Assembly (NCBI GenBank): GCA_965242965.1
Contig: OZ251518.1
Coordinates: 2,304,001-2,368,000 of the forward strand
Reading direction: 5' to 3'
DNA length: 64,000 nt
Origin: Candidatus Poribacteria bacterium
GTDB taxonomy: Bacteria > Poribacteria > WGA-4E > WGA-3G
Below, one piece after another: positions 1 to 64,000 of this stretch. Each line of letters opens with the position of its first letter. Position 1 is the first letter of the stretch. Under the pieces are notes generated by a model. That model made no database searches. It had not been told where the DNA came from and was given only the letters and a program-made list of their open reading frames with translations. The position numbers were made by a program, and so were the translations under genes.

Positions 1-1725
1 TCGCTCGGCAACCGGAATCAAATCCTTTAAGCGTTTTTCGTTGAGCGATTTGTCAATTAATACGCTTGTGAGGTCTGACACCAAATCTTTAAAATGGGAT
101 TCCTCGTCAACGGCAGGAACCCTTATGCGTTGGAGGCGGTACGCGTCCCCCGATCCAAGGGGCTTCAACAATTGCCACCCCAGACATTCGTCGCAGGCCC
201 TTTGCAACAGTTCATAATGTTCCTTGAACAAGAGATCTGGCTGATCTGAGCCTGTCCATTCGCCCTGGACATTCCGCCTAGAAAAGGTTTCACTCACTCC
301 ACCTTCCGGCAGAACGTTGTGCACCCGCCAATGGAGCTGCTCCGTGTAAGGCAGATAGCACAGATCACGGAACATCACGCAGACTTTGTCCTGGGCATGG
401 TTGTCGATTTTCATGCTCCACCACGAAGTCCCCACGCTTGAATCCTTAACAGTGTATTTGTTAGGTTCATGGTAGTACCGGTCCAACACTTGCTTGGAAA
501 AGTGGATAGGAGTCAGGGAGAAGGGGGCATCCGGATTTTCCTCGGACAAATCGTCCAATTCCCCTGGGTCGCAGGTGTATTCATCGCCGTGAGTGTTGAA
601 GATAAATTGGATGTAACGCCGCTTGGCTGGCGGGGAAAATTCAACGCAACCGCTCTCGGATTTGGGCGGCGGTTCAATGAGACGCTTTCCCTCCAGACAA
701 CTATCCACTTGATAATTCCACATGCCGCGAATGTCGTTGTAATCGTGCCGCCAACAGATAAAGTCGCCTGAAGGAAGAGTATCCCAGGTGCTGCCGCTAT
801 CCTTAAGTTCTGCTGGATCGAGGCATAATTTTTCGGAGGAGCGTTCCGAACGTTCCCAACAGCGGAATTGAATGGAGAGGTACATATCCTTGAGGGCGAG
901 CCACTCAAGAATCTCCTGGAGCCGTATTTGAACGTGCTTCGGTTCCACAGTCGCTACGACGACTTCTTCCAAATCCTCATCAATTTTGAGGTACCGCTCC
1001 GTCTCTCTATCGTGGTAAAGCCCGTGAAAGTGGCGAAATTCCTCGCAAATTTCCAGCCATTCTTCCTTAGCATGATACCGGTCGTTGTAAATAACCAAAG
1101 GCTCCACCCCGTTTTCTGTGCCGTAGCGGAGGTATTCACCACCGCCCGAAAGGGGCATGCCATCACCGAGCCCGAGGTCCCACTCTGAATCGGAAAGGGC
1201 CTCCTCAATCTGAGCTGCTGGAATCAGCGCGGCATAGATGAAGCGTTCCCGATAGAGATTGTTCGGGCCCTGGGTCTCTATTTGATACACGGTAACCATG
1301 TCCGTCAATCGCAGGGGCCGCCGCAAATATGCCAACGTTTCTGCTTGGGATAGACGTTCCCGTTCTTTGTCAGAATTCATGATTTTTCTCCTTAGTTTCT
1401 CTTCTGATTCCCGCCAATAGGTTTTCGCGAGTTGAATATCGCGCCGCTGTGACGATTTGTCGCCACCACAGAGCAAAAGGACAACGGCGTTACTCACCTC
1501 ACCGAAATAAATCCGATATCCTGCCCCAAAGTGAAGGCGCAGCTCAGAGACACCGTCACCTACCGAACGATAATCACCAAAATTGCCGAGCGTGATGCGT
1601 GTAAGCCGGGCTTCGATTCGGTTTTGTGTCTTTGTATCTGAGATAGACATGAACCATTCGTTGAAGGGTTCATGTCCGTTTGAAGTTTGGAAGAACCGAA
1701 TTTCTCGCGGCTGTGCATTGCGCAT
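1..1725 (-). CDS. RelE/ParE-superfamily addiction-module toxin (HI1419/TIGR02683-like) reading in frame into a >=460 aa hypothetical protein; partial, runs off the left edge
   Basis: Not in the ORF track because there is no stop in the window. Translated by hand: ATG 1725 MRNAQPREIRFFQTSNGHEPFNEWF...LGNFGDYRSVGDGVSELRLHFGAGYRIYF...LLLCGGDKSSQRRDIQLAK, then no stop into MNSDKERE (ATG 1380, preceded by AAGGAG) and open to base 1. Confidence 0.85.
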   Translation of the reverse strand, partial: MRNAQPREIRFFQTSNGHEPFNEWFMSISDTKTQNRIEARLTRITLGNFGDYRSVGDGVSELRLHFGAGYRIYFGEVSNAVVLLLCGGDKSSQRRDIQLAKTYWRESEEKLRRKIMNSDKERERLSQAETLAYLRRPLRLTDMVTVYQIETQGPNNLYRERFIYAALIPAAQIEEALSDSEWDLGLGDGMPLSGGGEYLRYGTENGVEPLVIYNDRYHAKEEWLEICEEFRHFHGLYHDRETERYLKIDEDLEEVVVATVEPKHVQIRLQEILEWLALKDMYLSIQFRCWERSERSSEKLCLDPAELKDSGSTWDTLPSGDFICWRHDYNDIRGMWNYQVDSCLEGKRLIEPPPKSESGCVEFSPPAKRRYIQFIFNTHGDEYTCDPGELDDLSEENPDAPFSLTPIHFSKQVLDRYYHEPNKYTVKDSSVGTSWWSMKIDNHAQDKVCVMFRDLCYLPYTEQLHWRVHNVLPEGGVSETFSRRNVQGEWTGSDQPDLLFKEHYELLQRACDECLGWQLLKPLGSGDAYRLQRIRVPAVDEESHFKDLVSDLTSVLIDKSLNEKRLKDLIPVAER

Positions 1726-1797
1726 TGATGCTCACTTGTCGTTTTGTTCGCTAACACATTCACTTCGGCGGCAAATGCCACGTCTAACTCAACAAAA

Positions 1798-1826
1798 AGT
1801 ATAACACATTTGGGCTTATTTGTCAA
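1798..1826 (-). promoter_or_regulatory. sigma70-type promoter of the toxin gene
   Basis: TTGACA-17 bp-TATACT on the minus strand. Confidence 0.7.
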
Positions 1827-2065
1827 GTTGCCTGAATCGCGGATTTCCAAGATGATAGGATTTTCAGGATGAGGGTTCTCGTTGATGTGTAGGTGCCTTT
1901 TCCGGTGACTAGAGAAGGGAAGAACAACGCATGCTACGGTTGACTGCACAGATTCCTTCATTTATCAGAGAGTTTAGGTGCCGCGGGTTTGGGAGGCGGC
2001 GGAGGCGAGGCCTCCACCTTTGGTACCCAGGAAGCCGAACTACACCGACTACCTATTGAATTAGG

Positions 2066-2677
2066 TTACTGCAAGAATCGCAACGCTATCTTCAAAAGAT
2101 GAATAACGTGACGGTGGGGGTTAATAAACTCTGTCGATGCAGGTTCTTCCACGGATTCCCACTCCTTGATCTTACATTCTAGAGTGTTTATTCCCTTTTG
2201 AATTTCGGAGGCTACCCCAGTAAAATCAATATCAGCCGTGTAAGTGCTGAAAACGGTTTTATGGGCATGTAACACCTTGTGCTCAATTAGTTCAAGACGT
2301 TCATAGCCATATTTTCCTGACCGCAAGGATGAGGCCGAGTCAAACACCGATTCTAGCAGGCCGAGTGCGGCAATCTGATTCAACCGTCCCCAGTTCTTCG
2401 CGTAATAATAGGACGCAACCTCTAGACAGTTTGCTAGCCTTCCCGTGTAGAAGGGAACCACCTCATATTTTCTATTGTCCGAATCTGAGCTGATACCAAC
2501 TTCTACGCAGAACCGATCCGAGCGGAACTGCCGGGAGCGGGGCAGCTCCGAACTTGTAGAGCCCTCAGCATTTTCAGGTACTATCGTGACCTGCTGGATT
2601 CGATCCACGTTTATCATGCACAACGGCATAATGGGTTTTTGGTCTCTCATAGGAGAGTGAACCAACACCATATCCAT
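2066..2677 (-). CDS. hypothetical protein
   Basis: 203 aa ORF with GAGGAGG Shine-Dalgarno; no motif recognised. Confidence 0.6.
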   Translation of the reverse strand: MDMVLVHSPMRDQKPIMPLCMINVDRIQQVTIVPENAEGSTSSELPRSRQFRSDRFCVEVGISSDSDNRKYEVVPFYTGRLANCLEVASYYYAKNWGRLNQIAALGLLESVFDSASSLRSGKYGYERLELIEHKVLHAHKTVFSTYTADIDFTGVASEIQKGINTLECKIKEWESVEEPASTEFINPHRHVIHLLKIALRFLQ

Positions 2678-2759
2678 TTTATTACCTCCTCTTTATGCGC
2701 AGGCTGATGAATCTGAATGCGGCTTCTTCGCCGAAACCGTTTTCATCTTGCATTAAATT

Positions 2760-3433
2760 GAGGGGGTTTCATAAATCGCTCAACAAGGGGCCGTTTTTTT
2801 TCCATAGGGCGGGGCCCTCGGATGCCACACGCGCATCCGAGAGGGTTTCCCCCGCGAGCGGTGAGAGAAATGCCGATGACACCGTAGCGCGGGGGCCTGT
2901 CCCCCGCGATGCCTGTCGTCAAGAGGGCATCTTAGGTCCTTTAGGACCTACATGTCTATAGAAAAACGTATCGGCCCATGTCAAGGTCCTTTAGGTCCTT
3001 AATAAAAACACGCGCGGCATATTAAAAACTATTAAGGACCTAAAGGACCTTAGCGTTCTTCGCGGGCGCGCATGCTATAGACATTCAGGACCTAAAGGAC
3101 CTGAAGAGAACGAGTGTCGTTCTTAACCGGAGCGCGGGGGCCTGTCCCCCGCGAGCGTTGGATTGCACGAACGATGGCGAGGGACAGGCCCTCGCCCTAC
3201 GGTAAAACGTGGCCACCTCCGTAGGTCAAGATCGCCTGATCTTGACCCGTTCGTGTCCCCCGCGATCGCTGCATGGCGAGGGACAGGCCCTCGCCCTACG
3301 GTAACCCGGGGCGTTTTTTACCGTCGACCCGTTCGGGATCAGGCGATCCCGAACTACGGTCTCTCGCATGCGCGATGCATCGAGACCGGGAGGGCTCTCC
3401 TACCGGGAAGACATTGATTTATGAAACACCCTC
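2760..3433. mobile_element. MITE-like composite element A (TIRs enclosing a REP mosaic)
   Basis: Starts GAGGGGGTTTCATAAAT, ends ATTTATGAAACACCCTC; flanks cattaaatt / tgttaaatt; interior made of GTAG palindromes. Confidence 0.8.
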
Positions 3434-3439
3434 TGTTAA

Positions 3440-3468
3440 ATTATACCACGCAGAAATACATTTGTCAA
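3440..3468 (-). promoter_or_regulatory. consensus sigma70 promoter firing into element A
   Basis: TTGACA-17 bp-TATAAT with TG extension. Confidence 0.75.
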
Positions 3469-3509
3469 GTTTTTCTTGCAACGCCCCAAGACGATTCAGG
3501 TTTCCCACA

Positions 3510-3968
3510 TCTGTAGTTTGCAATCGCTTGGGCGCAACCAGGTCAAGATCAGGCGATCTTGACCTACAGAGGTGGGACGCTCTCACGGCATCAGGAACAG
3601 CAGACATGCGAAGGAGTTAGAATGAGGGTGTTTCATAAATCGATGCACACCCGTAGGAGAGACCTCCCGGTCTCGATTCTGCCGGTAGGAGAGACCTCCC
3701 GGTCTCGATGTTCCCGTAGCGCGGGGGCCTGTCCCCCGCGAGCGTTGCATTGCGCGAGCGATGGCGAGGGACAGGCCCTCGCCCTACGGTGAAGTGCCGT
3801 TTTTTCCATGCGGTCCGTCGTGCTATAGACATTAAGGTCTTAACAGACCTTAACGGCATTTTGCGTCTATTGCGAATATCCAAACCGACACCGGGATTCC
3901 AAAGGATGTTGATTGCACAAATCTCCCTAATCCTGATAATCCTATAATCATGGAAATCCTGATTCAGA
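3510..3968. repeat. REP cluster / partial element B (left TIR at 3624) plus AATCCTG repeats (~3929-3968)
   Basis: GAGGGTGTTTCATAAAT at 3624, GTAGGAGAGACCTCCCGGTCTCGAT x2, other palindromes; no right TIR seen. Confidence 0.7.
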
Positions 3969-3992
3969 CAGAAGAAGGCAAGCGAACCCACA

Positions 3993-6900
3993 CTACACCT
4001 CCATCCCCGCATCCCGATATGTCTGCTCGATGAGCGCAATCTCCTCCGCCGACAACCCATACAGCCGATAGACGATGGCATCGATTTGCCGCTCCAACGC
4101 GCGAACGTTATCGCTGTCAGGAGCTGCCAAAATCTGCTCAACGAGACGAGAGAGCTCTGTTTTCTGCGCCGCTGTCCGATTCGCAATCGGCGCATGAGCC
4201 ATATACTGGCGAATGAATCGCAAGCCGCCACCTGCCCACGGATCGTTGAGATTCTGAAACTTATGCCGAGCATACCAATCAAAGACTCGGCTATTCAAAA
4301 TCGCAAGTAGCGAGAGGTCTGTCGTTGGTAAAACATAAGTCGTCTGCAAGCAAAGCGTGTTTGTGGTATCGTAGCACGCGCGCATCGACGAACTGATATC
4401 CGGATAGACAATTTTCGGTACTGTGAGCGCGTCATAGTAGGCGCACGAACGGAGTTCCCAATAAAATTTGCCTTTGTCCGCGCGGGCAATAAGCCGTTCT
4501 CTGTAACCACTTAGATGACGATGAACGGCCGGGTAGGTTTTGGCAAAAATCCGTTCTGCCTCTGCGTCGTCTTCTGCATCTGACCAGGGCCATTCTCTAT
4601 TCGCGCTGCTCGCTATCGTTATCAAATACTTATCTGCCCAATGTGCTTGCCATCTGCGGATATCGCGCCCGCGCAGCAAGGGTTTTATCAGTTCGCTGCT
4701 GTTAGAATCTTCAAAAGCCAGCTGCTGATAGACGTTCTCATCTATAATAAAAGCGTCGTTAAAGCCGGTTTTTATGCCAAAAAAGAGCTGCATCTCGCCA
4801 AGAGGAACGCCGGTGCCTTGCAATTTTCCAAGCAAAGCAATTGCATCAGGCGATGTCAATACCCATCCTTCCGCTGTTAATTGGGATGCTTGCATCAGGA
4901 ACAACTGCGTTTCAAACTCTTCGCGGACATCGAAATCCTCAGAGTTTTGCCTGAGGGTTGCAGCGCGAAAATGGTGCCCGGGCGCAGCCGAACCCTTTTC
5001 AACGAGCACGATGCACGTATCCACCGCTGCATCAAAAACCGAGACACTTCCGAAATCCAAGAAGGTCTGAAGCGACATCTCAGCGGAGAGGAATTGCCTG
5101 AGGTTTTTCCCATACCCACTCCGCATAAACTTGTTCGTGCAGATATAGGGTAAGATACCACCATCCCGCAGGAGCTCCGCGCCGCGCTTATAGAAATAGA
5201 CGCTGATGTCCGCCGTGCTGGCGAAAAAGTCCTCAAACTGCGTTTTTAACGCGGGCTTGAGCGCGCGAATCTTCTCGTGACGGATATACGGCGGATTGCC
5301 AATGACAACATCAAACCCATCTTGGATGCCGAACATTTCCTCGGCCTCAAACCACTCGACGGTGGCGTTCTGATTGTAGGGATGCCAGTGGGCGATTTTC
5401 TCGGTATCCGCGGCGGGCATGCCTATCGTCTCTAACTCAGCGGCTAACGCAGCGCGTAAGGCTTCGTCTTGTTTCTGGCAGGCGCGTTTTTGTCGGCGTG
5501 TCGTTGCATGAAAATGCCGCTCTCGGTTGTCGCGCAGTTTTCGTAATAAGTCTCGGGTGGCATCGCTCGTGAACGTCAAGTTGCCTGACAAGCCAATGAG
5601 CGTATTCGCCGCGAGGAAGCGCGTCTCCAAATTCGGCAAGGGACGAATGCCGAAGTTCGCCGCGTCGGCATCTGGTTCTTGCTCAATCGCCAGCGAGATG
5701 AAAAAGCGGAGTTTCGCAATCTGGCACGCCACCGGTTGGATGTCTATACCGTAAATGCAGTTATGGATGAGATATAACTTCCGACCGAAATCGGAATCGC
5801 GATAACGTTTGAATGTCTCATCAATTTCAAGGAGTTCTTCGCGTCGGGTGTCGTCATCGGTTGTATCAAAGGCGGCAGCGGCGCGCTGTTGGGCGCGTTC
5901 GCGTTGTAAACTTTCCCATCGGCGGTTATCGGCATCCAGTCGCCGCAGCACGAGGGTGAGTTTATGCAACAAGCCCATCGGAAACGCACCCGAGCCGACG
6001 GCAGGATCCAAGAGTTTGAGCCCGGAGATGGCGCGCACGAGGTTCTCTGTCTCATCGGCATCAAACCATTCGCTGGCATCGTCAAACGCCTGCGCATAGT
6101 CCAGCAGATAGCGGAGCCGTTCATCCCAGAACTTTGCATCGCCATCGGTTGGCGCGCATTTTTGTTTGAACACGGCGACGAGTGCCTCGTCTACCATGTA
6201 ATCAACGATATCCCGCGGCGTGTAGTAAGAACCGGTGGCTCTGCGCGCCGTCGATTGTGTTTCAGGGTTGTAGGCACCGAGGAGATTTTCAAACACCTTG
6301 CCGAGCAACTCGGGGTCTAACGCAACTTCCTGTTCCACCGGCGTGTTCTCCTCCACGGTGAACTTATAGTGCGAAAAGAGCGGGAAGAGGCCCGCGTCTT
6401 CGTCAAAGAATAACTTCGCGGGAACGTGGAGTCTCCATCGCGCGTTTTCGTCATCGGTGAAGCAATCAATGCGAAAGCCGCCGGCGCGCGTGCCCTCAAA
6501 TGTATCCAAGCATTCAAACAGCCCGCCGTTGACGAACGGCACCTGTTTGAGGTATGCCAGAAATGCATCAGGAGTGCGGAGCAAATCGGCATAGCGATAC
6601 TTGTTAGGATTGCGATGCGCGCTGCGATTACGGGTGCTGAAGGCGCGTTTGTCTATCGGTGTATTGAGCGTCGCGAAGAAGAGATTCTGCAGTATCGCCT
6701 GATAATAGTCGGATGTCTCCAGAGAGAACTCTTTGAGATGCGTCGCTGCGGCATCTTTCTCAAAGAGTGCTATCGGCACCAACTTCTTCTCTTTCAGGAA
6801 CCAGATAAAGAGTAGGCGGGTGATGAGGCGGATAACCTGAAGTTGCGGCGCATCGTCGGGCAAGCGGCATTCGGCGACGGCCCACTGATACCATTCATAC

Positions 6901-7607
6901 AACTCGCCGTAGAATTGGCGGTTGAGTGCCTCGGTGTTCAGAACGCCTTCCCACGCTTTGTGCAGCGTGTCAAAATTGTGAACATTGTGGGTTTGGACGA
7001 GGTTTTCTAGGGAGAGTTCTGTGAGGATGTCAAGATGCGCGCGGTGCGGTGCGCGCAAGTTGATGTCCTTAATGAGCGTGACTTTCTCCAGAATCTGCCT
7101 TGTGCCCCCTACAGCCGCAGGCGTTGCTGCCCGCCTATCCCATCGGCGATTGATAATCGCCAACGTCAGGCAGTGCCCGTAGTGGAACATTACCATGATG
7201 GGTTGCGGCATCTGCTGGTTAATAAAGCGCGTGATGTTGACGAGTTGTGTGCGCGTGTAGGCATCGCCGGACAATTTCAGGGCGGCGAAGAGGTAAGACT
7301 GCATCAGCGCATCGTCAATCGCGTGACTCGCGAACACCCCTTGTTGTGCGTGCATCTCTTCGTCGGTGACTTGGAAGAGGAGGTGAAATGCGTCCCAGTC
7401 GTCACTGCGCAGTTTATCGGCGGTGCTTTGGCGTTGCGCGGTGGCTGCTAGCAGTCGGCGTTTGCGTTCGGCATCGATGCCGGGGTTGCCGATTCTTCGG
7501 CTGTGGTAGCCGAGGGTGTTGAGGAGGCGCGTGCCGGCAGCGCGCAGCGGGAATTCGGCGAAGGTGCGGAGCGTCTGTTTAATTTGTTTTTTGAGTGCTT
7601 CTGACAT
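3993..7607 (-). CDS. Eco57I/type IIG-like N6-adenine DNA methyltransferase with C-terminal TaqI-like specificity domain
   Basis: LDPAVGSGAF (motif I), IGNPPY (motif IV); likely start MSEALKKQIK at 7607 because the upstream extension is repeat-derived. Confidence 0.9.
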   Translation of the reverse strand: MSEALKKQIKQTLRTFAEFPLRAAGTRLLNTLGYHSRRIGNPGIDAERKRRLLAATAQRQSTADKLRSDDWDAFHLLFQVTDEEMHAQQGVFASHAIDDALMQSYLFAALKLSGDAYTRTQLVNITRFINQQMPQPIMVMFHYGHCLTLAIINRRWDRRAATPAAVGGTRQILEKVTLIKDINLRAPHRAHLDILTELSLENLVQTHNVHNFDTLHKAWEGVLNTEALNRQFYGELYEWYQWAVAECRLPDDAPQLQVIRLITRLLFIWFLKEKKLVPIALFEKDAAATHLKEFSLETSDYYQAILQNLFFATLNTPIDKRAFSTRNRSAHRNPNKYRYADLLRTPDAFLAYLKQVPFVNGGLFECLDTFEGTRAGGFRIDCFTDDENARWRLHVPAKLFFDEDAGLFPLFSHYKFTVEENTPVEQEVALDPELLGKVFENLLGAYNPETQSTARRATGSYYTPRDIVDYMVDEALVAVFKQKCAPTDGDAKFWDERLRYLLDYAQAFDDASEWFDADETENLVRAISGLKLLDPAVGSGAFPMGLLHKLTLVLRRLDADNRRWESLQRERAQQRAAAAFDTTDDDTRREELLEIDETFKRYRDSDFGRKLYLIHNCIYGIDIQPVACQIAKLRFFISLAIEQEPDADAANFGIRPLPNLETRFLAANTLIGLSGNLTFTSDATRDLLRKLRDNRERHFHATTRRQKRACQKQDEALRAALAAELETIGMPAADTEKIAHWHPYNQNATVEWFEAEEMFGIQDGFDVVIGNPPYIRHEKIRALKPALKTQFEDFFASTADISVYFYKRGAELLRDGGILPYICTNKFMRSGYGKNLRQFLSAEMSLQTFLDFGSVSVFDAAVDTCIVLVEKGSAAPGHHFRAATLRQNSEDFDVREEFETQLFLMQASQLTAEGWVLTSPDAIALLGKLQGTGVPLGEMQLFFGIKTGFNDAFIIDENVYQQLAFEDSNSSELIKPLLRGRDIRRWQAHWADKYLITIASSANREWPWSDAEDDAEAERIFAKTYPAVHRHLSGYRERLIARADKGKFYWELRSCAYYDALTVPKIVYPDISSSMRACYDTTNTLCLQTTYVLPTTDLSLLAILNSRVFDWYARHKFQNLNDPWAGGGLRFIRQYMAHAPIANRTAAQKTELSRLVEQILAAPDSDNVRALERQIDAIVYRLYGLSAEEIALIEQTYRDAGMEV

Positions 7608-7631
7608 AATTTTCACCTGCAAGCAAATGAT

Positions 7632-7770
7632 GAGCAGGATTTCCAAGATTTAGCAAGATTTAGCAAGATTATAGTTTCTGACGCACCGACACCGCTGGGG
7701 CATGCCACAACCGCGTCGGTGCGTCAAAGCCCTAATCCTGGAAATCCTGGTAATCGTGATAATCCTGCTC
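7632..7770. repeat. AATCCTG/CAGGATT long hairpin element
   Basis: GAGCAGGATT...AATCCTGCTC ends with inner IR TGACGCACCGAC (7679) / GTCGGTGCGTCA (7715). Confidence 0.75.
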
Positions 7771-7835
7771 GAAGATCCCGCGTTTGGTTTGCCCTGACAA
7801 AAGCGGGTGCTCTTTCGCTACAGTTGGGGCTGATA

Positions 7836-10800
7836 TTAGGTAATGATGAGCCACGTGATGAGCTCAAACGCCGTTGTTTCCTGAATTTGGGTCTCGGCAG
7901 CCGGCAGCAGAAAATCGGCACTACGCTCAAGCTTGTCATTGACATGCCGGTTGTATTCGCCGCTGATGGCGTTGACACATGTTTGGATAAGCGCATCGTA
8001 GTGCTCCATGTCCTCGCCGTTGCGCGTCGTTTCGTTAAACCAGTGACAGAGTTCTTGATTCGGGCCCTCTTTCCCGATGCAGAGCGCGCTGAAGAACGCC
8101 AGAATCTGCTTTGGATTTGCGAAACCGATAGACACCTCGCCTGCCTTAGTGACATGAACGAGATAGTAAGGATGAATCGGGTTGAGTTTCTCGTTTTCCT
8201 TCGCCGTATCAGTCTGCCGCAGACAGAAGATAACCCCCGGTTCAATAGCCACGGGACTTCCATCGTGCGTTTGCGGTGCGGTGACGGCATATAAACCGAG
8301 TGGTGCGTCTCGGAGTTGCGCCTCATGTTCGCGGAAATAGTTGAGGAGTTGCGCCCGGAAGTCGTCCAACGTGAATTGATTGAGATTCAGGTTCTCCTCA
8401 ACATCCTCCATGTCAAGAATTTCGGTTTGCATGCGCTTGAGTTGTGCTTCGCGATAGGTAAGTTCGCCTTCGGCGATGCCAGGGTTTTGAGACGCGATGA
8501 GGTTATCGTCGCCGGTGCCGGCGAGATTGACAAGCACCATCCTCGCCTCAACACGCGATTTGAGGTTAATGTAGTCGTCCAATTCGGCTGTCGGCCAGAA
8601 ATTGACGAGTTGCACCTTATCGTTCAGGCTGCCGATTCTGTCAATGCGGCCGAAACGTTGAATAATGCGGACAGGATTCCAATGGATGTCGTAATTGACG
8701 AGGTAATCGCAATCCTGCAGATTTTGGCCCTCGGAGATACAATCGGTGGCGATGAGGAGTTCAATTTCCGGTTCCTGCGTATCGGCGCGCTCCCTAGATA
8801 TCGGCGAGAAATTCGTCAGAATGTCGTTGAACTCATTCCTCCCAAACGTGGCTTTGCTGCCGCTGCCGGTGACAACGGCACACTGAATGTTAAGTTGTTC
8901 GGTAGCCCATGCGTGGAGCGCATCGTAGAGGTAGTTGGCAGTATCGGCAAAAGCGGTGAAGACGAGCACTTTACTGTTGCGCTTCCCCTCTCTGTTCGTC
9001 GTAGGTTCTCGCACTTTCGCCTTGATGAGCCGCTTGAGCTCCGCTAACTTTGCATCTCTGTCCGCCGTAATTTGAACTGCGGCTTTATGCACGCCGGAAA
9101 GGGCAGCCTTATCTTCACGAAGATCTTGTAGCCACCCCCGCAAATCCAAGTGCTCATAACGATAGACGTGATTTCTGCCAGTCTGTATGAAGGCATCCAA
9201 CTCTTCGTCATTCTCCACCTCTTCTGCGCCAAGTTCTGATGGGCCGATAACATCTTCGCCGGTTTCCATTTGCCCGCCATGCAAGCGCGCGAGGATGTCA
9301 GTTTCAATGCCTTCAATTTTTTCCAGCGTGCGCGCCAATGTCTGGACGAAAGAGTAAACGCTACTCTCCAACCGTTTGAGGAAGTTCACCTTCATCATGC
9401 CGATGAGGTTGAATTCACGCTGCCGGATGCGTCCATCCGTATAATGGCGCAGGCATTCGGTGCGGATGTAACCCGATGGATTGAAAAGCGAGAGTTTATA
9501 GCCATCAATCTGGTTGCTAATGATAGCGTAGGCAGGGAACTTCCCGTGCAAATCTATGTCGGGATAAATCGATTGCGGTTTTGCGCGTTCAGGAAACCCG
9601 CCGATTTGCGCCATTGAATCGCTGTAGAAACTCTCAATATGCCGCCGCGAGCGCGCAATAGTGAGGGTGTCAAGCAGTTTCAAGAAGTCTGCGCCTAAGG
9701 TTTGCAATAAACCGCTTCCATGCTTGTCTACCGGCTGCAATCCTGCTGGTTCAGCCGTGCGCCGCGTCCGATAAACATGCGTTTCATCTTCGCCGCGCGA
9801 GGATGCCCACTCCTCAAATTGGCTTTGGGCATCTCGCAGCGTGCCGCGCAGACTCGGAATATCAATGGCACTGAAAGCGTCGTCTTTGTCCGCCGTGATG
9901 AGACAGATTTGATTCTGGAGTTCTAGCAGGCTATTGTTCACCGGGGTAGCCGAGAGCATCAACACCTGCGTTTTGCCGCCGCTCTGGATGATGTCCTCCA
10001 TGAGTTTATTATACCGGCTCTTCCGTTTGTCGGTACCGGCGGGCCGGTTTCGGAAGTGATGCGATTCGTCAATCACGACAAAATCGTAGGTATTCCAATC
10101 AAACTCTGCCAAGTCAATATGGCCCGACATTCCCCTCTCACGACTCAAGTCTGTGTGAGCGAGGACGGTGTAATGGAAGCCATCATTTTTTAACGGGTTG
10201 TGCCTATTGTTGAATTGCCACGGATACAGCGTCCAATTCTGCTCTAGTTTTTTTGGACACAGCACGAGCACGCGGGCTTCCTGCAACTCAAAATATTTGA
10301 TAATGGCGAGTGCCTCGTAGGTTTTGCCTAACCCGACGCTATCGGCGATGATACAGCCGTTATAGTCCCGAATTTTCTGGAGACACGCCAGCACCCCATC
10401 GCGTTGGAAGGGATAGAGTTTCTCCCAAATTTGGGTATCGCGAAGCCGCGTCTGCGCAGGGGTATCCTCACCTGTCGTCCTCTCCGACAAAAAGCGTTCA
10501 AAGACATGGTAGAGCGTCTTGAAGTAGATGAACTCGGGTGCCTTGTCGGTGTAGGCATTTTCAAGGTGCCGCAGCACCTCGGTTTTGACATCTTCAACCT
10601 GGTCTGACTCCCAGAGGTGATCAAACCACATTTTCAGGTCGCGGCAGTCATCTTTGCTGTCAACCTCAAGGTTGAGTTCAATGTTGCTGGCGTTCTCGCT
10701 TAATCCGAGCCCGCGCACCGTGAAGTTAGAGCTGCCGATGAGCGCGTCGTTTTCGGCACCGTTGTCAATGTAATACATTTTGCCGTGCAGAAAATTAGCG

Positions 10801-11144
10801 CGGCGCACCGAACGAATCTCCACTTTCTCCTGAATCCAGTCGGCGCACGCTTTCGCGATATCTTTCTGCAGCAAGTAGTTGTGAAGTTCCAACCCGGCTT
10901 CTGTCAGCAGGAACGCTTTACTCTCCTGCATTTCCAAATCTATCCCGGCGATAAAACTGGGTTCGCCGAACAGAAAACGGAGCTCTTTGATACCGGTGAG
11001 CGATGCCTTAAGTTTATCAAAGGCGTAAATCGTAAAATAGGCAGAGACGATGGAGAGCGCGGAGCCATCTTCGATCTTCTCTTCCAAAAATTGCGCGACG
11101 GTGCCGAAGAGTCTGTTATCGCGGATGTGTGATTGACACTTCAT
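7836..11144 (-). CDS. PLD-nuclease / SNF2-family helicase fusion
   Basis: N-terminal LHGKMY...GSSNFT (PLD HxK); ADSVGLGKT, DESHHFRN, LSATPVNN, SEGQNLQ, QRFGRIDRIG helicase motifs. Confidence 0.9.
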   Translation of the reverse strand: MKCQSHIRDNRLFGTVAQFLEEKIEDGSALSIVSAYFTIYAFDKLKASLTGIKELRFLFGEPSFIAGIDLEMQESKAFLLTEAGLELHNYLLQKDIAKACADWIQEKVEIRSVRRANFLHGKMYYIDNGAENDALIGSSNFTVRGLGLSENASNIELNLEVDSKDDCRDLKMWFDHLWESDQVEDVKTEVLRHLENAYTDKAPEFIYFKTLYHVFERFLSERTTGEDTPAQTRLRDTQIWEKLYPFQRDGVLACLQKIRDYNGCIIADSVGLGKTYEALAIIKYFELQEARVLVLCPKKLEQNWTLYPWQFNNRHNPLKNDGFHYTVLAHTDLSRERGMSGHIDLAEFDWNTYDFVVIDESHHFRNRPAGTDKRKSRYNKLMEDIIQSGGKTQVLMLSATPVNNSLLELQNQICLITADKDDAFSAIDIPSLRGTLRDAQSQFEEWASSRGEDETHVYRTRRTAEPAGLQPVDKHGSGLLQTLGADFLKLLDTLTIARSRRHIESFYSDSMAQIGGFPERAKPQSIYPDIDLHGKFPAYAIISNQIDGYKLSLFNPSGYIRTECLRHYTDGRIRQREFNLIGMMKVNFLKRLESSVYSFVQTLARTLEKIEGIETDILARLHGGQMETGEDVIGPSELGAEEVENDEELDAFIQTGRNHVYRYEHLDLRGWLQDLREDKAALSGVHKAAVQITADRDAKLAELKRLIKAKVREPTTNREGKRNSKVLVFTAFADTANYLYDALHAWATEQLNIQCAVVTGSGSKATFGRNEFNDILTNFSPISRERADTQEPEIELLIATDCISEGQNLQDCDYLVNYDIHWNPVRIIQRFGRIDRIGSLNDKVQLVNFWPTAELDDYINLKSRVEARMVLVNLAGTGDDNLIASQNPGIAEGELTYREAQLKRMQTEILDMEDVEENLNLNQFTLDDFRAQLLNYFREHEAQLRDAPLGLYAVTAPQTHDGSPVAIEPGVIFCLRQTDTAKENEKLNPIHPYYLVHVTKAGEVSIGFANPKQILAFFSALCIGKEGPNQELCHWFNETTRNGEDMEHYDALIQTCVNAISGEYNRHVNDKLERSADFLLPAAETQIQETTAFELITWLIIT

Positions 11145-11174
11145 GATGCCCGGTCCTTTTCTTATTTGGAAAAA

Positions 11175-11203
11175 AGTATAGCATTTTCTATTGAATTTGT
11201 CAA
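11175..11203 (-). promoter_or_regulatory. sigma70 promoter of the helicase-MTase pair
   Basis: TTGACA-17 bp-TATACT. Confidence 0.7.
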
Positions 11204-11217
11204 GACAAAAACGGAGT

Positions 11218-11396
11218 AGGATTGAGCAGGATTATCACGATTTCCATGATTTCACAGGATTAGGTCGCTGGGGCACCGGACACCGTTTTGGCAGCCCCCC
11301 GCGGTCTCGGTGCATCAGAAACCTAGCATCTTGCTAATCTTGCTCAATCTTGTAAATCCTGCTCCTATCTTGTAAAATCCTGCTCAAATCCTGCTC
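11218..11396. repeat. AATCCTG hairpin element, inverted copy of 7632-7770
   Basis: Shared TCGGTGCRTCAGAAAC core and ATCTTGCT/AATCCTGCTC arms. Confidence 0.7.
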
Positions 11397-12798
11397 AAAT
11401 CTCCGCGCGCACGAAGGCGAGATATGCCCCCGACATCAACACGATGAAAAACAGCACCAACAACAGCAAATCCATCACCGCCGCGTCAAAATCGCGAATG
11501 AGGCTGAATGCGTCTTCAAACTTCGGAATCGCTTCCATTAGGCACGCTTTCTGAGACATGCCTTCGCGCACGCCGATGGCATGCCGACTCTTCACATCAC
11601 CCTGGTCTTCGTCAATGACGAATTCCCGAAACTGTCGGGCATACGGCTTAACGTTCTGCAAGAATTGGCGGTGCCTCTCAAATCCGGTGCCGGCGAACAC
11701 TTCAAACAAACGCTGCACCGTTGCGGCAGGAGAGATGCGGGTGATGCTTCGCGCCTCGTGAATCTGTGCAAGCTGCTGCGTTAAGCGTTCCTCGTTCAAG
11801 CGTTCATGTAGCCGTGCCTCTTCAATGACGTATTCGGAGAGTTCGCGTATCCGCTTTTCGGGTTTATTCTTGTCATAAGTGGCGTATTTCTTCCACAGAT
11901 TATTCCCAATCTCGTCCGCGCGTTTCCGATATTCATCGGCGGACATCGGCGATGAAAACCCGCTTGCAATAGAAGCAAGGGTGCTCGGCATAAACACGAC
12001 AAAGGTTACCCACGTCAATAAGAGGATGACGAGACTCACGGCACTACGCTGCACGCGGGCGGAAACCAACAACCCTAATGCCAAGAAAATGCACAGATAG
12101 AGAAGCGCGATACAAAAGATGATGCCTAACCTGCCCCATGCATCGGCATCGAGATGGACACTGCGCGACATGGAAATTACCAAGAGGTTCATCAAAACGG
12201 CGATAGTGAACGGAATGAGGATACTGACGAACGCGCCGATAAACTTGCCGAATAACACGGCGTGGCGCGGAATCGGATTTGCCAGCATCAGGCGCAGCGT
12301 GCCGCTTTCGCGTTCCCCGGCGATAGCATCAAACGTGAATAGCAGTCCGATCAGACTCAGCACATAACCAACGATGAACCCCCAATCCACCTTTGTCACA
12401 TCGGGCTCAATGTTATCAAGATTAGGGGTGACAGATGGATATTTGAGTCTCCAGATGGCATGCAGCCCATCTCCCCAACTCCAATCGCCGCTCCCTCCGT
12501 CGACAACGTTCGGTAAAAATGCGTCGCCGCCATCTGCACAGAAATGGAGCGACGAGGGATTTTTGTAAAGTTTGCCGGGGCCTCTTTTGACGAGTTCGTA
12601 TAAGTTGTTTGCGCGTTCTCTCAACACGTTCCGCGATTTGGCAACTGCATCGTGATATTTCTGCATCCGCTTGGGATGTTCGTGGAGATGCACCGCGGCG
12701 TTGGTGAGCATCAGCGCGAGTAGCAGGATGGTGGTTAAACCGAATCGGAGGCTATTGAGATTTGCGTAAAGTTCGCGTTTCGCGATATGCCATATCAT
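11395..12798 (-). CDS. ABC-2 type transporter permease subunit
   Basis: MIWHIAKREL start; FDAIAGERESGTLRLMLANPIPR motif; several TM segments. Confidence 0.85.
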   Translation of the reverse strand: MIWHIAKRELYANLNSLRFGLTTILLLALMLTNAAVHLHEHPKRMQKYHDAVAKSRNVLRERANNLYELVKRGPGKLYKNPSSLHFCADGGDAFLPNVVDGGSGDWSWGDGLHAIWRLKYPSVTPNLDNIEPDVTKVDWGFIVGYVLSLIGLLFTFDAIAGERESGTLRLMLANPIPRHAVLFGKFIGAFVSILIPFTIAVLMNLLVISMSRSVHLDADAWGRLGIIFCIALLYLCIFLALGLLVSARVQRSAVSLVILLLTWVTFVVFMPSTLASIASGFSSPMSADEYRKRADEIGNNLWKKYATYDKNKPEKRIRELSEYVIEEARLHERLNEERLTQQLAQIHEARSITRISPAATVQRLFEVFAGTGFERHRQFLQNVKPYARQFREFVIDEDQGDVKSRHAIGVREGMSQKACLMEAIPKFEDAFSLIRDFDAAVMDLLLLVLFFIVLMSGAYLAFVRAEI

Positions 12799-12816
12799 TT
12801 TTTTCGTTTTTTCGTT

Positions 12817-13148
12817 GGTAGGCGGGACATCCTTGTCCCGATAATTGCATCGAGACCAGGAGGGCTCTCCTACTGCATCCTCTGGGTAGGAGGGACATCC
12901 TTGTCCCGATAGGCGTTCGGGTAGGAGGGACATCCTTGTCCCGATAGGCGTTCGGGTAGGAGGGACATCCTTGTCCCGATAGAGGTATTGCATTGAGACC
13001 GGGAGGGCTCTCCTACTGCATCCTCTGGGTAGGAGGGACATCCTTGTCCCGATAGGCGTTCGGGTAGGCGGGACATCCTTGTCCCGATAATTGCATCGGG
13101 ACCGGGAGGGCTCTCCTACCGACGTTGAGCGAGTTATGAAACACCCTC
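12817..13148. repeat. REP array (six GTAGG(A/C)GGGACATCCTTGTCCCGAT units plus three opposed units) ending in a right TIR
   Basis: Units at 12818, 12886, 12921, 12956, 13029, 13064; TTATGAAACACCCTC ends at 13148. Confidence 0.85.
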
Positions 13149-13149
13149 A

Positions 13150-14658
13150 TTACACTTCACTTCGCACAAAAATCAGGAATGTCATCATAAACAAGACAAG
13201 GCTCGTCAGCAGCAAGAGCAGCACATCCGGCAACGCGCGCTTGGCATTTATCTCAATACCTCTCCGTTCAAAAGAGAACTGCGGCAGCGTGCTCCAATCC
13301 GCCTTGTCTTTGTCGGACAGGAACCATTCCCGCGCGCCGAACGCGTCTTTATCGTCATACCAGTTCAGCACCGTTTTCCGATATTGGCGCGCCGCGTCAA
13401 AAAAGTCGCGGATGCCGAGGAGCCCGGTGCCAGCCCAGGCTTGCGTTGCGGCATCATAACAACCGACAGGCGAGAGTTTCAGCAAAGTCCGCTTAAAATT
13501 CGCCTGCTGAACAAGCGTGTCTACCAACGCATCTTTCCGAATGAGCCACGCCCGTTCCGCCGTCTGAATCGTCAATGGCATGAGGAACCGGTGATAATGT
13601 TGGACGTGCGGCACAGCGGGTTGGTATTCTTCATCAATTTCTTTAAAGGCAAGCATTCTGGCATAAAGATAGATGAGCGTCTTCAAATCTGCAGGGTAAT
13701 CTTCATAAGCATACCCCCAATACCCATCAATATTAAACCGGTAGTCTTCCCCCGGAAAGGCATCCGCGGCTAGGAAGCGTTTCCTCTCCCGGTCAAACTC
13801 CTCCCAAACTTGTTTAATCTGGTTGAACGCAGAAACCGCACGTTCTTGCGGGACATCCGATGTCCTGATAGTCGCGAGGACTATGTTCGGATAGACGAGG
13901 ACGAGAAACCCCCAGACGAACATGGCGAGCATTAACGCCGTGCTGGTTCGATGTGTCACCGCCGAGATAAGCAATCCGATGAGATAGAATACCGACAAAT
14001 ATGCAATTGAAGCGAGGATTATCCCACCGATGCGCAGAAAATCGTCGGAACGCAACGAAATAGAAGCGGATGTCGTCAGCAAAATCAGCGCGAAGAGGAG
14101 GCTGATGACTAACGGGATAAGCAGACACGTCATCGCGCTAACGTATTTGGCGAGGAGAATGTGCGCACGGCTGAGCGGGTTCGTCAGCACGAGGCGCAGG
14201 GTGCCGCGTTCGCGTTCGCCTGCGAGTGCGTCATAGGCGAACATGAGTGCCATCAGGCTGAAGACTACCTCAAAAATAAAAACCAAGTCAATTGAGGAGA
14301 AAAGATTGAGGAACGGATTCTCGGAGCCGTTCATGCGTGCTTCCCACAGCGTCGGCACAATGTTATGCGCAATCCAGATTTCGTTGCCCAACCGTTTATC
14401 CAATCCGACGTTGAAGATGCTCAACGGATTCGGCGGCCGGTCAAGTTCCATTTCTCCCTCTGCATATATTGTTATTTCACGCAGTTCTTGCCGATGCGTT
14501 TTGACAGCGGTGTTGTAATCCGCCAATCGCCGTTCGTAATCCTTGATAAGCACCGCCGTGTTGGCGACGACTAACAATAACGTGCCAAGCAGTGCGGCGG
14601 CGAAGCGGAACGTCATCAGGTTGTCAAGCAGTTCGCGGCGGAGGAGTGTTGTGAACAT
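13150..14658 (-). CDS. ABC-2 type transporter permease subunit
   Basis: MFTTLLRREL start; YDALAGERERGTLRLVLTNP motif; paralog of the downstream gene. Confidence 0.85.
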   Translation of the reverse strand: MFTTLLRRELLDNLMTFRFAAALLGTLLLVVANTAVLIKDYERRLADYNTAVKTHRQELREITIYAEGEMELDRPPNPLSIFNVGLDKRLGNEIWIAHNIVPTLWEARMNGSENPFLNLFSSIDLVFIFEVVFSLMALMFAYDALAGERERGTLRLVLTNPLSRAHILLAKYVSAMTCLLIPLVISLLFALILLTTSASISLRSDDFLRIGGIILASIAYLSVFYLIGLLISAVTHRTSTALMLAMFVWGFLVLVYPNIVLATIRTSDVPQERAVSAFNQIKQVWEEFDRERKRFLAADAFPGEDYRFNIDGYWGYAYEDYPADLKTLIYLYARMLAFKEIDEEYQPAVPHVQHYHRFLMPLTIQTAERAWLIRKDALVDTLVQQANFKRTLLKLSPVGCYDAATQAWAGTGLLGIRDFFDAARQYRKTVLNWYDDKDAFGAREWFLSDKDKADWSTLPQFSFERRGIEINAKRALPDVLLLLLTSLVLFMMTFLIFVRSEV

Positions 14659-14689
14659 CGGTTTTCCTTGTTGTCTGTAGGATATATAT

Positions 14690-14981
14690 GACGGTGCTTC
14701 AGAACTCGTTTTCCCCAGTAGGAGAGACCTCCCGGTCTCGATGTTCCCGTAGCGCGGGGGCCCTCGGATGCCACACGCGCATCCGAGCGGGTTTCCCCCG
14801 CGAGGGCTCAAGAACCGTTTTTTTATCGTAGCGCGGGGGACAGGCCCCCGCGATCATTGGAATGCGCGTGCATGAACGATGGCGAGGGACAGGCCCTCGC
14901 CCTACGTGAACGGGAGGCGTTTTTTTCACCGCATCGCGGGTGCCTGTCCCCGCGACGTTGAGCAATTTATGAAACACCCTC
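14690..14981. mobile_element. MITE-like composite element D
   Basis: Degenerate left TIR GACGGTGCTTCAGAACTCG, right TIR TTATGAAACACCCTC; flanks atatatat / atatatag. Confidence 0.7.
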
Positions 14982-15236
14982 ATATATAGAAATCTGTCCT
15001 GATAAGATTCATCGGAGGACTGAATGGTTCTGCTCGCGAGTATAGCATGACGTATCACATTTATCAACCGGAAAAAATTGACTTGCGAAATATCACCGAA
15101 TATGATAAACTACGTTCATGAACCAAAATGAGACTACGCTGTCTAAAATTCTCAGTGGCTCAGTATTCACGCAAATGCCAGAACCGCGCCAACGGTGCTC
15201 GTTCTGCGTAAATTCCAACAAAAAATAGGAGAAAAA

Positions 15237-17477
15237 ATGCGAATCAAATGGACACTCCGCATCATTACCGCAACCCTCTGCCTTTGGGGGCTCGGCTTCA
15301 ACAGTAATGCCGCCGATATTTTCCCGAAGGACCGGGTTGTGGACATCCAAATCACCGTAGCGGAGGAAGATTGGGACAAAATCCGATATCAGTCCCGGAA
15401 CTTTTTCACAGCATTGCACGAAAGTCGGCGATTAAAGCCTCCCGAGCGTCCGTATACCTACGTCGAAGCGAGCGTCACGATTGATGGCGTGACATTTCCG
15501 CGCGTCGGCATCCGCAAAAAAGGATTCCTCGGTTCTCTCAGCGAGACGCGCCCCTCCCTCAAAATCAGGTTGAACCGTGTTGACAAAAATGCCGCATTTG
15601 ATGGGCAGACGCACCTCACGCTGAATAATAATCTGCAGGACATCTCCTTTGTCAGCCAATTCATGGGCTATGCGCTGTTTAACGCCATCGGTTTGCCGGC
15701 ACCGCGGTGCGCCTATGCGAAAGTTACCGTCAACGGCATGAACCTCGGCATCTATTCGCACGTAGAAAGCATCCGTAAGCCGTTCCTCAAACGCGTCTTT
15801 GGGAATGCCGACGGCCCGCTTTACGAAGGCACCGTCGTTGATTTTTACGAGGGATGGGAAAATAGTTTTGAGCACAAACGCGGCGATGACAAACCCGGCA
15901 GAACGAAGATTAAGCAGTTGATTGACGTTCTCTCGGCAAAGGAGATAACTGAAGAAGCCATCGGCGAAATCGTCGATTTAGACGCGTTCTATCGATTCTG
16001 GGCAACCGAAAGCCTGCTCGGTTTTTGGGACGGCTACGCCGGCAACTCGAACAACTTTTTCATCTATCTGCATCCGGATACCGAAAAGTTTCACTTTGTG
16101 CCGTGGGGCGCGGATTCGCTGTTTGTCAAACACAGCAAACTGGAATTCCGGCAAGACAAACGCGCGCCCATCTCCGTCAAAACGCAAGGGCTCATTGCCC
16201 ACAAGTTGTATCAGTTAGAATCCGGCCGTCAACGATACGCTCAGACGATGATGGACATTCTCAACACCCATTGGAATGAAGAAGCGTTGTTGGCAGAGCT
16301 TGACAGCGTCTCGGCACTCATCACGCCACATCTGATTATTGCACAGCGGTACCCTGACAAGGAAGACGAGAGGGGGCGACGCTGGCGAAAAGACAAAAGT
16401 TTCTCCTACAAGGACGCGTTGGAAGAAACACGGCAATTTATCCAGTCCCGGCGCGCCGATATTCTCAAAGAAATTAGTAACGGGATGCCGGTGTGGCGGA
16501 AACGTCCAGACCTGCCTTTTACCCTAGGCGACGATGGCGAATTCAAATTTGATGTCAAGGCACAAATGCCTGAAGATACGCTATGGGGAGCAGCGGTGGC
16601 AGGGAAACTCACCGCGATTGAAGCCGCTCTCGCCGAGGGCATCGATGTGAACGCGCAAGACGATGAACTCGGATTACCGCCTTTAGCATGGGCAGCCTTG
16701 CACGGACAAACCGAAGCGATGCGTCTGCTGATTGAAAAAGGTGCCGATGTCAATGCCAGAAGTGAAGATGGCAACACGCCGCTGCACGGTGCCGCGTTCC
16801 TGGGTCAGGCTGAAGCAGCCAAATTGCTTATTGACAACGGCGCGGACACCACCGCTCGCGACGAAGATGGCGAAACACCCGCGGATGCCTTAAGGGCTGA
16901 CCCGGGAACCACGATGTTTATCGCTGGCATGCTAGGCATCAACCTCAGAGAAGAAGGAAAATTCGCCGCCTTGATAGCCGGCAGAATGGAAGTGGCGAAA
17001 CTGCTCGGCGTTGACGATACCCTTACCGATACCGAGAAAAATGGTGTTTCAGCGGATATCTGGGGAGCCGTAGCCACCGGTAACTTCGCCGCCATTAAAC
17101 GGGCGTTAGCCAACGGTGCCGATGCGAATGCAAAAGAACCCCAAAATGGGACACCTCTTCTCACCTTGGCAGCCCTCATGGGGCACGCCGACATCGCTGA
17201 ATTGCTCATCGAGAACGGGGCCGATGTCAACGCACAGGGAGGAGATGGCGGCACTGCGTTGCACGCAGTTGCGTTCCTCGGCCGCGCCGAATCAGCCAAA
17301 GTCCTGCTCAATCACGGTGCCGATGTCACTATCAGGAATAACGACGGCGCGTCACCGCACGATGTCTTACTCCTTGACTGGAACACGACGCTCTTTGTCG
17401 CGAACCTATTGCAAATCAAGGTAGATAGAGACAAAGTTGAAGCGGGGCGAAAGAAAATCGCGCAGCTCCTCGAATAA
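15237..17477 (+). CDS. secreted CotH kinase-family protein with C-terminal ankyrin repeats
   Basis: Signal peptide; VGIRKKG...[23 protein letters not shown] (CotH); GADVNA...GNTPLH ankyrin repeats; TTGACT-17-TATGAT promoter at 15078-15106. Confidence 0.85.
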
Positions 17478-17490
17478 AGGTTTAACACTT

Positions 17491-19455
17491 ATGGCAAAAC
17501 CGATTCACTACACCGACATCCTTGAAACCGGCTCCGCCGACATCTATGACGTTGCAACCCATGCCGCAGGGCCCGAAGGGAGCCTCCCCCTCACCGAAGA
17601 GATGCTCCTTACTCGGCCGAGTGGCGACATCTTTGGGTTAAGCCACAACACCGCCATGGGCTGGGCACCGACTGAGCTCCGCCGCGAGGAGTTCCTCATC
17701 CTCAGCACGCAAGGTGGTATCCGCGCACCCGATGGCACTCCCATCGCGCTCGGTTATCACACCGGACATTGGGAGGTAGGCCTCCTCATGCAGGCGGTGG
17801 CACACGAGCTCAAGGCACTTCGCACTATCCCGTTCGCCGGCTACTGCTCGGATCCTTGTGATGGCAGAACACAAGGCACTGTCGGGATGATGGATAGCCT
17901 CGCCTACCGCAACGATGCGGCGCAGATTTTCCGCAGGCTCATCCGCTCCCTGCCGACACGAAAAGGGGTAGTCGGGGTTGCTACATGCGATAAAGGGATG
18001 CCCGCGATGATGATGGCACTCGCATCCATGCGGGAATTACCGTGTGTTCTCGTCCCCGGCGGCGTGACGTTGCCGCCGACAACAGGCGAAGATGCAGGGA
18101 AAATTCAGACTATCGGCGCGCGCTTCGCACATGGAGAAATTAGTTTGCAAGACGCGGCGGACATGGGCTGCCGTGCCTGTGCAACACCCGGCGGCGGTTG
18201 TCAATTCCTCGGTACCGCGGCGACATCGCAGGTTGTCGGAGAGGCACTGGGGATGAGCCTGCCGCACACTGCCTTAGCCCCCTCTGGACAAAACATCTGG
18301 TCGGACATGGGACTCCGTTCGGCACGCGCCGTTGTCAACCTCGCCGCAAAAGGGCTCGCGATGCGGGATATCGTCACATCGGAGGCGATTCGGAATGCCA
18401 TGGTAGTGCACGCCGCGTTCGGCGGTTCCACGAACCTGCTGTTGCACATTCCCGCCATCGCGCACGCCGCCGGGCTCAAACGTCCCACCGTTGAGGAGTG
18501 GAGTGAAGTCAACCGCACCGTGCCGCGTCTCGTCGATGTGCTACCGAACGGACCGGTCGGACATCCGACGGTGCGAGTCTTCCTCGCAGGCGGCGTGCCG
18601 GAAGTGATGCTCCATCTCCGCGAACTCGGATGCCTCAATGAAGATGTCCTCACCGCTACCGGCGAACCCCTCGGCAGCAATTTGGATTGGTGGGCATCAT
18701 CCGAACGCCGCGCCCGCGTGCGCGCGATTTTGAAAGAAAACGACAGCGTCGAACCCGATACCGTGATTATGAACCCCGATGCCGCTGCAACGAAAGGACT
18801 CACTAGTACCGTGACGTTCCCGCGCGGCAACCTCGCGCCGGAAGGTTCTGTCATTAAAAGCACGGCGATAGACCCGAGTGTTGTCGATGCCGATGGCGTG
18901 TATCGGATGACGGGCCCCGCGCGCGTCTTTGTCCGCGAAGTAGATGCTATCCAAGCACTTAAAAACCGCAACGAAACCATCATTCAACCGGGCGATGTTA
19001 TCGTGTTGTGTTGCCGCGGCCCGCTTGGCACAGGGATGGAAGAGGTTTATCAACTCACCGCCGCCCTCAAGCATCTCTCTTTTGGCAAACATATTGCGCT
19101 GATTACAGACGCGCGGTTTTCCGGTGTCTCCACGGGCGCGTGTATCGGACATGTTGGACCGGAGGCACTCGCCGGCGGCCCCATCGGCAAAGTCATTGAG
19201 GGAGACATCGTGCAGATTCAGATTGATACGCAACGGCTTGAGGGCAGCATCGATCTGGTAGGCCACAACGGACAACACTTCGGCGCGGATGCCGGTGAAC
19301 GGGTGTTAGCAGAACGTCAACCGCGTCCAGACCTCGCGTCGGATGCCGCTTTGCCCGATGATACGCGTCTCTGGGCGGCGTTGCAAGCCGTAGGCGGCGG
19401 CACCTGGGGCGGATGCGTTTACGATGTCGATGCCATCATCAAAGCACTGTCTTAA
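17491..19455 (+). CDS. YjhG/YagF-family D-xylonate dehydratase (IlvD/Edd superfamily)
   Basis: [32 protein letters not shown] motifs. Confidence 0.9.
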
Positions 19456-19457
19456 AT

Positions 19458-19975
19458 GAGGGGTTTCATATTTCGATGGCTTCCCGGTAGGAGAGACCTC
19501 CTGGTCTCGATGCATCCCCGTAGGAGAGACCTCGGGTTTCGATGTTCCCGTAGCGCGGGGGCCTGTCCCCCGCGATCTCCATCATCACGAGGTGGCGTTT
19601 TAGGTCCTTTAGGACCTACATGTCTATAGCAGCCCGTGTCGGCCCGTTTTCAAGGTCCTTTAGGTCCTTAATAGGAAAACACGCGGCACGGCAAAATCCA
19701 TTAAGGACCTAAAGGACCTTAGGGTTCGTCGCGGACGCGCGTGCTATAGACATTAAGGTCCTACGGACCTAAGAGACGTTTTTTCATCTGTAGTTTGTGA
19801 TCGCCTGATCACAAACGGGTCAGGATCAGGCGATCCTGACCTACAGGGTTGAGGCGATCTGCCAGCCAAACGCATGGCGAGGGACAGGCCCTCGCCCTAC
19901 GTGAAGGGGAAGCGTTTTTTCCACCGTAGCGCGGGGCCTGTCACCGCGCCGTTGAGCAATTTATGAAACACCCTC
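19458..19975. mobile_element. MITE-like composite element E
   Basis: GAGGGGTTTCATA...TTATGAAACACCCTC; flanks gtcttaaat / atcttaaat. Confidence 0.85.
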
Positions 19976-20373
19976 ATCTTAAATACTGGGCACCGCCGCT
20001 CCTCTACATGGGATTGATTTTCGGCATCTCGTCAATGGAGCAGCCGCCGTTCCCGATGCCCGAATTTGAATGGCTGACGATTGATAAACTCTACCACTTC
20101 GTCGAATACGCCATCCTCGGTGCGTTATTGGCACTCGCCTTCGCAAAGGCACCGCCGCGAGGCTTTCCTGCGAAGTGGGGATGGAGCGCGGCAGCACTCA
20201 TCTCCATTCTATACGGCGCGAGTGACGAATGGCATCAAACCTTCGTCCCCGGCAGACTCGCCACCGTTGCCGATTGGGTTGCGGATGTGGTAGGGACAAT
20301 TGCCGGTGTGCTCAGCGTCTATTTCTACAATAGAAGGAGAAAACAGACAAGTGAAAAGGATTTACTTCGGTGA
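19963..20373 (+). CDS. VanZ-family membrane protein
   Basis: DKLYHFVEYAILG, YGASDEWHQTFVPGR...DWVAD motifs; start codon lies inside the element E TIR. Confidence 0.85.
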   Translation: MKHPHLKYWAPPLLYMGLIFGISSMEQPPFPMPEFEWLTIDKLYHFVEYAILGALLALAFAKAPPRGFPAKWGWSAAALISILYGASDEWHQTFVPGRLATVADWVADVVGTIAGVLSVYFYNRRRKQTSEKDLLR

Positions 20374-21828
20374 CAACCTGCAGGTGATGTCAGAACGCGA
20401 CTCGGAGAGGGTTGATATTATTTGTACCGACCCCCCCCCTTCAACAGTTCGCAAAATTATAACATTTTCCTGCCGGGCTCACAAGCGCAAGTCACGGCGT
20501 TTAAGGACATCTGGACATGGAACGATGCCGCCATTGAAGCACGCGATTATGTCCGAAACGAGGCTGAGCGTCACGGGCGTTATCCAGCGGCATACCAGAA
20601 TCTGGATCGGTGCCTTCAGGGCTACGATCTGGTGCTTGACAATGCCGCCACCGGATGGCAAGGCGCAATCCGGTCTTACATGGCGTTCATGGGCCCGCGA
20701 ATAGTTGAGATGCATCGGCTGCTCAAGCCCACGGGTAGCATTTATCTGCACTGCGATCAGACAATGAGCCATTACCTGAAGGTAATGATGGACGCGGTTT
20801 TCCAGCAGGAGAACTTCCAGAACGAAATCATCTGGTCCTATCGCCGCTGGTCCGGTAAGTCCAAGCGTTACCAACGAATGCACGATTGCCTTCTGTTCTA
20901 TACAAAAAGTTCTGACTATACTTGGAACGAACCGATGGAGCCGAAGGCAGAGTCAACTCCTAAGTATCGGCAATACAAGGTAATTGATGCTGAAACAGGT
21001 CAGATGCAGAACAGAATTGATACCTCAACGGTTATAGACACAACCCGAATGCGAGACGTTTGGGAATTGTCCCGCATGGGGCCTGCATCAAAGGAGCGTT
21101 TGGGATTTCCGACGCAGAAGCCGCGAAAATTATATGAGCGAATGCTTCATGCATCGTCAAACGAAGGCGATATCGTGCTCGATCCGTTCTGCGGCTGTGG
21201 CACGACGTTGGATGCCGCGGAGTCCCTCAATCGGCAATGGCTCGGTATTGACATTACGATCTTCGCGCTTGAACCGGTTCAGCGTCGGCTATTCAAAGAG
21301 CATCAGCTGCGCCCCGGTCGCGACTACGAGATTTTCGGCTATCCCACGAACCTTCAAGAGGCTAAGAAATTAGCGCGGGACCACAAACGTCCTCACGACT
21401 TTGAGCGGTGGGCGGTAACCCGATTAGGGCTTGAACCTACGCCTGCGAGTGGTGATAGAGGTATTGATGGGATTCTCCCGACTCTGAAATGGGATGCTCG
21501 GAAAATGGAGCAGGATAGGGTGAACGTTGTCGCTCAGGTGAAGTCAAACGGCTACTCGGTTTCTGCTATCCGCGATTTTCGCACGGCGATGCGAGACGCT
21601 GATGCTGCTATCGGTGTATTCATCGCGCTTGATGGCGGCAACCCTACACCCCGGATGCGAGAGCAGCAGGAGGCGGAGGGAACGATCGAGCACAACGGCA
21701 AACAGTATTATCGCCTGCAATTCTGGTCGGTCGGCGACGAATACTTCAACAATCCGGAGTCTGTCAATCGGAGTGTGCAACTACCGTGGCGGATTGAGCC
21801 AACGTATAAGTTGGACCAGGATTTCTAA
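20351..21828 (+). pseudogene. N4/N6 DNA methyltransferase-Mrr-like nuclease fusion, frameshifted in a C9 tract
   Basis: GTG 20351 KRIYFGDNL...CTDPP, frame break at C9 (20431-20439), continues FNS...FPTQKP...DPFCGCGTT; C-terminal GDRGIDG...AQVKS. Confidence 0.85.
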
Positions 21829-21957
21829 TGCCTATTACTGTTTTCACCTCATGCGAGCCCGAGCAACCGAGGTAAATTCGGCATCAAACGTGATGCGCGG
21901 ATTATAGGCATCTGTCCTTACGATAACATCGAAAACCGAAAAGGAGAACAGAAAAAT

Positions 21958-22758
21958 ATGCATCCACTCGTTGATTTGAAAGTGCCAAACGATGCTGTCG
22001 CCGTTCACTGGTTTGAACAGAGCAGCTTCGCTTTGAAGAATTCAGCTGGCGAGATTATCCAGATCGACCCTTATTTTCCACGGGAACGCCCCGCGGACCG
22101 GTTTATTCATACGACATCACCGCTCGATGAAGCGGACCTGCCGACAGACTACGTGGTGTTAACGCACGCGCACGGGGACCACACTTGTTCCGAGTCTATT
22201 CGGCGCATCTGGGAGACCTCTTCGGCGACGCGGTTTATTGGCCCCGAAGAGAGTGCTAACCAGATTTTGACAGAGACCGATGTCGATGCAGATAAGGTTT
22301 CCACAATCTACGCGGGGCACTCCATCACGATAAGCAGCCACCTCACGGTTCATGCCGTTTATGCGAAGCCGCCTGCAGGCGATATCGATGTCGGCATTGC
22401 GCCGCCCGATGTGACGCACTTGGGATACGTCATCACAACCGAGGGCGCGAGGCTCTACTTCAGCGGCGATCCGATTAACACCTTCGCGGAACACGACAAA
22501 CTGATTGCGGCAGTGGCGGCGTATAAACCGGATATCGGTTTCCTGACGAACCATCCGACGGAAGGTGAATTTCCGTTTTACGACGGTTGCGTCAAAATGG
22601 CGACGCGCATTGGGTTGAAGCATGCCGTGCCGGCGCATCGCGCCTGTTTCGTCACCCGTGATTACGATGCGAAAGAATGGGCGGCGCAATTTCCGCATGA
22701 TGGCCCGAAGCCGCTGATTATTCCGCGGAATTCACATATTCTTTATTCTCATTGGTAG
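21958..22758 (+). CDS. MBL-fold metallo-hydrolase (UlaG-like)
   Basis: THAHGDH, YFSGD, PAH motifs; AAGGAG SD. Confidence 0.85.
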   Translation: MHPLVDLKVPNDAVAVHWFEQSSFALKNSAGEIIQIDPYFPRERPADRFIHTTSPLDEADLPTDYVVLTHAHGDHTCSESIRRIWETSSATRFIGPEESANQILTETDVDADKVSTIYAGHSITISSHLTVHAVYAKPPAGDIDVGIAPPDVTHLGYVITTEGARLYFSGDPINTFAEHDKLIAAVAAYKPDIGFLTNHPTEGEFPFYDGCVKMATRIGLKHAVPAHRACFVTRDYDAKEWAAQFPHDGPKPLIIPRNSHILYSHW

Positions 22759-22794
22759 TCGCGCTTTCCAAGCGCGACTACCGGCACCGAAGAA

Positions 22795-23175
22795 CCGTAG
22801 GGCGAGGGCCTGTCCCTCGCCATGCCTGGGATTACCGAACGATCGCGGGGGACAGGCCCCCGCACTACGATGAAAGAGGCCGCCCGCGTTACCGTAGGGC
22901 TTGGGCCCTCGCATGCCACACGCGCATGCGAGCGGGTTCCCTTCGCCATGCAACGATCGCGGGGGACAGGCCCCCGCGCTACGATGAAAGAGGCCGCCCG
23001 CGTTACCGTAGGGCTTGGGCCCTCGCATGCCACACGCGCATGCGAGCGGGTTCCCCTCGCCATGCTGCGATCGCGGGGGACAGGCCCCCGCGCTACGATG
23101 AAACGGAATATCGCAGGGGACAGGCCCCCGCACTACGGGAAAACGGAAAATCGCGAGGGCCTGTCCCTCGCCAAA
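22795..23175. repeat. REP cluster with 114-bp tandem units
   Basis: GATCGCGGGGGACAGGCCCCCGC at 22841, 22955, 23069 (period 114). Confidence 0.85.
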
Positions 23176-23239
23176 CCCACATTGTAAGGACGGATATCTA
23201 TCCGCCCGATAACCTAAAAACTGAGGATTAACGACAGAC

Positions 23240-23758
23240 ATGCAAAATCAAACTCCCCTCGTTGGCATCGTCATGGGAAGCGATTCCGACCTGGACAGAA
23301 TGGCAGAAGCCGCAAAAGTGTTAGAAGAATTTGAGATCCCGTTCGAGATAACCGTCTCCTCGGCGCATCGTTCGCCGGAACGGACGCTCGCGTGGACAGA
23401 GAAGATTAAGGCTAACGGCGGACAGGTAATCATCGCTGGCGCAGGCCGCGCGGCGCATCTCGCCGGTGTCATCGCCGCGCATACAACGCTTCCAGTCATC
23501 GGTGTGCCGATTGACGGCGGACCGCTCAACGGCGTTGACGCGCTCTATGCCACCGTGCAAATGCCGCCCGGTATCCCTGTCGGCACAATGGCGATAGGTT
23601 CCGGCGGCGCGCGGAACGCGGGCTTGTTCGCTGTGCAGATATTAGCACGCAAATTCCCCGAACTTGACGAGAAACTCCTCGCCTATAAAGCGAAGTTGCG
23701 CGACGGTGTCGCAGAAAAAGCGGCGCGGTTGGAAGAGGTGGGGTATCAAAACTACTAA
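23240..23758 (+). CDS. purE: N5-carboxyaminoimidazole ribonucleotide mutase
   Basis: MGSDSD, SAHRSP, AGRAAHLAG, VQMPPGIPV. Confidence 0.95.
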   Translation: MQNQTPLVGIVMGSDSDLDRMAEAAKVLEEFEIPFEITVSSAHRSPERTLAWTEKIKANGGQVIIAGAGRAAHLAGVIAAHTTLPVIGVPIDGGPLNGVDALYATVQMPPGIPVGTMAIGSGGARNAGLFAVQILARKFPELDEKLLAYKAKLRDGVAEKAARLEEVGYQNY

Positions 23759-23764
23759 GCCATC

Positions 23765-24490
23765 ATGAAAACCACCCAACACCCCCGCAACGATGAGGCA
23801 CAGCGAGGGACAGGCTCTCGTCCTGCGGTTGAAGGGCGGAGCACCGAACTGTTCGATCTGATGGAAACGTCGCTCTACACCGCTGTGATTTCGGATGCCC
23901 TCGATGCAGCCGGATATCGCCAGCAGGTGCTGCGTCATAACGTCAGACCGTTGTATCCGGCGGCGATTGTCGCCGGGCGCGCGCTGACGGTGCAGTGCGT
24001 TGATGTCTACGAAATCCCGGATGAACCCTATCAGATGGAGATTGCGGCGGTGGATAGCCTCAAGCCAAACGATGTGTTCGTCTGTGCCACCGATGCCTCT
24101 GTTCGCAATTGCATCTGGGGTGAACTACTTTCAACGGCGGCACGGGCGCGCGGCGCGCGCGGTGCCGTTATTGACGGGTTCATCCGAGATGCGCGACAGA
24201 TTATGGCGATGCAGTTTCCTGTGTTTATGACAGGGCTCTCGCCTGTTGATTCCAACGGGCGCGGCGAGGTGATTGCGTATAATACGCCAATCGAGTGCGG
24301 TGGCGTGCCGGTCTTCCCTGGCGACATCGTCTTCGGTGATATTGACGGCGTGGTTGTGATTCCGCAAGCAGTTGAGACTGAGGTTATCAGTGCCGCGCTG
24401 GAGAAGGTTAGCGGTGAAAACCGCACGCGCGATGCCCTCCGCAGCGGCGCAACCTTACGGGAAGTTTATGATAAATACGGAATTTTATAG
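23765..24490 (+). CDS. RraA / HMG-aldolase family protein
   Basis: ISDALD, WGELLS, DGFIRD, PGDIVFGDIDGVV; start uncertain. Confidence 0.85.
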   Translation: MKTTQHPRNDEAQRGTGSRPAVEGRSTELFDLMETSLYTAVISDALDAAGYRQQVLRHNVRPLYPAAIVAGRALTVQCVDVYEIPDEPYQMEIAAVDSLKPNDVFVCATDASVRNCIWGELLSTAARARGARGAVIDGFIRDARQIMAMQFPVFMTGLSPVDSNGRGEVIAYNTPIECGGVPVFPGDIVFGDIDGVVVIPQAVETEVISAALEKVSGENRTRDALRSGATLREVYDKYGIL

Positions 24491-24503
24491 TGGAGGAAAA
24501 CCG

Positions 24504-24833
24504 ATGATTTACGAATTGCGCACCTATCAGGTGGTGCCCGGCAAAATGCAAAACCTGAACGACCGGTTTGCGAACATCACGATGCCTTTGTTTGAAAAAC
24601 ACGGCATGAAAGTGATCGGATTTTGGGAAACCGCCATCGGCGAGGCGACGACAACGGAACTCGTCTATCTCCTTGCGTTTGAGGATTTAGGACATTATCA
24701 ACGCGCGTGGGATGCCTTCATCGCCGATCCGGAATGGCAGGCGGCGAAACGGCTGACAGAAGTCGGTGGCCCGCTGGTGAACGTGGCGGGAGCTAAGATT
24801 TTGGAGCCGACGGTGTATTCGCCGTTGCAGTAG
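24504..24833 (+). CDS. NIPSNAP family protein
   Basis: MIYELRTY...PGK, FIADPEW, YSPLQ; GGAGG SD. Confidence 0.85.
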   Translation: MIYELRTYQVVPGKMQNLNDRFANITMPLFEKHGMKVIGFWETAIGEATTTELVYLLAFEDLGHYQRAWDAFIADPEWQAAKRLTEVGGPLVNVAGAKILEPTVYSPLQ

Positions 24834-24902
24834 GAGCACGATCTTTTACAGGGCTCGCAGGCTCCCTGTCGCGAGGCTCGTTGAGTCCTAACCGTGGATG
24901 TT

Positions 24903-24937
24903 AAAAAAGAGGGGCTCGCCGTGTTGCGAGCCCTCTC
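24903..24937 (-). terminator. rho-independent terminator
   Basis: GAGAGGGCTCGC-loop-GCGAGCCCCTC followed by T6 on the minus strand. Confidence 0.65.
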
Positions 24938-24967
24938 GGAAATCGCAATCATGCATGCATTGACTCA

Positions 24968-25288
24968 TCAATTCAACGCCTTTGGACGTGCGTGTTTCCG
25001 TAAATAATCCACCAGCGTGTGAGCAGAGGCGGGGAGCGTTGCATCATCATAGGCAACAGAGACTTCCGAGTCTCCGTCCGCAATCGTAATGTTATATCGA
25101 TAGAGATCGCGGCTGGATTCCGAGAAACGCGTATCCGATGCGAAAATCCCACTGGCTTTCACCATCTGCTCAATTTCTTCTGGAGTGACTTCTGACAAGG
25201 TTTCTGCTAGCGTGGCGGAATCGGTGTCAAGTTCACACGCCTTGGGCAGGCCGAAAAATCCGCCTGACTGGATAAAACTGATTTTCAC
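24968..25288 (-). CDS. emfourin-like (protealysin/M4 protease inhibitor) protein
   Basis: GTG start with GGAGAGG SD; KISFIQSGGFFGL, DLYRYNITI, D..LP..LV pattern. Confidence 0.65.
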   Translation of the reverse strand: MKISFIQSGGFFGLPKACELDTDSATLAETLSEVTPEEIEQMVKASGIFASDTRFSESSRDLYRYNITIADGDSEVSVAYDDATLPASAHTLVDYLRKHARPKALN

Positions 25289-25330
25289 GAGAGAACCTCT
25301 CCAAAGAAATTGCGCGTTAGCCAACTATCT

Positions 25331-26029
25331 CAGGGGGTTTCATAAATCTGTGTAGGAGAGCCCTCCCGTTCTCAATACGAGCGATGCTCCCGTAGGAGAG
25401 ACCTCCCGGTCTCGATGCAATATGGCAGCGCGCCTACCGGGGCCGCGGCGGCAGAAAGCCCCTTCATCGTAGGGCGGTGGGAAAACCTGTCCCTCGCCAG
25501 TGTTCGCGCGCCAGGCCCTATAGGTCAGGCTCGCCTGATCCTGACCTGTTTGTGATCAGGCGAGCACAAACTACAGCGGGGGAAACACACATCGTGACGA
25601 TGGAGATCGCGGGGGAAACCCGCTCGGATGCGCGGATGGCATCCGAGGGCCCCCGCGCTACGATAAAAAACGGCGTGCGTTACCGTAAGGCGAGGGCCTG
25701 TCCCTCGCCATCGCTCGCGCAGCGAAAAAACGTCTCTTGTGCTCTTCAGGTCTGTAAGACCTGAATGTCTATAGCACGCGCACCCGCGATGAACGCTAAG
25801 GTCTGTAGGACCTTAATAGTTTTTGCCAGGGCCGCGCGTGTTTTTTATTAAGGACCTAAAGGACCTTGAAAAGGGACCGGCACGTTTTTCTATAGACATG
25901 TAGGTCCTACGGACCTAAAACGCCACCGCTTGACGATGGAGATCGCGGGGGACAGGCCCCGCGCTACGGGAACATCGAGACCAGGAGGTCTCTCCTACGG
26001 GTGTGCATCGAAATACGACCCTCCCCCTC
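25331..26029. mobile_element. MITE-like composite element F
   Basis: CAGGGGGTTTCATAAAT...CCCCTC; exact 8-bp flanking repeat AACTATCT at 25323-25330 and 26030-26037. Confidence 0.8.
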
Positions 26030-26137
26030 AACTATCTGGCTAACATTTATTATACACAATTTTTTCCACAAAAAACAACATTAACATTTTCCATAGGGCG
26101 AGGCACAAGGTCTCGTTCAACAGCAACCGAAGAATGC

Positions 26138-28915
26138 CTACTTCCGAATCAGCATCTTCCTCGTCGCAGCGAAATCACCCGCGGTAAGGGTATAGAAATA
26201 GACACCGCTTGCCACAGGCTCATTCTGTTCGTTCCTACCATCCCAATACGCCGCACGGGCTTTGTCCTGATACACACCTGCGGGCAATTCCCCTAAATGC
26301 AGCGTGCGCACCAATTTTCCATCCGCTGCGTGGATGGAGACCATGGTTTTCGCCGGTTTTGCCAACTGATAGGGTATCCAGGTCTCCGGGTTAAACGGAT
26401 TCGGATAGTTGGGTAACAGTGCTGTCGCTCTCGGCATCAACGCTGCCATGAGGTGTTGGAGATAGAGGATGCCTTGTTGATAGTTTGGATCAGCGATGCC
26501 TGCTTTCACTCCTTGCGTCAGCCACTGCTGCACGTCTGCGGCGGAGAGTCCCTCCAAAGTTGCTGGCTGTTCTGGATGTAATGTAGGCGCGGCAGCCGCA
26601 TTCCCTATCTCATTGGCAGCTAAGACCAGGTCGACAATATCGACAATGTTATCCTCATTAATATCCGCCTCATTCTCGCCAGTTTCCCCAAAACGCGAGG
26701 CTATCAACACCAAATCCTGGATATTCAAGATGCCATCGCGATTTGCATCTCCCAGAATCTGGTCCGGTTCAACTGGAGTTATCTGTGCATTTTCAAGGCG
26801 CGGTGCGGACTTTTCCCCATCCGGTGCCACAAGGGATACCTGAGATAACGTCAGCATTGATGCTTTCACCTCAAGGACTTCAAACGTAACACTTGCAAGT
26901 TCTCCACTACCACTACGGGATTCAGCAAGCGCAGTGGCCGCCAGCGTGACACGGTTTCCATCCACGCTTAGCGGGATATGGAACGAACCCGCTGGTAGAT
27001 ATGCACCATAATTACCGCTAACATAGCGGAGTGCTGTCGTATCAAAAATCAGGTTTGCCTGATAGCCCGCGACGTTCTCTCCATCAACAATACCGAGAGT
27101 CACTGTGAGTTCTTCCCCCACGGCGGGTGACTGCACGACAGCAGGCATGACACGCACGACAGTGTCGGTTGAAGTTGACTCCGTTGGAGTGGGCTCACTT
27201 GAAATCAAGACTGTTGAATCGGAAACAGCCCACACAAACACCTGATTATCCCAACTGGAACTCGCGAGTTGCGTGCCATCATTATTGAAGACAAGATATT
27301 CCGTAATGCCGTCTTCAGGCCATGTGAACGTTTTGAGTAATTCTCCAGAGACTACATGCCAGAGCCGCACTTCACCATAACTGCCACTTGCCAGCAATGT
27401 CCCATCGGGACTGAAGGCAAGGCTGCCAAGGGAGGTGTGCGCCATGAAAGTTTTCACTTGGGTAAGCGAGGCTATATCCCAAATGTTAACCGTACCATCC
27501 GTACGCCCATAAGCGACGAGGTTGCCGTGGGGATCGAGTGCCTCACTCCAGACGCTGTATCCCCCTTCATGGAAAGTGTGTAATTGTTTTGACACCGTAT
27601 CGTAAAGAAGGCCTCTTTGTCCAAAATTCCCGTTGCCATGCGCGGCGATTTTCGTGCTATCATGCCCGAAGGTGAAAGCATGGATGGTATCGTCTGGAAA
27701 CCTGACAATCTCTGGCGGTTCACTAAACGTAATATCGGAGAGGTAGATTTGGTTTCCATGGGCACTCGCGAGTATGTTACCAGGCCCAAAATCACAGGCT
27801 TCAAAACCGCCCCATATCCTGGGTAGCGAAAGGTCGCGGAGCCGATCTCCAGAATCGACATCCCAGAGATAAACTTCTACGCCACTCATGGTTGCCAGCG
27901 TCCTACCGTCTTCGCTGAAGGACACTCCACCTACGGCACCGTCGTGGCCTTCCAAAGTTTTTTGCAGCGTCCTTGAACTCGTATCCCAGAGATCCGTTTT
28001 TCCGAAATCACCAATGGCTAGCAGGTTCCTAACGGTTGGGCTGAAATCAATGCCAGCACGGCCCGCTTTGTTTTCAAAACGAGCGATAGCACCTTCGGGT
28101 AGTGACGGATCTTGCGCTAATTCGGTTGAAGTTAACTCCATTGGAGTGGGCTCACTAGCTGTCAAGAACCCAGCCATACCGACATCCATGCTCTCTTTCA
28201 CTTCGTCAGCAGAGAGTGCACGGTTCCAGAGACGCACCTCATCAACCAGACCCGGCCATGTCTCAATCCAACCCACACCCAGCCATGCCTCCCCAGACCA
28301 GGTGCCGATCTGGAGCTGGTTCGTCGTCCTCGCAGGCGCGACAGGATTGTTAGTCTCCACCGCGCCTGTCAATTCTCCATCAACGTAAATCTTCACCAAC
28401 CCGTTGTTGGCGGAGGTATGCGTATAGGCGAGATAATACCACTTGCCGGTATCCAATGCAGTTGCGTTATCAATGACATCCACGAACCCGCCGCCGGCAC
28501 CATTCGTCCAAACCTTCAGGCGGTTGGCGGGGTCCATGCCGAAGCCGAAGCCGATGTGTCTGCCAACGCCGCCCGAGCGGGTGCCGAAGATAATCGCGTG
28601 CGCACTCGGTAACCGCGTGAGATTCACCCACGCCGCCTGCGTGATGGCATCTTCGATGTGAAACGCCGCGTCATCTTCAACCGCGACGAAATCCGCAGGA
28701 GCAGCGAATTCAAGTGCATTCCCGAATTTGCCATCTACCCACTTCGCATTACCGTTGATCTCCCCGGTGAACCCGTTTTCCGAGAAGTCTTCGGTACTCG
28801 TCCCCGTGCCTTCGTCAAGGGGCATGTAAAGCACGAGCCCATCCATCAAATCCGCGGCCGCATAAGTGCAGCAGGCCACGGCAAAAATTAGCGTCAGCAA
28901 CAAATATTTCATCAA
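26138..28915 (-). CDS. secreted multidomain protein: LamG + WD40 + cohesin-like + dockerin-like + FlgD-Ig/T9SS-like C-terminal domain
   Basis: Signal peptide; GKFGNALEF / DEVRLWNRALS (LamG); LAFSPDGTLLASGS (WD40); DANRDGILNIQDL / DINEDNIVDIVDL; PNYPNPFNPETWIPY...WDGRNE...SGVYFY. Confidence 0.85.
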   Translation of the reverse strand: MMKYLLLTLIFAVACCTYAAADLMDGLVLYMPLDEGTGTSTEDFSENGFTGEINGNAKWVDGKFGNALEFAAPADFVAVEDDAAFHIEDAITQAAWVNLTRLPSAHAIIFGTRSGGVGRHIGFGFGMDPANRLKVWTNGAGGGFVDVIDNATALDTGKWYYLAYTHTSANNGLVKIYVDGELTGAVETNNPVAPARTTNQLQIGTWSGEAWLGVGWIETWPGLVDEVRLWNRALSADEVKESMDVGMAGFLTASEPTPMELTSTELAQDPSLPEGAIARFENKAGRAGIDFSPTVRNLLAIGDFGKTDLWDTSSRTLQKTLEGHDGAVGGVSFSEDGRTLATMSGVEVYLWDVDSGDRLRDLSLPRIWGGFEACDFGPGNILASAHGNQIYLSDITFSEPPEIVRFPDDTIHAFTFGHDSTKIAAHGNGNFGQRGLLYDTVSKQLHTFHEGGYSVWSEALDPHGNLVAYGRTDGTVNIWDIASLTQVKTFMAHTSLGSLAFSPDGTLLASGSYGEVRLWHVVSGELLKTFTWPEDGITEYLVFNNDGTQLASSSWDNQVFVWAVSDSTVLISSEPTPTESTSTDTVVRVMPAVVQSPAVGEELTVTLGIVDGENVAGYQANLIFDTTALRYVSGNYGAYLPAGSFHIPLSVDGNRVTLAATALAESRSGSGELASVTFEVLEVKASMLTLSQVSLVAPDGEKSAPRLENAQITPVEPDQILGDANRDGILNIQDLVLIASRFGETGENEADINEDNIVDIVDLVLAANEIGNAAAAPTLHPEQPATLEGLSAADVQQWLTQGVKAGIADPNYQQGILYLQHLMAALMPRATALLPNYPNPFNPETWIPYQLAKPAKTMVSIHAADGKLVRTLHLGELPAGVYQDKARAAYWDGRNEQNEPVASGVYFYTLTAGDFAATRKMLIRK

Positions 28916-29092
28916 TCATGTTTCTCCTATTGGAATTGTGATGGAAAGATGATAACAGAAACCGCGTAGGTTTGTCAAGTTTTTGTCATTTGAGATTTGA
29001 CAACTCAAATGACATACCGTCCCACTCTAAAGAGCCGTTCTTCTCCCTTGTGCTATGTTCGGCAGGGCTGCAGTGCCATCGCCATGAACTTC

Positions 29093-29310
29093 CTAATCTT
29101 GCTCATCTTGGAAATCCTGAAAATCCTGCTAATCTTGTAAATCCTGATTCAGACAAGTGGCATGGCGAGGGACAGGCCCGCGCTCTACGGTGAAAGGGGA
29201 TGTTCTTGAACTAAAAAACCCTCCCGTTACCGTAGCGCGGGGGCCTGTCCCCCGCGAACGTTCGGTAACCCGATACACGGCGAGGGACAAGCCCTCGCCC
29301 TACGGTAAAT
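29093..29310. repeat. AATCCTG tandem repeats followed by REP palindromes
   Basis: aatcttg/aatcctg x6; GGCGAGGGACAGGCCC and GTAGCGCGGGGGCCTGTCCCCCGCG units. Confidence 0.7.
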
Positions 29311-29462
29311 AGGCGATAGGCGCGCTCGCAACGCGCAACTACCGCGATGGATAACGAAAATTCCGAGAAAAGGTTAACTTTAGGTTGACATCCGAGTTGT
29401 TTTGTGGTATTCTATATAGAGGCATTCACTTACGATACAGCCTTAACACAAGAGGAGAAAAA

Positions 29463-29876
29463 ATGCGACACACAACTGAAATCAAACTCGCCAATCTAGC
29501 AGACCTGGTTTTGGCAAAGAGAGGTGTTATTAATCCCGAAGAAGTTCGGCGCGTCACCGTCACAGACGCACTGGTTGATACAGGAGCTTCTCGGTTATGC
29601 TTACCGAAACCGATTATCGAACTACTCGGACTGAGTCCTGTCGGAAGGGTGAACTCACTTACCGCTAATGGCAGCGTCACCCGCACTGTTTATGCCGAGG
29701 TCGAATTCACCATCTTGGAACGGACAGAATCCATTCGGGTGACAGATCTGCCCGCGAACGCGCCTGTTCTCGTCGGACACATCATTCTGGAAAAACTGGA
29801 TCTCCATCTTCACATCAAGAAGGGGTTAATCTATAATCCAGACCACGGTGATGAATGGATTGAGGAAGCATGGTAA
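29463..29876 (+). CDS. clan AA (retropepsin-like) aspartyl protease
   Basis: ALVDTGASRLCLP and LVGHIILE motifs; promoter TTGACA-17-TATTCT at 29385-29413; GAGGAG SD. Confidence 0.8.
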   Translation: MRHTTEIKLANLADLVLAKRGVINPEEVRRVTVTDALVDTGASRLCLPKPIIELLGLSPVGRVNSLTANGSVTRTVYAEVEFTILERTESIRVTDLPANAPVLVGHIILEKLDLHLHIKKGLIYNPDHGDEWIEEAW

Positions 29877-29982
29877 GCGGCATAGCGAGGGACAGGCCCA
29901 CGCCCTACGGGAATGAACAGAACAAGGCATGGCGAGGGACAGGCCCACGCCCTACGAAAATGGACAGAGCAAGGATTTGCTC

Positions 29983-32900
29983 CTACCGCAAAATCGCCAA
30001 TTTCCCGACCTGCTCCACTCGGCCCTCTTCTGTCTGCGCGATGACACGATAGAGATAAACGCCGTTTGCACAGCGGACACCCGTTTCATCGCGGCCGTCC
30101 CATTCGGTTTCATTCGTGCCGCGGCGGGCACTCGCATCGAATAAGGTGCGGATGAGCCTGCCCGCGACGGTGTAAATTTTGATACTCACCGTATCCGGCG
30201 GCTGCGCAAGGTAATAGGTGAACGAGGTTCTACCATCAGGTGTCGGATTCGGGACGTTGAAGACATCGCGGAGTGACACCGCCTCATTTAAGGTGAAGGC
30301 TACCGTCAACTCCGCCGTGTTTTGACTCGTATCGGCGGCGGTGATGTGGAGGTGATAGTCGCCGTTCACCAAATCTAGCGCGAAGGTGACGTTCGCTGTT
30401 GTCGGGGCGGCGGCATCAAATTGGAACACATAAGCATCGGCATCCAACTGCGCGGGTTGTTCATAGACTTCGCTTAAGGCGAGACTGAAGGTGGTATCGT
30501 CAATCGCACCATCGTCGGTGAGGCTGATGTCAAAGCGCGGTTGCTCGGTTAACACGGCACCATCAGTAAAAAGCAGCGGCGGTTCATCGGAATCCGGGTC
30601 CGTGGCGACAATCTGAATCTCAATGTCAGGTGATGTGATGTCCGGCTCTTCCGTGACGAAAAAGCGGTAGGTGATACCGTCCTCCTCGCCGCCGAGGGGA
30701 TTGCCGTTGAAGTCCTGCGCGCGGATTTCAAACGTCCATTCACCGGGGAATAAGAGCGGTTTGTAGTCGATCGGCACGGAATAGATGCCGCTCTCCGCGC
30801 GGCGGTGGTATCCCGTTGGAGAATCGAGCCCGGAGCCTACTGGGGTATCGGGACCCGAGGTCCCTCCTACCGGAGAATCGAGATCCGAGCCTACTGGAGT
30901 ATCGGGACCCGAGGTCTTTCCTACTGGGATAGGTTCAAACTCCGCGCCATCTTTTCGTCTGGCAAGCGTGAGCGTCTCAAGATCGATGCCGTTTGCGTCT
31001 TCGATGAGCATGGAGATAGTAGGCCGCGGCGGAATTACACTGCCGGTTTGCGGCTGGATGCCGTCCACCCAGATCTGAAAAGAGGGCGGCGTGGCATCGG
31101 TGCTGCGCATCAGCGCGAAGTGGGTAAGCTCCCGCACCTCCGCTGTAATCGTGCCGACGCGGGCACTGCTGAATTTAATTTTATCGCCAAACTGAAAATG
31201 CTCGGTGCTATTGTTCACCAGAATTTCAAGCCCGAGGTGACTCAAGAAGAGGTTCTCACCGAGTTTTCCGCGCACCTGAACACCGTTCGGCAGATGCACC
31301 GGATCCGTCGCCGCGTCCCGAATCTCATAATTCTCCGGACCGGTGAAGAAGATGAACCAATCGCCTACCTCAAATTCTGCCTTCTGACCGAGGCGGGTGT
31401 TAACGCTAGCACTGCCGTTCCCGACGTTCGCATTGCGCGTATTGACGAGAATGACATCCCCCTGCGGGTCATAGTCAGTCTCAAACGCTAGCACATCGGC
31501 AAACTCAAAGGCGAAGTTTGGTCCCAGCGGCGTGCTTTCTTTGCCTGGAATCAGTAATTCTAAACCGAACACCTCTTCTCGAAAGGGGATGTCCAGTTGT
31601 CCCGCCTTATCCAATTTCTGGATGAGTGCCTCGCCTTTCCTCTTCAAAAACACCTCATACTGCGAGGCATCCAAAAACAGCACCACCCAACTTCCCGCTG
31701 GCGTGAGGTTTGGGTTGATGGTGATGTTATCCGCCGTGAGTTCTTGTTCGCTGGCGTTTTCTGTCTGGATAGGGGTGACGTAGTTTTCTAATAGAAAATC
31801 GGCAGGGGAATCGGGCTCCGAGTTCTCTCCTACTGGCGCATTGGGCCCCGAGGTTTCTCTTAAGGTAATTTGTGAGGGTAAACGTCGCCATGCGGAGGTA
31901 TCTGCCTGCCACGAATAAATCGCGAGTTGCGCCGCGATTTCAGCGACAGCCGCCTCAAACAGCGGTGTTTCCGGCCGGAGCTCTGTGCTTTCTCGCACGA
32001 TGTCTTCCAAGGCACTCACATCAAAGCGGAGTTTGAGCTCGGCGGGTTTCTCTAATGTCGTATGTCCCGTGCGAAAGGCGGCGGCATAGCGTTGCGCTAC
32101 TGCACTTCCCTGCCGAATAAGTCCGCGGCGCAAGGCGGCGACGCGCGGAATAGGCGCGAATTGGATATCGGGTTGCGTCACCTCTTCCGGTGCGGACGAC
32201 GAGACATAAAGTGGGATGCCATCATTTTTCGTCGTAATCACACCGGGAGGGAAGTGGATGTCAAATACCCTGTCAAGGCTAAAGGCGGTGATTTCTTCCG
32301 CCGTTCTGTAGTTGAAATCGTTGACAACGAAGGAAATATATTTTTTGTTATCAAAGACGCGCGCCTCCTGCACGGTGCCCAGAATCTCGTCACTCTCATC
32401 TTCCTCGGGGTCTGCCAGAGCGTAAATTTTATGAATGCCGGTGCCGAGGGGTTTGATGTCAATGACAGCCGTGGCGCGTTGCAACGCATACGTGCCTTCC
32501 TCCCAATCGGCTACCCTGATAGTGGTGATGCCCAAAATGTCGGCATCTTCGTCAATTTGACTATCGCCATCGGCATCGGGGTTTCCCTCGGCGAACACCA
32601 CCTTAATATCGGCGAGGATAACCCGGCCGCCGTTGTTAATCAACTCGGCTACCAGTTCATATCCATCCTTGGCCTCGCTAAATTGATAGCGGATGGGTTC
32701 GTTGTCGGTTTCATCAGTGCCGATAGCAATGTTAGGGCCTTCCGGCACCTTGACGATGCTCCGTTCTGTTTTTGAAGGATAGGCGACTTGGTGCCCGGTG
32801 GTATCGGTGATACGGATGCGGTACCGGATTTGCCGCCCGCTCGGCGGCAGCGGAATCGGCGTTTGCAACCGATACCACTGTCCTCCTTGCGGAATCTCTC

Positions 32901-35900
32901 CCCGTTGCGCGAGCCCTTGTGCCGCCGGACTGCCAACAGGCACCCTTACCATCGGCACCGTCGCGTCCTGAAAGCGGACTGTATCGTCCCAGAGGACACT
33001 GATGTTGCGGATGCCCGCTGCGCCGTTGTCATCAACAATGAGGACGCTGATACTCAGCGTATCCGTCGGAATATCCACTTCTTCGTGAACGTCCTGCACG
33101 ACAGGCATTTCTACCCAGAAGCGGGCACCGCCGACAGCGGAACGGGTGTCGTTAAAGGCAAATAGGCGGACAACGCCGCCGCCGGGGAGCGCGTTGTTCG
33201 GAACTTGGATGCGCATCGTGCCGTATTCGCCTTGCCAGACACGCCCGGTGGTGCGCCGAAGGAGGTCATTGCCTGGGTTATCGTCAAAATTGTTGGCGAA
33301 AGCGGCGGTGGCAGCGAGTGCCTCAGTATTGAAATCCGCGGCTTTTTTCCATGTGGGGAGTGCGCGGTTGTCTTCAGACGGTATTGGCACGCCTACCGAA
33401 GCGTCGGGCTGTTGGGAAATCCACGTGCCTACCTCATTTTGCTGGACGACGAGTTCTTGCGTATCGTTCACGGCAATCCGTTCCAAATCAACCTGAATTT
33501 CCAAATCAGGACGAGCAAGACGTGTTGCCGGGTCTCCGAAGAGTGTATATTGTTCTGTGCCAGGAATCCACTGCTGGTTTCGGATACGCGTGAGAAACTT
33601 GATTTTGGCATCCGTAACAATAGCCCCCACTCTCGGCGGCGAGACAGCAAAGAGGGACGTGAAAAGGTCCTTGTCAAATTCGGCGTTTGCTGCACCGTAG
33701 GTGAGCCGCGTCGCAGAAAGCGCGGCGATGGCACCATATTCGCCTAACAGAAACTGTTCGCTGAGGCAGAAGTTGCCTACTTGCTGCGGTTTATCAAACT
33801 GCCCATTCAGACACGTCGTTGTGATGACAAAAGGGAGGTAACGGTTGCGCAGGTTAACGACATCCTCAATGCGGAAAATCGACTCGTCTGCCCAGGTTTG
33901 GATGCCGCCGTGTCCGGCGTATTCAATGGCGAGCGCGCCTTCGTTTAGCGCGCGACGAATCTGTGAACCTGTCAAAACGGGGCTCTTCAATTTTCGGAGG
34001 TAAATCTCCCGCGTATCATAGCCGACTGGGATAATGTCCCGAATGAGTTCATTGCGGGATGCCTCAAAAATGCCATCAGAGGGGTTGTCTGAGTTATCAT
34101 CCGCGACCTGGATTAACGTGCCTTGCCAGCGTCCTGTCTTCAGGTTTTGCTCATAATTGATAATCTTCCGCACCATCACGTCAAGTTCTTCAGCAGTTTG
34201 AACGGATAATCTGCCGATGAGCATATCCGGCAGCGCGTCCTCACCGCTGATGTTGACAAACCGCTGATCCATGGAAGTTTCACCGCTTTCGGGTGCCCAT
34301 CCATGGTATGTCGGCACAAAAATCGGATATAACTCGTAGGTGCCGCGAAAACTCGGGTCGCGGCGGTAGCGTTCCACCGTGGCGTTCTTGTAATCGTAGT
34401 GCGCATCGCCGACAAGGACGACGTAAGTCGGCGCGGGCTGCTGCCAACTGGTATAGGCATAACGGAGAAACCGCTGGATTGCGAAGGGATTGAACAAGCC
34501 ATCGCTAAAATCATCGTAGATGTCGCCGATGTCGACTACCTGTGTCGTCAAGCCTTGCGAACGCCGAAATTCAACGAGGGGTTGGATGCTCTCGCGAAAC
34601 GTCGGATGTGTAATGACAATGTAATCGGCTTGGTTAGCGGGATTCCGAAGCGGTGTCGGCGGTGTCGGCACAAGCGCGTTGATGCTCCGATACGCCTTGT
34701 TGCCGATAACAAAATATCGCGTATGTTGCGTAATGTTATCTTCAAACTGCAGATGATACGTCGCGCCTCTACGGGTAATCTCGCCGCCGACAAGTCTGCT
34801 CGTGATACCGCCATCGCCGAGTTGATACGCATCTATCTGCTCTTCAAAGAAATTCGTCACGCGGTATTGCACCGTGCCGCGGCTACGTGGTTCCGTGTTG
34901 GAATTGAACTCAAGGCGGTTCCTCTCTGCGTTGAAATCGTGCCAATAGTCAAATTCATACCAATCCAGATAGAAATGATATTCGCCATCTGCCGTGCTAT
35001 TCGCGTCCAATGCCTCAATGCGCAAGAAATTCTGGTCTGGGTGAATAAACAGTTGTTGAAAATCGCGGGTGACGATATGCGAGGCTTGGCGTTTCCACTC
35101 TGCAACCCGCCCGAGAAGTCGTCCATTGAAGGTGAGTCGCGCTTTATGCAGAGCGACACCGCGGCGGGATGCACCTTGGAACTTGATGCGCAACGTGACA
35201 TTCCGATTAATCTCCAGCCGCGGTGCTGCCCCTGGCAGCGTGATGGGAATATCCTTCCGGCTCGTGTTAATATGGCCGGCGCGGAATGCCACCCAGAAAT
35301 AGTGGTCTGCCAGTTCAGACTTAATATCGGGGCCCGCCAACACATCGTGATGCACGTCTTCTTCGACACGGATGCGCGTGAAAAATGCCTGCGGCGTGAC
35401 GAGGTTCGGCGTGCGCGGGGTTACATCGCGTTCTGCCACGCGTGACGTTTCATCAGAGCCAAGTTCTCCGAGGGTGGAGAAGCTGAGCCAATAGATATTT
35501 TCATCGGTAAATTTATTGTCAATGAGCGCGCGCCCATAGAATATCAACTTCTCACCGCTATCCAGCACCCCATTTTCGTTTTCGTCAAAGAGATAGATGC
35601 CCTGCTTCTGTCCGCCGCTATCCAGCCGAATGCTGTCAAGGTTGATAGTCTCTGGCGTGATGCCCGCTATCCTCAGGTTGTTATAGGTGATGCGATACAG
35701 GTCCGTCTGAGTAACGGGTATCTTAAACCGATGCGTGTTTGTCACCTGTGGTGCAGCCGGTGCAGCTCTTTCGTGTTGGCGCGAAGCGTTTGAGGTACGG
35801 TTCCGGTCTTGTAGTCCGTCATTGCCGCTGTCAATGGTGCTGTCAAAGGCTCGGTTTTTGAGGAGGTGTCTCGGTTTTTGCCACTGCCTCGCTTGTGTAT

Positions 35901-36540
35901 AGTTAAACAGCATCCCCCGGAACATCGCCTCGTAGTGCCGAGAATTGGCGAGGGTGCTTACCGGTGCGGTAGGCGCAACAGGCGCGCCCGGAAAGTGGAT
36001 GCGGAATTCTATAACAGAGAAGACTTTCAGCTGCCGCGTCGCCGGGTTGAATTGCACGGGATTGATTTGCAAACCGGCGATGCGCTGCTCACGGACAAAC
36101 CCACTCGGCACGACTTCGACGAGCGGTTGCGGATAAAAACCTGTCATCGGCGAAATATCTTCGCCTTCTGCTCCGTTGATAGGGTTGGAGACAACAGTCT
36201 GAATCGTCTTTACCTCAGGGTGCGCCCGAATAACGGTAACGGTAGGCGTGCCGACGACAGGAATACCAAGCAACTGCGTGAAGACAGGCAGGCGCGGTTT
36301 CCCGGCATCCAGCGTCCAATCGGCACCCGCAAAATGGACGGTAGTCCCACTCTCTGCTTCGTTTATCTGTAACGGCGGCAGAGTGAAGCGAGCCGTTAAC
36401 GTATCTGCTGAGAGCGCGACAATTTTCAGCGGCGCGGGGGCGGCAGCGTGCGCCGAAAATCCGAGCAGGATTTTCAGGATTACCAAGATTTCCAAGAGGA
36501 TAAGATACGTTTGAGGAGAGTTTTCTCGGAGCCTGAGCAT
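29983..36540 (-). CDS. C25 (gingipain/PorU-like) cysteine peptidase with C-terminal FlgD-Ig domain
   Basis: Propeptide-like N-terminus; ADYIVIT, YVVLVGDA, IGRLSV, catalytic YAGHG and TTCLNG, YTLFGDP; C-terminal NVPNP...WDGRDE..NGVYLY. Confidence 0.85.
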   Translation of the reverse strand: MLRLRENSPQTYLILLEILVILKILLGFSAHAAAPAPLKIVALSADTLTARFTLPPLQINEAESGTTVHFAGADWTLDAGKPRLPVFTQLLGIPVVGTPTVTVIRAHPEVKTIQTVVSNPINGAEGEDISPMTGFYPQPLVEVVPSGFVREQRIAGLQINPVQFNPATRQLKVFSVIEFRIHFPGAPVAPTAPVSTLANSRHYEAMFRGMLFNYTQARQWQKPRHLLKNRAFDSTIDSGNDGLQDRNRTSNASRQHERAAPAAPQVTNTHRFKIPVTQTDLYRITYNNLRIAGITPETINLDSIRLDSGGQKQGIYLFDENENGVLDSGEKLIFYGRALIDNKFTDENIYWLSFSTLGELGSDETSRVAERDVTPRTPNLVTPQAFFTRIRVEEDVHHDVLAGPDIKSELADHYFWVAFRAGHINTSRKDIPITLPGAAPRLEINRNVTLRIKFQGASRRGVALHKARLTFNGRLLGRVAEWKRQASHIVTRDFQQLFIHPDQNFLRIEALDANSTADGEYHFYLDWYEFDYWHDFNAERNRLEFNSNTEPRSRGTVQYRVTNFFEEQIDAYQLGDGGITSRLVGGEITRRGATYHLQFEDNITQHTRYFVIGNKAYRSINALVPTPPTPLRNPANQADYIVITHPTFRESIQPLVEFRRSQGLTTQVVDIGDIYDDFSDGLFNPFAIQRFLRYAYTSWQQPAPTYVVLVGDAHYDYKNATVERYRRDPSFRGTYELYPIFVPTYHGWAPESGETSMDQRFVNISGEDALPDMLIGRLSVQTAEELDVMVRKIINYEQNLKTGRWQGTLIQVADDNSDNPSDGIFEASRNELIRDIIPVGYDTREIYLRKLKSPVLTGSQIRRALNEGALAIEYAGHGGIQTWADESIFRIEDVVNLRNRYLPFVITTTCLNGQFDKPQQVGNFCLSEQFLLGEYGAIAALSATRLTYGAANAEFDKDLFTSLFAVSPPRVGAIVTDAKIKFLTRIRNQQWIPGTEQYTLFGDPATRLARPDLEIQVDLERIAVNDTQELVVQQNEVGTWISQQPDASVGVPIPSEDNRALPTWKKAADFNTEALAATAAFANNFDDNPGNDLLRRTTGRVWQGEYGTMRIQVPNNALPGGGVVRLFAFNDTRSAVGGARFWVEMPVVQDVHEEVDIPTDTLSISVLIVDDNGAAGIRNISVLWDDTVRFQDATVPMVRVPVGSPAAQGLAQRGEIPQGGQWYRLQTPIPLPPSGRQIRYRIRITDTTGHQVAYPSKTERSIVKVPEGPNIAIGTDETDNEPIRYQFSEAKDGYELVAELINNGGRVILADIKVVFAEGNPDADGDSQIDEDADILGITTIRVADWEEGTYALQRATAVIDIKPLGTGIHKIYALADPEEDESDEILGTVQEARVFDNKKYISFVVNDFNYRTAEEITAFSLDRVFDIHFPPGVITTKNDGIPLYVSSSAPEEVTQPDIQFAPIPRVAALRRGLIRQGSAVAQRYAAAFRTGHTTLEKPAELKLRFDVSALEDIVRESTELRPETPLFEAAVAEIAAQLAIYSWQADTSAWRRLPSQITLRETSGPNAPVGENSEPDSPADFLLENYVTPIQTENASEQELTADNITINPNLTPAGSWVVLFLDASQYEVFLKRKGEALIQKLDKAGQLDIPFREEVFGLELLIPGKESTPLGPNFAFEFADVLAFETDYDPQGDVILVNTRNANVGNGSASVNTRLGQKAEFEVGDWFIFFTGPENYEIRDAATDPVHLPNGVQVRGKLGENLFLSHLGLEILVNNSTEHFQFGDKIKFSSARVGTITAEVRELTHFALMRSTDATPPSFQIWVDGIQPQTGSVIPPRPTISMLIEDANGIDLETLTLARRKDGAEFEPIPVGKTSGPDTPVGSDLDSPVGGTSGPDTPVGSGLDSPTGYHRRAESGIYSVPIDYKPLLFPGEWTFEIRAQDFNGNPLGGEEDGITYRFFVTEEPDITSPDIEIQIVATDPDSDEPPLLFTDGAVLTEQPRFDISLTDDGAIDDTTFSLALSEVYEQPAQLDADAYVFQFDAAAPTTANVTFALDLVNGDYHLHITAADTSQNTAELTVAFTLNEAVSLRDVFNVPNPTPDGRTSFTYYLAQPPDTVSIKIYTVAGRLIRTLFDASARRGTNETEWDGRDETGVRCANGVYLYRVIAQTEEGRVEQVGKLAILR

Positions 36541-36548
36541 GGTTCAAG

Positions 36549-37556
36549 TTATTTTTGTGCAGATAAACGTGCGGCGCATTTTATCGCCGCGATGAGGCTC
36601 ATTTCGCTTGCAACGCCTTTGCCGGCAATATCAAATGCCGTCCCGTGGTCTACGCTGGTGCGCACAATCGGCAAACCTAACGTGATGTTGACAATCTCTC
36701 CAAAGGCGAGGAGTTTTATCGGGATGTTACCCTGGTCATGGTAGATGGCGATGACAGCGTCCCACTCCCCGCGACACGCCTTGACAAACAGCGTATCGGC
36801 AGGCAGCGGACCGTCTACCTTAAATTGGAGACGCGCAATTGCAGGGATAATCACTTCCTGCTCCTCTTTTCCGAACATTCCTTCTTCGCCCGCGTGCGGG
36901 TTGAGCCCTGCTACAACAAGGCGCGGACTCGGAATGCCCCATCGGATCAGTGCCTCGTGTGTGATGCAGACGACATCCACAACGCTTTCAACAGACAGGT
37001 GCTTCGGGACTTCCGCCAACGGGATGTGGTTCGTGACAAAAGATACCGTCAACCGTTCAGACTGGAGCATCATGACAGACGTAGGCACTCGTGTTAGGGC
37101 GGCGAGCATCTCGGTGTGTCCGGGATAAGGTGAACCGGCGCGCTGGATGGATGCCTTGCAGATAGGCGCAGTCGCGATGCCGGCAAGTTGTCCCTCCAAG
37201 GCGAGCTGCGTTGCTGTCTCAATTGCCATGACAGCGGCTGCACCGGCACGCGCGTCAATGCTTCCCGCAGCAATCTCCGATGGTGACAACGAGGAAACAT
37301 CAAGCACGTCAATCAGGTTTCTGTGCGCGGGAACCGATGCCTGCGACGGCGTAGCAATCGTCCGAACCTTTCGTCCGCGTTCTGTTGGGGCAAACCGAAG
37401 CGCATCTTCAATGATTGCCGCGCTGCCAATGACAATAGGCTGACACACTTCGTAGAGACTCGGGTCTGCTAGTGCCTTGACGATTATCTCCGGCCCGATG
37501 CCAGCCGCATCGCCCATGGTAATGCCGATGCTCGGGAGTGATTTTGCACTATTCAT
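36549..37556 (-). CDS. pdxA: 4-hydroxythreonine-4-phosphate dehydrogenase
   Basis: ITMGDAAGIGPE, GHTE, LNPHAGE, YHDQG, RTSVDHGTAFDIAG. Confidence 0.92.
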   Translation of the reverse strand: MNSAKSLPSIGITMGDAAGIGPEIIVKALADPSLYEVCQPIVIGSAAIIEDALRFAPTERGRKVRTIATPSQASVPAHRNLIDVLDVSSLSPSEIAAGSIDARAGAAAVMAIETATQLALEGQLAGIATAPICKASIQRAGSPYPGHTEMLAALTRVPTSVMMLQSERLTVSFVTNHIPLAEVPKHLSVESVVDVVCITHEALIRWGIPSPRLVVAGLNPHAGEEGMFGKEEQEVIIPAIARLQFKVDGPLPADTLFVKACRGEWDAVIAIYHDQGNIPIKLLAFGEIVNITLGLPIVRTSVDHGTAFDIAGKGVASEMSLIAAIKCAARLSAQK

Positions 37557-37845
37557 TTTGCGGTGCCACGGTGCGGTATAACGTCGTCGCGCGGGCGCGT
37601 GAAACATTCCCCGCGGGTATCTCCAGCACCTCGTATTCAGGTTCAACAGCGTCATGTTCCGGCGCAGTGAGCTCGGGTAGCGCGCATTCGGGTGCCGGTA
37701 AGCGGATAATATCACCTACGGCGAGCTCTTTCCCGGCTTTCGCCGGTTGTCCGTTGACGTAAACTTTGCGGCGGCTGCAGAGCGTGTTGGCTACCGTTCG
37801 TCTTTTCACAAGACGGCTGACTTGTAGGAATTTGTCTAATCGCAT
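37549..37845 (-). CDS. S4-domain RNA-binding protein (YabO/Hsp15-like)
   Basis: MRLDKFLQVSRLVKRRTVA...VNG..AK...VGD. Confidence 0.85.
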   Translation of the reverse strand: MRLDKFLQVSRLVKRRTVANTLCSRRKVYVNGQPAKAGKELAVGDIIRLPAPECALPELTAPEHDAVEPEYEVLEIPAGNVSRARATTLYRTVAPQNE

Positions 37846-37848
37846 TTT

Positions 37849-38201
37849 TGAGCAGGATTTCCAAGATTGAGCAGGGTCACGCCTGTCAAGACGGTCACGC
37901 CTGTCAAGACGATCAGGTTTTCCTGATTGTCCCTCTTCAGGTTTTCCTGATCGTCCCTCTTTACAAGATTGAGCAGGATTTCCAAGATTTTCAAGATTGA
38001 GCAAGATTACGTTTCATGTTACGATAACAATTTTCTCGGAGACCAGGGCGGGATTTCCATGGATCCCAGAATTGCGTTTCACGTTCAATAACAGTTTCCT
38101 TGAAGACCAGGGGGTTACGAACGCCTTCCGGATGCAAGGAGCCTTCGTGGTGAACAGAAACTGTAATCCTGGAAATCTTGCATAATCCTGGAAATCCTGC
38201 T
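37849..38201. repeat. AATCCTG-family repeat cluster with internal short duplications
   Basis: GAGCAGGATTTCCAAGATT x2, GGTCACGCCTGTCAAGACG x2, TCAGGTTTTCCTGAT x2, AATCCTGGAAATC x2. Confidence 0.7.
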
Positions 38202-40623
38202 ACACAAGCCTATCGGCGGTTGGCACCGGCACCTCTGCTGCCTCGGACATCATCCCTTCCCCATCGGCGAAGGCGATGGACAACACCTCCGTCATATCAG
38301 TTACCTTGTGGAAGCGGAGTCCGTCCCGAATTTCTGTCGGGATGTCCGCCAAATCCTTCTCGTTTTCTTCGGGAATGATGATGTCAAAGATGCCGTTGCG
38401 ATAGGCGGCGAGTGCCTTCTCCTTGAGGCCGCCGATGGGCAAGACGCGCCCGCGGAGGGTTATCTCACCCGTCATAGCAACATCCTTGCGAACTGCCCTG
38501 CCGGTCAGCGCGGAGAGGATTGCCGTCGCGACGGTGATGCCCGCAGAGGGGCCATCTTTCGGCACAGCACCTTCGGGGATGTGGATGTGGATATCCTGTT
38601 CATTGAACCGATGTTCACGAAGCCCGAAGGATTCGGCATTGGAACGGATATAGGCAACCGCTGTCTGCACCGATTCGCGCATCACTTCTTGCAATTGGCC
38701 CGTCATGTTCAGTTTGCCTTCCCCCGGCATCGTCGTTGCCTCAACGGCGACGATGTCGCCGCCGATTTGCGTCCACACCATGCCGGTTGCAACGCCGATT
38801 TCATCGTGTTCTTCCGCCTTCGTGCGCGTCCACTTCGCGGGGCCGAGGTAGTCGCTCAAGTTCAAAGGCGTGACCTCGACGTGAATGTCCGGCGTGTCAT
38901 CTGTCACAATCTGCCGCGCAATTTTGCGACAGACACTGGTAATCGCACGTTCCAGATTACGGACACCTGCCTCGCGCGTCCACTTGTGAACGATTTCAAA
39001 AATCGCCTCCTCCGTGAACTGAATGTTCTCCTCTGACAACCCGTGCAGCTTGAGCTGCTTCGGAATCAACCCGTTCGGCGTGAAGGTGGCGATGTTCTGC
39101 TTCTCGAAATCGGTGTAACCGGGCAATTCGATGATGTCCATTCTATCTTGGAGCGCGGGGGGAATTGTGATGCGCGTGTTCGCTGTCGTGACGAACATGA
39201 CATCGGAAAGATCGAAGGGGATATCAAGATAGTGGTCCCGGAAGGTGGAGTTCTGTTCCGGATCCAACACTTCAAGCAGTGCTGAGGCCGGGTCCCCACG
39301 AAAATCGGAGCTCAGTTTATCAATCTCGTCTAGCAGGAACAGCGGGTTCTTCGATTTCACGTCGCGGAGCCCTTGGATGATGCGCCCGGGTATAGAACCG
39401 ATATAGGTGCGTCTATGCCCGCGGATTTCCGCTTCATCTCGCACCCCACCGAGTGACATGCGGACGAACTTCCTGCCGGTGGCGCGCGCTATCGATTTGC
39501 CTAGCGATGTCTTTCCAACGCCCGGCGGTCCGACGAGACAGAGAATCGGTCCCTTCAAATGCTTGACGAGCTGCAAAACGGCGAGGTATTCAAGGACGTT
39601 CTCCTTCGGTTTCTCTAACCCATAATGGTCTTCGTCAAGAATGCGTTCTGCTTCAGGGAGTTGCACCCCATCTTCGGTGCGTTCGTTCCACGGTAACGTG
39701 AGGATCCAGTCCACATAGGTGCGGATGACACCGGATTCAGCGGACATCGGCGGTATCTGCGCCAGCCGGTCCAGTTCCTTGAGAGCCTTCTCCTCCGCTT
39801 CTTCCGGCAAGTTGAGAGCCTTCACCTGCTCGCGCAGTTCCTCAACTTCGGCGATGTCATCGCGGCCGAGTTCCTTCTGGATAACCTTCATCTGTTCTTG
39901 CAGGTAGAATTCGCGATGCGTCTTCTGGACAGATTCGCGGACCTGATTGTGGATATCGTCCTTCAGTTCACCGCGCTCCAATTCTTCCTTCAAGAGCCTT
40001 CCGACGAACTGTAGCCGCCTAATCGGGTTGAGTTCTTCGATGATGATGCGCCTGTCCGCGTTGGACAGCGGCATGAACCCTGCAAGCGTATCGGCGAGGT
40101 GGCCAGGCTCGTCCAGTCTATCCAAGGTGCGTTTGATGTCGGCGAGTTCTTTCTGTCGTCCGCCGGTATTGATGGGGGAGGCGAAGGTGCTGAAAAGGTT
40201 GCGGGCTTCCTGCATCAGCGGTGCGGCGGCGTTCCCCAAACCGAGTTCCTCCGGCACAACTTGCACCTCCGCTTTCAAATAGCTGTCCATATTCGCGCTG
40301 CGCAGGACGATGGCGCGGTGTTCCGCCTCGACAGCGATGCGGATAGTGCCGTCGCCCGGTTCATAGAATTCAATGATATTTGCAACGGTGCCGACAGCAT
40401 GGAGATGCTCGGAAGAAGTGACTTCTTCCTCCTCTCCGATTGGGTGGATTTGGTGGAGGAGGATGACTCGCCGCTGTTCGCGGAGCGCGGCGTGCGTCGC
40501 GTTAACCCCCATTTTGCGCGCGACGTTCAAAACCGATCTGGTTCTCGGGAAAATGGTATCAAAATCTGGCGGCAGATAGAGAATCGGTAAGCGGATGATT
40601 TCAGGTTCTCTTGAACTTGACAT
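38200..40623 (-). CDS. lon: ATP-dependent protease La
   Basis: GPPGVGKTS, LLDEIDK, PKDGPSAG, GGLKEK. Confidence 0.95.
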   Translation of the reverse strand: MSSSREPEIIRLPILYLPPDFDTIFPRTRSVLNVARKMGVNATHAALREQRRVILLHQIHPIGEEEEVTSSEHLHAVGTVANIIEFYEPGDGTIRIAVEAEHRAIVLRSANMDSYLKAEVQVVPEELGLGNAAAPLMQEARNLFSTFASPINTGGRQKELADIKRTLDRLDEPGHLADTLAGFMPLSNADRRIIIEELNPIRRLQFVGRLLKEELERGELKDDIHNQVRESVQKTHREFYLQEQMKVIQKELGRDDIAEVEELREQVKALNLPEEAEEKALKELDRLAQIPPMSAESGVIRTYVDWILTLPWNERTEDGVQLPEAERILDEDHYGLEKPKENVLEYLAVLQLVKHLKGPILCLVGPPGVGKTSLGKSIARATGRKFVRMSLGGVRDEAEIRGHRRTYIGSIPGRIIQGLRDVKSKNPLFLLDEIDKLSSDFRGDPASALLEVLDPEQNSTFRDHYLDIPFDLSDVMFVTTANTRITIPPALQDRMDIIELPGYTDFEKQNIATFTPNGLIPKQLKLHGLSEENIQFTEEAIFEIVHKWTREAGVRNLERAITSVCRKIARQIVTDDTPDIHVEVTPLNLSDYLGPAKWTRTKAEEHDEIGVATGMVWTQIGGDIVAVEATTMPGEGKLNMTGQLQEVMRESVQTAVAYIRSNAESFGLREHRFNEQDIHIHIPEGAVPKDGPSAGITVATAILSALTGRAVRKDVAMTGEITLRGRVLPIGGLKEKALAAYRNGIFDIIIPEENEKDLADIPTEIRDGLRFHKVTDMTEVLSIAFADGEGMMSEAAEVPVPTADRLV

Positions 40624-40660
40624 GTTATCTTTTCCTTCTCGTTTGGATGCACGGTGGCGG

Positions 40661-40756
40661 TGTGAGACCTGTCCAAGCGACTGGCTGCCCGCTATAGGGA
40701 CACTAGAGCACCGATGGGACAGAAGTTCCTTTCGTATTAGCGGACAGGTTCTCACA
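40661..40756. repeat. small inverted-repeat-bounded element between clpX and lon
   Basis: TGTGAGACCTGTCC ... GGACAGGTTCTCACA. Confidence 0.5.
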
Positions 40757-40762
40757 TGACGC

Positions 40763-42304
40763 TTAAGCCGACTTCCGTGCTTCAGATTCGCTGTAAATCA
40801 GTGCAGGCGGTTCGTTATCGTGCACAGACGCTTCCGTGACGTGGCACGCTTCCACGCTATCAAGTGTGGGAATATGATAGAGCGTATCCATCATGATGTC
40901 TTCAAAAACGGCTCTTAGCCCGCGCGCGCCAGTCTCCCGCTCAATGACTTTCTCCGCAATGGCGGATAAGGCTTCATCGGAGACAGTCAATTGCACACCT
41001 TCGTAGGCTAAAAGTTGCGCGTATTGTTTCACCAACGCGTTTTTCGGCTCCGTCAAGATGCGGATTAACGCCGCCGCGTCAAGTTCATGCAACGTCGTCA
41101 CAATCGGCATTCGTCCGATGAGTTCAGGGATTAACCCGTACCGAATGAGGTCCTTCGGTGTGGCTTGGTTGAGGAGTGCGGCTCTTTCATGAGCGGAACC
41201 GGTGCCACCGCCAGGTTGAATCTCGGAACCAAAACCGATGCGCTGTTTACCGAGTCGTTGCTTGATAAGGTTTTCCAACCCGATAAAAGTGCCGGCACAG
41301 ATGAATAGAATCCTTTTGGTATTCACCTGAATCACCTCTTGCTGCGGGTGCTTACGGCCGCCGCGCGGCGGCACGCTCGCGATGGTGCCTTCCAGAATCT
41401 TGAGGAGTGCCTGCTGCACGCCTTCCCCGGAAACATCGCGGGTAATCGAAGGATTCTCGGATTTGCGGGTGACTTTGTCGATCTCGTCAATGTAGATAAT
41501 GCCGGTTTCGGCGCGCGCGATATCCCCATCCGCTGCTTGTAGCAACTTGAGGAGGATATTTTCCACGTCTTCGCCGACGTAACCAGCTTCTGTCAAGGTA
41601 GTCGCATCAGTAATGGCGAACGGAACGTCCAAGACACGTGCAAGCGTTTGCGCGAGCAACGTTTTGCCGGTGCCGGTGGGCCCCATCATCAAGATGTTGC
41701 TCTTATCCAACTCAACATCCGGCGTGTCGGGTGTTCCACCCTGTTGGCTCGCCAATTCGTGTTTTAAGCGTTTGTAGTGGGTGTAAACGGCAACAGATAA
41801 CGCCTTCTTCGCGTGCTCCTGGTCGATGACGTATTCATCAAGCCGTGCCTTAATCTCGATAGGGGTAGGCGGTTCTTGCGTGAGTATGCTAGGCACTTCG
41901 GGCTCTTTTCGTTCCGCAGCTCTCTCACGTTGGTTACGTGCCGTCCGCTGTCGCGTGTTCGCGCGTTCTCTTCCGTTGGCCGCTCTCGATGCGGGAGAGA
42001 ACACGTCTACGGCACCGGGGGCATCGTTACTCGGTTCTTGCGCGAGGATATCGTTGCAGACCGCGATGCACTGTCCGAGGCAGTCGAGACAGATGTTCGC
42101 CTCAAACCCACTCATGAGCTGGTTCTCTGGGACATGGGTGCTATCGCGGTTACAGAAGGCGCACGTCGCCTGCTCGTGGGTTGATTCCGAGAGCCGCACG
42201 ATGCACTGAAGGCAAATGTTTGCCCGCGGTCCTTGAAGAAGCCTGCGGACTTGCGTGCTATCCCGTTTGCAGAAAGAACAAGACATTTCACCGTATATTG
42301 ACAT
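40763..42304 (-). CDS. clpX: ClpX ATPase with duplicated zinc-binding domain
   Basis: [33 protein letters not shown] loop; two CxxC...CxxC blocks. Confidence 0.95.
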
Positions 42305-42312
42305 AACAAGTT

Positions 42313-42933
42313 CTATCCTTTTTGAGTTGGGTGTATCTCTGTTGTTTCGCCGCGATGCGTAACAACCTTATCTACGATGCCGTATGTGCGTGCCTCTGCC
42401 GCTGTCATGTAAAAATCTCTATCGGCATCGGTGGCGATTTTCTCCATCGGCTGCCCGGTGTGTTTCGCTAAGAGTTGGTAAAGCCGCTCCCGTTCTTGCA
42501 AAATTTCGGTAGCGTGGATGCTAATATCGGAAGCTTGTCCGGCGATGCCGCTCACCATCGGCTGATGAATGAGTGCCTTAGAATGCGGCAGCGCGTAGCG
42601 TTTTCCCGGCGCGCCCGCCGCGAGGAGAATAGCCCCCATGCTGTAAGCGCGGCCGAGACACCACGTCTGCACGTCTGCCCGGATATACTGCATGGTGTCG
42701 TAAATGGCCAAACCGGCAGAGACAGAACCGCCGGGGCTGTTGATATAGAGGATAATGTCAGCATCCGGGTCCTTCCCTTCCAGGAAAAGCATTTGCGCGG
42801 TGACGATATTCGCGACGGCATTATCATCGATGGGTGAACCAATCATGATAATCCTGTCTTCAAGGAGCCGAGAGTAAATGTCGTAAGTGCGTTCACCACG
42901 GCTGGTTTGTTCAACAACAAAGGGGACAAGCAT
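42313..42933 (-). CDS. clpP: ClpP protease subunit
   Basis: [24 protein letters not shown]. Confidence 0.95.
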
Positions 42934-43101
42934 AAGCAGGATTTCCAGGATTTTCAAGATTGCTAGGATTACAGGATATGTTCATTCACATTTCCTGGGA
43001 AGTCCGAAGCATAATTTACAAGATTCACAAGATGTCCACGAACGGAAACCGGCACATGTGCCAGAACTTTACAAGATACGTTCAAGGACAGTCTCTTCCG
43101 T

Positions 43102-44442
43102 TCAAGTTATGATAAGCGACTGGCGTGTGGATGCCCGTTGGATGAGGAACTGAAAGATTTTCTCGTGCTGCAACTGGCTCCGGAAATCTTCCAAGCGGTT
43201 GCTGGATTTGAGCAGGTTCGCGTAGACTTGCGCGTCTCGGTTCTGATGTTCGGCGGCGCGGCGCAGTTCGAGTTCAAGTTCATCGTCGGTGACGTGAATG
43301 CCTTCGCGTTCGGCAATCGCGGCGAAAATCCACGCCTGTTTAATCTGTTTAATGACATCTGGCCGCAAATGGGTTGGGAGCCCGATGTTTTCCGTGCTGC
43401 CTATCTCACCGGCTGCAGCTTTCTGTGCATTCTCCGCGGCGAATTGCCGTTGCAGGTTCTGCAGTGCCTGCTGCACTATCGTTTCCGGCACGGTGATGTC
43501 GGTTTTCTCAATGAGTTGCTCCAGCAGTTCTGTGCGCTGTCTGTCTACCTGCCGGCTCCGCTCCTCCTCAACGAGGTTATTCCAGATAACGCCGTAGAGT
43601 TGGGAATAATTCTCATATCCCAGGTCCTTCGCGAATTCGTCATCGAGTTCAGGTAGCAACTTTCGCGTAATGGCGTGCAAGGTAAGTTCGTAGTGCGCGG
43701 TGTTCCCGGCGAGGACAGGCGAGCGGTGATTCGCCTCAAACGGAATCGCGACGGTTTTCGTATCGCCGAGTTCCATTCCGAGGAGTTCCGCCTCCAATTT
43801 TTCGTGAAAAATGCCTGCCCCGAGTTCTACGTCAACATCTTGCTGCGATTCAGCCTCAATGTGTTCACCGTTGATAAAACACTCCCAGTCAAGGCGGACG
43901 CAGTCCTTCTCTTGGACAGGCCGTTCGTCTTCCAGCGGTTCATACGTTGCCGATTGGGATTGCAGTTGTGCGATATACGCGTCAACTTCCTCGCGCGGTA
44001 CATCAACGGGTGCTTTGTCTGTCGTCAGTTCATCGTAAGGCGGCAAATTGAGACTGGGGCGGATGTCCACAGTGGCGGAGAAGGTGAGCGGCTGATTCTC
44101 GCGGACGCTGAGCTGCTTGAGCGGTGGCGAGAAAACAGGCTGCGCAAGGGGTGTCAAGTGCTCCGCATAGATAGCCTCTTCATACCCGCTAACGACAAGA
44201 TGCCGGACGACTTCGCTGTTGATGTATTCGGGGTATCGCGATTTTAGGATAGAGACGGGGACGCGCCCCTTCCGAAAGCCGGGAATCGCCACCTGATCGC
44301 GGAGGGACTGATACGTTTCCTCCAAGGCCTGATTTACATCTTCAACGGAGACCTCAATATCCAAACGGACTTGCGTGCTGTCTAGCCTTTCAACTTCAAC
44401 TTTCAAATGTTTCTGTATGGCCGCAAAGCAGCGTGCGGCCAT
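43102..44442 (-). CDS. tig: trigger factor (start may be TTG 44406)
   Basis: IPGFRKGRVP ribosome-binding motif, LPELDDEFAK; synteny with clpP. Confidence 0.92.
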   Translation of the reverse strand: MAARCFAAIQKHLKVEVERLDSTQVRLDIEVSVEDVNQALEETYQSLRDQVAIPGFRKGRVPVSILKSRYPEYINSEVVRHLVVSGYEEAIYAEHLTPLAQPVFSPPLKQLSVRENQPLTFSATVDIRPSLNLPPYDELTTDKAPVDVPREEVDAYIAQLQSQSATYEPLEDERPVQEKDCVRLDWECFINGEHIEAESQQDVDVELGAGIFHEKLEAELLGMELGDTKTVAIPFEANHRSPVLAGNTAHYELTLHAITRKLLPELDDEFAKDLGYENYSQLYGVIWNNLVEEERSRQVDRQRTELLEQLIEKTDITVPETIVQQALQNLQRQFAAENAQKAAAGEIGSTENIGLPTHLRPDVIKQIKQAWIFAAIAEREGIHVTDDELELELRRAAEHQNRDAQVYANLLKSSNRLEDFRSQLQHEKIFQFLIQRASTRQSLIIT

Positions 44443-44596
44443 CTCCTTATTTTGGCATGTGCTCGGATGAACCGGGTCAGCGTCGTCTGAGTCACTGCAT
44501 CGCGCGCGTGCATGCAGCCGGCACGCGGGAACGTCATTTATCACCTAGCATGTTGTGGGCCACGCCCGCAACCTACGCAACCTACGGGTTTCAGTA

Positions 44597-44681
44597 TGGG
44601 CGAGGAGGGACTTGAACCCTCACGAGGCGTAACCCCAATAGATCCTAAGTCTATCCTGTCTACCAATTCCAGCACCCGCCC
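44597..44681 (-). tRNA. tRNA-Leu(TAG)
   Basis: Cloverleaf, anticodon loop CT-TAG-GA, long variable arm, GGTTCAAGTCC. Confidence 0.92.
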
Positions 44682-44734
44682 AAGATGGGCGACGTGCGTG
44701 CCACCCTTTGGGCCATACAGTTCTACAGAAAAAT

Positions 44735-44807
44735 TGCGCCGTGAAGGAATCGAACCTTCAACCGCCTGATTAAGAGTCAGATGCTCTGCCAATTGAGCTA
44801 ACGGCGC
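44735..44807 (-). tRNA. tRNA-Lys(CTT)
   Basis: TAGCTCAATTGG, CT-CTT-AA, GGTTCGATTCC. Confidence 0.92.
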
Positions 44808-44934
44808 GCCTTTTCTCGCTTCAACCCCGACAGTATCGCCGGGAGGGACGGGTTTCCCATGCCGTCCCAACTCCTCTTTTGCAATCCCCCCGTAGTGCGA
44901 GGTAGGAGACGACCTCGCACTACAAGCCGAAAAA

Positions 44935-45007
44935 GGTGGATGATGGGATTTGAACCCACGCCCACTTGATCCACAGTCAAGTGCTCTACCCCTGAGCTAC
45001 ATCCACC
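44935..45007 (-). tRNA. tRNA-His(GTG)
   Basis: CT-GTG-GA loop, encoded G-1, GGTTCAAATCC. Confidence 0.92.
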
Positions 45008-45025
45008 ACAAAATTTCCGCTCAAA

Positions 45026-45099
45026 CACGCCTAGCAGGAATCGAACCTGCAACCTACGGATTAGAAATCCGTTGCTCTATCCGATTGAGCTATAGGCGC
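45026..45099 (-). tRNA. tRNA-Arg(TCT)
   Basis: TT-TCT-AA loop, GGTTCGATTCC. Confidence 0.92.
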
Positions 45100-45104
45100 A
45101 TCAA

Positions 45105-45179
45105 TCGGGGCGAGAGGATTTGAACCTCCGACCTTCTGCTCCCAAAGCAGACGCGCTAGCCGGGCTGCGCTACGCCCCG
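45105..45179 (-). tRNA. tRNA-Pro(TGG)
   Basis: CGGGGCGTAGCGCAG, TT-TGG-GA loop, GGTTCAAATCC. Confidence 0.92.
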
Positions 45180-45266
45180 AAACTCGCCGTGATAACATGA
45201 TTTCACGTCTTGTGCTTATCTACATCACCAAACTGAAGAAGCGGGTTTCAATAAGCAGTTATGTTA

Positions 45267-45295
45267 ATTATACCACATTTTAACGCGTTTGTCAA
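45267..45295 (-). promoter_or_regulatory. consensus promoter of the tRNA-tig-clp operon
   Basis: TTGACA-17 bp-TATAAT with TGTG extension. Confidence 0.8.
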
Positions 45296-45407
45296 ATTAA
45301 ATTGCAAAATTCTTGCTTTTTTTTCTTTCATCTGCTACAATTTTTCGCAGTTAACATCGTTTAAACAGCGACGCATCCCCTATTTTAACGCAAGTGTGGC
45401 ATTTTTT

Positions 45408-46313
45408 ATGCTCAAACCGGATTTTTTGAAACAACTTCACCCTTACTCTATCCGCTCGCAACGCCGCTTCCGAGGCACATTGAAGGGCGAACGCAGCAGC
45501 CTTAACCGCGGAACGGGCATCGAATTCGCAGATTATCGTGCATACGAACTCGGCGATGATCTTCGGTATGTTGACTGGAACGTTTACGCGCGCTTGGAGA
45601 AGCCGTTCATCAAACTCTTCCAAGCAGACGAAGAACTGCCTGTCTCGTTGCTCATCGATAACAGCCGCTCGATGCAGTTTGGGAATCCGACAAAGTTGAC
45701 ATGCGCCAAGCAGCTCGCCGCCGCGCTAGCCTATATCGCAGTGGCACACAACGACAGCGTCGCCGTTTATACGTTCGCGGAACGTCTCGTATCAGCTTTG
45801 CCGCCGACATCGGGCACATCGCAATTCTCACGCATCACGAAAGCACTCTCAGCAATTGAAGCACAAGCAGGAATCGAAGGAACCCGAATCACTGACTGCC
45901 TCAGACATCTCGCTACACATCAACCGTGGCCAGGTATCGCTGTCATCTTCTCCGATTTTTTTGCGGCGGACGGTTACGCATCCGGCTTCAAGTTATTGGC
46001 GGGACGCGGGTTTTCGCTAATGGCAATTCAACTGATGAGCCCGGAAGAAACAGACCCGAGTCACACTAGCACGGTAACCCACGGGAACCAGTGGCAATTA
46101 GAAGATGCCGAGACAGGCGAAACGCGAGCCATTACGATGAATGAAGATACACTCGCGCAATATCGGCATGAACACAAGGCTTTTTGTGACGACTTGCAAC
46201 GCTTCTGTGCGAAACGGGGTATCGGCTACGCGCGTTTCAATTGCGGCATGCCGATAGAAACGTTCGTTTTGCAGGAGCTGCATCGCGTCGGTTTCCTTCA
46301 GCGGAAACGGTAA
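45408..46313 (+). CDS. DUF58 / vWA-like protein
   Basis: GIEFADYRAYELGDDLRYVDWN, DNSRSM, FSDFF. Confidence 0.88.
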   Translation: MLKPDFLKQLHPYSIRSQRRFRGTLKGERSSLNRGTGIEFADYRAYELGDDLRYVDWNVYARLEKPFIKLFQADEELPVSLLIDNSRSMQFGNPTKLTCAKQLAAALAYIAVAHNDSVAVYTFAERLVSALPPTSGTSQFSRITKALSAIEAQAGIEGTRITDCLRHLATHQPWPGIAVIFSDFFAADGYASGFKLLAGRGFSLMAIQLMSPEETDPSHTSTVTHGNQWQLEDAETGETRAITMNEDTLAQYRHEHKAFCDDLQRFCAKRGIGYARFNCGMPIETFVLQELHRVGFLQRKR

Positions 46314-46357
46314 TATAATCGTAAGGCAAGGAAAACCTGGCCACGGAGAAACAAACC

Positions 46358-46906
46358 ATGCACAAACAGAATTTGACATCAGACATTCGCATTGAACTCA
46401 TCCAAGGCGACATCACCAAAGCGCAGGTAGATGCCATCGTGAACGCCGCGAACAGGCAACTTATCGGCGGAGGCGGTGTGGACGGAGCCATTCGGCGTGC
46501 GGGTGGAGACGCAATAGAAACCGCATGCGCCCGGATTCGTGAACGCCAAGGCGGCGTGGAAACCGGTGCCGCCGTAATCACTCCCGGTGGCAACCTTCCG
46601 GCAAAGTATGTTATTCACACCGCCGGGCCCGTGTGGGAAGGCGGCACAGCCGGCGAACCCGACTTGCTCGCCAGTTGTTATCGCGAGAGTCTCCAACTCG
46701 CTGTGGAAAACGGCGTGCAGACTATCGCCTTTCCGTCCATTAGCACCGGTATTTACGGATATCCGCCAGAGAAAGCGGCGGCTGTCGCACTGCGCACCGT
46801 GAAAAAATTTGTCGCCAGCGGCGGTTCAGCACCGACATGCATCCAATTTATTCTATTTGACGATGCCACTTATCAGTGTTACGCCGACGCGTTAACTTCG
46901 CTTTAA
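46358..46906 (+). CDS. macro-domain O-acetyl-ADP-ribose deacetylase (YmdB-like)
   Basis: GDIT, IVNAAN...[26 protein letters not shown]. Confidence 0.92.
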
Positions 46907-46999
46907 ACAACATTCCGTAGGGCGGTGGGAAAACCTGTCCCTCGCCATTGAGGAGCACTCAAAATTCAAGGCAACAGATTTAGCCGAACTTCACTCATC

Positions 47000-48184
47000 T
47001 TGCCCATCTATATTCCCGCGTTTCTCCTCGCGACAGGCGGCGGCATTGTTTCCCCGACGCTCTCGATTTATGTGAAATCGTTTGAGTTGTCCTATACGCT
47101 GACAATGATTGTCCTCGCGGTGGGGGTGATTGGAAATATCCCGGCAGGCTTTTTCGTGGAACGGCTTGGGCGCAAAGCGTCCATGTTGCTCGGCTTAAGC
47201 ATGATAGGCGCGTCAACGGTTGGGATGGGTATCGCGCAGAATTTCGTCCAACTCATCGGCGTGCAGCTGCTTGGCGGTATCGGCAACGCGTTTTGGATGC
47301 TCGCCCGCCACGCCTATATGACAGAAGTCATTCCGATTGCGAAGCGCGGCAGAGCGATTGCGCTGTTCGGCGGTGTGAACCGGATGGGCACCTTCGCCGG
47401 GCAGTTCGGTGCGCTTTTCCTCGGCACGAATCTCCGCATTCCGTTCTTCGTATACGCAGGCATTGTGCTGCTGAACCTTGTCCTCTGTTTTTTCTTTATT
47501 CCCTATATGCCGCCTGCACTCTCGCACGCCACTGGGAATAAAATGCCTTACGTCCAGCGGTTGTCTCATGTTTTCCATGTCCATCGGCGCATCCTCGCTA
47601 CGGCGGGGCTCGGCCAGGTTTTCGTGCAAACGATTCGCCGGGGCGCGCACCTCATTATTCCGCTCTACGGCGACGAAGTGGTAGGACTCACAACGCAAGA
47701 AGTGCGCTGGACGGTGATGATATCTTCGGCGGTGGATATGTCCATGTTTCCCATCGCCGGATTTATGATGGACAGGTTCGGCAGACGCTATGCCACGGTG
47801 CCGGGGATAGCTATCTTCGCCACAGGGATGGCACTCATGCCGCTTACCCGAACGTTCGCGGGGTTACTGGCGGCAGCCATTTTCATGCGCATCGGTAATG
47901 GCATCGCATCCGGCACGATGATGACGCTCGGCGCAGATTTAGCACCCCGCGAAGACTTGGGTGTTGGCAGCGGCACCCCCAAAACACCGCTTGTCACGAA
48001 GGGAGAATTTCTCGGTTTGTGGCGGCTCACCGGCGATTTCGGCGGCGCGGCGGGCCCTGTCGTTGTCGGCAATGTGGCAGATCTACTCGGGTTGAACTAT
48101 GCGGGATATGCATTAGGAGGGCTCGGTTATCTCGCCGTGGGGATTTTCTTGCGGCTGGTGCCGGAAACGTTGGAAAAAGAATAA
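47000..48184 (+). CDS. MFS transporter (start uncertain)
   Basis: ERLGRK and DRFGRR motif-A loops, about 12 TM segments. Confidence 0.85.
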   Translation: MPIYIPAFLLATGGGIVSPTLSIYVKSFELSYTLTMIVLAVGVIGNIPAGFFVERLGRKASMLLGLSMIGASTVGMGIAQNFVQLIGVQLLGGIGNAFWMLARHAYMTEVIPIAKRGRAIALFGGVNRMGTFAGQFGALFLGTNLRIPFFVYAGIVLLNLVLCFFFIPYMPPALSHATGNKMPYVQRLSHVFHVHRRILATAGLGQVFVQTIRRGAHLIIPLYGDEVVGLTTQEVRWTVMISSAVDMSMFPIAGFMMDRFGRRYATVPGIAIFATGMALMPLTRTFAGLLAAAIFMRIGNGIASGTMMTLGADLAPREDLGVGSGTPKTPLVTKGEFLGLWRLTGDFGGAAGPVVVGNVADLLGLNYAGYALGGLGYLAVGIFLRLVPETLEKE

Positions 48185-48198
48185 TACCAAATTAATCT

Positions 48199-48500
48199 GA
48201 GGGTGTTTCATAACTCCGTTTCAGTATTTATCCCCCCTTGCGGGGCGGACGAATACCGATAGAAAAGAGAGGAGGGCGCGCATCGGGCCCACCTCTGTAG
48301 TTCGGGAGCGCCCGCTCCCGAACGGGTCAGGATCAGGCGATCCTGACCTACAGGGATGAGGAGGTCTGCTAGCCAAACGCATGGCGAGGGACAGGCCCTC
48401 GCCCTACGGTGAGGGTGGCGTTTTTTCGTAGCGCGGGGGCCCTCGGATGCCATCCGCGCATCCGAGCGGGTTTCCCCCGCGAGCGTTGGAGTGCGCGTGG
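48199..48500. repeat. partial composite element G (left TIR plus REP mosaic)
   Basis: GAGGGTGTTTCATAAC at 48199 followed by several palindrome families; no right TIR. Confidence 0.7.
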
Positions 48501-48517
48501 GTATCAGCGCAAACTAT

Positions 48518-49504
48518 CTACCCCCAAGTTTCAACGCGATAATCTACGTTTGCCCGGAGGTGATAGCGTTCCCAAAGCCGACGTTCCAACGGCTCCAAAG
48601 CGAGTTTGGACAACTCAATTCCCACCCAGTGCCGATTGAGTGCTTGTGCCGCATCTAACGCCGTGCCGCAGCCACAGAACGGATCGAAGACAATGTCGCC
48701 GGGATTGGAGGAGGCTTTAATGATGCGTTCTACCAACTTTACCGGTTTCTGCGTCGGGTAGCCGAGTCGCTCCTTATCATTTCTAAAGAGCGGTTTGATG
48801 TCATCTTCCGGCATCAACCCGGTATCCACCCACCAATCGCGCATCTGTGTATCCCGATATTTCTCAAGTTTATCCCGTTGCACGCCGAGGCGTTGCCCGC
48901 TCGCCGTATGCGGTTCCGGTAAGGTGGGAACGTAACTCTTTTGCGTCTGTGGATGAAAACGGTTGTTTGGGCTTTTTGTGTAAAAAAGGATAATGTCGTG
49001 CTTGCGCGCAAATTGACTGGGCAGCTGCGGCGTGCCACCGGTTTTGTATCCCCAGACAATCTCGTTTCTGAAATTCGGCGCGCCAAAGATCACATCCATC
49101 ATCACTTTCAGATAGTGGCTGGCGTGTGCATCACAGTGCAGGTAAACGCTCCCATCGGGAGTCAGCAGCCGCCAAATCTCCGCCAAGCGCGGTGCCATGA
49201 AGGCGAGATACGCGCGCATCGATGCCGCGGTTAAGAAGGCGTTGAAACCGTTTAGGCAGTGCGATAGATTGTCCATCGTTTCAACGAGTTCGGGGTGTCT
49301 GCCATCGTAGTGGAGGACAGCGGCTTGATTGTCGCGCGCAGCGGCATTCCATCGCCACGTGTCTTCAAAGGCTTTCTGTTGCCGAGACGTGGTATAGTCG
49401 CGGCCGCTGTTGTAGGGAGGATCGAGATAGCAGAGGTGGTAAGTGCCGCCCTCCATTTCTCGCATCACCTTGAGGTTATCTCCGAAATAGAGTGCGTTTT
49501 GCAT
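48518..49504 (-). CDS. orphan beta-class N4/N6 DNA methyltransferase
   Basis: LYFGDNL, DPPYNS, YPTQKP, DPFCGCGT. Confidence 0.9.
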   Translation of the reverse strand: MQNALYFGDNLKVMREMEGGTYHLCYLDPPYNSGRDYTTSRQQKAFEDTWRWNAAARDNQAAVLHYDGRHPELVETMDNLSHCLNGFNAFLTAASMRAYLAFMAPRLAEIWRLLTPDGSVYLHCDAHASHYLKVMMDVIFGAPNFRNEIVWGYKTGGTPQLPSQFARKHDIILFYTKSPNNRFHPQTQKSYVPTLPEPHTASGQRLGVQRDKLEKYRDTQMRDWWVDTGLMPEDDIKPLFRNDKERLGYPTQKPVKLVERIIKASSNPGDIVFDPFCGCGTALDAAQALNRHWVGIELSKLALEPLERRLWERYHLRANVDYRVETWG

Positions 49505-49525
49505 GAACGTTTCCCTGAATAAAAA

Positions 49526-49611
49526 TGCCGGGAAAGGGACTCGAACCCTTACGCGCGTAATGCACACTAGAACCTGAATCTAGCCTGTCTACCAAATTCC
49601 AGCATCCCGGC
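49526..49611 (-). tRNA. tRNA-Leu(CAG)
   Basis: TT-CAG-GT loop, long variable arm; promoter TTGACA-17-TATACT at 49664-49692. Confidence 0.92.
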
Positions 49612-49839
49612 AGATGTCTCGTCACAATAGGGCGAAGCCCCAACAAAATGACACGATGTATATAGTATACCCAAAATTTTGCGATTTGTCAAATTAAAAT
49701 TGCAAAAAATAAGATTAAACTTGCAATTTCGCCGAAGATCACATATAATTTTAAGAGACAGGAACACCTCGCAAGAGTCGCGGTTTCAAATCGCGTCTAC
49801 AAGAAACGACAGAATTTACGTATCAGAAGGAGTGAAAAT

Positions 49840-50598
49840 ATGACGTTAAGGCTAATTTTCTGCGTCACGCTCGCGCTCGGTATCAGCATCGCTCACCAGA
49901 GTCCCGCCGAAATCGACCCGGGTAAAATTGTCGGGATATGGCTACTTGACGAGGGCAAGGGCGATGTCGCCGAAGACGCATCCGAAAACGGGTTTGACGG
50001 CCAGATTACCAAAGGCGAATGGGTGGACGGCGAAGTTGATGGCGCGGCAGAAATCAAGAAGGGCGGCACCGTCACTATCCCTGTCGGCGAAGGCGCGGTA
50101 ACGGATAAGATGAGCCTCATCTTGTGGATTCAGTTTACCGAGATCGGCGGGCAACAAAACTACTTTTCCATCTGGGATCAGAGCGACAACCGCTATGTCC
50201 CGTATAAAAACGGTGGAAACTTGCTCCGCAGTTGGACGAATTCTTGGGACATCAGCAGCGGCGTAACCGTGAAGGCTGGCACGTGGTATCACGTCGCGAA
50301 CACCTACGATGGCAAAACGGCGAGTATCTACGTCAACGGTGAGGAGAAAATCGCGCAAGGCGTGCCGAAGTTCCAGCTCCAAGAACAAGACCAGACGGCG
50401 TGGCTCGCCACCGATAAAGGCACCGGGTTCCTCTCCGCCTGTATCATGGACGAAGTGGGACTCTTCAACGATGCCCTCTCCGAAGACGAAATTCAGGCGA
50501 TTATGAACGACGGCATCTGGCATACGGCGTTTGCCGTGGAACCGTCGGATAAGTTGCCGGTGTTGTGGGGCAAATTGAAGCAGCGAAACTCCCAATAA
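49840..50598 (+). CDS. secreted LamG-domain protein with C-terminal AVEPSDKLPVLWGKLK motif
   Basis: Signal peptide; WLLDEG, WYHVANTYDG..IYVNG, MDEVGLFNDALS. Confidence 0.85.
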   Translation: MTLRLIFCVTLALGISIAHQSPAEIDPGKIVGIWLLDEGKGDVAEDASENGFDGQITKGEWVDGEVDGAAEIKKGGTVTIPVGEGAVTDKMSLILWIQFTEIGGQQNYFSIWDQSDNRYVPYKNGGNLLRSWTNSWDISSGVTVKAGTWYHVANTYDGKTASIYVNGEEKIAQGVPKFQLQEQDQTAWLATDKGTGFLSACIMDEVGLFNDALSEDEIQAIMNDGIWHTAFAVEPSDKLPVLWGKLKQRNSQ

Positions 50599-50808
50599 GC
50601 GCGGTTTCAAACCGCGCCTACGGGAACAACAGAAACGCCTACGGTAGGCGCGGTTTCTAACCGTGCCTACGGTAAGGGAATGGGTAGGCGAGACCTCCTG
50701 GTCTCGATGCCTTTTTGGGTTTCTAACCGTGCCTACGGTAAGGGAATGGGTAGGAGAGCCCTCCTGGTCTCGATGCCCTCTAGGGTTTCAAACCGTGCCT
50801 ACGGTAAA
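50599..50808. repeat. REP cluster (GGCGCGGTTTCAAACCGCGCCTAC family) with tandem units
   Basis: AACCGYGCCTACGG x4 alternating with GTAGG..AG.C..CCTGGTCTCGATGCC x2. Confidence 0.75.
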
Positions 50809-50823
50809 GGAACGGATTAGCGT

Positions 50824-51738
50824 ATGAACAACCGATACCTTGACGAATTGAACAAAAGAATCCGGTTAAACCCCCGAAACGCCGAGGCGTATCGCGAGAG
50901 GGGGGATGTCTACCGATACCTACAAGAATTTGACAAAGCTATCATTGACTATAGTAAAGCCATCAAACTTGAACCGGGGGATGCCAAAACCTATCGCAAC
51001 CGGGGTTACGCTTATAGCAACGCCGAAAAGTATGACAGGGCTATCGCAGATTACAACGAGGCACTCAAAATCGACCCGGGATACGCCGCGGCTTACTGCG
51101 ACCGGGGTTTCGCCTACGACGAAAAAGGCGAGTATGATAGGGCGATTGCGGACTACGACGAAGCCATCCGCATCGATGCGGAATACGCTATGGCTTACTG
51201 CAACCGGGGCTACGCTTACAGACGCAAAGAAGAACTTGACCAGGCTATTGCGGATTACTCAAAGGCGATTGAACTCGATGCTGAATATGCGCTCGCCTAC
51301 CGGAACCGCGGCTCTGCTTACCGACACATGGGCGAGCATGACAAGGCGATTGCGGACTACAACGAAGCCATCCGCATCAGGCCCGACTACTTCCTCGCTT
51401 ACCTCAACCGGGGGCATGTCTACACCGAAAAACGCGAGTATGACAAGGCACTTGCCGATTTCGACGAAGCGGTCCGCCTGGGTCCCGAAGATTCCGTTAT
51501 TTACTGCCAAAGGGGCATCGCTTATCGGCATCTCGGCGAGTATGACAAAGCGATTGCGGACTTCAATGAAGCGATCCGATTGGAGTATGACTACGCGCAT
51601 GTCTACTACGAACGCGGTGTCGTCCACTACAAAAAAGGCGATTATGAGAAGGCATTGATGGATTTAGGCGAGGCGATTCGTTTGAATCATGCGTTTGCGG
51701 ATGCGTTTGCGGCGGAGTATGCTGCGAATTTTTCGTAG
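50824..51738 (+). CDS. tetratricopeptide-repeat protein (about 8 TPRs)
   Basis: 34-aa periodic AY.NRG.AY...GEYDKAIADY.EAI units. Confidence 0.92.
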   Translation: MNNRYLDELNKRIRLNPRNAEAYRERGDVYRYLQEFDKAIIDYSKAIKLEPGDAKTYRNRGYAYSNAEKYDRAIADYNEALKIDPGYAAAYCDRGFAYDEKGEYDRAIADYDEAIRIDAEYAMAYCNRGYAYRRKEELDQAIADYSKAIELDAEYALAYRNRGSAYRHMGEHDKAIADYNEAIRIRPDYFLAYLNRGHVYTEKREYDKALADFDEAVRLGPEDSVIYCQRGIAYRHLGEYDKAIADFNEAIRLEYDYAHVYYERGVVHYKKGDYEKALMDLGEAIRLNHAFADAFAAEYAANFS

Positions 51739-51786
51739 TTGCGAATTTCAATTCGCAACTACGCGCGAAATGTGTTGGCATTAATT

Positions 51787-52076
51787 GCGGGTGTTTCATA
51801 TTTCGATTTCTTCCCGGTAGGAGAGACCTCGGGTCTCGATGTTCCCGTAGCGCGGGGGCCTGTCCCCCGCGAGCTCTATCGTCCCGATGTGTGTTCCCCC
51901 ATTGTAGTTTGTGATCGCCTGATCACAAACAGGTTAGGATCAGGCGAGCCTGACTTACAGGGCCTGGCGCGCGAGCGATGGCGAGGGACAGGCCCTCGCC
52001 CTACGGTGAAGTGCCGTTTTTTTCCCGTAGCGCGGGGGCTGTCGCCCCGACGTTGAGCGATTTAGGAAACACCCTC
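51787..52076. mobile_element. MITE-like composite element H
   Basis: GCGGGTGTTTCATA...TTAGGAAACACCCTC, TTAAT on both flanks. Confidence 0.7.
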
Positions 52077-52213
52077 AGTTAATACGCTCGGTTTTCTATA
52101 CCGAGACACGCCGATGGATTTCATATCAATTTTCCAATAGGAGAGCGAATCAACCTCACTTTTAGAGTCATCTGGAAGAGATAACAATCCATTCACCCAC
52201 AGAGGGGATTCCT

Positions 52214-53152
52214 ATGCATCAACCAACAAAAACTCATCACACTGCGAAAGATTTATCGCCCAAAGAACTTGCGGCGTATCGCGAACGTCTCAACGAACAC
52301 TTCCGCAACCGAAAAGTGGATGAGGCATTGTTGCAGCGTGCGTGGCAGACAGCGCACCGCGTGGCGGCGATGCTTTATGAGGAATTCGGCGCGACGCGTG
52401 TTGCAGTTTTCGGTTCGCTAGCGGAACGGGATTGGTTCTCACCCTGGTCGGATATTGATATCGCCGTTTGGGGCATTCCCGCTGATAAATACCTCAAGGC
52501 ACTCGTAGAAGCTAAGCATATTAGCCGTTGGTTCAAAGTAGATCTGGTTGATTTCGAGGGCTGCGAAGGGCTGTTTCGCGAGCGCGTCCAAAGTCAAGCC
52601 GTTCCTATTGAAAAAGGGACGGAGTTCGGCACGCCTATTTATAGGACAGACGTTCAACGCGAAGCCGAAGACGTTTACGAAGTGAACAGCCGAAAACTGA
52701 TTCGGCGTATCGCCGCGGAACGCGCGGAAATAGCACGCGTCGTAGCACAAATCGGAGAAGCGTTACAACACATTGAAGAAGCACCGGCGCGATACAGGCA
52801 CGGTGCGGAGATCGAGATTGCCAGATACCTCTACGAAATCTATATGGGTATGGAGAACATTTTCCGGGAAATCGCCCGCGATGTTGATGGGGATATACCT
52901 GAAGGAGCGGAATGGCATAAGGCTTTGCTGAAGCAGATGACAGAAGCGCGCGAGGAGCGTCCGCCTCTTGTCTCTCAAAAAACCTTTGGCCTTTTAGAGA
53001 ACCTTTTAGGCTTCCGCCACGTTTTCGCGCATATCTATTCCGTGAAACTCAATTATGAAGAAACGGAGAAGAATGCCAAGCGCGTAGGCGAGTTAGCCAA
53101 CGCGCTTTTTGCAGAGTTGGACACGTTCATCTCCTCTCTTTCATTGACGTAG
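52214..53152 (+). CDS. fused MNT nucleotidyltransferase - HEPN (HepT-like) RNase
   Basis: VFGS(x10)DID and VDLV (MntA-like); RHVFAHIY = RX4HXY (HepT-like) in one ORF. Confidence 0.85.
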   Translation: MHQPTKTHHTAKDLSPKELAAYRERLNEHFRNRKVDEALLQRAWQTAHRVAAMLYEEFGATRVAVFGSLAERDWFSPWSDIDIAVWGIPADKYLKALVEAKHISRWFKVDLVDFEGCEGLFRERVQSQAVPIEKGTEFGTPIYRTDVQREAEDVYEVNSRKLIRRIAAERAEIARVVAQIGEALQHIEEAPARYRHGAEIEIARYLYEIYMGMENIFREIARDVDGDIPEGAEWHKALLKQMTEAREERPPLVSQKTFGLLENLLGFRHVFAHIYSVKLNYEETEKNAKRVGELANALFAELDTFISSLSLT

Positions 53153-53202
53153 CGCGAGGGCCTGTCCCTCGCGTTCCTTCTCATCGTTCATGCCGCCTCT
53201 CT

Positions 53203-53574
53203 TTAATGGCCCACGTCGTCTCTATCAGGACTCGCGCTCCACTGGTAGATCTGCCCATCAGCGTCCACATAGAATTTGATAGTCCGTTGCATCCCACTCA
53301 GCAGTTGCGCTTCACCCGGCACCAACGAGTATCTCCGTTTGCTGAAGTCTCTTTGCACCGGCCGCAGCAGCTGCCAGACGTAAATCCGGCCGCTAGTGCG
53401 GTTCTCAATTACCTGTTGCGGCTGTCCCCATTTCTGGATTACCTCTGAAATGTGCTTTCCCTTCCACGCATCCACCGCGCGTCGCTGTGATGGCTGCTCT
53501 TGCGTCGCCGTGTGTGGCGCACAACTTGTCAAGAGAATACACGCTATGATTGTAAGAATGCCTAAGATTTTCAT
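53203..53574 (-). CDS. hypothetical lipoprotein
   Basis: Lipobox LTSC; WKG..I.EVI..WG.P pattern. Confidence 0.65.
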   Translation of the reverse strand: MKILGILTIIACILLTSCAPHTATQEQPSQRRAVDAWKGKHISEVIQKWGQPQQVIENRTSGRIYVWQLLRPVQRDFSKRRYSLVPGEAQLLSGMQRTIKFYVDADGQIYQWSASPDRDDVGH

Positions 53575-53649
53575 GGGTAAAATTCCTTAGGTTTGTGGCG
53601 AATAGGGATGCCCGGTACAAGTGTAAAGTCGGCTCTGTCTAAAAGGGGC

Positions 53650-53795
53650 CTGGCGAGGGACAGACCCTCGCTCTACAGTTCAAGAGAAATGCACGGCACA
53701 GCGAGGGACAGGCCCTCGCCCTACGGTTCAAGAGAAATGGTAGGAGAGACCTCCCGGTCTCGATGCCCTACATTTGCAGGCCCTCGCACTACGGT
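53650..53795. repeat. REP cluster
   Basis: GCGAGGGACAG.CCCTCGC.CTAC.GTTCAAGAGAAATG x2 plus GTAGGAGAGACCTCCCGGTCTCGAT. Confidence 0.7.
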
Positions 53796-53833
53796 AAATT
53801 GCGGGTAAATTGCGGCGGGATTCGCGCCGCACC

Positions 53834-55552
53834 TCAAACTACGCGCGTTACATACACATAATACGCGCCGATTGCTAATTCGCCTGCCTCATCGGAAAAC
53901 ACGGTGTGGAGGCGCGTCTCGCCGGCTTGCAAGTCAAACGTGAACGTCACACCTGTTGCATCGGGTGCGATTTCTTGCGTCGCGTCCTGTTCGCCGATGC
54001 GGATGTGTGCAGTCTTCAAATCTAAGGCGCGCCCGCCGTGATAAAGCCCGAGCTGCTCACTAGGGATTCCCTCCGTTATCGCTCTACCTTCCTCGTGAGG
54101 CCAGCGGCAGAGCTCAAACCGATACGTCCCGGCTTCCGAGATGTCCACAGCCCAATAGCCGTTGCATTCCATGCCGCGGCGAATCATCCCCTGACTCCAC
54201 GCGTGCGCTTCGCCGTGCCAATCGTGCGTTGTTAAACAGGCAACCTGCTCATGCTGCGTGCCGACAACAATCGGGCATTCTTCATCAAACCGTTCGGAGA
54301 CTAAGTCCCACCACGCTTCATACTCCTCGCGCAACTCGGCGACTACCTCCGGATGCGCCTCGGCGATGTCGTGCTGTTGCCCCGGGTCGGCTTGGATATC
54401 GTAAAGTTCGGTGCCGTTGACGAGCCGCCACCGCTGCGACATCGTCGCGCTGTCTTTCCACTTAATCGGGTTCTCAACGCGCTGCGAATCGGTGACGATA
54501 ACGCGTTCTTGCCAATCCTCTTTCTCGTTCCGCAAAAGCGGCGCGATGCTGGTGCCGTGGAACTCCGCGCTTGAAGAGACTTCCAATTCACATAGCTCGA
54601 TGAGCGTCGGCAAGATATCAATGTTAGCGGTGAGTTCGTCAACATCTCGTCCTTCCGTGAAACCGCCGGCGGGCCAATGTAGGAAGAGCGGCACGCGATG
54701 CCCACCTTCATAAGGCGAGCCCTTTTTCCCGCGCATGCCAGCGTTATAGCCAGCTTGCACAAACCCCTGCCTATCTATATCGCACCCCGCGGCGGAGCCG
54801 TTATCTGTCATGAAGATGAGAATCGTGTTCTCCTGCAGTCCCAAGACTCGGAGATGGTGCCGCAGCCGCGCCATATTGTCATCTATATTGGAAATCATCC
54901 CGTAGAAATTAGCTCGCTCCGCTGGCAGTCCCTTCCGACGATACACCTCGCTGTAGGCATCGGGAACGCGAAACGGCCCATGAGGCGCGTTCGTCGGCAC
55001 ATAACAGAAAAATGGACGTTCTCGGTTGCGTTCAATAAACGCCATCGCCTCCTGAAACCAGACATCGGTGCAGTAGCCGTCATAAGGCTGTTCCGAACCG
55101 TTTCTAAAGTAGGTATCGTCAAAATAGTCGTTACCCCAGTAATCCGGCGTTTGACTGATACCGCCGCCGCCGTGGTAGAGGGCTTCTTCAAACCCTCTGT
55201 CGTGTGGCCGGAACGGATAATTATCGCCGAGGTGCCATTTGCCGAACATGCCGGTTTTATAGCCATTGCGCCGGAAGATATCTGCCATCGTGACTTCATC
55301 GCTGCGGAGGAGCGAGCGGCCGCCGATGGTATGCCACACGCCGGCGGAGTTGCAGTAATGCCCAGTCATGATGCCGGCGCGCGTTGGGGAACAGGTAGGG
55401 CCGACGTGTAGATTCTGCAGCCTCACGCTATTTTCAGCGAGCGCGTCCAGATTCGGTGTCTGAATAACGGGGTTTCCGGTGCATCCCAAGTCGCCGTAAC
55501 CCTGGTCATCGGTAATCACGAAGACAAGGTTTGGTGCTGTCTGATGTGCCAC
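53834..55552 (-). CDS. arylsulfatase (Cys-type formylglycine sulfatase)
   Basis: TDDQG, CSPTRAGIMTG, GKWHLG, TDNG, KGSPYEGGHRVP. Confidence 0.92.
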   Translation of the reverse strand: MAHQTAPNLVFVITDDQGYGDLGCTGNPVIQTPNLDALAENSVRLQNLHVGPTCSPTRAGIMTGHYCNSAGVWHTIGGRSLLRSDEVTMADIFRRNGYKTGMFGKWHLGDNYPFRPHDRGFEEALYHGGGGISQTPDYWGNDYFDDTYFRNGSEQPYDGYCTDVWFQEAMAFIERNRERPFFCYVPTNAPHGPFRVPDAYSEVYRRKGLPAERANFYGMISNIDDNMARLRHHLRVLGLQENTILIFMTDNGSAAGCDIDRQGFVQAGYNAGMRGKKGSPYEGGHRVPLFLHWPAGGFTEGRDVDELTANIDILPTLIELCELEVSSSAEFHGTSIAPLLRNEKEDWQERVIVTDSQRVENPIKWKDSATMSQRWRLVNGTELYDIQADPGQQHDIAEAHPEVVAELREEYEAWWDLVSERFDEECPIVVGTQHEQVACLTTHDWHGEAHAWSQGMIRRGMECNGYWAVDISEAGTYRFELCRWPHEEGRAITEGIPSEQLGLYHGGRALDLKTAHIRIGEQDATQEIAPDATGVTFTFDLQAGETRLHTVFSDEAGELAIGAYYVYVTRVV

Positions 55553-55693
55553 GATAATGCCTCCTATTGACGTGCAGTAAATTACCAGTGAGTTCGGGGA
55601 AACCGCGAGTTACCGTAGGGCGAGGGCCTGTCCCTCGCCATGCTAGGTGCCGCGAGTCCCCGTAGAGCGAAGACTTGGGCCTCGCTATGCTAC

Positions 55694-56881
55694 TTACTGC
55701 AACGCCGCTTTAATCCTGTCCAACCCTCGATGGATTTCCGTCAACGACGTAGCGAAAGAGAGGCGGAGGTGATTGTCCGCGCCGAATCCATCGCCCGGCA
55801 CAACACCAACGCCAGCCGAATTGAGCAGATAATCGGTGATGTCCATCGAACCTCCGATCTTTTTGCTGTCAAGCGTGCGTCCATAGTGCCCCGAAAAATC
55901 GGGGAAGATATAGAACGCGCCCTGCGGTTTGACGTAACTCACGCCGTCAATCTCATCAAAACGTTGACAGATGACATTTCGGCGTTCCTCAAACGCCTGC
56001 CGCATCTCTTCCACGGCATCTTGAGGTTGCGTCAATGCGGCGACAGCGGCTTTCTGCGCGATAGAAGTCGGATTAGAGGTGCTGTGCGATTGTATGCGTG
56101 ACATCGCCTGAATCGCATCCTCGGGTCCGGCGGTATACCCGATGCGCCATCCTGTCATCGAGTAGGCTTTGGACACGCCGTTGACGACGAACGTTATTGC
56201 CTTCGTCTCCTCGTTGAAGGATGCGGGGCTCACGTGCGTTGCGCCATCGTAAAGCAACGCCTCGTAAATCTCATCGGAGATGAGGTAGAGTTGGTTTTTG
56301 ACGACGATTTCGGCAATCTGCTTGAGCGTCTCCACATCGTAAGTGGTGCCGGTAGGATTGCTTGGGCTGTTAATCAGCACCGCTTTTGTCTTGGGACTGA
56401 TTGCCGCTTCAATCTGTTCCGGTGTCATGCAGAAGTTCTGCGCGGGCGTGGTATCAATCACGCGCGGGATAGCCCCGGCGAGTTTAACCTGTTCGGGATA
56501 ACTCACCCAATACGGCGCGGCGAAGATGACTTCGTCGCCCGGGTCGCAGATGGCTTGCAGGATGTTATAGATGGTATGCTTCGCGCCACAAGAGACGATT
56601 ACCTGCGAGGGGGCATAGTCTAAGCCGTTGTCCCGTTTGTATTTCGCGGTGACAGCCTCTCGGAGTTCGGGTGTGCCGGGGACAGGCGTGTATTTGGTTA
56701 GTCCTGCGTCAAGCGCGTCGATAGCGGCGGCTTTAATATAGTCAGGTGTGTCAAAATCGGGTTCGCCTGCGCCGAATTTGACGACATCGATGCCGTCGGC
56801 TATCATGGCGTTAATTTTCGCGGTAATCGCCAACGTGGACGAGGGTGTCACGTTTTGGCTTCGTTGTGATAATGCTATCAT
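55694..56881 (-). CDS. aspartate / class I PLP aminotransferase
   Basis: GEPDFDTP, NSPSNPTG, SDEIY, SKAYSMTGWRIG. Confidence 0.92.
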   Translation of the reverse strand: MIALSQRSQNVTPSSTLAITAKINAMIADGIDVVKFGAGEPDFDTPDYIKAAAIDALDAGLTKYTPVPGTPELREAVTAKYKRDNGLDYAPSQVIVSCGAKHTIYNILQAICDPGDEVIFAAPYWVSYPEQVKLAGAIPRVIDTTPAQNFCMTPEQIEAAISPKTKAVLINSPSNPTGTTYDVETLKQIAEIVVKNQLYLISDEIYEALLYDGATHVSPASFNEETKAITFVVNGVSKAYSMTGWRIGYTAGPEDAIQAMSRIQSHSTSNPTSIAQKAAVAALTQPQDAVEEMRQAFEERRNVICQRFDEIDGVSYVKPQGAFYIFPDFSGHYGRTLDSKKIGGSMDITDYLLNSAGVGVVPGDGFGADNHLRLSFATSLTEIHRGLDRIKAALQ

Positions 56882-57119
56882 GAATTCTCCTTTTTTGTTG
56901 TTCGCAAGGCGTTCGATAACGGTTGTCTGTACGATGACATCCTTCTCCGTATATCCGTCATTGACGTTGTCAATGACTACGTTTTTGATGCTGACGTTGT
57001 CAATGACTACGCTTTTGATGCTATTGAAAATAGTGTTTTGAGTTGGTTGATGAGGCCCGCTCCAACAGACACCAACTCTGAATAGAAAAAAGTGGGCAGA
57101 TTTTGTGCAGCTAACCGGT

Positions 57120-58181
57120 TTACGAGACAGAGATTTTCAGATACAAATCTCCCTGTCCACCACCAACTGTCGGGTATCCTTGTCCTCGAATCCGCAAGGT
57201 TTGCCCATCTTTAGCGCCGGCAGGAACTTTAACAGTCAACTGCTTTCCGCCAACGAACATTACTGCGCGCCCTCCCTGTTTCGCGCATGCAGAACTAATC
57301 GTCAGCGTTTTGTAGGCATCGCCATCGCGAGTTCCCTTGTCCGGGATAACGTCGTCCTCAAGCAGGTTCTTGAGCCACTTTAGGGCATCCGATGCCTTCA
57401 CGCCAAAAACTTTTTCAAGTTCGGATTTCGCGGCTTCTAACTGCTCAGTCTGCTGTTTAAGCCGTTCTAGCACGGAGGGCTGTTTCTTCCACTCAGCACC
57501 GCGTTCCAACTCGGATTTCTGCTGGTTTAGCAAGTTAATCCTTTGTTGAAGTTGTTCAAGAGCCGATTGGCGTTTTTGCTCCGCAAAAACAGCCGTATCA
57601 AAGCGAGCACGAGGAACCTCTTGGAACTGGTTGCGCCCCAGATTTTCGTGAAAAGTCCACAAATCGGGTTTCGTGCTATTGGCAAAGATACCGAATGGCG
57701 CATGAGTTGTGCCGAGGTAGGACTGCAACTGCGTAATCCCGTTACCTATGAACCCATTTCGTTTGCACACTGCGACAGCGGCAAGGTTTCCGTCACCGTC
57801 ACAAAGCACAACGTCGGCGTTGGAGGTGCTTGCCCCGATGCGAATCGGATATTGCCGCTTAACAGAAAACGGAGATGGAAACAAACCAGATAGATAACGC
57901 GCGACTGCCTTTTCCACTTCACTTTGAGACTCTACACGCTCCTGTTGCGGAGATGTCGAAGGGTGCTGAATAGATATTTTAACGTATAAATCACCCGGCT
58001 CTCCTCCGCCGATGGAGTAACCGCGGCCCTTCAGTCGCAAGGTTTGTCCATCTTTAATGCCAGCCGGAATCGTCAAGTGCAAGTCCTTTCCGTTGACATT
58101 TATCTGTCTGACACAACCGCGAGTTGCAGCTGTTGAGGAAATGGTTATCTTTGCGTGAACGTTATTTGCTGTAAAATTCAT
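57120..58181 (-). CDS. DnaJ C-terminal domain - HsdR_N-like PD-(D/E)xK domain - coiled coil - DnaJ C-terminal domain
   Basis: IPAGIKDGQTLRLKGRG...GDLYV and VPAGAKDGQTLRIRGQG...GDLYL; central QYPI..ADVVL..AVCK..GITQLQSY..FGIFAN. Confidence 0.75.
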   Translation of the reverse strand: MNFTANNVHAKITISSTAATRGCVRQINVNGKDLHLTIPAGIKDGQTLRLKGRGYSIGGGEPGDLYVKISIQHPSTSPQQERVESQSEVEKAVARYLSGLFPSPFSVKRQYPIRIGASTSNADVVLCDGDGNLAAVAVCKRNGFIGNGITQLQSYLGTTHAPFGIFANSTKPDLWTFHENLGRNQFQEVPRARFDTAVFAEQKRQSALEQLQQRINLLNQQKSELERGAEWKKQPSVLERLKQQTEQLEAAKSELEKVFGVKASDALKWLKNLLEDDVIPDKGTRDGDAYKTLTISSACAKQGGRAVMFVGGKQLTVKVPAGAKDGQTLRIRGQGYPTVGGGQGDLYLKISVS

Positions 58182-58326
58182 CAGGGCTTCTCAAACTCCT
58201 TGAGCAAACGCCGCTGTCTCCGCGACAGCGAGCTCGCCTTTGCGTCCTTCGGTACCCGATGGAAAACACCAACGAATACAAATGCTCGCCAACTGCATGA
58301 AACTATGCCCCCGGCGGCAGTCGGAA

Positions 58327-59292
58327 TTATGTTGCGGCATCCCGATTTTCTGAAGGCTCGGTGCCGTTGCCATTCGCCGCTAACGTCTGCGCGAACGCCT
58401 CAAGACTTTGTGCCTGAAACGCTTCACGGCGCAACTCTTTTAGACGCTGCAATTCTTCAATCGCTTCAAGCGTTGGCTGCAAGGTTGTCCCAATGCCGGC
58501 ATCGAACCGAACATCTAGGGTTTCAAGAATGCCTTCGATGATGCTCTCTCGCGCACCCTGCTCAATGCCTTGCTCGATGCCTTGTTGTAAGAAGTGTTGC
58601 ACAACAGAAGATTCGTACATCGTTGCCTCCGATATAAATTGGTGAATAGTGTCCCAATCGAATTTTAAGCCGCTCAAGACACCCATACATCCCAGATAAT
58701 CTGCACTCTCGGATGCATCCTGGGGCACAGCTTCGGCGGCTGCAACACATCGGCTGAGCCAAGCCTCACCGTCCACTCCCGCAGGCGGCTTCATCAACGG
58801 CGCAAACGGAATTACCCCTTTCAGGCTTGCATCCAAAACCGCTTGCCCCTCTAACTCGCACAAGCGGATAACCTTGTAGCGGATGAGGATTTCATACCCA
58901 AACCGGGTTTGCTTGTATTCACCCGGGTCGTTGAGTCCTGCCTTCTCGTGCAGGTAAATGACATGCGAACATACCTCCTTCTGAAACCTTTCCAACCCGC
59001 GTCCCGCATAGCCAGCAACGCGATACGGCATCGGAATCTTCGTGCTGTCGTGCGTCTGAATTTCCAGATGCACGATGATTTCCTCACCGTCCACTTCCGC
59101 CTCGATGAAACTGTCGGCGCGATTGGATTTGACGGTAAGTTGCTCGGTTTCAATCACCTTAATGAACTTTGCATTCGGGATACCGAGGGCAAAGCGGAGC
59201 CAGTCCTCTGGATTTTTCTGAATCACCTCCTTTGATACAATGTCATATCGCCCAGCAGGTAATTCAGGGTTCTTCGGTTTTTGGGTTGCCAT
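58327..59292 (-). CDS. Rpn family recombination-promoting nuclease / putative transposase
   Basis: RADS..HLEIQT..MPYRV; MYESSV...QGIEQGIEQG tail. Confidence 0.85.
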   Translation of the reverse strand: MATQKPKNPELPAGRYDIVSKEVIQKNPEDWLRFALGIPNAKFIKVIETEQLTVKSNRADSFIEAEVDGEEIIVHLEIQTHDSTKIPMPYRVAGYAGRGLERFQKEVCSHVIYLHEKAGLNDPGEYKQTRFGYEILIRYKVIRLCELEGQAVLDASLKGVIPFAPLMKPPAGVDGEAWLSRCVAAAEAVPQDASESADYLGCMGVLSGLKFDWDTIHQFISEATMYESSVVQHFLQQGIEQGIEQGARESIIEGILETLDVRFDAGIGTTLQPTLEAIEELQRLKELRREAFQAQSLEAFAQTLAANGNGTEPSENRDAAT

Positions 59293-59529
59293 AGTCTATG
59301 TTTTTCGCGCTAGTATCGGCACCTCGCCAGAGTATTCTATCCATCAAAATAGTCCATTGAGGCTTTCACCGGTTCTCTGTTCGCCATCAATAAGTTAATT
59401 ATAACAAAAAATGGAACTTCATGCAAGAAAAAATCAAAATTAATGAAGTTTTTCCCGCACACCGGATTTTAATTGAAAATATCACACTTTTATGATACAC
59501 TATTTCTGTGACATTTACAAGGAGAAGCC

Positions 59530-60840
59530 ATGCAACAACTTTACGATACCCGAGCACCCAACCCGCCTTCACGTGCTATCCTCGTCGGCGTGAAACTCCG
59601 AGATGCCTCGATGCACGAAACAGAGGAGTCTTTGCAGGAACTGCGACAACTCACTGAAACGGCAGGCATCAAAGCCGTGTGTGAGACGATTCAACCGCGC
59701 AATGTGCCAAATCCAACCTATTTTATCGGCGAAGGTAAAGTCGAGGAACTAAAGACGCTCACCGCAGAACTCGAAGCGGACGCGGTTATCTTTGACGAAG
59801 AATTGTCACCGGCGCAAACGCGAAATATCGAACAAGCACTCGATGTTGCTACTGTTGATAGAACCGGGCTTATCCTCCAGGTCTTCGCCCAACGCGCCTC
59901 GACTAAGTCGGCACGCTTGCAGGTAGCCTTAGCGCAACTGGAATACGCGCTCCCACGCTTGACACGGATGTGGACGCACCTCTCGCGACTCGCGACCGGG
60001 GCTGGAGGCGGCGGCGGTTACCTCCGTGGGCCGGGTGAAACGCAACTTGAGATGGACAGACGTTGGATTCGCCGACACATCTCGCAAGTCAAAAAAGCAT
60101 TAGACACGGTGGAAAAGCGGCGGCATGTTCAGCGACGCAACCGCGCGGAAAAAATTAATGTCTCCCTCGTCGGCTATACGAACGCAGGGAAATCAACGCT
60201 CTTTAACGCGCTCACCGGTGAAAGCGTCCTCGCTGAAAACCAGTTGTTCGCGACGTTGGACTCTACCACGCGGAAACTGAGTCTGCCACACAATCAGCAG
60301 ATACTGCTGAGCGATACCGTCGGATTCATTAAGAAGCTGCCGCATCAACTCGTCGCCGCGTTTAAGGCGACGTTAGAAGAGGTAGCGGAGGCAGATCTGT
60401 TGCTCCACGTCGTTGATGTCAGCCATCCGGAGGCGGAGGCACAAATTGACGCAGTCAACGAAGTTCTCGCCGAATTGGATGCCACCGACATCCCGATGCT
60501 GATGGCTTTTAACAAGTGCGACCGGCTTGAAACGGAAGATGCACACCCCATCCTGCGGAGCCGCTATCCAGAAGCACTACCTATCTCTGCACAACGCGGG
60601 GACGGCCTTGAAACGTTGAGAGAAGCATTGGCGCAACGTTTTGTCAATCGCGGTGCCACGGTAGAACTCAGCATCCCCTATACAGCGGGAAAAACCTTGG
60701 ATCTACTCTATAAACACGGCACGGTGCTTGATACCGTCTATGGCGCGGAGGCTGTCCGCGTGAACGCGCGCGTGCCGAGTCGCTATCTCAAAACGTTTAA
60801 GCCATTTCTAGTTCCTGCAGACGAAGCGGAGACTTACTAG
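59530..60840 (+). CDS. hflX: ribosome-splitting GTPase HflX
   Basis: RGPGETQLE, GYTNAGKS, LFATLD, DTVGFI, NKCD. Confidence 0.95.
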   Translation: MQQLYDTRAPNPPSRAILVGVKLRDASMHETEESLQELRQLTETAGIKAVCETIQPRNVPNPTYFIGEGKVEELKTLTAELEADAVIFDEELSPAQTRNIEQALDVATVDRTGLILQVFAQRASTKSARLQVALAQLEYALPRLTRMWTHLSRLATGAGGGGGYLRGPGETQLEMDRRWIRRHISQVKKALDTVEKRRHVQRRNRAEKINVSLVGYTNAGKSTLFNALTGESVLAENQLFATLDSTTRKLSLPHNQQILLSDTVGFIKKLPHQLVAAFKATLEEVAEADLLLHVVDVSHPEAEAQIDAVNEVLAELDATDIPMLMAFNKCDRLETEDAHPILRSRYPEALPISAQRGDGLETLREALAQRFVNRGATVELSIPYTAGKTLDLLYKHGTVLDTVYGAEAVRVNARVPSRYLKTFKPFLVPADEAETY

Positions 60841-60938
60841 AATCAGCCCCGTAGGTGCGGTTTGAAACCGCGCCACTTGCGAAATGTGCGCTCTTACAAC
60901 GCGCGCCTACCAAGGCTTATAGACTTCGGTGTCAACTT

Positions 60939-61187
60939 ATGAGTTGGATAGACAAGATTGACATCGGGCACGACTTGCAAGTCTGTCCCGATTGTCAGCG
61001 CGAATATGAGGTGCTGGAGCAGTTTTTAGGCGACACGCAGGATGTCACACCGCGGTGGATTATCGATGCTGTCTTCAACGACGCGTATTACGTCGCCTTG
61101 AGGTGTCCACAATGCCTTGAAACTCGGCACCTCTGCATCCAGTCGTTGACAACCGCTCAATTCTATACCGAAAAGGAGAGAAAATGA
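60939..61187 (+). CDS. small hypothetical protein with two CxxC motifs
   Basis: CPDC...CPQC; stop overlaps the next start (ATGA). Confidence 0.55.
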   Translation: MSWIDKIDIGHDLQVCPDCQREYEVLEQFLGDTQDVTPRWIIDAVFNDAYYVALRCPQCLETRHLCIQSLTTAQFYTEKERK

Positions 61188-61975
61188 AGATAGGCGTTAC
61201 CCAGATTATCCTCGGAAATATGTCGTTGGCAGATACGTTGTCCCTCTGTCAGGATGCCGGCTACGATGCCGTTGAGCTCACCTTCAACGAGAGTAAGGAT
61301 ACCGACATTAACATGAGCGACGCAGAACTCCGCGGCATCGCCGAGACATGCAAAGCCGCCGGTGTGGACATCGGCAGTATTACGGCTGGCTATGCCGACA
61401 GGGGCAATCTGCTCAGCCTTGATGCAACCGAACGTGAGAAAGGTGCACGCTCCCTCGCCCGCGGCATTGAAGTGGCAGGTGCGCTCGGTGTCGGCGGCAT
61501 CTTATTGCACCCGGGGCAACTCACCGTGGCGGGGACTTATCAACAAGTTTGGGATAACCTCGTTGGGATTTTGAAGGAGCTCGCGCCTTCTGCCGAGGCG
61601 CATCACGTCGCTGTCGGACTTGAGAACGTCTGGAACAAATTCCTGCTCAGTCCAAAGGAAATGCGGGAGATTGTGGACGAAATCGGTAGCGATTGGGTGG
61701 GCACTTATCTGGACACGGCGAACATGATGGCATACGGCTATCCGGAACACTGGATTCGGGAGCTCGGTTCGCGCATCAAACGGGTGCATTTTAAGGATTT
61801 CTCCCGCGGCGCGCATCAGTTCGTTAATCTATTAGATGGGGATACGGATTGGCCCGCTGTCATGGAAGCGTTCCGTGCCATCGGTTATGACGGTTACGTC
61901 ATCCACGAAGTCGGTGGCGACAGAGAAGCACAAATTGATTTGGCGCAACGGATGCGCAAAATCGTGGCGATGTAG
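61184..61975 (+). CDS. sugar phosphate isomerase/epimerase (xylose isomerase-like TIM barrel)
   Basis: GYDAVE, ENVWN, DTAN, HFKD, E metal ligands. Confidence 0.88.
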   Translation: MKIGVTQIILGNMSLADTLSLCQDAGYDAVELTFNESKDTDINMSDAELRGIAETCKAAGVDIGSITAGYADRGNLLSLDATEREKGARSLARGIEVAGALGVGGILLHPGQLTVAGTYQQVWDNLVGILKELAPSAEAHHVAVGLENVWNKFLLSPKEMREIVDEIGSDWVGTYLDTANMMAYGYPEHWIRELGSRIKRVHFKDFSRGAHQFVNLLDGDTDWPAVMEAFRAIGYDGYVIHEVGGDREAQIDLAQRMRKIVAM

Positions 61976-62053
61976 CAAAAAACCGCGCACGTCGTAGGGC
62001 GAGGGCCTGTCCCTCGTCATGTAAAGTCGCCCTACGCGCGTGCGCAGTCTGGA

Positions 62054-62138
62054 TGCCGGAGGTCGGACTCGAACCGACATGGGCCTAGGGCCCGCTGGAT
62101 TTTGAGTCCAGTGCGTCTACCGATTTCACCACTCCGGC
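62054..62138 (-). tRNA. tRNA-Leu(CAA)
   Basis: CT-CAA-AA loop, long variable arm; promoter TTGACT-17-TATAAT at 62161-62189. Confidence 0.92.
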
Positions 62139-62215
62139 GGTTTCGCAGGCTAACACGTATATTATACCACATTTTTTGGCAAAAGTCAAGAAAATTTTCA
62201 CTATCCACGAAAATC

Positions 62216-63064
62216 ATGAATCAACAACGCAAACCTGCCGCTGACAACCTATTTGAACGCATTTTTATCGCGACGCGCGCCTTCCTGGGGCAATTGCTAC
62301 AAAAGGAGACGTGGCAGGCGTTGTGGCATTGGATGCTTTGGCGCGTTTCGCCGAAACGCCGGCGCATCCATAAATTGACGCGCCAACTCCAGCCGCTTGA
62401 TGCAAGCGCGCCCGCCGAAATGCACGCCTTGCGAGATGAAGTCTTCGCAAAGAGTTGCCTGGAACTTCAACAACTTGAAGAACAGCAGATTCTGCTAGAC
62501 ATCCTCAACAAGGCTCACCGTCCACTCGGCTTTGAGCAGGTATTTTTGGCGGCCATCTATCCCATTTTCGTCAAACGCGACATGGAAGTCATCCCGCTTT
62601 CTACCGAAACAGAACATCGGCTTGATGTCGAAATCGGATACCTCGGACATAACGAGGATTACTTCTTTTGGGTGTTTGAAATCGACAGCACGAAACGTCT
62701 CACCCTAGAAACGCCGCTTGACCCGCGGCAGGAGGTGCGCGACGACAAATGCTACGTCGTCTATTCCCTCGGAAGTGTCGGCCTGGTGGAGACAGACTAC
62801 GCCGCGTATGCGGAGCAGTGGCTGCTTGACGCGCCGCGCTTGGCAACCGCGCTCCCTATCCTCGCCGCCGCGTATGCGGAGCAGTGGCTGCTGAACGCCC
62901 GGATTTACCTCGCGCACATCCTCAAAGACCTGGGGAAGCGCAACTACCAAATCACAGCAACGGCAATACCTGATTTTGAACGGGAGCGGTTGTCACTCTT
63001 ACGCCGTCTCTCCCTGGACCGGCTAAGAAAACGTCAATCTCTGTCCGCACGCCGAACTCGGTAA
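62216..63064 (+). CDS. hypothetical protein
   Basis: 282 aa from MNQQRK; internal AAYAEQWLL duplication; 3' end overlaps the opposite gene. Confidence 0.55.
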   Translation: MNQQRKPAADNLFERIFIATRAFLGQLLQKETWQALWHWMLWRVSPKRRRIHKLTRQLQPLDASAPAEMHALRDEVFAKSCLELQQLEEQQILLDILNKAHRPLGFEQVFLAAIYPIFVKRDMEVIPLSTETEHRLDVEIGYLGHNEDYFFWVFEIDSTKRLTLETPLDPRQEVRDDKCYVVYSLGSVGLVETDYAAYAEQWLLDAPRLATALPILAAAYAEQWLLNARIYLAHILKDLGKRNYQITATAIPDFERERLSLLRRLSLDRLRKRQSLSARRTR

Positions 63065-64000
63065 GGTAGATGCCCGGTTCAATGGAGAAGCAGATGCCGG
63101 GAATAAGCACGCGCGCATCGCGCGTCTCCAGATTATCCAAATTCACGCCGTTGCCGTGGATAGCCGTGCCGATGTTGTGCCCGGTGCGGTGAATGAAGAA
63201 CTCGCCGAAGCCTTTTTCCGTTATATATGCGCGCGTGCAATCATCAACGGCGTAGCCGTAAATCGGTTCGTCTGCCTCCCATTTTTCACGGATGAACGCC
63301 ACCGCTCTGTCCCGCGCGCCCTTGACAATCTCAAAAATCTCAACGAACCGCTGGGGAACCGTCGTGCCGGCATAGGCCACCCACGTCGTGTCCGCGAAGA
63401 CTGCATCCGGTGCCTTCTGCTTAGCCCACAAATCGATTAAGATGAAATCGCCTTTTTTGATAGGCTGTGTTTGCGTTGCGGTGGGTGCGTAGTGCGGGTC
63501 GCGGCTGTTCGCATTCACGGCGACAATCGGCGGATGGTCTGACGTTAAATCCATCGCTTCAAATCGCTGGAGAATGAACTGCTGAACGTCGTATTCCGTG
63601 AGTTCTTTTTCATCGCGGAGCTGCTCCCCAATCCACGTGAACGCCTCGTCCTTCGCCGTTAATACTAATCGCGCCGCTGCTTGGTGTCCATCGGCTTGTT
63701 CCTCAGTCAGACGTGCCTCAACGCGCTGTGCCAAATCTGCAGACGTGTGAACCTCAACGCCGAATGAACGAATCCACTCCAACGTGCCGGCATCCACGCG
63801 CGAAATGTAGGGAATTGCGGCGTGCGGCGAGTATTCCATCGCGACGTTTCGGACATCGGCGAGCAGAACCGCTATCTGCTCGTTCAGAGCTTGCCATCCT
63901 GTATAGTGGGCGATGCTCCCCGGCACATCGGCAAAATTCGATGTTTCGATGGAATGAATGAGCCACTTCGGTTCGCCTTGTGCGGGAATAAGACAGAACC
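62952..64000 (-). CDS. M24 Xaa-Pro aminopeptidase (5' part outside the window)
   Basis: DPHY, ADTT, HRTGH, SIEPGIY, GVRTE. Confidence 0.9.
   Translation of the reverse strand, partial: FCLIPAQGEPKWLIHSIETSNFADVPGSIAHYTGWQALNEQIAVLLADVRNVAMEYSPHAAIPYISRVDAGTLEWIRSFGVEVHTSADLAQRVEARLTEEQADGHQAAARLVLTAKDEAFTWIGEQLRDEKELTEYDVQQFILQRFEAMDLTSDHPPIVAVNANSRDPHYAPTATQTQPIKKGDFILIDLWAKQKAPDAVFADTTWVAYAGTTVPQRFVEIFEIVKGARDRAVAFIREKWEADEPIYGYAVDDCTRAYITEKGFGEFFIHRTGHNIGTAIHGNGVNLDNLETRDARVLIPGICFSIEPGIYLTEFGVRTEIDVFLAGPGRDGVRVTTAPVQNQVLPLL

Follow-up and report, generated by a model that had tools for sequence, protein, structure and literature searches.

To our knowledge, REPINs are thought to move only via their single-copy RAYT, and we know of no BIMEs that carry terminal inverted repeats or target duplications, or that a DDE enzyme mobilizes. 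REPs serve as targets for IS elements such as IS1397 and ISKpn1, and the Pack-MULEs of plants are non-autonomous shells with captured DNA. Among bacterial MITEs, Correia/NEMIS, RUP, Nezha and MITEAba12 are derived from IS elements (PMC3733652). The literature surveyed, passages of PMC3733652 among it, contains no description of REP mosaics inside MITEs. Such an arrangement is found in the genome of Candidatus Poribacteria bacterium GCA_965242965.1 (G000), of which a stretch of 64,000 nucleotides, here called the window (contig OZ251518.1, positions 2,304,001 to 2,368,000), was analyzed together with the rest of the genome and with two sister species of the same genus (G001 and G002). The explanation that we consider probable is a burst of IS-derived MITEs carrying REP mosaics, after which the autonomous IS was lost.

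The 15-bp end GAGGGTGTTTCATAA has ten matches in the window at two mismatches or fewer, versus a mean of 0.11 in shuffled windows, and none of 100 shuffles reaches ten copies. The elements bounded by terminal inverted repeats that the original prediction described are real and far more widespread than the window: the genome (5.7 Mb) has 989 end copies when two mismatches are allowed and 1124 when three are. The ends are systematically paired: across the whole genome, 314 of 390 successive +/− pairs lie less than 1500 bp apart, versus 63 of 389 −/+ pairs. These 314 convergent pairs have spacings of 69–1500 bp and give a broad range of element lengths from 69 to ~900 bp; very short REP-free copies are rare, with three pairs below 100 bp. 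Another 496 ends are solo, and an exact repeat of the flanking 8-mer is present on the inner side of 39 of them and on the outer side of 6. The family has about 1100 ends, made up of about 314 intact pairs and about 33 pairs of which one end has decayed; the remaining copies are one-ended. End types are paired asymmetrically (T1+T2 in 70 pairs, T1+T4 in 51 and T1+T1 in only 6), with many other combinations, including T4+T4 in 40 pairs. The motif itself has an outward-reading ATG inside, and its location is intergenic.

The duplications flanking the pairs are far above what AT-rich sequence would give by chance. Perfect 8-mers flank 66 and perfect 9-mers 27 of the 314 pairs, compared with 0.54 and 0.16 for shuffled partners. 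When these 93 perfect target-site duplications (TSDs) are taken together with 54 others at one mismatch (shuffled partners, 0.6 and 4.6), 147 pairs have an 8- or 9-bp duplication that is perfect or off by a single mismatch, where about 5 would be expected; in 136 pairs the mismatches are three or more. The target logo is palindromic, AnTTAAnT, with a GC content of 16%. Of the empty sites to be expected for the five complete window elements, one was found in clean, two-sided form: at the locus of 19458-19975, G002 has a single TCTTAAAT, and G001 is without the element too. The other four elements lie at rearranged loci, with no clean two-sided empty site in G001 or G002. The converse polymorphism also occurs, an element of G001 corresponding to an empty site in G000.

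An autonomous IS with the same ends is present in related genera and survives in G000 only as a relic. In other genera of the same family it is intact and 1102–1124 bp long, with one open frame each (337 aa in locus L032), and the search for it gave matches at E ≤ 1e-20 in 39 of 121 genomes of the order. The IS ends carry GAGGGTGTTTCATAA exactly in eight of the nine loci examined (1107–1124 bp) and with 1–2 mismatches in the ninth (L041, 1102 bp); TSDs of 8 or 9 bp are perfect in six of the nine and 7/8 in a seventh. Only ~17 bp are common to the MITEs and the IS. The transposase exceeds the cut-off of Pfam DDE_Tnp_1_3 (PF13612; 35.2 bits versus 27), and the best of its three hits, NCBIfam IS982 (NF033520), does not reach its cut-off (54.8 bits versus 130), so that the assignment to the IS982 family is loose. 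Members of this family, as defined in ISfinder, are about 1 kb long and have one ORF, terminal repeats, a duplication of 3–9 bp and ends starting with AC. The length, the single ORF (L032) and the 8/9-bp duplication of the partner IS fit this definition, but its ends start with GAGGG.

In G000, only a degraded remnant of the IS is present, at C1:2371347-2371746, abutting an end 3.4 kb to the right of the window; because nothing but this relic is retained, the elements are orphan MITEs. The window was correctly predicted to contain no transposase gene, and no intact one was detected in G000, G001 (only 86% complete) or G002; tblastn with the IS transposase gave nothing but remnants in G000. Profile searches of G000 with Pfam gave no IS256, DDE_Tnp_1 or ISL3 match. 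Several candidates for an autonomous copy in G000 were rejected. Among long end pairs, from 900 bp up to 5 or 12 kb, none was convincing: two perfect 8-mer flank matches among those of at least 900 bp are about the chance level, and the pair 54311-57212, with matching flanks, has an ORF that looks ankyrin-repeat-like by eye. Self-BLAST for a multi-copy IS returned only 11 HSP rows at least 96% identical over at least 300 bp, and the two repeats inspected have ORFs resembling, by eye, sigma factor and tyrosinase types and not transposases. With their paired ends, 8–9 bp duplications, empty site and an autonomous IS in related genera, the shells are real DDE-type MITEs.

All five complete elements of the original prediction are there, together with its three one-ended copies (at 3624, 13148 and 48199) and every interior unit that it named, namely the GTAG palindromes and the CTATAGACAT/AGGTCCT units. 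Flanks match well in four of the complete elements (Table 1) and at only 5/8 in 51787-52076.

Table 1. Ends and elements in the window. Positions are those of the window.
Feature	Position	Strand	Ends	Flanking repeats	Remarks
Matches to GAGGGTGTTTCATAA	2760+, 3419-, 3624+, 13134-, 14967-, 19961-, 25331+, 48199+, 51787+, 52062-				
Complete MITE, 674 bp	2760..3433		GAGGGgGTTTCATAA / TTATGAAACACCCTC	ATTAAATT/GTTAAATT, 7/8	
One-ended MITE	3624..3870	+	3624-3638; second end absent		
One-ended MITE	12818..13148	-	13134-13148		left limit approximate
Complete MITE, 292 bp	14690..14981			ATATATAT/ATATATAG, 7/8	
Complete MITE, 518 bp	19458..19975			TSD TCTTAAAT, 8/8	
Complete MITE, 699 bp	25331..26029			TSD AACTATCT, 8/8	
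One-ended MITE	48199..48510	+			T2-type subterminal region, REPIN, A, B with nested hairpin
Complete MITE, 290 bp	51787..52076				belongs to 15-copy collinear family

The element at 2760-3433, with one mismatch in its left end and a perfect right end, contains REPs of the B, A and D/E types and one of the C type, a hairpin within the loop of a REP, and a palindromic AGGTCCT/CTATAGACAT unit of ~180 bp; in G001, homology restarts 3 bp past the right end, and the left side is rearranged. In 3624..3870 the end is followed by two C, a B and an A REP and half of an AGGTCT/CTATAGACAT unit, and in 12818..13148 an F- and C-type REP array precedes the end (REP matches to window 12818-13121). The left end of 14690-14981, GACGGTGCTTCAGAA, is decayed with three mismatches and the right one is perfect; its interior REPs run C, B (with the nested loop hairpin), B, A, B, and coverage of the element is 80% or more in 15 genomic HSPs. 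The left end of 19458-19975 is one base short (GAGGG-GTTTCATA) and the right one perfect, enclosing two C and one B REPs, a palindromic unit of ~180 bp, a REPIN of 55 bp, and A and B REPs; a full-length paralogue with 87% identity and a TSD of its own, ACTTAACC, is located at C1:2759562-2760100 of G000. The element 25331-26029 has two mismatches on the left, a badly decayed right end, and two genomic HSPs at 80% coverage or more. The one-ended copy 48199..48510 is the left edge of a 1.3-kb segment missing from G001 and G002. Finally, 51787-52076 has two and one mismatches in its ends and a full-length paralogue at C1:4063092-4063382 (88.7% identity, its own TSD AGGTAATTT); the homology to G001/G002 stops at 51785/51786, 1–2 bp short of the left border, and the right side is non-syntenic.

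The REP families consist of a GTAG tag and a palindrome of 20–30 bp in hundreds of extragenic copies, with 423–2775 matches for each of the families A–F at three mismatches or fewer (palindromes being partly counted on both strands), and REPs amount to 3.5% of the genome DNA. REPs cover 28.4% of the shell interiors, and the figure falls sharply at the ends, to 2.5% in the adjoining 100 bp and about 1% beyond; a REP lies within about 12–40 bp of at least 617 of the 1124 ends. In the 93 copies with a perfect TSD, which have a median length of 346 bp, coverage inside is 28.5%, and the rest of the profile is unchanged too. The mosaics are genuine cargo and were copied as whole units from one end to the other: 138 of 314 elements have a partner that is collinear over 90% or more of their length and 176 have none, the collinear families having 76, 15, 8, 5, 5, 4 and so on members. 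Identity within families is only about 79% at the median and 96% at most. When the 15-copy family was aligned, the order of modules was constant and linkers recurred, but between copies some modules were swapped, and a hairpin inside REP loops was present in some copies and missing from others. Carried cargo is not the whole story, because at one orthologous occupied site the interiors in G000 and G001 are very different, with module-size indels. REP-laden shells also give rise to spurious ORFs; examples are 13150-14811 and 51739-52056 in the window and a 368-aa frame preceding the RAYT gene.

The MITE burst is species-specific, with 807 ends in G000 versus 8 and 1 in the other genomes of the genus; the D/E REPs number 547/559 in G000, versus 44/21 and 1/0. 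G002 holds only one copy of the end, yet it matches the A- and C-type REP segments of the window. Since 83% of REP-covered bases lie outside paired shells and G002 has REPs without the burst, the REPs are independent of the shells.

Inverted REPIN doublets number 700, of which 671 are exactly 55 bp long. Paired shells contain 210 of the 700, another 226 lie on the inner side of a solo end at a distance of up to 900 bp, and the other 264 are scattered over varied contexts. Their occurrence in many non-MITE contexts suggests that REPINs move on their own. The original prediction proposed looking for RAYT genes flanked by each palindrome family. Such a gene exists for the E type, arrays of which lie on both sides of the single RAYT gene (C1:3147499-3147990; 120 bits on NF047646, cut-off 80), but not for families A, B, C and F, for which Pfam, tblastn and NCBIfam searches of G000 gave no RAYT of their own. 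A second Y1_Tnp match was rejected as a RAYT, being a broken IS605-type tnpA beside tnpB. The RAYT of G002 is located among C-type REPs. No clean case emerged when precise paralogous sites lacking the REPIN were sought: of 693 joined flanks, 91 had matches elsewhere, and the best 14 of these, on inspection, showed REP-to-REP similarity with different linkers and no clean excisions. Of the proposed DDE-mobilized shell with HUH-diversified cargo, the shell is upheld by pairs, TSDs, empty site and IS, and the diversification is not, one RAYT with one REP type having been found; HUH enzymes may nevertheless have diversified the cargo.

Could the mosaics have grown only after insertion? Simple MITEs would then have come first, and REPs and REPINs would have entered the resident shells singly, driven by the RAYT, next to existing REPs. 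The module swaps and the variable nested hairpin within a family, the module-size indels between G000 and G001, the independent movement of REPINs suggested by their many non-MITE contexts, and a weak rise of element length with end decay (rho 0.18, p 0.002) all point this way. Length does not rise significantly with TSD decay, however (rho 0.08, p 0.18), the perfect-TSD copies, at a median length of 346 bp, are already rich in REPs, whole mosaics are shared collinearly across loci by 138 elements, very short copies free of REPs are rare, and no precise REPIN-empty paralogous site was seen among the 693, so we hold this course of events to be somewhat unlikely. The interiors could instead have been captured, if two inverted ends, such as a solo end and a neighbor, bracketed a REP cluster and the transposase moved the contents, much like a composite or 'pack' element. 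The diverse lengths and orders would be explained in this way, and the model agrees with the 496 solo ends adjoining REP arrays, the many end-type combinations (T4+T4 among them), the breadth of the length range and the mere 17 bp or so shared with the IS. We nonetheless judge capture unlikely, given that the dominant 76-member family and the asymmetric pairing of ends indicate few master copies, and that among long pairs (at least 900 bp, TSD with at most one mismatch) one translated ORF is ankyrin-repeat-like and the two perfect 8-mers are near chance.

It is highly improbable that the 15-mer is not a transposon end at all, being either a regulatory site, as its outward-reading ATG and intergenic position might suggest, or the inverted repeat of a tyrosine-transposase element (TIRtron-like), inverted-repeat families flanking tyrosine-transposase genes being known (PMC3733652). 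The 8/9-bp duplications argue against both, the RAYT gene is flanked by REPs and not by the 15-mer, and the non-transposon reading is contradicted by the empty site and by intact DDE-type IS copies with the same ends.

According to the preferred explanation, an IS-derived burst, the MITEs would be non-coding derivatives of a ~1.1-kb IS whose DDE transposase, of 337 aa, belongs to the IS4/IS5 clan and is nearest to IS982. This transposase would recognize the ~17-bp terminal inverted repeat GAGGGTGTTTCATAAAT, insert at AT-rich sites of the consensus A-n-T-T-A-A-n-T, and duplicate 8 or 9 bp. The family would have expanded to about 1100 ends in this species, the autonomous IS then being lost; because of this loss the shells are now probably immobile, and mobilization in G000 appears to be historical. 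The interior past the terminal repeat is not derived from the IS. It is a BIME-like mosaic in which GTAG-tagged REPs (A, B, C, F) occur together with 55-bp D/E REPIN doublets and two other small palindromic units, and the DDE enzyme would have copied whole multi-REP arrangements of this kind end to end to new sites. The mosaics may have arisen, and later varied, via RAYT-driven insertion of REPs and REPINs and/or recombination between REPs, and the REPs would have gained copies by hitchhiking on the burst. Nested parasitism or hitchhiking describes this better than the dedicated 'hybrid system' of the original prediction. We entertain, as a tentative possibility, that REPs and REPINs use the DDE-type MITE as a vehicle, a second and RAYT-free amplification route, and that the shell may depend on subterminal REP hairpins, which would make a two-enzyme, second-order replicator and not a chance nesting. 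If true, this could explain the abundance of REP families without a RAYT here and the joint expansion of D/E REPINs and MITEs in this species.

On the preferred explanation, one selfish element, a MITE shell carrying REP palindromes, would have copied the other around the chromosome: whole multi-REP mosaics would have been copied by a DDE transposase to hundreds of sites in one species and not in its sisters, with the transposase then lost. This bears on the origin and spread of REP clusters and BIME-like mosaics, and it offers a natural system for studying REP hitchhiking, the effect of hairpin-rich cargo on DDE transposition, and the rise to the present share of REP DNA. The spurious ORFs from REP-laden shells are relevant to annotation.

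The likeness to known systems is partial in each case. Like the IS-derived bacterial MITEs (PMC3733652), the shells are short and non-coding, with terminal inverted repeats of 15–30 bp, fixed-length duplications and high copy number, and are of the kind for which an IS with the same ends supplies the transposase in trans; here, however, the interior consists of REP families, REPINs and other palindromes instead of a deleted IS or a simple spacer, and about 1100 ends are present with no cognate transposase found in the genome. Enterobacterial BIMEs (PMC2817692) are similarly mosaics of REP types in alternating orientation with recurring linker motifs, whereas the mosaics here are bounded by terminal repeats and duplications. 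The Pseudomonas REPIN/RAYT system (PMC3116915, PMC3337134) has in common with this genome the GTAG palindromes, uniform inverted doublets (55 bp here) and a RAYT in single copy that has its own REP type on its flanks, and differs in that about 62% of doublets here (436/700) are inside or beside DDE-type shells and that four further REP families are without a RAYT. In REP-targeting IS such as ISPpu9 (PMC12288879), DDE/DEDD-type insertion elements are likewise physically associated with REPs; there the IS inserts into REPs, whereas here it is the transposon that contains the REPs, and it inserts at an AT-rich 8-mer instead of a REP. The minisatellite MITE of Porphyromonas gingivalis (PMC4596501) is also a non-autonomous shell with foreign repeated DNA inside, but, in contrast to it and to the Pack-MULEs, the cargo here consists of mobile palindromes that are handled by a different class of enzyme.

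The terminal sequence GAGGGTGTTTCATAA occurs ten times in the window at ≤2 mismatches, exactly where the original prediction had placed it, as against a mean of 0.11 matches in shuffled sequence. Direct reading of the sequence bore out the five two-ended elements described there, which are listed in the table, together with three that have a single end (3624, 13148 and 48199); inside, they are indeed made up of GTAG-tagged palindromes plus AGGTCCT/CTATAGACAT units. Two convergent copies of this 15-bp inverted repeat, or end, are called a shell or pair here, and an end without a partner is called solo.

Elements and genes located in the window
Feature	Position	Strand	Details
Two-ended element	2760-3433		flanks 7/8
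Two-ended element	14690-14981		left end 3 mismatches; flanks 7/8
Two-ended element	19458-19975		left end 1-base deletion; flanks 8/8
Two-ended element	25331-26029		right end badly decayed; flanks 8/8
Two-ended element	51787-52076		flanks 5/8
N6_N4 DNA methylase gene	48518-49567	minus	Pfam 2.3e-45
Putative tRNA gene beside methylase	~49528-49612	minus	by eye

In the genome of the window (G000; 5.70 Mb in two contigs, the window being C1:2304001-2368000), the end is present in 989 copies at ≤2 mismatches and 1124 at ≤3. It is conserved inward to ~17-21 bp (...CATAA(A/C)TCG.T), and an AT-rich palindromic consensus, A-n-T-T-A-A-n-T, lies directly outside. Successive +/- neighbours are <1500 bp apart in 314 of 390 cases, with a modal spacing of 200-300 bp and rarely >900 bp; the corresponding figures for the other orientations are 63/389 (-/+), 34/170 (+/+) and 32/173 (-/-). 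Perfect direct repeats of 8 bp flank 66 of the 314 pairs and those of 9 bp flank 27, with almost none of other lengths or offsets, and a shuffled-partner control that retains the target preference gives 0.54 and 0.16, respectively. Taking the better of 8 and 9 bp, 93 of the 314 match fully and 54 differ at one position (expected 0.6 and 4.6). The end is all but confined to G000, where 807 copies at ≤1 mismatch compare with 8 and 1 in the same-genus genomes and 0-15 in 38 other relatives.

Two sister species of the same genus, G001 (a fragmentary assembly) and G002, have genes ~80-90% identical to those of G000. At the locus of the 19458-19975 element, G002 reads ...GCATTATCTTAAATACTGGG..., with a single TCTTAAAT and no element, and G001 likewise lacks the element. 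The converse is seen for a 198-bp element in G001 (C48), where G000 has a single AGATAAGACT. The loci of the remaining window elements are rearranged in the relatives; homology ends at 51785/51786, 1-2 bp left of the 51787 border, and restarts 3 bp past 3433, the opposite side being non-collinear in both cases. A clean two-sided empty site is found for one of the five complete window elements. Unpaired ends, chance-level flanks and a lack of empty sites had been named as what would speak against mobility; since the ends are paired, the flanks match above chance and empty sites exist, all three tests favour real transposition. A 1.3-kb segment at 48192-49480 is missing from G001 and G002; it begins at a one-ended MITE and contains the N6_N4 methylase gene. 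Paralogues of this methylase at 73-75% identity are numerous in G001/G002, and some of them sit at contig ends.

Which enzyme could have moved the shells? There is no multi-copy IS in G000, a Pfam search of it for IS256, DDE_Tnp_1 and ISL3 transposases gave no match, and its long end pairs with matching flanks, considered as autonomous copies, enclose ordinary genes. The end was found at contig ends in a few relatives, and one of them (G024:C222) carries a 1108-bp element with ends as in the G000 MITEs and a single frame interrupted by one TGA. With this frame as query, matches at E ≤ 1e-20 were obtained in 39 of the 121 genomes of the order, the relatives searched being a sample, with a maximum of 24 in one genome and with numerous frames open over 340-360 aa; no match reached this threshold in G000 or G002. 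The elements at nine examined loci are 1102-1124 bp long and bounded by MITE-type ends, exactly GAGGGTGTTTCATAAAT...ATTTATGAAACACCCTC in eight and with 1-2 mismatches in the other (L041), and their 8- or 9-bp duplications at AT-rich targets are perfect in six and 7/8 in a seventh. The 337-aa protein of one locus (L032) scores 35.2 bits with DDE_Tnp_1_3 (cut-off 27), and its best NCBIfam match is IS982 at 54.8 bits, under the cut-off of 130; it is therefore placed among the DDE transposases of the IS4/IS5 clan, with IS982 as the closest family but without certified membership of it. The link proposed between this transposase and the MITEs is based on the identity of their ends and of the duplication length. 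In G000, a degraded 370-bp transposase fragment adjoining a perfect end (C1:2371347-2371746, 3.4 kb right of the window) is the sole substantial trace of the autonomous element, with N-terminal scraps beside three further ends; the same query found no relics in G001 (86% complete) or G002. The autonomous IS with the same ends that was to be looked for thus exists at intact length in relatives, but only as relics in G000. In another genome, G006, six contigs (C13, C21, C27, C32, C54 and C108) have a variant end, GAGGGTGGTTCATAA, 120-560 bp from a terminus, and C21:4-537 holds a transposase fragment, 63% identical; together these suggest a related multi-copy IS breaking that assembly.

Turning to the cargo, REPs (seven consensus sequences, ≤3 mismatches) make up 3.5% of G000, or 199,539 bases; the hits per family are overcounted, since a palindrome can match both strands. 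Within the 314 shells they cover 28.4% of the sequence, as against 2.5% in the flanking 100 bp and ~1% beyond, and the values are the same for the 93 copies with perfect duplications. Since the coverage is sharply limited by the ends, the REPs are part of the element and not of its neighbourhood. Of the 314 elements, 138 have a partner elsewhere that aligns in one piece over ≥90% of the longer element, in collinear families of 76, 15, 8, 5, 5, 4 and so on (identity median 79%, maximum 96%). In the 15-member family, which includes 51787-52076, the module order is end, C REP, F or B REP, linker, 55-bp REPIN, linker, A REP, T-run, B REP, end, where A to F denote the GTAG-tagged palindrome families. 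The 518-bp window element with the empty site has a full-length paralogue at C1:2759562-2760100, 87% identical and with its own duplication ACTTAACC, and 51787-52076 has one at 4063092-4063382 with the duplication AGGTAATTT. The subterminal sequence types pair asymmetrically (T1+T2 70, T1+T4 51, T4+T4 40 and T1+T1 6 pairs), as expected from a few master copies. The MITEs share only ~17 bp with the IS, and, apart from the relic, a few short copies retain IS-derived subterminal sequence. A ~180-bp palindromic element, CTCTTMAGGTCCnnAGGACCTnCATGTCTATAG ... CTATAGACATnnAGGTCCTAnGGACCTnAAGAG (window ~2926-3108, 19598-19775 and 25725-25925, with a half unit at ~3830-3865), forms a repeat family of its own within the MITEs. 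At least 284 copies uniformly show an inner spacing of 130-140 bp; paired shells hold 61 of these, and 166 are close to an end.

Copies of the same family differ in that F and B REPs are swapped at one position and a 25-nt hairpin in the A/B REP loop is present or absent. One orthologous site carries an element in G000 as well as in G001; the target and the right-hand ~90 bp correspond, and the interiors (~480 vs 863 bp) differ in several module-size blocks. Given these differences, some remodelling of MITE interiors after insertion is likely, for which RAYT insertion, REP-REP recombination and repair-associated template switching may be the routes. Element length correlates weakly with end decay (rho 0.18, p 0.002) and not with duplication decay (rho 0.08, p 0.18), and no clean example emerged when G000 was searched for paralogous sites precisely lacking a REPIN. 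The hairpin, CTCGGATGCCACACGCGCATCCGAG followed by CGGGTTT, forms a hairpin within a hairpin (window 2817-2841, 14763-14787, 25623-25647 and 48442-48466; 588 sites genome-wide); since some copies of a MITE family have it and others lack it, its behaviour is that of a tiny REP-loop-specific insertion or a convertible REP variant.

The original prediction also called for a search for RAYT genes flanked by each palindrome family. Pfam, tblastn and NCBIfam searches detected a single one in G000 (C1:3147499-3147990; NF047646, 120 bits, cut-off 80), with GTAGTTCGGGAGCGCCCGCTCCCGAAC-type REP arrays, not MITE ends, on both sides; for families A, B, C and F these searches detected none in G000. A second Y1 match was rejected as a broken IS605 tnpA beside tnpB; this IS605-type pair (L007 4158-5712, C1:3124157-3125711) has a 408-aa tnpB-like ORF and two TGA codons in tnpA. 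The longest frame over the RAYT (L008 4500-5606, C1:3147499-3148605) reaches 368 aa only by running through the upstream REP array, which is translated as SGAGAPEL-type repeats, the true RAYT being about the last 165 aa; REP arrays give spurious ORFs in the window too, e.g. 13150-14811 and 51739-52056. The REPIN that goes with this RAYT is a 55-bp doublet of D and E REPs, uniform in length, CTCT|GTAG...CTAC|AGAG. Of its 700 copies in G000, paired shells contain 210, another 226 lie on the inner side of a solo end at a distance of ≤900 bp, and 264 are elsewhere. These 264, in varied contexts, argue that the doublet also moves independently. D/E counts, approximate like all REP family counts, are 547/559 in G000, 44/21 in G001 and 1/0 in G002, which places the expansion in the same lineage as the MITE. 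In G002, the window's C-type REP segment is matched many times, there are some matches to an A-type segment as well, and the RAYT of that genome sits among C-type REPs. At a G001 locus (L026, C48, 2010-2095), a single REP (GTAGGTTGCGATCGCCTGATCGCAAC) lies between ~30-bp direct duplications of host sequence, which is unusual for REP insertion.

Taken together, the shells are best read as MITEs orphaned from a DDE insertion sequence resembling IS982, and their cargo as a BIME-like REP/REPIN mosaic that was moved as one unit. This much of the original prediction, a DDE-type shell carrying REPs, held up. A dedicated system, in which a DDE enzyme serves the shells and a second enzyme the REPs, may also be considered, but 83% of the REP-covered bases lie outside paired shells, so that the REPs do not require shells, and the shells require nothing beyond their ends. 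The arrangement therefore reads as nested selfish DNA with hitchhiking rather than as a dedicated two-enzyme system. The age and order of the MITE burst, the IS loss and the REPIN expansion are inferred.

Insertion sequences that insert into REPs are known, IS1397 among them. ISPpu9 is a further case (PMC12288879), and a MITE containing a minisatellite has been described (PMC4596501). In the full texts searched, which were main articles of openly accessible journals, no description was found of REP mosaics being carried and multiplied within a DDE-type MITE. MITEs, BIMEs and REPIN/RAYT are each known singly (PMC2817692, PMC3116915, PMC3337134, PMC10969869 and PMC3733652).
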